Source of the DNA: a virus
IMG/VR virus record: IMGVR_UViG_3300045988_158908
Direction: 5' to 3' (one strand)
Length of the DNA: 12,636 nucleotides
Numbering within the stretch: the stretch's first letter is position 1; every line of letters starts with the position of its first letter. The notes under the pieces were generated by a model, which was given only the letters and a program-made list of their open reading frames with translations, did not search any database and was not told the DNA's origin. Shown one piece after another: positions 1 to 12,636 of this stretch. The position numbers and the translations under genes are program-made.

Positions 1-52
1 AAACTAGGCATGACAGTTCGTTCTGACAATTCATGCAAATTCCCCAACTTGT

Positions 53-138
53 CAGACAATTAGACAAATTGTGTGAAATTAGAAACAATTCTGACAATTA
101 GACAAATTGTGTGAAAATTAGAAACAATTCAGACAATT
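53..138. repeat. Tandem direct repeat (38/39-bp unit, about 2.2 copies) inside the left ITR, built from GACAATT / GACAAATT / GAAACAATT iterons
   Basis: Unit 53-90 is CAGACAATTAGACAAATTGTGTGAAATTAGAAACAATT. Unit 91-129 is CTGACAATTAGACAAATTGTGTGAAAATTAGAAACAATT (1 substitution, 1 extra A). A third partial unit, CAGACAATT, lies at 130-138. Exact GACAATT occurs at 25-31, 55-61, 93-99 and 132-138. The array is bracketed by inverted GTCAGACA copies (51-58, and reverse complement at 146-153). Confidence 0.9.
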
Positions 139-178
139 TATCAATCTGTCTGACTTTAATACTTTGTTATAAAAACCG

Positions 179-207
179 TTGACTTTTATATGTAAAACTG
201 CTATTAT
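179..207 (+). promoter_or_regulatory. Sigma-A/sigma-70-type promoter inside the left ITR, reading inward
   Basis: TTGACT (179-184), a 17-nt spacer, then TATTAT (202-207), with an A/T-rich tract upstream. AAGGAG (238-243) and ATG 252 follow downstream. Confidence 0.6.
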
Positions 208-251
208 GAGGTTGTAACAATCAAATAGCAAAATGTAAAGGAGAAAAAATC

Positions 252-710
252 ATGTTTGAATTACAATCTTGTAAAATCACTAGGAGAGAAAAAAGAGGTG
301 ATGCAAGCAATATGTTTACTGTACATATTGCATATTATGAAGCAACTTGTGTTGATGAAAATAAAGAAGAGTACGTTTATTCGAGTGAACTTATTTATGT
401 TAATAAAGTTCCAACATTATTTGATTGCTTAAATGATGCAATTAGCGCATTTTATAATAAAGATGAGTTAATCCCTACTCATAAGAAACGTATAACATTT
501 ATTGAAATTTGCAGTATGATGGGTTCTAAAAAATATTTAGACCTGTATTTAAACGGTACTTTATATAAAAGGCGTTTATACTTGTATGATTTAAATTGTG
601 TTTATTCATACTTGAAAAGAAATGGGTTGTTTGTTTATGATGTAACACAATCACTCACAGTACCAAGTGAGTATAATTTATTAGTAGAAAAGGAGAGAAA
701 AACATGTTAA
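252..710 (+). CDS. Hypothetical early protein (152 aa), no recognisable family
   Basis: First ORF after the ITR promoter. AAGGAG RBS lies 8 nt upstream of the ATG. Its stop overlaps the next start (ATGTTAA, 704-710). I recognise no motif. Confidence 0.6.
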   Translation: MFELQSCKITRREKRGDASNMFTVHIAYYEATCVDENKEEYVYSSELIYVNKVPTLFDCLNDAISAFYNKDELIPTHKKRITFIEICSMMGSKKYLDLYLNGTLYKRRLYLYDLNCVYSYLKRNGLFVYDVTQSLTVPSEYNLLVEKERKTC

Positions 711-1000
711 AATCATCTACAAAAATTACCTGCCGTCCTTATGATGGAAACAGTAAAACAAAAGCTTTTATTGAATTATGTCTCGATAAAACGCTTGTCA
801 TTAAAGGCTTGACGCTTGTAGAGGGTTCACAAGGGTTATTTCTTTCTTTTCCATCATCAAAGGGAAAAGATGGGAAATACCATAACTCAATTTACTCAGT
901 GGATAAGGAGTTTACAGGCCAGTTAGAAGAAGCTTGTATTAAAAAATACAACGAAGCATTTAATAAATCTGATAACTCAGATGAAGCACATTTTTCATAA
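704..1000 (+). CDS. spoVG: SpoVG-family nucleic-acid-binding protein homolog (98 aa)
   Basis: The segment KAFIELCLDKTLVIKGLTLVEGSQGLFLSFPSSKGKDGKYHNSIYSVDKEFTGQLEEACIKKY aligns by eye with B. subtilis SpoVG [63 protein letters not shown]. Shared elements are the GLF..PS....DG core and a similar length. GGAGAG RBS upstream, translationally coupled to the previous ORF. Confidence 0.75.
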   Translation: MLKSSTKITCRPYDGNSKTKAFIELCLDKTLVIKGLTLVEGSQGLFLSFPSSKGKDGKYHNSIYSVDKEFTGQLEEACIKKYNEAFNKSDNSDEAHFS

Positions 1001-1007
1001 AACTTAT

Positions 1008-1038
1008 AAGGTGTACTATTTAGTACACCTTTTTTTTT
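1008..1038 (+). terminator. Rho-independent terminator after the SpoVG-like gene
   Basis: AAGGTGTACT (1008-1017), loop ATTT, AGTACACCTT (1022-1031), giving a 10-bp perfect stem. A run of 7 T follows (1032-1038). Confidence 0.8.
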
Positions 1039-1054
1039 CAGTAAAGGAGATTAA

Positions 1055-2110
1055 ATGAATATATATGATAAAAACGGATGGTTAGACATTCCAAAAATCG
1101 TAAATACTTGTGAAAAAAACGAGATAAATTTTATCTTCATTATCGGTGCTCGTCGTACCGGAAAAACATATGGGATCTTTAAACATTTCATTGAGGATGT
1201 TTTTTCAAAGGATGAAAAAGTAATATATATGAGAAGAAAAACAACTCAAATAGATTCCGTGTTAGTTGATACTATGAATCCTTGGATTGACATTAATCAT
1301 GATCTTCATAGGAATTTCTATTTTAAAAAGCTAAAAGGGGAAAAAAGCCGGGTATCATTGCAAGAAATCAACGAAGCTGGAGAGGAGATTTATCATGGTG
1401 AAGCTTTTAGTCTTACTAGTTTAATGAATAATCGAGGATTCTCAGGATCCGGCTTTTCAGAAGGAATCTATGATGAATTTATTCCTGAGAAGCTTGACAA
1501 AAGAATTAAAGGTGAAGAGGATGCGTTTCTGAATGGAGTAGAAACTATTTCTGCCAACCGTGAGTTACTTGGTGCAAAGCCTTTTCGTTGGTGGATTGTT
1601 TCAAATAGTAACACTCTTGACTCTCCGCTTATTCATTCTTTTGGGTTGCTTTCAAACTTAGAAAAAATGAAGAAGATCGGACAGGAGTTTTCCATGTTAA
1701 AAGATCGTGGAATAATCATTATTTTGATTAACAAAAGCCCCATTTCAGAAAAGAAAAGAAAGACAGCTCTTTATAAGGCTCTTACCGGAAGTACAGATTT
1801 TGAAAAAATGGCTCTCGACAATGAATTTGCATATGATGACACGAGTTCTATAAAGTCAGAAGATTTGAGAAAATATAGATTGATATGCATAGTTGGCTCA
1901 CTTGGGATTTATGAACACAAAAATGAAGCTAAACTTTACATAAGCGATCATATTTCCGGAACGTGCAAAGATAGCTTTCCTGACAGTGAGTTAGGGAAAT
2001 CTCAGTTTAAGTTTTATTATTCATGGGTATATAACTATATTATTAGTAATAGAATTTCTTATCAGAATCTGACTGTAAAATTTTATCTTGATAAAATTTT
2101 CAATATATGA
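1055..2110 (+). CDS. DNA encapsidation (packaging) ATPase, phi29 gp16-like
   Basis: Walker A FIIGARRTGKTYG matches phi29 gp16 FVIGARGIGKSYA. VIYMRRKT matches FIYVRRYK. Walker B GIYDEFIPEK matches IVFDEFIREK. VSNSNT matches LSNA, and FEKMALDNEFAY matches GEMSLDNQF. Length is 351 aa versus 332 aa for gp16. AAGGAG RBS. Confidence 0.9.
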   Translation: MNIYDKNGWLDIPKIVNTCEKNEINFIFIIGARRTGKTYGIFKHFIEDVFSKDEKVIYMRRKTTQIDSVLVDTMNPWIDINHDLHRNFYFKKLKGEKSRVSLQEINEAGEEIYHGEAFSLTSLMNNRGFSGSGFSEGIYDEFIPEKLDKRIKGEEDAFLNGVETISANRELLGAKPFRWWIVSNSNTLDSPLIHSFGLLSNLEKMKKIGQEFSMLKDRGIIIILINKSPISEKKRKTALYKALTGSTDFEKMALDNEFAYDDTSSIKSEDLRKYRLICIVGSLGIYEHKNEAKLYISDHISGTCKDSFPDSELGKSQFKFYYSWVYNYIISNRISYQNLTVKFYLDKIFNI

Positions 2111-2121
2111 TATATATAAAT

Positions 2122-2220
2122 TAAGGGAAAACGGCTACATCAACCGTCGGAAACGGATGCTATAATGGGATGATTACCCGTAAGTTTTCCCTTATTATTT
2201 TATTCATTAGTATCCGTTTC
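2122..2220 (+). ncRNA. Candidate structured RNA (possible packaging pRNA analog, or a terminator/leader element)
   Basis: The 139-bp non-coding gap is the largest in the genome. An 11-bp outer helix pairs TAAGGGAAAAC (2122-2132) with GTTTTCCCTTA (2184-2194). It encloses two small hairpins, CCGT/ACGG (2144-2147/2153-2156) and ATGGG/CCCGT (2165-2169/2177-2181), so it resembles a three-way junction. A further 9-bp complementarity pairs GAAACGGAT (2150-2158) with ATCCGTTTC (2212-2220). The function is inferred, not shown. Confidence 0.25.
2158..2166 (+). promoter_or_regulatory. Possible extended -10 promoter element (TGnTATAAT) upstream of the structural genes
   Basis: TGCTATAAT at 2158-2166. 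No good -35 hexamer (about 2138-2143 reads CATCAA). It lies inside the structured region, so the two interpretations compete. Confidence 0.3.
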
Positions 2221-2249
2221 TTTTCTCAAGAAAGGAGAAAAAACAAAAA

Positions 2250-2537
<288 letters not shown>

Positions 2538-2555
2538 AAAGGAAGTGTATTAAAT

Positions 2556-3752
2556 TTGGCTGTAAATAGTTTAACTCCGCAGGATGCCTATATTCTTATC
2601 AGTTCCATTGCGAAACAGGCTACAGGTCGTTCTGACCTTGTAGCGACTGACACAAGTTCTTTTGTTTCCGTTGGGGGAACACTGTTACGTACAGGAGTAG
2701 AAAACACACTGAAAAGTATGTCTACAGTATTTGCGGAAACGTATTTTGCAAACGAGTCTTATACTGGTAAATTAAGGACAGTCGAACAGACAAATGTTCG
2801 TTGGGGTGCTATCGTCAGAGAGATTACTTCCCTGTCAATGGATGCAGAACAGTCTGATGATTGGAACACAGAGCAGAATCCAAACACTTTGGATGATGGC
2901 AAGTCTATTGACATGTATAAGATTCACAAGCCGAAAGTGCTTGAACTCAAGTTCTACGGAACAAAGTTGTTACAGAGATCAATCACAAGATTCCGTGACC
3001 AGCTGGCACTTGCTTTTTCTAGTGAGGATGAATTTCTCAGATTTTACGAAGCTGTTATGATTGAGTTTCGTAATGATCTTGAGATGGATCGTGAGAGTGA
3101 ACGTCGTGCAACCATGCTTAACTATATGGCAGGCTTATCATCTCTTGGTATGGAAGTTGACCTTGCACATGAGTTTAATACAAAGAATGGAACACAGTAC
3201 ACAAGAAAGCAGTTACTTTCCGAGCACCGTGATAAGTTTATGCCGTTCGTCGTTGCCAGAATCAAACTTGACTCTGAAAAGATGACAGAGAGATCAAATA
3301 AGTACAGATTTACTATTACAGGCTTTGAAGACCTTTTGAGATTCACACGGAAAGAAAATCAGCGACTTATGATGCTGTCAAGTTTTTGGATCGATTCTGA
3401 AACACAGACGTTACCGTATGTGTTTGATGATAAAAATTTACAGATCGAGAACAAAGAACTTGTAAACTGGTGGCAGTCCGCTGATAATGAATCAGCTATC
3501 CAGATTACTCCAGCCATCATTGGAGCAGATGGACATGCAAAACAGGCAGAAACAGAGGTCAACTTACCTTATGTTCTGGGGGTTCTGTATGACCGTCGTG
3601 CTATGGGGATCAACTGGCAGTTTGATTACAGTTCGACAACACCATTCAACAGCCGAGGTGGCTACTATAACATGTTTGTACATTCCAGAAAAAACTACTG
3701 GAATAATTTTACGCATAACGGAATCTTGTATGTGATCGGGGAGGGGGCATAA
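2556..3752 (+). CDS. Major capsid protein (phi29 gp8-like, HK97 fold inferred), TTG start
   Basis: 398 aa, placed after the scaffold-like gene. C-terminal NSRGGYYNMFVHSR resembles phi29 gp8 NPRGLYWNYYYHVW. N-terminal ATDTSSFVSVGGTLL..VENTL resembles gp8 ATANNVAEVGAGIL..VQNDF. The only in-frame start after the upstream TAG (2535-2537) is TTG 2556, with GAAAGGAAG upstream. Confidence 0.75.
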   Translation: MAVNSLTPQDAYILISSIAKQATGRSDLVATDTSSFVSVGGTLLRTGVENTLKSMSTVFAETYFANESYTGKLRTVEQTNVRWGAIVREITSLSMDAEQSDDWNTEQNPNTLDDGKSIDMYKIHKPKVLELKFYGTKLLQRSITRFRDQLALAFSSEDEFLRFYEAVMIEFRNDLEMDRESERRATMLNYMAGLSSLGMEVDLAHEFNTKNGTQYTRKQLLSEHRDKFMPFVVARIKLDSEKMTERSNKYRFTITGFEDLLRFTRKENQRLMMLSSFWIDSETQTLPYVFDDKNLQIENKELVNWWQSADNESAIQITPAIIGADGHAKQAETEVNLPYVLGVLYDRRAMGINWQFDYSSTTPFNSRGGYYNMFVHSRKNYWNNFTHNGILYVIGEGA

Positions 3753-3753
3753 T

Positions 3754-4071
3754 ATGTTAGCCGCATTATTAACTATTCCTTCCGGTGGTTCTATAGTTGT
3801 AAAATTTCCATTTAAAAAAAAAATAGGTATAAGAAGATTAATAGTATCTTCTCCTCATAATGATATTACATTAAATTATGACGGAATCCCAATTATTAAC
3901 TTTAACAGTTCCAACGGATTAGTTGAATTGAATTTTGAAAGCTATTATGGATTTCCGGACTCGTCTTTATTTTCAATGATTAATAACGGAACTACTTCTG
4001 TACAAGCGACAGTGCTTGTCGATTATGTCCCAGATGCACCTATAAATAGTGATTATTTTGAGAGGAGTTAG
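3754..4071 (+). CDS. Hypothetical protein (105 aa); sits where phi29 has the head fiber gene gp8.5
   Basis: GGAGGGG RBS 7 nt upstream of the ATG, tightly packed between the capsid and holin genes. The sequence appears beta-rich. No motif recognised. Contains an A10 run at 3814-3823. Confidence 0.55.
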   Translation: MLAALLTIPSGGSIVVKFPFKKKIGIRRLIVSSPHNDITLNYDGIPIINFNSSNGLVELNFESYYGFPDSSLFSMINNGTTSVQATVLVDYVPDAPINSDYFERS

Positions 4072-4073
4072 CA

Positions 4074-4298
4074 ATGATGGACACATTTTTAACTATCTTA
4101 GGAAACTATGCGTTTCCGATCGTATGCTGTTGTGTCATGGCATACTTTGTGAAGTACATGTACGACCAGACCAACGCACGAGTTGACAAACTCAATGAAG
4201 AGCATAAAGATGAAGTTGACACACTTTCAGAAGTCATCAAAAACAACACGCTTGCTATTGAAAAAATGAACTCGTTAATCGAACACTTAGGAAAGTAG
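4074..4298 (+). CDS. Putative holin (single N-terminal TM segment plus coiled C-terminus, BhlA/UviB-like architecture)
   Basis: 74 aa. Hydrophobic segment FLTILGNYAFPIVCCCVMAYFV, then a charged helical tail (DKLNEEHKDEVDTLSEVIKNN..IEKMNSLIEHL). Lies immediately upstream of the endolysin. GAGGAG RBS. Confidence 0.6.
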   Translation: MMDTFLTILGNYAFPIVCCCVMAYFVKYMYDQTNARVDKLNEEHKDEVDTLSEVIKNNTLAIEKMNSLIEHLGK

Positions 4299-4305
4299 GT
4301 ATAAC

Positions 4306-4956
4306 ATGACAGCTAATGAACTTGTTGAAAACGCAAAGGAATTACTTGGTGTAAAATATGTGTGGGGTGGTAATACCCCACAGTCAGGGCTTGATTGCTC
4401 CGGATTGCTTTACTATATTCAGAAGAAAGCAGGTTCAGAGGTGGGAGATATGACAGCTTCTGGCTATTCAAAACTTGGAACAAAGATTCCGATTGGGCAA
4501 CAAAAAGTAGGTGACTTTCTCTTTTTTGGATATCCAGTCAATCATTGTGCCATTTTTATTGGTAACGGCTATATGATCGAGAGTAGAGGCAGTAGAAAAA
4601 ACACTGCTGACAACCCCGGAGTTGGGGTAGTCAAAAGCCTTGTCACTCGCAGATATGACTTATCTTGCATCCGCAGGGTATGGGATGAAAAAACCCCATC
4701 TTATGAAATAGGTAGAACCTATACTACTATCGTGGATCACTTACATGTACGTTACAGTGTGTGGGGTCAGATCAAAAAGTATGCACAGCTGACAAGGGAT
4801 GGTATGAAACACGCTTATTCTGATGGGTGCCTGAAAAAAGGAACAACGGTAACGATAAAAGAAGTAAAAAAGGATGAAGCTGGAGCAACGTGGGTTAGGA
4901 TTCCATCTGGTTGGATTTGTGCCATTACTTCAAAAGGGGAGATATACGTATCATGA
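4306..4956 (+). CDS. Endolysin: NlpC/P60 peptidoglycan endopeptidase with a C-terminal SH3b-like cell-wall-binding domain
   Basis: GVKYVWGGNTPQSGLDCSGLLYY carries the catalytic Cys motif. GDFLFFG...NHCAIFIGNGYMIES carries the catalytic His region. The C-terminal roughly 80 aa (GTTVTIKEVKKDEAGATWVRIPSGWICA) looks SH3-like. Confidence 0.85.
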   Translation: MTANELVENAKELLGVKYVWGGNTPQSGLDCSGLLYYIQKKAGSEVGDMTASGYSKLGTKIPIGQQKVGDFLFFGYPVNHCAIFIGNGYMIESRGSRKNTADNPGVGVVKSLVTRRYDLSCIRRVWDEKTPSYEIGRTYTTIVDHLHVRYSVWGQIKKYAQLTRDGMKHAYSDGCLKKGTTVTIKEVKKDEAGATWVRIPSGWICAITSKGEIYVS

Positions 4957-6299
4957 CAGAAATAGTTTTGTATCATTTTTCGAAAAGAAAAAATTCTACA
5001 AAACGTCCTACAGGGCAGGGGACAGAAGTTCCCTGCCTTTTAAAATCTGCAACTACATTTCAAGATCCTACGTTTATTTTGCAAAGACCAATGAATGACA
5101 TGCTACAATTTAACTATGCAAAGTGGGCAGATCATTATTATTTTATTGATTCAACTACTTCAATCAATGCGGGACAAACTGAAATTAGTTGTACTGAGGA
5201 TGTTTTGGCAACTTATAAAAATGAAATCGGTAATTATACCTGTTTCATTGAAAGATCAAGCAATCAGACTACACTTGCCAACGACACTATGTATATTCCT
5301 ACAAATGACTGGGTCTTATCAACAAGAAATGTAAGTCATAAAGAGAAAATAATGACAAGCACTTATTCACAGCAATATATTATAAGGGTAGTTTCGAGGA
5401 CTGGCGTAGCATCCTACTATATAAACGGCGATCAATTAAGCAATTTGCTTGACTATATGTACACAGAATCAAATTTTGCTGACGTTATAACGGATGCCAT
5501 TACCAAGCTAATGTTTGACCCATTTAAATATATAGTTGACTTGAAATGGATTCCTTTTGTTGAAAGTGCTTTTAAAAATAACAATAATGAAGCAATACAG
5601 CTAGGATTCTGGGATAGTGGTGTGATGGCAAAAAGAATTGATGAAAACACGGTTGTTAATTTTTCGTATTCATTTGCTTTTGATAATCCACTTTATGCTA
5701 TCACTGATTTTAGGTACTATAATCCGTCGTTTTCAAACTATTTTATAAAGCTTCCTTTTATCGGAGTAGTTGCTCTTAATCCCTATAAAATAGATGATAG
5801 TGTAAATGCACTTTATCAATTTGACGCAACAAGTGGATTATGCAATGTATTTTTGCAATCAAAGAAAGTTGTTTTTGCATCTTATCAATTCCAGTTGTCA
5901 GTTCCAGTACAAATCGGTTATGCAACCACAAACATAGCACAACTGACCACCTCAGCTGTAAGTCTTGTTGGTGCCGGATTGCAAGGAAACATTGCACAGG
6001 GTATATCTTCAGGAATAGAAGCAGGAAGAAGCATTACAGCACCTGAAGTATCAATGCTTGGAACGATTGGCAACATTTCAAACATACTCAATAACCAGAT
6101 TTTAGAGTTTAATTCATATGCCTGTACAAGCATAGATCCTGATGGTGCAAGTGAGGGATATGCAGATGGTACTGTTCGTTATATTTCTGGCTTGAGTGGA
6201 TATATAAAATGCAGAAATGCATCCATAGAAATTAGTGGATTTACCGGAGATCAAGAAGCAGTGAATAACTACTTGAATAGTGGTTTTTATTATGAATAA
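4953..6299 (+). CDS. Tail knob / distal tube protein (phi29 gp9-like), 448 aa
   Basis: Start moved to ATG 4953 (GGGGAG RBS at 4936-4941, ATGA overlap with the lysin stop) rather than the ORF-track ATG 4911. NYAKWADHYYFIDSTTSINAGQTEISCTEDVLATYKNEIGNYTCFIERS resembles gp9 [51 protein letters not shown]. A Gly/Ala/Ser-rich segment (GAGLQGNIAQGISSGIEAG) parallels the gp9 GGGISAGASAAGG loop. C-terminal ISGFTGDQEAVNNYLNSG resembles ISGDINNNDLQEIRTIFDNG. Confidence 0.7.
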   Translation: MTEIVLYHFSKRKNSTKRPTGQGTEVPCLLKSATTFQDPTFILQRPMNDMLQFNYAKWADHYYFIDSTTSINAGQTEISCTEDVLATYKNEIGNYTCFIERSSNQTTLANDTMYIPTNDWVLSTRNVSHKEKIMTSTYSQQYIIRVVSRTGVASYYINGDQLSNLLDYMYTESNFADVITDAITKLMFDPFKYIVDLKWIPFVESAFKNNNNEAIQLGFWDSGVMAKRIDENTVVNFSYSFAFDNPLYAITDFRYYNPSFSNYFIKLPFIGVVALNPYKIDDSVNALYQFDATSGLCNVFLQSKKVVFASYQFQLSVPVQIGYATTNIAQLTTSAVSLVGAGLQGNIAQGISSGIEAGRSITAPEVSMLGTIGNISNILNNQILEFNSYACTSIDPDGASEGYADGTVRYISGLSGYIKCRNASIEISGFTGDQEAVNNYLNSGFYYE

Positions 6300-6315
6300 T
6301 GTTTCACGTGAAACA
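6300..6315. promoter_or_regulatory. 16-bp perfect palindrome TGTTTCACGTGAAACA immediately after the tail knob stop codon
   Basis: TAA (6297-6299) followed directly by TGTTTCACGTGAAACA. A near-identical copy follows the stop of the appendage gene (9193-9209). Confidence 0.5.
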
Positions 6316-6333
6316 TAGAAAGAGGTAAAAAAT

Positions 6334-7260
6334 ATGTGGACTCCAATTGGTTTTGATAAAATCAATATCATTTCAAATTACTTCCAACCGTCAGGAATCA
6401 AGGCAGACAGTCTATATACTGACACGTTTGACCGTATGCTGTATGAGAGAGTTTGTTCTATTTTAGATATAACATATAATGCAAATTTTGACATTGACTA
6501 TTTTAAGTTTTGTCTGCTTGGTGGGGGATTTATTGCGATCACATATACTGATGCATATGGACTGATCGCTCAGTATCCTTCGATCAGTGGATATGATATG
6601 TATTGCAAGCCAACGACTGCAAGCATTAACACATGTGCCACCAATGCAAACATAAGCTTACAGGATTTAAAGATTGGTACAGATTGTAGTGTGATCTATT
6701 TACGTCCGTCAAGATGCGGAATTTTTGACATTATCGGTTATTATAGTTATAAACTGGCTCTGGTAGCTTCTGCTTTTGACATGAACGTATTCAACAGCAA
6801 GTTAGCTTTTATGATAGCTGCCAAAAACAAATCCGCTGCAAAAACACTGGAAAAAATCTATGACGAAGTGCAAGCAGGTAATCCCGCAGTTGCGTATGAT
6901 GCTTCAATCAAAGAGAATGAGAACGCAAACATGAGGGGGAAAAGTTCAGATCCTTTTGAGTTTTTCAATAAAGATTTGAAAAACAACTTTATTTCAAAAG
7001 AGTTAATTGATGTTTTTGAAAAACTTCTTGACCAGTTTGACACAGAAGTCGGAATTCCGTCTGTCGGTTCTGATAAAAAAGAGCGTTTAAATGTTATGGA
7101 AACTGAAAAAAACGACATAGAATCTGTGACACGACTTACTACATGGCTAGAAACAATGCAGACAGGGGTTGACATGGCAAACAGTCTTTATCCTAGTTTA
7201 AATCTGAACATAAAGATCAGAGACTATAAAAAGGCAGGTGTAACAAATGGGTATGTATAA
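6334..7260 (+). CDS. Head-tail connector / portal (upper collar), phi29 gp10-like
   Basis: 308 aa versus 309 aa for gp10. KKERLNVMETEKNDIESVTRLTTWLETMQTGVDMANSLYPSLNLNIKIR aligns with gp10 [48 protein letters not shown]. AGAGG RBS. Confidence 0.85.
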   Translation: MWTPIGFDKINIISNYFQPSGIKADSLYTDTFDRMLYERVCSILDITYNANFDIDYFKFCLLGGGFIAITYTDAYGLIAQYPSISGYDMYCKPTTASINTCATNANISLQDLKIGTDCSVIYLRPSRCGIFDIIGYYSYKLALVASAFDMNVFNSKLAFMIAAKNKSAAKTLEKIYDEVQAGNPAVAYDASIKENENANMRGKSSDPFEFFNKDLKNNFISKELIDVFEKLLDQFDTEVGIPSVGSDKKERLNVMETEKNDIESVTRLTTWLETMQTGVDMANSLYPSLNLNIKIRDYKKAGVTNGYV

Positions 7261-7933
7261 AATTACAATAGCCGGACTTTATGAATATGATCAAACATTA
7301 TTTGATAACATGACTTTTCCGGCAGAAGCTGACAAACAGAACTTTATTGACAGTTTACTTTTAAGCTATGGGGATTGCGAACCACTCTATCCGGATAGTG
7401 ATTTTATGAAACACTCAGCTATTCCGGCATGGTCGAAAAAATGGCAGGATTCAATTGAACGTGTTTTCCTTGCATTAAAGAAAGAATATAACCCAATCGA
7501 GAACTATGACAGACAGGAGACTTGGACGGATTCGCCTGACATTGAACGAAACACTGTAACAGGTGGTAAAGACAAAAACACATTACAGGCAGGCAGAGGT
7601 TCCGTTACGTCAAACACAGGATCCAACACTATGGAAGAAAAAGTAAGTGCTTTTGATTCAAGTAGTTATCAGCCATCAAAGGAAGATACAACAACTTACG
7701 GAAATAGTACAAAAATGGAAACATCCGGGCAGGATGTAAACGACATTGAATATGGGCGAACTGAAAAAAATACGGAAAAAGGGACTACAACTCACACTGG
7801 ACAGATTCACGGAAACATAGGCGTGACTACTTCACAACAAATGTTAGAATCGGAACTCCAACTGAGAAAGCAATCATTTATAGATTATTGCACAGGATTA
7901 TTTGCAAATGACTTACTGATTCTTGTTTATTAA
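7247..7933 (+). CDS. Putative lower collar / tail adaptor protein (synteny with phi29 gp11)
   Basis: 228 aa, overlapping the connector gene by 14 nt. Its position between connector and appendage genes equals that of phi29 gene 11. No motif I can name with confidence. Confidence 0.45.
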   Translation: MGMYKITIAGLYEYDQTLFDNMTFPAEADKQNFIDSLLLSYGDCEPLYPDSDFMKHSAIPAWSKKWQDSIERVFLALKKEYNPIENYDRQETWTDSPDIERNTVTGGKDKNTLQAGRGSVTSNTGSNTMEEKVSAFDSSSYQPSKEDTTTYGNSTKMETSGQDVNDIEYGRTEKNTEKGTTTHTGQIHGNIGVTTSQQMLESELQLRKQSFIDYCTGLFANDLLILVY

Positions 7934-7947
7934 GAAAGGAGAGAAAA

Positions 7948-9192
7948 ATGATTAATACGTACCCTCACAGCTCCACACAGGACATGAACTTAGACTACCT
8001 CTTAAAAGTGGCAAAGCATGCAGAAGAGGATCACAAAGAATGGTCAGACATAAAAGGGACTGCACAAAAGCAGATTGATGATGCAATTAAAGCGTCACTA
8101 GAATCCGGAGAGATTGGAAAAGTAGTTGATGATGCAACGAAAAAAATCTTGACGGATGAAATTGAACCATTAAAGAACACAGTAACCGAACAAGGCAAAC
8201 TGATTTCTAATCTCGAAAAAAGAGACGGTTTATTTGATTTAAGCGGTAGAACTATCATTATCGGAGACAGCTACACAGTAGGCTATACTCCGGAAGGAAA
8301 TATAACTCCTTGGACAGAACACTTTTTGGATTACTGTTCTATAGACAATGTAACTATTAAAAGCAATGGTGGTGCTTCTTTTTCAACGTCTAATAACTCA
8401 TTTCTTATGCTTTTAAATCAGATTGACGCTGATCCATCTGTAAAGCAGATCTTAGTAGTTGGGGGTTATAATGAGTTCGGTTTTTATTCAGAAATTGAAA
8501 ATGCGATCAACGCTTTCTATGGAGTAGCGCAAACACGTTTTCCAAACGCTAAAATTTTTGTAGCAATGGTTGCATGGTCAGCGGACAGCACACAATGGAA
8601 CAGATTCAAGATTGCAAAAAGTGCGTATAACACACAGCGGAAAAATTGGAACTATCTTAATGGAAGCGAATATATTTTACACGCTGACGGATTCATGGGG
8701 TCGGACGGTTTTCATCCAAACACGACCGGACAGGAACGACTCGCTACATACCTTGCGGAAGCAGTAAAAACCGGGTCTTGTCATCCATCCTTTTATGATG
8801 TGACTGCAAACTTTGAAGCAGGAGACTTTACAGCAACTCCGGGGTCTAGTTGGGTGTTCGTTACAGAGTACAACGAAAATAATAGTAATATCATCTGGAG
8901 TGATTATGTTTGTTTTCCAAACAGCGGTGAACTTGTTTGTAATGGTACAGAATACTATCTAGGTCGCATCTATTCTACCAGTTTTATTGGAGATGGAAAC
9001 GGTTATACATGCTACCCTACTAGTGTGATTGTAAAATCTGGATCCGATTTTTATCACATTCCGGCACAGTTGAATTTCCGAGCGAGACAGATTTATCTTG
9101 CTCTGTATGACATTAGTGATGACAAGCATAACTACAGAACGCTTACAACCGTAACACAGGTACAAATTCACAGAGGATCCATTACAATGTAA
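7948..9192 (+). CDS. Tail appendage / receptor-binding protein with a central SGNH (GDSL) hydrolase domain
   Basis: SGNH blocks are present: I TIIIGDSYTVGY, II SNGGASF, III LVVGGYNEF, V GSDGFHPNTTGQERLA. The N-terminal roughly 90 aa is charged and helical, and the C-terminal roughly 140 aa is a distinct domain. It is the last structural gene, in the phi29 gene 12 position. AAAGGAG RBS. Confidence 0.75.
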   Translation: MINTYPHSSTQDMNLDYLLKVAKHAEEDHKEWSDIKGTAQKQIDDAIKASLESGEIGKVVDDATKKILTDEIEPLKNTVTEQGKLISNLEKRDGLFDLSGRTIIIGDSYTVGYTPEGNITPWTEHFLDYCSIDNVTIKSNGGASFSTSNNSFLMLLNQIDADPSVKQILVVGGYNEFGFYSEIENAINAFYGVAQTRFPNAKIFVAMVAWSADSTQWNRFKIAKSAYNTQRKNWNYLNGSEYILHADGFMGSDGFHPNTTGQERLATYLAEAVKTGSCHPSFYDVTANFEAGDFTATPGSSWVFVTEYNENNSNIIWSDYVCFPNSGELVCNGTEYYLGRIYSTSFIGDGNGYTCYPTSVIVKSGSDFYHIPAQLNFRARQIYLALYDISDDKHNYRTLTTVTQVQIHRGSITM

Positions 9193-9209
9193 TGTTTTCA
9201 CGTGAAACA
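9193..9209. promoter_or_regulatory. Second copy of the TGTTT(T)CACGTGAAACA palindrome, immediately after the appendage gene stop codon
   Basis: TAA (9190-9192) followed by TGTTTTCACGTGAAACA, with one extra T relative to 6300-6315. Confidence 0.5.
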
Positions 9210-9246
9210 AAAAATAAAGGGATGCAAATTTGCATCCCTTTATTTT
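9209..9246. terminator. Bidirectional rho-independent terminator where the two arms converge
   Basis: Perfect palindrome ATAAAGGGATGCAAATTTGCATCCCTTTAT. The stem pairs AAAGGGATGCA (9216-9226) with TGCATCCCTTT (9231-9241). An A-run lies 5' (9209-9214) and a T-run 3' (9243-9246). It sits between the + strand stop (9192) and the polymerase stop (9245-9247). Confidence 0.85.
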
Positions 9247-11371
9247 AACTATATAAAACATCTTTTGTCTCAAACGGCAACGGCAACCCTGTTTCCTTAT
9301 CATACGGAATGGTGTGATCCAATTCATACTCCGTATCGGATAAACGGATTGCACATCCATACTCTATTCTGCATCCATCAACAGTTATATTGTTAATTCC
9401 TTTGCTATAGAGGTATTCCGTTTTAAGTTTCCAACTTGGGTCTTTTTTCCAGTCGTTTGCACGGCGGTAGTTTCTACGATAAGTGAGACTATTTCTATAG
9501 ATGAATCCTTTTTCAAAGTTATTTATATTGTCATCAAGACAGTACACTCCGTCTTTTGGAACTCCTGCAACGGTCTGTTTTAGCTTTCCCTTTTCACGGT
9601 AACAGTAACGCTTGCTACCCATAGTTTTAAATTCGCTATAAATACCGTCAAACTCAGCAATTCCTAGCGTGTGTGATTCTCCATCAAAGAGTACCGTTCC
9701 AAGTCCTCGTTGCTCTGATTTTTTCATGATTTTTTCATTATACTCAACAAGTTTTTTCCTATCCCATTCCGTGCCTTTAACGGAATCGGTGTCAGAATAA
9801 AACCATATTTTGCAACACTTCCCAAGTTCAAATAACTCAGACTGGGCATAGGCTGTAATCCATACTCCCCATTGATAAGGTAAAAAAGAATTTCTACTTT
9901 TGTAATACTTTTGTAACTTTTCATCATATTCAGATTCACATAAAACATCAGTCCATAACCCTGTTTCATAATCTTCTTCAAACATGGATTGGATCATCTT
10001 TTGAACCATCATGCCATAGATTCCATTAAGTTCCCCTTTTGAAATCATATAAAGCACCGGGTCTGCATGTTTCAATGTGTTCTTATGTTCGAAAAGTTCT
10101 ATCACATACTTAATAATCCAATCTGGCAAGTAGTCTTTCTTTGCACGTATGACGTTTGCAACGTCAGCCCATTCAAAGTCATAGGCTTCAAATATGACCT
10201 GCAAATCCGGATCCGTAAACGGATAGATTACAAGATCTGCATTAACGATTTTACCATTATCAAGATTCAACTCCATAGCTTTCTTTTTACTTATCTTATC
10301 TGCATCTGGAAACGTGCAAACTTTTGCTTTGTGAAAAGCAAGAGGTGGCATTGGATGCCCTTTTTTCAAGCGTAGCTTTTTCAAGCGTATATAGCCGGCA
10401 AAAGCATAATGCTCTTTAAGATCCATGATTTCCTGCAACGATAACTTTGTAGAAACAAAGTTTGTCATAGGAAACTTTTCATATACGATTCTAGCCGGAT
10501 AAGAACTTGTAAAATCGTAGCACTCCACCGGTTCCGAAATTAACTGATTGACATAGTAGCGGTTCGCATGAGTATAGCCACCGTGATAGCAGGATGCGAG
10601 CAACTCGTACTGATCTAAACTAAGTCGCATTGACATAAATTTCTTATGCCATTTCTTGTCTTTTCGTGATCTTGATCTTGCTTGGTTACGGATAAAGCCT
10701 GTATTTGTCAATGGGGCAGTAGCAACAGTTACGTTTCTTTGCGATAAATAGAGCCGTAAAGCTTTACACAAGCAGATAGTATCAACACAAACATAAGCTA
10801 ATTCCTTTACAGTACGCCCAGATTCAGGGGTTCTTTTCTTTTTATAGTCCCACGTACCAGTAGCTTTCTCAAGCGTCCCCATGTCCTTACAGAGACGTTC
10901 AAGAGTACGTTGTGTAAGGATAGCACTATCACGGATTTCAATGCCGAAAGATTGCCATTGCATAAATACGTATCTGTGAGTTTTAACAGCTAATTTTCGA
11001 TCCGGAACGCCAAACTTCTCTAATAGATGATTGCGCAGAAACATATAGTCATACGATAGGTTATGTATATAAAATCTCACTGTATGTTCTTTATCAGCAT
11101 GAAGCGTGTCACAAATCCGGTCAATCGTATTGATAAGATCACGTACATGATTACCGTACAAACAGCTATCATTTTCTATAGTTATAGTCCAATCAGTTAT
11201 CCATCCAATGTCTTCATTATCAGACACATAGGTCTCAGTGTCTACAGTTATGATTTTTTCATAAAAAGACTGATAATGTCCTGCATTACTTTTTCGTATG
11301 AAATTACCGTCAAAAAGACGCATGTAATCGTAGTCTTTAAATGATACAATTGGATATCCTGCTATAACCAT
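9245..11371 (-). CDS. Protein-primed family B DNA polymerase
   Basis: Exo I ITVDTETY, Exo II YIHNLSYDYMFL, Exo III YVCVDTICL. Motif A YDFTSSYPA (phi29 DVNSLYPA), motif B KGELNGIYGM (phi29 KLMLNSLYG), motif C FYSDTDSV (phi29 YCDTDS), and KxY as GSKRYCY. 708 aa. Confidence 0.95.
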   Translation of the reverse strand: MVIAGYPIVSFKDYDYMRLFDGNFIRKSNAGHYQSFYEKIITVDTETYVSDNEDIGWITDWTITIENDSCLYGNHVRDLINTIDRICDTLHADKEHTVRFYIHNLSYDYMFLRNHLLEKFGVPDRKLAVKTHRYVFMQWQSFGIEIRDSAILTQRTLERLCKDMGTLEKATGTWDYKKKRTPESGRTVKELAYVCVDTICLCKALRLYLSQRNVTVATAPLTNTGFIRNQARSRSRKDKKWHKKFMSMRLSLDQYELLASCYHGGYTHANRYYVNQLISEPVECYDFTSSYPARIVYEKFPMTNFVSTKLSLQEIMDLKEHYAFAGYIRLKKLRLKKGHPMPPLAFHKAKVCTFPDADKISKKKAMELNLDNGKIVNADLVIYPFTDPDLQVIFEAYDFEWADVANVIRAKKDYLPDWIIKYVIELFEHKNTLKHADPVLYMISKGELNGIYGMMVQKMIQSMFEEDYETGLWTDVLCESEYDEKLQKYYKSRNSFLPYQWGVWITAYAQSELFELGKCCKIWFYSDTDSVKGTEWDRKKLVEYNEKIMKKSEQRGLGTVLFDGESHTLGIAEFDGIYSEFKTMGSKRYCYREKGKLKQTVAGVPKDGVYCLDDNINNFEKGFIYRNSLTYRRNYRRANDWKKDPSWKLKTEYLYSKGINNITVDGCRIEYGCAIRLSDTEYELDHTIPYDKETGLPLPFETKDVLYS

Positions 11372-11382
11372 TTTTTTTTTTT

Positions 11383-12030
11383 TTACCTCTTGTATTTATA
11401 TTTCAGTGCTTCTGCTTCTCCGGAGAAACCTAGCTCTTTTGCTACGTCATCCGCTCTATCTATGTCCGTGCGGTCTCTGAACTCTTCTAATTTGCTAATT
11501 ATTTCATTCATTGTATCACCGTCTCGCAAAGCTTTTCCAACGAACTCTACAGCCTGTTCAGAAGAATATAACAGACTTATAAGTTCAAAAGCATATGACT
11601 GAAAAAATGCACTCATCTCGCTTGTATCTTTGAATTCAAGACCATATTCAGACAACTTCTCACGTCTCTTTTTTATGATGGATTTCCATCCGGGAACCGT
11701 AGAACTTTTTTCTTTTAAGACATTCTGCATCATTTGTACCTGCTTACGCATGGAAGAAATCTGCATATAAAGGACGTTACGATCACTGTAATCCAACTTT
11801 ATTTTTTCTCTTATTCTTTTATTATACCCGAACTTTTTTAGAAATGCATTGTAATCAGCGTAAGCACCACCGGATTCAGAAGTGAATCCTGCTCTCTCTA
11901 AACGAACCATACGCTGATTTAGACGTTTAGCCAAACTTGTATAAAGTCTGGCTAATTCTTTTTCATTAAGTTTATATGGGTTTATATCCTGCCCCTTGGT
12001 TGTGATTCTTTCTGCTCCCTTTAAAGCCAT
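11383..12030 (-). CDS. Putative terminal protein (TP), the primer for DNA replication
   Basis: 215 aa, directly upstream of and coupled to the polymerase gene (phi29 gene 3 / gene 2 arrangement). It has a basic N-terminal region and an acidic C-terminal part. The loose resemblance NEKELARLYTSLAKRLNQRMVRLERAG versus phi29 TP DKAEYARLVKNTKAKIARTKKKYG is suggestive only. AGGAG RBS. Confidence 0.55.
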   Translation of the reverse strand: MALKGAERITTKGQDINPYKLNEKELARLYTSLAKRLNQRMVRLERAGFTSESGGAYADYNAFLKKFGYNKRIREKIKLDYSDRNVLYMQISSMRKQVQMMQNVLKEKSSTVPGWKSIIKKRREKLSEYGLEFKDTSEMSAFFQSYAFELISLLYSSEQAVEFVGKALRDGDTMNEIISKLEEFRDRTDIDRADDVAKELGFSGEAEALKYKYKR

Positions 12031-12032
12031 TG

Positions 12033-12263
12033 CTACTCCTTTCTAAATCTTGGGGCGATCCAATCATCACACTGGTCAAAAGTTCCGTCCGGATAAACTT
12101 CAATACCTTTTACCCATTTAAGAAACATTGTAGGACGTTTATAGCCGGACACTTTGAACTCATTCCAGAGACCGTTGTAATCCATAAACTCGGTGACTGC
12201 ATCTGCTTTTTTCTTTGCGTAGTATTTATAAATTGCGTTAAATTGTGTTTTACTTCTTTTCAT
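12033..12263 (-). CDS. Hypothetical basic early protein (76 aa)
   Basis: AAGGTGA RBS, tightly packed upstream of the TP gene, Lys/Arg-rich N-terminus (MKRSKTQFNAIYKYYAKKKAD). No family recognised. Confidence 0.6.
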   Translation of the reverse strand: MKRSKTQFNAIYKYYAKKKADAVTEFMDYNGLWNEFKVSGYKRPTMFLKWVKGIEVYPDGTFDQCDDWIAPRFRKE

Positions 12264-12289
12264 TGTATGTTCTCACCTTTCCTAATTTT

Positions 12290-12388
12290 TTATACTTCTA
12301 CCAAGAGTTTATTTAATAGTTTCTCAAGATCACGACTTAATTGTTTAAGGTTCATTGTACGTTTACTATAGTACTGGTTCTGCTTCAT
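12290..12388 (-). CDS. Small unannotated ORF (32 aa: MKQNQYYSKRTMNLKQLSRDLEKLLNKLLVEV), first gene of the right arm
   Basis: Hand-translated. ATG at 12388-12386 (minus strand) is preceded by AAGGAG with an 8-nt spacer, about 25 nt downstream of the predicted ITR promoter start site. Stop TAA at 12292-12290. It fills the otherwise empty gap between the promoter and the 76-aa gene, and it falls below the ORF-track length cutoff. Confidence 0.4.
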   Translation of the reverse strand: MKQNQYYSKRTMNLKQLSRDLEKLLNKLLVEV

Positions 12389-12429
12389 CTTTCTATCTCC
12401 TTAATGACTGTATTGATTGTTACAACCTC

Positions 12430-12458
12430 ATAATAGCAGTTTTACATATAAAAGTCAA
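12430..12458 (-). promoter_or_regulatory. Identical promoter inside the right ITR, reading inward on the minus strand
   Basis: Reverse complement of 179-207 (AGTCAA at 12453-12458, ATAATA at 12430-12435). On the minus strand it is followed by AAGGAG and the ATG at 12388. Confidence 0.6.
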
Positions 12459-12498
12459 CGGTTTTTATAACAAAGTATTAAAGTCAGACAGATTGATA

Positions 12499-12584
12499 AA
12501 TTGTCTGAATTGTTTCTAATTTTCACACAATTTGTCTAATTGTCAGAATTGTTTCTAATTTCACACAATTTGTCTAATTGTCTG
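12499..12584. repeat. Mirror copy of the ITR-internal tandem iteron array (right ITR)
   Basis: Reverse complement of 53-138, which follows from the perfect ITR identity. Confidence 0.9.
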
Positions 12585-12636
12585 ACAAGTTGGGGAATTT
12601 GCATGAATTGTCAGAACGAACTGTCATGCCTAGTTT

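Follow-up and report, generated by a model that had tools for sequence, protein, structure and literature searches.

Probable complete genome of a 12.6-kb phi29-like podophage of the human gut and its three-way-junction RNA

The question raised by the window, that is, the whole 12,636-nt stretch of viral DNA analyzed here, was whether it is a complete and self-sufficient linear genome of a phi29-like podophage, as the original prediction proposed, and whether it is unusual among such phages. The proposed completeness was borne out by exact inverted terminal repeats (ITRs), by ends shared with relatives, and by the presence of hallmark genes. From sequence comparison, we consider it very likely that the window represents in full the linear double-stranded DNA (dsDNA) genome of a lytic, as yet uncultured phi29-like podophage of the human gut, which probably infects a member of the Bacillota, and that it belongs to a very common, unclassified clade of 12- to 13-kb phages.

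Genome ends and inverted terminal repeats

The window is bounded by two arms, as follows.

1 to 224, plus strand: left ITR, with an AAA terminus, an outer region of ∼60 nt, RACAATT repeats, and an inward promoter
12413 to 12636, minus strand: right ITR, mirror image of the left ITR, with its promoter at 12458 to 12430

The two arms form a 224-nt inverted repeat with 100% complementarity, in agreement with the perfect ITRs originally described, and give the window the organization of phi29-like podophages, that of a linear dsDNA molecule bounded by inverted terminal repeats. In the left ITR, the short RACAATT repeats sit inside 38/39-nt tandem units; 12 of the 13 RACAATT sites of the window fall within the two ITRs. 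The predicted promoter, an inward-facing, sigma-70-like consensus match with a TG extension (TTGACT-17-TATTAT, positions 179 to 207), is the best promoter-like site of the whole window and is kept in relatives. These relatives differ in the copy number of the repeats, while conserving the promoter and the outer 60 nt.

Judged from their sequence, the window ends look like physical genome ends. Four IMG/VR relatives (L013, L015, L025, and L028, with 91 to 95% identity in the family B DNA polymerase, PolB) terminate exactly at AAACTAGGCATGACAG, and the terminal base opening AAACTAGGCATG is common to four independent assemblies of close relatives. For their part, contigs L012 and L006 end 4 to 5 nt short of the shared terminal base; L012 (IMGVR_UViG_3300045988_163533; 12,673 bp), which covers 99% of the window with 91% nucleotide identity, stops 5 nt before the window's terminal sequence. 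No sequence beyond the terminal AAACTAGG was present in the related IMG/VR contigs examined, and the longest contig carrying related proteins, across hundreds of related protein clusters, never exceeded ∼13.3 kb. ITRs of 186 to 214 nt were seen independently in L012 and L024.

It is extremely unlikely that the ITR or the ends are assembly artefacts and that the true genome is longer, circularly permuted, or endowed with shorter repeats. Such an artefact would fit with the window being a metagenome assembly, with the frequent breaks inside repeats among related contigs, with the variation between assemblies in the copy number of ITR repeats and in the length of a CAGAAC repeat (see below), and with the deposition of several cultured relatives (AD70P3 and K58) as permuted records lacking ITRs. 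However, at least five independent assemblies share an identical end base and none of them runs on, L012 and L024 each display an ITR of their own, and the AAA start agrees with the phi29-type termini (5'-AAAGTA; PMC11476376). The window length is uncertain by ∼30 nt because the CAGAAC repeat gives a scaffold of 105 aa, instead of 95 aa, in L032, a second assembly with an identical PolB.

Gene content and organization

The following features were recognized between the ITRs.

252 to 710, plus strand: early open reading frame (ORF), 152 aa, present only in the closest relatives
704 to 1000, plus strand: SpoVG-family protein, 98 aa (PF04026, 3.4e-17, above the cut-off; NF009749, 4.6e-15)
1008 to 1031, plus strand: terminator-like hairpin with a T run after it, in the SpoVG-ATPase intergenic region
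1055 to 2110, plus strand: gp16-type DNA packaging ATPase, 351 aa (PF05894, 5.5e-16; phrog_2150, 6.7e-33)
2250 to 2537, plus strand: scaffold-like protein, 95 aa, with position and size like those of phi29 gp7
2556 to 3752, plus strand: major capsid protein (MCP), 398 aa (PF25622 Phi29_MCP, 5e-12)
3754 to 4071, plus strand: ORF at the gp8.5 position, 105 aa, conserved in MT836115
4074 to 4298, plus strand: putative holin, 74 aa, one transmembrane segment (phrog_4898, 7e-4, weak)
4306 to 4956, plus strand: endolysin, NlpC/P60 endopeptidase plus a C-terminal extension of ∼100 aa (PF00877, 1.5e-17)
4953 to 6299, plus strand: tail knob-like protein, 448 aa (phrog_2248 "tail protein," 6e-4, weak)
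6334 to 7260, plus strand: connector (upper collar), 308 aa (PF05352, 6.9e-12; phrog_2038, 5.5e-19)
7247 to 7933, plus strand: lower collar, 228 aa (family profile against phi29 gp11, 5.6e-10)
7948 to 9192, plus strand: protein at the tail/appendage position with an SGNH/GDSL hydrolase domain, 414 aa (phrog_31573, 6.8e-29)
9211 to 9246, no strand assigned: perfect palindrome, 36 nt, with T runs on both strands
9245 to 11371, minus strand: protein-primed-type family B DNA polymerase, 708 aa (PF03175, phrog_1907)
11383 to 12030, minus strand: putative terminal protein, 215 aa, predicted all-helical, named from its position and relatives' homologues
12033 to 12263, minus strand: early ORF, 76 aa
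12290 to 12388, minus strand: ORF, 32 aa, with a strong ribosome-binding site (RBS), first gene of the right-end operon, also called in L033 and L034

A family B polymerase of the protein-primed type, as expected of phi29-like podophages, was found. PolB matched PF03175 (4e-11, 42.9 bits against a cut-off of 25.8) and phrog_1907 (7e-52), and its profile matched phi29 gp2 (7e-23) and the Cp-1 polymerase (6e-21). Its translation contains the Exo I (DTE), Exo II (NLSYD), and Exo III (YVCVD) motifs, as well as the Pol motifs A (DFTSSYP), B (KGELNGIYG), and C (YSDTDS) and the KxY motif (KRY). Each of the 10 diverse relatives examined has a homologue of the putative terminal protein gene immediately upstream of PolB, and the family has two invariant motifs, NxRxxRL and S-T-x-x-G. 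No similarity of the 215-aa product to phi29 p3 or the Cp-1 terminal protein was detected, a PDB search gave no match, and the AF2 model was of low confidence (pLDDT of 42) and unusable.

The packaging and head genes were likewise in agreement with a phi29-like virus. PF05894, PF25622, and PF05352 matched above their cut-offs, and the family profiles of the ATPase, capsid, and connector matched phi29 gp16 (7e-46), gp8 (3.9e-28), and gp10 (2e-42), respectively, in addition to the lower collar match to gp11. A lower collar homologue was also found in AD70P3. Thus, of the gene set originally listed, PolB, ATPase, capsid, connector, lysin, and lower collar stood, whereas four assignments were less well supported, namely, the terminal protein (position and relatives' homology), the tail knob (indirect evidence), the scaffold (position and size), and the holin.

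No homology of the scaffold-like protein was found by Pfam, PHROG, or profile comparison. It contains a (QN)n repeat, whose coding sequence, (CAGAAC)12.8 at 2322 to 2398, is variable in length and is where related contigs often break. The putative holin has small homologues in AD70P3, astrithr, Phanie, and K58. The best phi29 match of the tail knob-like protein was gp9, although weak (hhalign probability of 11%); the split knob of astrithr and Phanie, which has been related to phi29 p9 in the literature (PMC11476376), falls into its family with both halves, and a central segment of the gene (∼5260 to 6143) is swapped out in most close relatives. The SGNH/GDSL domain was recognized by PF13472 (2e-6), under the curated cut-off. 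Searches of Pfam, PHROG, and NCBIfam gave no match for the 152-aa early ORF or for the 105-aa ORF at the gp8.5 position. The SpoVG-family protein, whose gene is also carried by MT836115 and MT835901, is a candidate early nucleic-acid-binding protein.

The gene order was said to follow the phi29 series 7-8-(8.5)-9-10-11-12. The scaffold-capsid and knob-connector-collar-appendage suborders were indeed present, but the rest was inexact: the ATPase gene lies ahead of the scaffold gene, and the two lysis genes, for holin and lysin, separate the capsid gene from that of the tail knob.

We infer from this layout the following cycle. The putative 215-aa terminal protein and the family B polymerase would initiate protein-primed replication at both ends, where the 3'-TTT ends would permit sliding-back, and elongation would proceed by strand displacement. 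Each ITR, with its RACAATT array and its one inward consensus-like promoter, would also hold an origin; the RACAATT repeats are probably binding sites of a phage DNA-binding protein. The identical end promoters would drive two convergent units, of which the left one would comprise the 152-aa ORF, the SpoVG-like protein, and the gp16-type ATPase and the right one the 32-aa ORF, the 76-aa ORF, the terminal protein, and the polymerase. The palindrome at 9211 to 9246, where these units would meet, is a predicted bidirectional terminator. A predicted internal promoter (2088 to 2116) would give rise to a transcript starting with a three-way-junction RNA and continuing through scaffold, capsid, holin, NlpC/P60 lysin, tail knob, connector, lower collar, and SGNH tail protein. 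Finally, the gp16-type ATPase would drive the unit-length, protein-capped DNA through the connector.

That the phage is not autonomous and depends on a helper phage for a tail, or on help of some other kind, appears very unlikely. The suggestion comes from Phanie, an 11.9-kb distant relative that is reportedly infectious only when bound to the tail of a helper myophage (PMC11476376), and it would suit the minimal gene set of the window, in which the receptor-binding protein has no confident assignment. However, the knob is a single 448-aa protein here and is split in Phanie and astrithr, in which the same review found neither tail-fibre nor tail-spike genes (PMC11476376); the window also encodes a lower collar and the 414-aa SGNH tail-position protein; and the related 12.2- to 12.3-kb Amedibacillus phages are, according to their records, cultured isolates, for which a host strain is named.

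A three-way-junction RNA ahead of the scaffold gene

The internal promoter is followed by an RNA element with the following parts.

2088 to 2116, plus strand: predicted sigma-70-like promoter (TTGATA-17-TATATA, TG-extended), with its end ∼6 nt upstream of the RNA
2122 to 2194, plus strand: three-way-junction RNA, ∼73 nt, after the promoter and before the scaffold gene
2122 to 2132 with 2184 to 2194: stem P1
2133 to 2135 with 2159 to 2161: stem P2a
2136 to 2143: 5' bulge
2144 to 2147 with 2153 to 2156: stem P2b, loop CGGAA
2167 to 2169 with 2177 to 2179: stem P3, loop AUGAUUA
2139 to 2142 with 2171 to 2174: complementarity of bulge AUCA and loop UGAU
2195 to 2204: U-rich tract 3' of the RNA

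The arrangement of promoter and RNA recurs in L058, L060, L002, and most other lineages, with the promoter-like site ending about 6 to 7 nt ahead of P1 in most of them; it is also found before the scaffold-like gene of the cultured Amedibacillus phage AD70P3. The stems covary, with 98.9% of cells paired and 10 pairs changed on both sides, a result reached by 0 of 500 shuffles, and the G.U pairs are compatible with the plus strand only. Twenty-six distinct bulge/loop combinations were observed, and complementarity was seen in at least 10 different pairs. Between bulge and loop, the longest Watson-Crick run averaged 4.15, compared to 2.82 for shuffled loops (2,000 shuffles; highest, 3.35) and 2.55 for cross-lineage pairings. 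The U-rich tract after P1 is present in some lineages and absent from others. The element was not detected in Cp-1 or in Astrithrvirus and its allies.

Two features that characterize the packaging RNA (pRNA) of phi29 were found in this element, a three-way junction with paired ends and a 5' bulge covarying with the loop of the third hairpin, and the structure line of RF00044 has the same layout. The RF00044 covariance model, which scores 145 bits on phi29 itself, gave no match in the window at E values up to 10 or in five diverse loci of the RNA at E values up to 1, and comparison of the window RNA with Rfam yielded no family match.

The RNA at 2122 to 2194 is possibly, if on balance doubtfully, a miniature pRNA of ∼73 to 80 nt, shared by many 11- to 14.5-kb gut phi29-like lineages, including AD70P3. 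There is a substantial chance, though somewhat short of even, that it acts instead in cis as the 5' leader of the head-gene mRNA (e.g., a compact aptamer, a protein-binding site, a stabilizer, or an attenuator), with its bulge and loop pairing within one molecule. In favor of a leader, the first head gene is always immediately preceded by the RNA on the same strand, also in L058, with its ATPase gene at another place, and in several lineages (L126 to L133 and L141) an RBS follows P1 by 3 to 8 nt with no U-tract. The lengths of P2a and P3 are about equal (3/3, 5/4, 4/5, and 6/4), which suits side-by-side docking within one molecule. On the other hand, the promoter is consensus-like, which would be unusual for a regulated late promoter; the U-rich tract after P1 in the lineages of the window, MT836115, MT835998, and AD70P3 could set free a discrete RNA; there was no sign of an alternative (antiterminator) pairing; and the overall layout is that of a pRNA. 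Were the miniature pRNA real, no earlier pRNA would be known from outside the Bacillus-infecting Salasmaviridae, gp16-type phages would then commonly use RNA-dependent packaging motors, and the RNA would provide a much smaller natural ring-forming scaffold.

Relatives and comparison with known systems

The window is not unusually small, contrary to what had been proposed, and the view that tailed phages of less than 13 kb are very few was not supported either. Cultured relatives of 10.4 to 12.3 kb comprise Vibrio phage K58 g2, Salmonella phages astrithr, Astrid, and assan, DU_PP_III of Pectobacterium, Phanie of Acinetobacter, and Amedibacillus phages AD70P2 and AD70P3; faecal relatives of 12 to 15 kb are numerous in GenBank (e.g., MT836115, with 67% PolB identity); and a 2024 review counted >2,000 phi29-like entries, many with genomes of 11 to 15 kb (PMC11476376). 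In IMG/VR, at least 26 contigs, with 84 to 93% nucleotide identity, belong to the species or genus cluster of the window; among the IMG/VR contigs listed, none had >95% PolB identity to the window. The exact PolB and capsid proteins of the window are already public, in large clusters (1,065 and 1,254 members, respectively, at 90% identity), and the exact PolB was found on human gut metagenome contigs of PRJEB7369.

The proposal of a distinct lineage held in part: the window lies outside any classified genus, but its clade of 12- to 13-kb phages is already heavily sampled in public metagenomes, without formal classification. No near-identical genome was found in a described genus, with the nearest classified PolB showing ∼30% identity and that of the nearest named phages, AD70P2 and AD70P3, only ∼32%. 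Megablast against 50,697 phage records gave no match to a classified phage; the sole hit, to 10% of the query with 80.5% identity, was the unclassified MT836115. The window is below both ICTV thresholds applied (nucleotide identity over the genome of ≥70% for genus and ≥95% for species). None of 185,579 GTDB genomes contained relatives of the window, and lysin matches were limited to the generic NlpC/P60 domain (34 to 44% identity).

MT836115.1, the closest relative in GenBank (a 12,876-bp "Bacteriophage sp." from human faeces in Mexico), shares nearly all the genes of the window, with identities of 67% for PolB, 61% for MCP, 86% for the lysin, and 95% for the holin, and it carries the RNA element and ITRs of ∼150 nt. 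Unlike in the window, its terminal protein and PolB genes are at the left end, on the strand of the structural genes; therefore, gene arrangement varies within the clade.

AD70P2 and AD70P3 (12.3 and 12.2 kb, respectively; cultured; GenBank family Guelinviridae) resemble the window in size and core genes, with homologues of PolB, the terminal-protein-position gene, ATPase, MCP, tail knob, connector, lower collar, and a holin-like protein. However, protein identity is only 26 to 37%, homologues of SpoVG, the NlpC/P60 lysin, and the SGNH protein are absent, the G+C content is 26.7% (PMC11476376 table) compared to ∼36% in the window, and the deposited records lack ITRs.

Astrithrvirus and its allies (astrithr, DU_PP_III, Phanie, and K58 g2), at 10.4 to 11.9 kb, are as small as the window or smaller and have homologous PolB, terminal-protein-position gene, ATPase, MCP, and connector, but they differ in their Gram-negative hosts, two-gene tail knob, and codirectional genes.

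Cp-1 (Streptococcus; 19.3 kb; Salasmaviridae) confirmed the precedent claimed for long ITRs, being linear with a promoter-bearing ITR of 236 bp, and its terminal protein gene also lies directly upstream of the polymerase gene, both transcribed inward from the genome end. It is, however, 7 kb larger and distant, with profile-level matches to the polymerase, ATPase, MCP, and connector.

Finally, phi29 (Bacillus; 19.3 kb) shares the hallmark genes and the AAA terminus with the window, whereas its ITR is of 6 bp, transcription of its early and late genes diverges from the genome middle, its ATPase gene is the last, and its lysis genes follow the tail genes. Its pRNA (RF00044) resembles the window RNA in the paired 5' and 3' ends, the three-way junction, and the helix whose large 5' bulge forms pairs with the loop of the hairpin that follows, but it is 118 to 174 nt long and is located near the genome end under its own early promoter.

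A structured RNA between the ATPase and scaffold-like genes

Within the 139-nt gap that separates the ATPase gene (1055-2110) from the scaffold-like gene (2250-2537), one segment is almost invariant even in comparison with the faecal phage record MT836115, whereas the flanking genes are only 64-66% identical there. The RNA element in this gap folds as a three-way junction. Its P1 helix (11 bp) pairs the 5' end with the 3' end, P2 consists of a 3-bp base (P2a), an 8-nt bulge on the 5' side, a 4-bp top (P2b) and a CGGAA loop, and the short hairpin P3 carries a loop of 7 nt.

Positions of the RNA element and of its predicted promoter
Window 2088-2116: predicted promoter, TTGATA-17-TATATA
Window 2122-2194 (+): RNA element
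L001 (MT836115.1) 5303-5378: RNA element
L058 (related locus) 1045-1125: RNA element
L060 (related locus) 7942-8021 (-): RNA element
L002 (related locus) 6296-6367 (-): RNA element

Over 17 distinct sequences, 98.9% of the stem cells were paired and 10 pairs changed on both sides, values reached by none of 500 shuffles, while slid controls were about 40% paired. All the wobble pairs were consistent with the plus strand only. In place of pairs 17-64 and 24-42 of the first alifold structure, the final one has P2a (16-18 with 42-44), a stem that covaries and that no sequence breaks. When a covariance model was made from window-type and MT836115-type sequences alone, it matched diverged copies in the lineages of the phage records MT835998 and MT836263 and in eight further IMG/VR lineages, with E values from 3e-12 to 8e-3. 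A descriptor search rendered 43 distinct versions of the RNA in 79 loci, and its relaxed form added one copy in the cultured Amedibacillus phage AD70P3; the relaxed matches in astrithr, Phanie, HM2, Cp-1, MT835901 and MT836155 fell in coding or AT-rich sequence and were treated as spurious.

The P2 bulge and P3 loop of nearly every lineage are complementary to each other, with sequences that differ each time (for example, as bulge/loop, AUCA/UGAU, GCUAU/AUAGC, UGCAC/GUGCA, GGACA/UGUCC, GAACA/UGUUC, UGUGC/GCACA, AGUCA/UGACU, GAUCA/UGAUC and UAUCC/GGAUA). The longest Watson-Crick run between the two averaged 4.15, compared with 2.82 for shuffled loops (highest value in 2000 shuffles, 3.35) and 2.55 when bulges and loops were taken from different lineages. 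A predicted sigma-70-like promoter ends about 6-7 nt ahead of P1 in most lineages, and the first head gene, which in the window is the scaffold gene, comes after the element. The stretch TGCTATAAT within the RNA was discarded as a late promoter because sister lineages lose its -10 box yet keep the structure.

No Rfam family matched the element, the pRNA model included, although that model does detect the pRNA of phi29. The structure line of the model nevertheless shows the same order of parts: an A helix, a C helix with a 9-nt 5' bulge, an E hairpin and a D hairpin. In the pRNA, the ring on the prohead is built through pairing of the bulge (CE loop) of one molecule with the D loop of another (PMC5066667). 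Such RNAs have been reported only from phi29 and related Bacillus phages (PMC5066667, PMC11476376, PMC12670572), and the use of RNA by other gp16-type packaging motors is therefore not established so far; a search in 2025, seeded with the phi29, GA1 and DLc1 pRNAs, added 12 more (PMC12670572). We found no published report of the present element in the literature searched, although it may still be described.

That the element is a packaging RNA seems to us possible but doubtful. Its layout matches that of pRNA, its bulge-loop pairing covaries, its promoter is consensus-like, a U-rich tract follows P1 in several lineages, and these phages use a gp16-type motor. However, it is the beginning of the head operon, not the ATPase gene, that the element accompanies, and in several lineages a ribosome-binding site (RBS) lies 3-8 nt after P1 without a terminator; besides, P2a and P3 are matched in length, which would fit docking inside one molecule as well, as compact aptamers do. 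We tentatively favor a cis-acting leader, which we place not far short of an even chance, and the remaining probability goes to some role other than these two. The right-end leader (12264-12412) was rejected as a pRNA site because it contains a 32-aa ORF with a strong RBS.

As a cis-acting leader, the element would still represent a new and widespread class of structured RNA, heading the head-gene operon of abundant human-gut phages. The question of RNA in motors outside the Bacillus phages becomes testable, since this compact RNA of pRNA layout and strong covariation is also present in a phage that is in culture together with its host (Amedibacillus phage AD70P2/P3).

Genome ends, length and relatives

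The perfect 224-bp inverted terminal repeats (ITRs) of the original prediction were reproduced on recomputation, the first and last 224 bases (1-224 and 12413-12636) being exact reverse complements. The reality of the molecular ends was judged by comparing independent assemblies. A scan of IMG/VR with PolB rendered at least 26 contigs with PolB identities of 91-95%. Four IMG/VR contigs (L013, L015, L025 and L028) stop exactly at the terminal sequence of the window, AAACTAGGCATGACAG, and the termini of L012 (IMGVR_UViG_3300045988_163533) and L006 lie 4-5 nt short of its terminal base. Sequence continuing beyond the ends was looked for, and no related IMG/VR contig compared extended past that base. 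Contigs L012 and L024 carry ITRs of their own, of 186-214 nt. The 215-aa protein encoded next to PolB belongs to a set of 461 related 90%-identity clusters, one with 814 member sequences, and the PolB and capsid clusters hold 1065 and 1254 members, respectively; among the clusters and members listed for the three proteins, the longest carrying contig was in every case 13.3 kb or less. Taken together, the shared ends, the lack of extension and the size of the carrying contigs indicate, at the level of sequence comparison, that the window is a full-length linear genome, as had been proposed.

Its length is uncertain by about 30 nt owing to a CAGAAC repeat: the scaffold ORF has 95 aa in the window and 105 aa in a second assembly with an identical PolB. 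The repeat, (CAGAAC)12.8 at 2322-2398, encodes the (QN)n stretch of the scaffold-like protein and is the exact break point of many related contigs. In the close relative L024 (13,053 bp), the outermost ~44 nt differ in both ITR copies (1-44 and 13010-13053), reading AAATCTATCACAGAAG... with the AAA start kept, and meet the common ITR sequence at TGACAATTCATGC; this suggests that the extreme termini can be exchanged while remaining inverted repeats.

Megablast against 50,697 phage records gave a single match, partial in extent, with the faecal contig MT836115, which is unclassified and, by its proteins, closely related (PolB 67% and MCP 61% identical to those of the window), and the cultured relatives share only ~30% PolB identity, in line with the prediction that the phage falls outside any described genus. 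These cultured phages (Amedibacillus AD70P2/AD70P3, Vibrio K58 g2, Salmonella astrithr/Astrid/assan, Pectobacterium DU_PP_III and Acinetobacter Phanie) have genomes of 10.4-12.3 kb, and many faecal contigs of 12-15 kb show the same level of PolB identity. Contigs in IMG/VR align to 88-99% of the window with nucleotide identities of 84-93%, and the window's own proteins are already in NCBI, JGI, ENA and Logan, on a 12,636-bp contig. According to a 2024 review, databases contain over 2000 phi29-like entries, which fall into about 30 capsid clusters and include many genomes of 12-15 kb from human metagenomes (PMC11476376). Thus, neither an unusually small size nor a gene set near the minimum stands as a novelty, and the original prediction is confirmed as an observation but ordinary as a discovery. 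The genome adds one more representative of a well-sampled, still unnamed clade of very small phi29-like gut phages, and its main use is as a clean reference that runs from one end to the other and has its ITRs intact. As for the host, scanning GTDB genomes with PolB gave no relative, and the endolysin scan yielded generic NlpC/P60 matches only (34-44% identity, across unrelated phyla).

Gene content and the putative terminal protein

The window contains sixteen ORFs and no tRNA. PolB had no PDB match by phmmer, and profiles were required instead.

Family assignments of the window's proteins
Family B polymerase, 9245-11371 (-): PF03175 4e-11; phrog_1907 7e-52; profile to phi29 gp2 7e-23; all Exo and Pol motifs visible
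gp16-type ATPase, 1055-2110: PF05894; profile to gp16 7e-46
Phi29_MCP: PF25622; profile to gp8 4e-28
Connector: PF05352; profile to gp10 2e-42
Lower collar: profile to gp11 5.6e-10
NlpC/P60 endolysin: PF00877
SpoVG-family protein, 704-1000: PF04026 3.4e-17
SGNH-type protein in tail position: PF13472 below cut-off; phrog_31573 6.8e-29

The 448-aa protein matches gp9 weakly when compared directly. It clusters with the two parts of the tail knob that is split in astrithr and in Phanie, parts that the literature relates to phi29 p9 (PMC11476376). Most relatives with 84-93% identity elsewhere lose nucleotide similarity at ~5260 and regain it at ~6144, inside the putative tail-knob gene, which makes the centre of this gene (5260-6143) a swapped or hypervariable cassette, possibly a host-range determinant. 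The 95-aa protein is a putative scaffold by position and size, and a putative holin was assigned from one transmembrane segment and a weak PHROG match. No family match was found for the 152-, 105- and 76-aa ORFs. The SpoVG-family gene, second from the left end, is shared with MT836115 and MT835901 and absent from the other relatives examined; its product could be a phage DNA- or RNA-binding regulator, and the PHROG family that it matches has no known function.

For the 215-aa protein (11383-12030, -), no similarity was detected to the terminal proteins of phi29 (p3) and Cp-1 (family hhalign probabilities below 1%), and a phmmer search of the PDB returned no meaningful match. The protein is predicted to be all-helical, and an AF2 model from a 42-sequence alignment (pLDDT 42) was too poor for use. 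It is, however, homologous to a ~200-aa ORF directly upstream of PolB in every relative examined (MT836115, MT835901, MT835998, MT836155, MT836263, Clostridium phage HM2, Amedibacillus phage AD70P3, astrithr, Phanie and K58), and the counterpart in the astrithr group is treated as the terminal protein in a 2024 review (PMC11476376). On this conserved position and transitive homology we call it a putative terminal protein. The motifs N-x-R-x-x-R-L and S-T-x-x-G are invariant among the homologues. Residues 108-114, K-S-S-T-V-P-G (S/T-T-x-x-G), are invariant even across very divergent homologues and fall between two helices in the low-confidence model; their serine/threonine is a candidate priming residue, perhaps S110 or T111.

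Terminal repeats and gene layout

Each ITR comprises four parts: an AAA terminus, a conserved outer ~60 nt, a RACAATT array and an inward-facing promoter-like site. The RACAATT repeats sit within 38/39-nt tandem units whose copy number differs among relatives, and 12 of the 13 RACAATT sites in the window lie in the ITRs (25-139 and 12498-12612), all oriented alike with respect to the end. A phage DNA-binding protein may bind to them, at the origin or at the early promoter. L013 carries a long run of CAGACAATT. The ITR site (TTGACT-17-TATTAT, with a TG extension) is the best promoter-like site of the window, and since each ITR carries it, identical sites at both ends face into two convergent gene blocks. 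At their junction lies a perfect 36-nt palindrome, a predicted terminator (9211-9246). From what is established for phi29-like phages, replication would be primed by a protein, with sliding-back at the 3'-TTT ends during initiation, and would involve strand displacement, and unit-length capped DNA would be packaged.

The putative terminal protein gene and the PolB gene of MT836115 (743-3500) lie at the left end, on the strand of the structural genes, and the replication module is placed likewise in MT835901, MT836155, astrithr and Phanie. In the window lineage, by contrast, they occupy the right end (9245-12030), on the opposite strand, and the module thus seems to have been inverted or moved between otherwise syntenic genomes, both with ITRs. 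The layout also differs from that of phi29, in which the early and late genes run outwards in opposite directions from mid-genome, the lysis genes are placed behind the tail genes and the ATPase gene occupies the last position. Cp-1 is closer to the window in its layout, and its 236-bp ITR likewise contains promoter elements.

Follow-up and report, generated by a model that had tools for sequence, protein, structure and literature searches.

The window analysed here, a stretch of DNA of 12,636 bp, is the complete linear genome of a small phi29-like, protein-primed podophage of the gut, and its two ends carry the same 224-bp inverted terminal repeat (ITR). We hold it to be slightly better than an even prospect that this ITR is a three-part control block, which would combine an origin, a set of repeats expanded from an operator and a strong early promoter, and whose two copies are kept identical. 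The features on which this reading is built are the following.

1 to 224, plus strand: left ITR, the reverse complement of 12413-12636 over 224 nt at 100%
12413 to 12636, minus strand: right ITR, the mirror of 1-224
1 to 52 (mirrored at 12585-12636), plus strand: likely origin core, with an AAA start that gives a 3'-TTT template suited to sliding-back priming; near-invariant in relatives
22 to 56, no strand assigned: origin-proximal inverted repeat with 8-bp arms, TCTGACAA (22-29) and TTGTCAGA (49-56), around AATTCCCCAA (38-47)
52 to 138 (mirrored at 12499-12585), plus strand: tandem array, 2.3 copies of a 38/39-bp unit made of sub-units of about 9.75 bp that each end in AATT; repeat word TCWGACAATT
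129 to 154, no strand assigned: promoter-proximal palindrome, TCAGACAATTTATCAATCTGTCTGAC, with its GTCTGAC centre at about -63 from the predicted start
155 to 178, plus strand: A/T-rich stretch upstream of the -35, kept in relatives and similar to an UP element, a function that we infer
179 to 207, plus strand: putative sigma-A-type early promoter of the left arm, with -35 TTGACT (179-184), a 17-nt spacer, TG at 199-200 and -10 TATTAT (202-207); predicted start at about 214
12430 to 12458, minus strand: identical putative promoter of the right arm; predicted start at about 12423
216 to 222, plus strand: AACAATC, a copy of the core of the repeat word at about +3 to +9, among the last bases of the ITR
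252 to 1031, plus strand: left early unit, with a 152-aa ORF (252-710), a SpoVG-like ORF (704-1000) and a hairpin terminator (1008-1031)
9211 to 12388, minus strand: right early unit, with a 32-aa ORF (12290-12388), a 76-aa ORF (12033-12263), a putative terminal protein (11383-12030), a family-B DNA polymerase (9245-11371) and a two-way terminator (9211-9246)

The genome is A/T-rich, and the ITR is its largest non-coding stretch. The plus strand encodes the 152-aa and SpoVG-like ORFs together with a gp16-type packaging ATPase, a phi29-type major capsid protein, an NlpC/P60 lysin, the connector and tail genes. In order from the right end, the minus-strand genes are the 32-aa and 76-aa ORFs, a putative terminal protein of 215 aa and the protein-primed polymerase; the two arms meet at the two-way terminator. 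The polymerase matches PF03175 (DNA_pol_B_2) with 42.9 bits against a cut-off of 25.8. The 215-aa ORF lies directly 5' of the polymerase gene and was without a match in a family search; it shares 29% identity with the ORF at the equivalent position in Clostridium phage HM2 and 48% with that in MT836115. The latter, an unannotated human-gut contig, is the nearest GenBank record (polymerase 67% identical), and among cultured phages the closest are Amedibacillus phages and HM2, whose polymerases are 30-32% identical (HM2, 30%). No tRNA genes were found in the genome, and a search of 185,579 species genomes for a host, using the ITR word and the polymerase, gave no match.

A preliminary description of this DNA had reported that each ITR holds a terminal AAA, four exact GACAATT motifs with variants, a 38/39-bp tandem repeat bracketed by inverted copies of GTCAGACA and a TTGACT-17-TATTAT promoter at 179-207, and each of these elements was recovered in our analysis. 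AAA begins both genome ends within the perfect 224-nt repeat. The exact word GACAATT stands at 25-31, 55-61, 93-99 and 132-138, with the variants GACAAATT at 63-70 and 101-108 and GAAACAATT at 82-90 and 121-129. Tandem Repeats Finder reports an array at 52-138 with a period of 38, 2.3 copies, 93% matches and sub-periods of 19 and 9, and this array is flanked by GTCAGACA at 51-58 and its inverse TGTCTGAC at 147-154. The promoter match gains a TG that makes it an extended -10. The claim that both arms begin from the same predicted promoter also holds, as identical copies precede the first start codons by 45 nt in the left arm and 42 nt in the right arm and are conserved in about 55 ends of close relatives.

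The repeat word is confined to the ends of the genome. GACAATT occurs eight times in all, always within the two ITRs and never in the 12.2-kb interior. When one mismatch is allowed, CAGACAATT is matched 14 times against 5.8 expected, a count that none of 200 shuffles reaches, and 12 of the 14 matches lie in the ITRs; ACAAATTGT is matched four times against 0.4 expected. Between clades the word itself differs, being GACAATT in one and AACAAATT or GACAAT in the other.

To compare the ends, we used 25 IMG/VR contigs with a terminal protein 88-98% identical to that of the window, as well as further whole contigs retrieved by word searches. Among 11 distinct complete ends of these relatives, nt 1-52 are identical to the window in L062, L065, L089, L114, L116, L117 and L118; the exceptions are L085, with a small internal variant, and L051, in which the first 44 nt are different. 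Since the first 52 nt are invariant whereas the interiors of the same genomes are only 85-93% identical, this segment is under strong constraint and is likely the core protein-priming origin. The pattern AAACT.GGCA.GACA of the terminus is also kept in a second gut clade (clade 2). Sliding-back on a 3'-TTT template has been established for phi29, GA-1, Nf and Cp-1 (PMC4974454).

The inverted repeat in this segment extends the comparison beyond the close relatives. In clade 2 the arms lie at 22-32 and 45-55, as far from the end as those of the window. Cp-1, a pneumococcal phage of the Salasmaviridae, has an 8-bp inverted repeat at 24-31 and 49-56 around AATTCCCCCAA, again at that distance, so the window possesses the Cp-1-type trait of an inverted repeat around ATTCCCC(C)AA at approximately 22-56 nt from the end. 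The sequence of the arms differs between the three lineages (window, clade 2 and Cp-1), and the loop motif ATTCCCCAA is kept. As the arms vary and the loop is constant, the first GACAATT (25-31) and GTCAGACA (51-58) belong to this origin-proximal element. A possible but rather doubtful reading is that the hairpin-like repeat around ATTCCCCAA serves origin recognition widely and connects Cp-1 to uncultured gut phages.

The likeness to Cp-1 is not restricted to the origin. According to its GenBank annotation, from which we took both the promoters and the ITR, Cp-1 has a 236-bp ITR that starts with AAA, comparable to the long ITR of the window, with an inward-facing promoter at the inner boundary of each copy, such that both arms are read from equivalent promoters, as predicted for the window. 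The statement of the preliminary description that nothing similar was recognised is therefore too strong, since the Cp-1 record annotates promoters in and at its ITRs. There are differences as well. The -35 of the inward promoter of Cp-1 lies within the ITR and the -10 just past it, so that the boundary falls inside the spacer, whereas in the window it falls after the -10; Cp-1 carries an annotated outward promoter in the ITR (150-177) without a conserved equivalent in the window; and Cp-1 lacks a tandem array of a short word. The two phages are distant, as Cp-1 was not among the matches of the window polymerase search. The ITR of the window is a Cp-1-like long ITR in an uncultured gut phage clade, in which the arrangement of equivalent promoters is already known and the variable run of repeats is unusual.

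Clostridium phage HM2 (LT600745) offers a second comparison, with an ITR of at least 170 bp and TTGACA-17-GATAAT with TG inside it at both ends. Identity between its ends stops just past the -10, as in the window; however, no short-repeat array was found in its ITR, and its terminal sequence is unlike that of the window. The Amedibacillus phages AD70P2 and AD70P3 and Salmonella phage astrithr have ITRs of 55 bp, none detected and 18 bp, respectively, with no promoter inside, so long promoter-bearing ITRs are not universal in this polymerase lineage.

In a scan of the whole genome the promoter ties for the top score (10/12) and is the sole 10/12 match with a TG, but promoter-like matches number 53 against 45 expected and the ITR match is not significant alone; support for the promoter comes from conservation and position. 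In about 55 ends of close relatives, TTGACT forms the -35 and is separated by 17 nt from the -10 (by 18 nt in three ends); the TGn is kept in 51 of 55, and the -10 is TATTAT, TACTAT or TAATAT, with changes confined to positions 3 and 4. Variation restricted to these two least critical positions and to the N of TGN fits a working promoter. One relative, L115, has a weaker -35, TTTACT. In clade 2, whose polymerase is 67% identical, the ITR sequence is another one, yet TTGACA-17-TATAAT is found at the same place. The region from 154 to 224 has a GC content of 25%. In the window clade, clade 2 and HM2 the two ends cease to match at the -10, or at the latest about 10 nt past the predicted start; the ITR extends from the origin through the early promoter and no further. 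The promoter faces away from the origin, and transcription from it would therefore not cross the origin; this orientation, like the many promoter-like matches in the genome, weighs against the three-part reading.

The same non-coding region could conceivably encode a structured RNA, such as a phi29-like packaging RNA, or be an artefact of assembly. An RNA would find some encouragement in the size of this non-coding stretch and in the outward promoter annotated inside the ITR of Cp-1. Nevertheless, Rfam returned no match anywhere in the ITR (across the whole genome there were just two weak, sub-threshold matches, at 9165-9250), the ITR folds no better than shuffled sequence (z = -1.65 and -1.42 for the two strands), and the length of the array varies freely among relatives. 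The outward promoter-like sites of the window are weak 9/12 matches that lie within repeat units only and are absent from relatives without such units. On the grounds of the Rfam search, the folding and the free array length we rejected a packaging RNA or other RNA in the ITR. An artefact is contradicted by the same terminal sequence at the exact contig ends of several independent assemblies (those of L062, L065, L089, L114, L116, L117 and L118) and by an identical array recovered from different datasets (L116 and L118). We consider either possibility extremely unlikely.

Between the origin and the promoter the picture changes, for here the relatives disagree. The preliminary description had proposed that each ITR combines an origin, an iteron array and an inward promoter, and had pointed to conservation of the repeats in related contigs as a way to check this. 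The three-part layout stands, but the array is not conserved. The number of GACAATT copies per end ranges from 1 to 18 in relatives, the array and the stretch upstream (from about nt 52/53 to the -35) occupy 48-276 nt, and in the shortest form, L085, they are reduced to one palindrome, GTCAGACAATTTATTAATCTGTCTGAC. L089 and L114 have pure runs of the 9-bp CAGACAATT, L095 and L070 mix 9- and 39-bp units, and L065 has many units of 9 and 20 bp; the 9-bp, approximately 20-bp and 38/39-bp layouts all multiply the same word, TCWGACAATT. Neither the number nor the spacing of the copies is fixed among relatives, as it would be for iterons, and with 1 to 18 copies and a shortest form that is a single palindrome the repeats are not iterons in the strict sense. 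The window resembles plasmid iterons in having several copies of a short word beside an origin and a promoter, but differs from them in that its units are conserved neither in size nor in spacing nor in number, and in that the ends would be replicated by protein priming. No Rep-type initiator was found to be encoded in the genome in Pfam and PHROG searches.

The arrays match at the two ends of one genome (window, L114, L051 and L095) and differ between genomes. In L115, a private T-to-G change recurs in both units of the array, and TTTACT is the -35 at both ends. The matched ends and the shared private changes show that the arrays are genuine and did not arise as noise in assembly, and the sequences identify the array as a slippage-prone repeat under concerted evolution. 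What does not vary is the right half of the palindrome, as the GTCTGAC centre lies 23-24 nt upstream of the -35 in every clade-1 relative, whatever the size of the array; clade 2 has ATTGTCTGACAAT at about -70. The two 38/39-bp units of the window are one state of expansion of the left half of the palindrome.

It is possible that the array is nothing other than a neutral, slippage-prone repeat, in which case only the origin repeat, the single palindrome and the promoter would be functional and the extra copies would be inert. Much of the variation described above is what this explanation predicts, including 1-18 copies between identical flanks and a relative with a single palindrome. Close relatives can differ by single 9-bp units, private mutations common to the units of one array point to recent duplication, and origin and promoter do not stay in helical phase, the array lengths differing by 36, 38, 39, 48, 57, 58, 66, 77, 78 and 228 nt. 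The range of copy number and the absence of a kept phase argue against a role with fixed stoichiometry and fit neutral slippage. However, nearly all relatives are expanded, the independent 9-, 20- and 38/39-bp layouts multiply a word that is absent from the interior, and the 9.75-bp phasing of AATT exceeds that of every interior window tested. We regard an inert array as a realistic alternative, though one that stands on the unlikely side.

This phasing raises a further alternative, namely that the array acts by the shape of its DNA. A/T tracts at approximately 9.75 bp could produce curved or easily wrapped DNA. Such DNA could strengthen the promoter next to it, help the end to unwind or provide a nucleation site for a non-specific architectural protein such as phi29 p6. 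The density of AATT is 9.5 per 100 nt at nt 25-140 versus 0.66 per 100 nt in the interior; 11 AATT words lie between nt 28 and 138 at a spacing of 9-11 bp, with one 20-bp gap, and the AA/TT peak at 9.75 bp was equalled in strength by none (0%) of the approximately 600 interior windows tested. There is also a precedent: in phi29, p6 has nucleation sites at nt 46-68 from the left end and at a similar position towards the right end; it reads a pattern of bendability and not a sequence, and it represses promoter C2, which lies close to the end (PMC4974454). However, the periodicity of p6 is 12/24 bp (PMC4974454), and this is not found in the window, where the peak lies at 9.75 bp. No p6 homologue was detected among the early proteins by Pfam or PHROG, and relatives with pure 9-bp units or no expansion change or lose the phasing. 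An effect of DNA shape therefore seems improbable to us.

The resemblance to phi29 would lie at another level. In the p6 complex of phi29, an end region of tens to about 150 bp could serve both activation of the origin and repression of an early promoter, as is proposed here for the window, although the ITR of phi29 measures 6 bp and that of the window 224 bp. Any likeness to p6 is functional, is not one of membership, and is speculative. With the same reservation, co-regulation of both ends by one DNA-binding protein and a p6-like coupling of the origin to the promoter, as suggested in the preliminary description, are possible. Analogies exist outside the phages as well. The ITRs of adenoviruses have protein-primed ends in which a short core origin is followed by an auxiliary origin with NFI and Oct-1 sites, although these factor sites are single and fixed and do not form an expanding array, and the ITRs of poxviruses contain tandem repeats of variable copy number. 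Adenoviruses and poxviruses are eukaryotic viruses, and their sequences and factors are unrelated to those of the window.

If the word is bound by a protein, a regulator of the host might be considered, for instance CodY or Spo0A as used by phi29, and the repeats would then link the phage to host physiology. AATTGTGTGAAAATT (105-119) matches the CodY box consensus at 13 of 15 positions, and four of five CodY-like matches with no more than three mismatches lie in the ITRs. These five matches compare with 2.9 expected and were reached in 35 of 200 shuffles, which is not significant; moreover, the CodY-like part belongs to the 38-bp unit, which many relatives lack, and no Spo0A box was found in the ITR. 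Host regulator boxes were rejected on this basis, being not above chance for CodY and missing from the ITR for Spo0A, and we judge such a link very unlikely.

Among the proteins encoded by the phage, the SpoVG-like protein is the only early protein of a known DNA- or RNA-binding family and the only one for which a recognisable DNA-binding fold was obtained as a candidate. It matches PF04026 with 62.8 bits (cut-off 29.6) and solved SpoVG structures with E = 1.5e-10, and it is also kept in clade 2. A basic K-R doublet is required for DNA binding by the SpoVG proteins of S. aureus and B. burgdorferi (PMC3688583). The aligned residues in the phage protein are S-K, with one residue of the doublet kept. 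The S. aureus SpoVG motif TAATT(T/A) is present only as AAATTA, once per 38-bp unit, and this motif is a weak lead, as many relatives are without 38-bp units. The 152-, 76- and 32-aa ORFs had no match in PHROGs or Pfam, and homologues of the 152-aa and 76-aa proteins were not found in MT836115 by tblastn. The 152-aa protein is widespread in metagenomes, where it accounts for 209 clusters. A search for a binder by structure yielded no candidate from these two proteins: the model of the 152-aa protein was poor and unusable (pLDDT 52), and that of the 76-aa protein was confident (pLDDT 90) and had no structural relative in the PDB or among viral structures except its own orthologue.

We return to the three-part control block, of which the anatomy, the conservation and the variable copy number are observed directly, whereas promoter activity, protein binding and any connection of origin and promoter are predicted. 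It would work as follows. Copying and repair of the ends primed by the terminal protein would keep the two ITRs identical. Nucleotides 1-52 would serve as the protein-priming origin, with a 3'-TTT template for sliding-back and the inverted repeat around AATTCCCCAA. At nt 52-154, replication slippage would have expanded the left half of a palindromic, operator-like site, GTCAGACAATT..AATCTGTCTGAC. The repeat word is present in the origin repeat, in the palindrome at -63 and, as AACAAT, at +3 to +9, and nowhere in the interior, and for this reason it is taken as the site of an end-binding protein. TCWGACAATT would most likely be recognised, in a sequence-specific manner, by a protein active at the genome ends, and either a phage early protein or the complex of terminal protein and polymerase is a candidate binder. 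The sites that matter would be the fixed ones, that is, the origin repeat, the palindrome at about -63 and possibly the copy at +3 to +9, and extra copies of the word would be tolerated and would only modulate the effect. Relatives have AACAATT, AACAATC or AACAAAT at the position of 216-222, and AACAATC is at most a putative operator.

Nucleotides 179-207 would constitute a strong host sigma-A promoter with an extended -10, whose start would mark the inner edge of the ITR. Upon entry, host RNA polymerase would read inward from both ends, with starts at about 214 and 12423. In the right arm this would yield the 32-aa and 76-aa proteins together with the terminal protein and the polymerase; in the left arm it would cover the 152-aa and SpoVG-like genes and end at the hairpin (1008-1031).

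It is possible, although rather doubtful, to go one step further and to view the array as a fast-evolving landing pad for one phage protein, tunable in copy number, that sets origin firing and early transcription at both ends. Because the ITRs are kept identical, one such protein would act on both ends together, and the SpoVG-like protein is the only candidate for this role with family-level evidence of nucleic-acid binding. If this were true, the system would be a sequence-specific counterpart of phi29 p6 that evolves in the style of a contingency locus. Current understanding is unchanged unless binding and function are shown, and nothing in these results contradicts current knowledge.

The arrangement found here nevertheless points to a recurring design in phi29-like phages with long ITRs (the window clade, the second gut clade, HM2 and Cp-1), in which the ITR begins with the origin, reaches as far as the early promoter and stops there. 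A 12-kb genome would in this way obtain symmetric early expression from one sequence, whose two copies are held identical by replication. The relatives with 1-18 copies of the word form a natural series in which it could be tested whether end repeats tune replication or transcription. Finally, the invariant 52-bp end with its ATTCCCCAA element is a candidate minimal origin for protein-primed amplification or orthogonal-replication tools.

A conserved structured RNA candidate lies downstream of the packaging ATPase gene, and this part of the window holds further sequence elements on both of its sides:

2069-2097: promoter-like sequence CTGACT-17-TAAAAT with TG
2124-2193: structured RNA candidate, conserved, in the intergenic stretch 2111-2249 between the packaging ATPase gene and the next ORF
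2150-2163 with 2208-2221: second pairing, GGAAACGGATGCTA / TAGTATCCGTTTC, which stops directly upstream of the ribosome-binding site
2322-2398: CAGAAC hexanucleotide repeat, 12.8 copies, within the ORF at 2250-2537

The RNA candidate has no match in Rfam. Its 10-bp closing helix (AAGGGAAAAC / GTTTTCCCTT) encloses two hairpins, CCGT..ACGG and GGG-AUGAUUA-CCC, and the UGAU of the last loop is complementary to an AUCA in the first junction. Across 11 relatives, 99.5% of the cells are paired and two-sided changes occur at 7 of the 17 pairs. In MT836115.1 (L026), a member of a second gut phage clade (clade 2) with a polymerase 67% identical to that of the window, the counterpart of the closing helix is nearly all replaced (TAGGTCAACG / CGTTGACCTA). 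The equivalent of the second pairing in this phage, GCCGGAAGC / GCTTCCGGC, is compensatory. As the second pairing crosses the closing helix, the two helices would either coexist in a pseudoknot or belong to alternative folds. The closing helix is followed by a terminator-like U-run. This RNA could act as a packaging-RNA analogue or, alternatively, serve the late operon as a leader element. Further downstream, the CAGAAC repeat codes for a run of Gln and Asn in a protein of 95 aa, whose gene is located just upstream of the capsid gene.

Upstream of the ATPase gene, the stop codon of the SpoVG-like gene and the ATPase start codon are separated by 54 nt only (1001-1054). This gap is filled by a terminator hairpin (1008-1031), a T-run, and a ribosome-binding site, and a late promoter would not fit. 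Thus, expression of the ATPase gene may depend on read-through from the promoter within the inverted terminal repeat (ITR).

The early genes behind the ITR promoters are arranged differently in MT836115.1, where the module of terminal protein and polymerase is found at the left end, on the strand shared with the structural genes, and the right end retains only an ORF of the 32-aa type. Therefore, the modules adjacent to the ITR promoters have been rearranged between the clades. No homologues of the 152-aa and 76-aa proteins were detected in this genome by tblastn. The 32-aa ORF with which the window's right arm begins (12290-12388, minus strand) matches the MT836115.1 right-end ORF over the first 20 residues of the latter, which runs at least 60 codons past the matched part; this comparison suggests that the window's ORF may be a shortened remnant. 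For the 76-aa early protein (12033-12263, minus strand), AlphaFold gave a confident model (pLDDT 90) in which one long helix is combined with two short ones and a beta hairpin, and its own orthologue was the sole structural relative recovered from PDB or BFVD.

The genome ends also vary among close relatives. In QZMI01000781.1 (L115), the -35 element reads TTTACT at either end (1-220 and its mirror image on the right), and both array units have GAAAAGTAG in place of GAAAATTAG. Concerted evolution, acting within each ITR as well as between the two, is clearly seen here. In IMGVR_UViG_3300045988_152568 (L051), a different terminus of 44 nt (AAATCTATCACAGAAGATGATGC...; 1-44 and the mirrored right end) stands where the origin normally has its first 24 nt. 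This terminus was not found in any other locus compared; either the origin end has been replaced or the assembly is chimeric.

A further variable repeat near the ends is present in the clade-2 relative L037, in which an 11-nt unit, ATAATCAGGCC, occurs three times in tandem (178-214) in the leader that runs from the ITR promoter to the first start codon. MT836125.1 (L045), a more distant gut relative whose polymerase is 31% identical and whose ITR measures 105 bp or more, has short repeats of its own (TTAACGTGGTAAAGTG, two to three copies; 23-66) downstream of a TTTCCC motif. Therefore, short repeats near the origin may be common in this phage group.

Follow-up and report, generated by a model that had tools for sequence, protein, structure and literature searches.

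A SpoVG-fold protein of a small phi29-like podovirus as a candidate single-stranded DNA-binding replication accessory

Gene layout around the SpoVG-fold gene

The window, by which we mean the whole stretch of DNA analysed (12,636 nucleotides), is a complete 12.6-kb genome of a phi29-like podovirus with 224-bp inverted terminal repeats (ITRs). Its SpoVG-fold gene lies near the left end, between a variable accessory gene and the gene for a gp16-type packaging ATPase, and an operon ending in the DNA polymerase gene reads inward from the right end (Table 1). It is a core gene of a phage family, that of the roughly 12.5-kb protein-primed (phi29-like) gut podoviruses.

Table 1. Position of the features of the window that are discussed in the text
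Feature	Position	Strand	Remarks
Left inverted terminal repeat	1..224		Three 38/39-nt iterons (38-153); 100% complementary to 12413-12636
Predicted promoter-like site TTGACT-17-TGnTATTAT (extended -10) in left ITR	179..207	+	Consensus match only
orf152, 152 aa, variable accessory gene	252..710	+	Upstream neighbour of SpoVG gene
AGGAG ribosome-binding site of SpoVG gene	691..695	+	8 nt 5' of ATG, read directly
SpoVG-fold protein gene	704..1000	+	ATG start, 98 aa
Intrinsic-terminator-like hairpin (10 bp, 4-nt loop) + T9	1008..1040	+	dG -13.1 kcal/mol, z -3.9
gp16-type DNA packaging ATPase	1055..2110	+	Pfam PF05894 E 5.5e-16; PHROG 2150 E 6.7e-33
Protein-primed-type family B DNA polymerase (PolB)	9245..11371	-	Pfam PF03175 E 3.9e-11; phi29 p2 tblastn E 3.6e-7
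orf215, 215 aa, just upstream of PolB	11383..12030	-	Terminal-protein candidate by position only
orf76, 76 aa, first gene of right-end operon	12033..12263	-	ORF call
Right inverted terminal repeat	12413..12636		Perfect complement of left ITR

In the sequence ATGTTAA, the start codon of the SpoVG gene and the stop codon of orf152 overlap. The product of orf152 had no Pfam, PHROG or PADLOC match, and in relatives this gene was either covered over 36-100% or missing, truncated or replaced, a 94-aa ORF being called in one genome (L003). The promoter-like site of the left ITR has an identical mirror copy at 12458-12430 on the minus strand, facing the orf76-orf215-PolB operon. Because the ITRs are identical, the SpoVG gene and the PolB operon stand behind the same promoter-like site, yet the physical neighbour of the SpoVG gene is the packaging ATPase.

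The hairpin proper downstream of the SpoVG gene spans 1008-1031 and is followed directly by the T9 stretch. It was kept in six of eight relatives, deleted in L010 and missing in L100, in which the SpoVG stop codon overlaps the ATPase start codon (TAATG). There is no space for a promoter between the hairpin and the ribosome-binding site of the ATPase, so the downstream genes must be transcribed through the hairpin, which probably acts as an attenuator and does not stop transcription completely. The original prediction had described a two-gene early operon closed by a strong terminator. The hairpin and the ITR promoter-like site are both present in the window, but this operon is not a fixed feature, since two relatives lack the terminator. 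A promoter-like site shared with PolB and an attenuator-like hairpin in most genomes would fit a larger output of SpoVG than of the downstream ATPase.

Counterparts of other phi29 proteins were sought in the window with tblastn and phmmer --max. Only the polymerase p2 was found, p3, p4, p5 and p6 giving nothing better than E ~1, which agrees with the earlier remark that p4 and p6 have no homolog here. The position of orf215 resembles that of phi29 gene 3, but its product was similar neither to phi29 p3 nor to phiCPV4 gp06, and a terminal-protein assignment by similarity therefore failed. The product of orf76 matched no family in Pfam, PHROG or PADLOC. No OB-fold single-stranded DNA-binding protein (SSB) was detectable in the window genome with Pfam, and Rfam reported neither a prohead RNA (pRNA) nor any other family, two matches at the 9.2-kb terminator being below threshold. 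Identification of the host through the endolysin returned the same phage family alone.

A diverged and conserved member of the SpoVG family

The product of the gene had been recognized by eye as a 98-aa SpoVG homolog, and two of the checks proposed for it, a Pfam search and a comparison with SpoVG crystal structures, both bore this out. The protein matched PF04026 with 62.8 bits (E 3.4e-17; gathering cut-off 29.6 bits) over profile positions 4-82 of 82, and its sequence matched S. epidermidis SpoVG (2i9z/2i9x, E 1.5e-10) and B. subtilis SpoVG (2ia9, E 6e-8) in the PDB. An AlphaFold (AF2) model built on a deep alignment of 58 sequences reached a pLDDT of 90.6; an earlier model, based on a shallow alignment with 81-92% identity (pLDDT 51), was discarded. 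With this model Foldseek retrieved SpoVG structures only (2i9z, 2i9x and 2ia9; TM 0.76-0.88, rmsd 1.2-2.1 A). The predicted folded domain covers about residues 6-87, with six beta strands and a C-terminal helix from residue 68, and is followed by a polar, disordered tail (residues 88-98) that ends in Phe97-Ser98. A weak PADLOC match of the tail region to Cas6 (E 0.004, 15 bits) was dismissed as noise.

The window gene is a diverged member of the SpoVG family and does not qualify as an equivalog of the septation regulator found in chromosomes. On the septation regulator SpoVG equivalog model NF009749 (cut-off 108 bits) the protein scored 55.5 bits, close to phiCPV4 gp23 (55.3), compared with 162 for B. 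subtilis SpoVG. With the chromosomal proteins of B. subtilis, S. aureus, S. epidermidis, L. monocytogenes and B. burgdorferi it shares, besides the fold, the conserved GLF..PS.K loop and the C-terminal helix preceding a disordered tail. Identity to Bacillus and Staphylococcus SpoVGs was about 20-30% by alignment, the hexapeptide of the specificity helix is KEFTGQ as against SDMRQE and QDFRKA in chromosomal SpoVGs, and the gene lies in a lytic-type phage genome, not at a chromosomal spoVG locus.

Two functionally important sites of chromosomal SpoVG also differ. Each residue of the basic pair K50-R51 of S. aureus (R53-R54 in B. burgdorferi) is needed for DNA binding (PMC3688583). This pair aligns with S52-K53 of the window protein, another lysine, K55, lying two residues further on. 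The window family reads PS[ST]KGKDGK at this site, with K53 invariant, K55 nearly so and Ser or Thr in place of K50; judging from the alignment, the nearby lysine might make up for the lost first residue of the pair. Pro63, which is conserved in SpoVG and for which a passage of PMC3362512 cites an essential function in B. subtilis, is replaced by Ser65 in the window protein and by Phe in the Guelinviridae proteins.

The suggestion that a genome of this size carries no ballast agreed with the conservation of the gene, which was present in all relatives examined and is under purifying selection (omega ~0.2, 0.17-0.22). In the distant relative L100, SpoVG was better conserved (76%) than PolB (67%) or the capsid protein (61%). 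In these comparisons the gene looks like a core gene passed on vertically, not like a recent capture from a host. The tail of the window protein, NKSDNSDEAHFS, is without an acidic P-F tip. It has Phe at position -2, as do 119 of 120 members of the window family and the outgroups P0121, P0147 and L100 (52-76% identical), in which the rest of the tail diverges. The net charge of the last 12 residues (family median 0, window -2) indicates a polar, not a strongly acidic, tail.

SSB-type tails and gene positions in phage relatives

The novelty implied for a SpoVG-like gene in such a phage was overstated: those of phi29-like Clostridium phages were published in 2012, a "putative SpoVG protein" being reported in the C. 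perfringens podoviruses phiCPV4, phiZP2, phiCP7R, CPS2 and CPQ (Volozhantsev et al. 2012, PMC3362512). Like the window, these Guelinviridae are small protein-primed phi29-like podoviruses, and their SpoVG-family protein is about 100 aa long and has Pro63 replaced; the gene is the last in a run of small genes from one genome end, before the head genes, and the PolB operon is at the other end. They are nonetheless a different phage family, with genomes of 17-18 kb and ITRs of 28 bp instead of 12.6 kb and 224 bp. Identity to the window protein was about 29% over the whole alignment and about 40% over the tblastn segment (36.8 bits with phmmer for phiCPV4). The Guelinviridae proteins have KDKEGKDG inserted in a loop and end in a true SSB-type tip, DGDIPF (4/4 C. 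perfringens podoviruses sampled), whereas the window family ends in SD.SD..FS.

This tip is found more widely. An acidic P-F tip terminated 16 of 70 single-domain SpoVG representatives and 28 of 36 profile-search matches, compared with none of 80 chromosomal SpoVGs used as a control; among multi-domain forms, a PF tip was seen in 1/79 and 0/81 in two samplings. The relatives concerned have the layout of an SSB, with a folded domain, a variable low-complexity linker (seen in the alignment) and an acidic D-D-x-[LI]-P-F tip. They thus share with OB-fold SSBs (PF00436) the three-part organization, the ...D-D-[LI]-P-F tip and the slot after ERF. The window protein differs from OB-fold SSBs in having the SpoVG fold and a polar tail with Phe second-to-last.

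The genes for PF-tailed proteins lay in phage replication or recombination modules in all seven contexts inspected. Six were just downstream of ERF, five of them overlapping it and one (L110) separated from it by a single 67-aa ORF; these six examples are partly related to one another. Their upstream partners were PDDEXK, Sipho_Gp157 or DUF1351, and the seventh gene had DnaB on one side and Pol III alpha on the other. Within the ~10 kb inspected on each side of these loci, Pfam listed no SSB. In Firmicutes phages ssb is reported to come after erf in almost 80% of cases, and the genes found upstream match those seen here (PMC8093625).

The scores placed the window protein no nearer to PF-tailed proteins or those of Guelinviridae than to SpoVGs of chromosomes (phmmer medians of 50.9 and 44.7 bits, and 36.8 bits for phiCPV4), and a single clade of phi29-phage SpoVGs, looked for by score, was not found. 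A function can accordingly be carried over to the window protein on grounds of fold and lifestyle, but not of orthology. In the phage database, genuine phage copies of SpoVG concentrate in phi29-like podoviruses, namely the window family, the Guelinviridae, L099 and L016/L017. Two "phage" SpoVGs (OR845007 and OR849935) were set aside as host contamination, the aligned stretch being identical to the staphylococcal SpoVG of PDB 2i9z; MT836006, which looks canonical, was rejected for the same reason, and the 4-7-kb MT83xxxx contigs are probably likewise contaminants.

Possible functions of the window protein

The phi29-like podoviruses in which phage copies of SpoVG concentrate require much SSB, yet neither p5 nor p6 nor an OB-fold SSB is detectable in them. 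We tentatively propose, with a confidence that stays a little below even, that the window protein is an ssDNA-binding replication accessory, comparable to phi29 p5 and perhaps to p6. It would coat the ssDNA displaced during protein-primed strand-displacement replication, as the counterpart of the SSB p5, with a possible overlap with the architectural role of p6, and its flexible tail with the near-invariant Phe would be a handle for a partner, which may be the polymerase, the terminal protein or a host factor. We infer ssDNA binding, abundance, a role in replication and a tail partner from what the analysis shows, namely the fold, the conservation and purifying selection, the promoter-like site identical to that of the PolB operon, and, among relatives, tails that resemble those of SSBs and genes in the ssb slot. 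In published biochemistry, SpoVG proteins favour single-stranded nucleic acids: the affinity of B. burgdorferi SpoVG for RNA exceeds that for its cognate dsDNA more than 100-fold, and ssDNA competes (PMC11086051). The phi29 proteins p5 and p6 are likewise small early proteins of a protein-primed podovirus, p6 also having an acidic C-terminal tail, and the window genome offers no other candidate for their roles. They differ from the window protein in sequence, to which they have no similarity, and in gene order and orientation, the window gene being codirectional with the late genes. An SSB-like function, if real, would be that of an analogue and not of a member of the OB-fold family. Counting against such a function, the window family ends in F-S rather than in a true P-F tip, and the first residue of the basic pair is lost.

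The original prediction had offered the protein as a stand-in for p4 or p6, and we considered the possibility that it is indeed a dsDNA architectural or transcription-switch protein, which would bind the iterons or other sites and act in initiation at the genome ends and/or in the early-late switch. S. aureus and B. burgdorferi SpoVG do bind specific dsDNA sites (PMC3688583), and the three ITR iterons need a binding protein; the window has no p4 or p6 homolog. In size and tail the protein also resembles phi29 p6 (104 aa, ending in the acidic ...EAPEEQVAE), and its gene adjoins the head-gene block in phiCPV4 and in the window, as does phi29 gene 6. Yet characterized SpoVGs have a low affinity for dsDNA compared with single-stranded ligands, and the residue equivalent to K50, on which binding of dsDNA depends, is absent. 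CACGTG palindromes, proposed earlier as sites to test for binding, are present just twice, and 33 of 200 shuffles contained at least as many. The tips of relatives and the slots of their genes, both of SSB type, indicate ssDNA. We consider a p4/p6-like regulator unlikely; the idea of a stand-in for an early DNA-binding protein of phi29 keeps its direction, with p5 as the favoured model. The primarily RNA-binding character of Listeria and Borrelia SpoVG (PMC4959528, PMC11086051), the latter of which binds a U-rich 5' mRNA segment (PMC11086051), would suit a post-transcriptional regulator or antiterminator, the window gene being directly 5' of the hairpin and U9. Such a protein would bind phage mRNA and, by acting on read-through of the hairpin or on translation, balance early expression against that of the packaging and late genes. 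However, L010 and L100 have lost the hairpin and kept SpoVG, and the conserved role therefore cannot depend on the terminator. In Guelinviridae, moreover, the layout differs, with a 214-bp gap after the gene, and the SSB-type tips of relatives would be left unexplained. We consider this reading distinctly improbable.

Phi29 interacts with the sporulation control of its host. The hijack of host SpoVG regulons that had been suggested for the window protein would have it mimic or compete with host SpoVG, with which it has its fold family in common, so as to redirect septation, sporulation or further regulons of SpoVG; one study lists viral spoVG among the auxiliary genes of sporulation (PMC8940887). 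This proposal found little support and seems very unlikely to us: the protein falls short of the equivalog threshold, has low identity to Bacillus and Staphylococcus SpoVGs, conserves neither K50 nor Pro63 and has a different specificity helix. Its gene is moreover an old core gene, vertically kept, and SpoVG is found in non-sporulating bacteria too. The phage protein most likely works for the phage itself, and service in replication is likelier than a hijack of sporulation because relatives occupy the usual SSB positions. The last alternative, a packaging accessory acting with the gp16 ATPase, for example a (RNA-holding) protein substituting for the prohead RNA that phi29-like phages of Bacillus use, agrees with the position of the gene directly upstream of gp16 and with the failure of Rfam to detect a pRNA, which is known only in Salasmaviridae (PMC11476376). 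The tight coupling of the two genes, by translation in L100 and by a 3-nt gap in the divergent L016 lineage, could point to packaging and counts to that extent against an SSB-like role. In Guelinviridae, however, gp16 is at the other genome end beside PolB, away from the SpoVG gene; in L099 the neighbours of SpoVG are lysis genes; PF-tailed relatives are in recombination modules far from packaging genes; and other pRNA-less phi29-like phages package their DNA with no known SpoVG. A packaging role is, in our view, the least probable of these explanations.

The replication-accessory reading can be extended, though we hold the extension to be more doubtful than the proposal for the window protein itself. 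The SpoVG fold may be the DNA-binding module of an unrecognized non-OB class of phage SSB, which in the ERF modules of siphophages would have displaced the canonical ssb, acquired an SSB tip and joined the SSB network of the host, and which in protein-primed gut and clostridial podoviruses, the window included, would be the missing p5-type SSB. In the literature on SpoVG with polyvalent proteins, SSB/ERF and prophage SSB we found no earlier statement of the SSB-slot idea, and the SSB-type tips of phage SpoVG-like proteins and the ssb-slot position of PF-tailed genes are apparently unreported. If the protein is SSB-like, a missing replication accessory of phi29-like phages outside Bacillus would be identified, which would be useful for rebuilding minimal protein-primed replication systems, and another fold would join the SSB analogues. 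It would also give a biochemical handle, ssDNA coating with a tail-mediated partner, on a family whose bacterial role is disputed; and if the non-OB class is real, the long-debated core activity of SpoVG proteins would be single-stranded nucleic-acid binding.

In work on phages and viromes, spoVG genes of viruses are routinely annotated as auxiliary genes of sporulation. This label is probably wrong for the window gene and for many other phage copies.

Relation of the 98-aa protein to SpoVG

A SpoVG homolog had been predicted at 704-1000, and Pfam, phmmer, AlphaFold and Foldseek all bore this out. The 98-aa product matched PF04026 with 62.8 bits (cut-off 29.6), and phmmer against PDB sequences retrieved three SpoVG entries only (E 1.5e-10 to 6e-8). 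The AlphaFold model, based on a 58-sequence alignment, had a pLDDT of 90.6. Foldseek matched it to SpoVG only among crystal structures (TM 0.76-0.88, rmsd 1.2-2.1 Å) and, in the viral library, to phage 'putative SpoVG' models, including that of phiCP7R.

Judging from its sequence, the protein and the chromosomal regulator are not orthologues. The phage protein scored 55.5 bits with the NCBIfam equivalog model (cut-off 108; B. subtilis SpoVG, 162), and Pro63 of SpoVG is replaced by Ser. K50 and R51 of S. aureus SpoVG are each essential for DNA binding (PMC3688583); the counterpart here is S52-K53, basic at the second position only, with K55 nearby. Because the score distances to chromosomal SpoVG, to the Guelinviridae proteins and to proteins with an SSB-like tip (PF-tailed, described below) were about equal, functional transfer to the window protein is by analogy, not orthology.

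The implied newness of a phage SpoVG gene did not hold. Guelinviridae, podoviruses of C. perfringens (phiCPV4, phiZP2, phiCP7R, CPS2 and the CPQ series), already carry an annotated 'putative SpoVG protein' in an equivalent place, as the last in a run of small genes from the genome end, directly before the head genes. It was described by Volozhantsev et al. 2012, who left its role open (PMC3362512); a review of phi29-like phages from 2024 makes no mention of it (PMC11476376). The window gene is thus a new, rather divergent member of the annotated SpoVG-family genes of phi29-like Clostridia-type podoviruses.

Within the reference phage collection, genuine SpoVG genes were concentrated in phi29-like podoviruses. 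Carriers are the window family, the Guelinviridae, MT835939 (15 kb; gene at 919-1200) and two 15-kb IMG/VR contigs (L016, L017) in which the gene directly precedes gp16. Three UNVERIFIED 'phage' records were rejected as probable bacterial DNA or host contamination, which would inflate counts of phage-encoded SpoVG: the aligned stretch of OR845007.1 (8001-8303) and OR849935.1 is identical to the staphylococcal SpoVG of PDB 2i9z, and MT836006.1 (3364-3654) looks canonical. In metagenomes, clustering of the window-type protein at 90% identity gave more than 700 clusters; the identifiable samples were human gut, and many contigs measured 12.1-12.9 kb.

Genome organization and the hairpin after the SpoVG-like gene

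The window is the complete linear genome (12,636 bp) of a phi29-like podovirus with 36% G+C. Its inverted terminal repeats are unusually long for such a phage (224 bp, as against 6 bp in phi29 and 28 bp in phiCPV4), and, since each contains a complete promoter-like site, identical inward transcripts are predicted from both ends.

Features of the window, with plus-strand and minus-strand genes each in order from their genome end
Feature	Coordinates	Strand	Remarks
Inverted terminal repeats (ITRs)	1-224, 12413-12636		perfect
Iterons	38-153 (left ITR)		three per ITR, 38/39 nt each
Promoter-like site			TTGACT-17-TGnTATTAT; one identical inward-facing copy per ITR
152-aa ORF	252-710	+	first plus-strand gene
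SpoVG-like ORF, 98 aa	704-1000	+	second plus-strand gene
Hairpin + T9	1008-1040	+	between SpoVG-like ORF and ATPase
gp16-type packaging ATPase		+	next gene after hairpin
Gln/Asn-repeat protein, 95 aa	2250-2537	+	
Phi29-type major capsid protein		+	
NlpC/P60 lysin		+	
Phi29-type connector and tail genes		+	
Palindrome AAAATAAAGGGATGCAAATTTGCATCCCTTTATTTT	9211-9246		perfect, 36 nt; separates convergent late block and polymerase gene
76-aa ORF		-	
215-aa ORF		-	
Protein-primed-type family B polymerase		-	

The palindrome is likely a bidirectional terminator, and it accounted for both sub-threshold sRNA matches in Rfam. The sequence TTTCACGTGAAAC occurs twice (6302-6314, 9196-9208), each time 2-3 nt past the stop of a long ORF (a 449-aa ORF and a 414-aa GDSL ORF). 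Two copies of its 10-mer core are not beyond chance (at least 2 in 33/200 shuffles); the common 13-mer and the intergenic placement are suggestive. Within the Gln/Asn-repeat ORF, which occupies the scaffold position just upstream of the capsid gene and varies from 83 to 99 aa among relatives, a CAGAAC tandem repeat (2310-2405) encodes about 15 Gln-Asn pairs. Many of the short Logan contigs that contain the SpoVG gene measure about 2.0-2.2 kb and may reflect assembly breaks at this repeat.

The original proposal was an early operon of two genes ending at a strong terminator. The hairpin is stable (ΔG -13.1 kcal/mol, z -3.9) and kept in 6/8 relatives, but the architecture is not fixed among relatives. 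The hairpin is better read as an attenuator: the space before the ATPase ribosome-binding site is too short for a promoter, one relative (L010) has lost the hairpin by deletion, and a distant one (L100) has overlapping SpoVG stop and ATPase start codons (TAATG).

The SpoVG-like gene is under selection. It was found in all relatives examined, with pairwise dN/dS of 0.17-0.22, and its identity with L100 (76%) compares with 74% for the connector, 67% for PolB and 61% for the capsid protein. Several relatives have a truncated version of the upstream 152-aa ORF, a replacement or none at all; it had no match in L010 or L100, and searches of Pfam, PHROGs and PADLOC revealed no homolog. This position is a variation hotspot, being occupied by a 94-aa ORF in several relatives (213-497 in L003).

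SpoVG-fold proteins with an SSB-like tip

Exhaustive searching with HMMER among 1.8 billion representatives yielded 1,584 hits, of which two classes stood out. One is a large class (P0122-P0255) whose members combine two to four SpoVG domains with a basic C-terminal tail and are in some cases fused to ArdC-N plus an M78 peptidase, MuF-C, DUF3848/DUF3849 or ToxN. An example (L113, 8001-8663) adjoins sortase, DUF6674, DUF3879 and transposases, in a region that looks like an ICE-type conjugative element.

The other class has a single SpoVG domain and ends with an acidic run and [LIV]-P-F (16/70 single-domain representatives). In its alignment the folded domain is joined through a variable, low-complexity linker to a DD(D/E)(L/I)PF tip, which is the layout and tip motif of bacterial SSB. 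The PF ending recurred in 28/36 hits of a follow-up profile search, and all four Guelinviridae proteins translated end in DGDIPF. It was found in none of 80 chromosomal SpoVGs retrieved from species-representative genomes with PF-tailed queries, nor in the Bacillus and Staphylococcus proteins compared; among multi-domain proteins it occurred in 0/81 (follow-up search) and 1/79 (initial representatives). An 85.9-kb IMG/VR viral contig (L015) carries two SpoVG-like genes about 700 bp apart (8976-9251, 91 aa; 9968-10216, 82 aa), neither PF-tailed.

Of the seven PF-tailed genes whose contexts were looked up, six closely follow a gene for the single-strand-annealing protein ERF, with PDDEXK, Sipho_Gp157 or DUF1351 as upstream partner. 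Five of them overlap the ERF gene; in the sixth (L110) a 67-aa ORF intervenes. The seventh gene sits between DnaB and Pol III alpha genes on a 117-kb phage contig (L105), where the DnaE-type Pol III alpha (11990-15958) is interrupted by an intein. No Pfam SSB was listed in any of the seven loci. In a survey of Firmicutes phages, which does not mention SpoVG, ssb follows erf in almost 80% of cases, the module being preceded by Gam, DUF2483, DUF1351 or sipho_gp157 (PMC8093625). In these phages the ssb slot is therefore filled by a SpoVG-fold protein that bears an SSB tip. This is plausible given independent biochemistry on B. burgdorferi SpoVG, whose affinity for RNA exceeds that for its cognate dsDNA more than 100-fold, with ssDNA competing (PMC11086051). 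We found no statement of such placement in the literature, and the apparent replacement of ssb by these proteins in the ERF modules of phages makes the finding more interesting.

The window family lacks the SSB tip. Its tail is polar and disordered (pLDDT 55), with a net charge over the last 12 residues of 0 (median; -2 in the window), and Phe is second-to-last in 119/120 members. This Phe may belong to a short linear motif, because it is kept in 52-76%-identical outgroups (DDFS, QHFD, GGGFQ) while the remaining tail has diverged.

Possible role in phi29-like phages

Long single strands are displaced when phi29 replicates by protein priming, and the phage makes large amounts of its own SSB, p5. 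No p5, p6 or OB-fold SSB was detected in any of these SpoVG-carrying phi29-like phages. By analogy, the best-supported, still tentative mechanism is that the 98-aa protein would bind ssDNA as a replication accessory comparable to p5. The promoter-like site ahead of the SpoVG gene is identical to that facing the polymerase operon, and in most genomes the gene lies upstream of the attenuator-like hairpin, a placement that would fit high expression.

The original prediction had offered it as a stand-in for p4/p6, noting no homolog of either; at the sequence level this absence was upheld, the polymerase being the only match among eleven phi29 early proteins. A p6- or p4-like role on dsDNA or in transcription nevertheless seems unlikely. 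An RNA-binding attenuation regulator is a rather improbable reading. The hijack of host sporulation, also proposed originally, is the least supported reading and very improbable; about as improbable is an accessory role in packaging, coupled to gp16.
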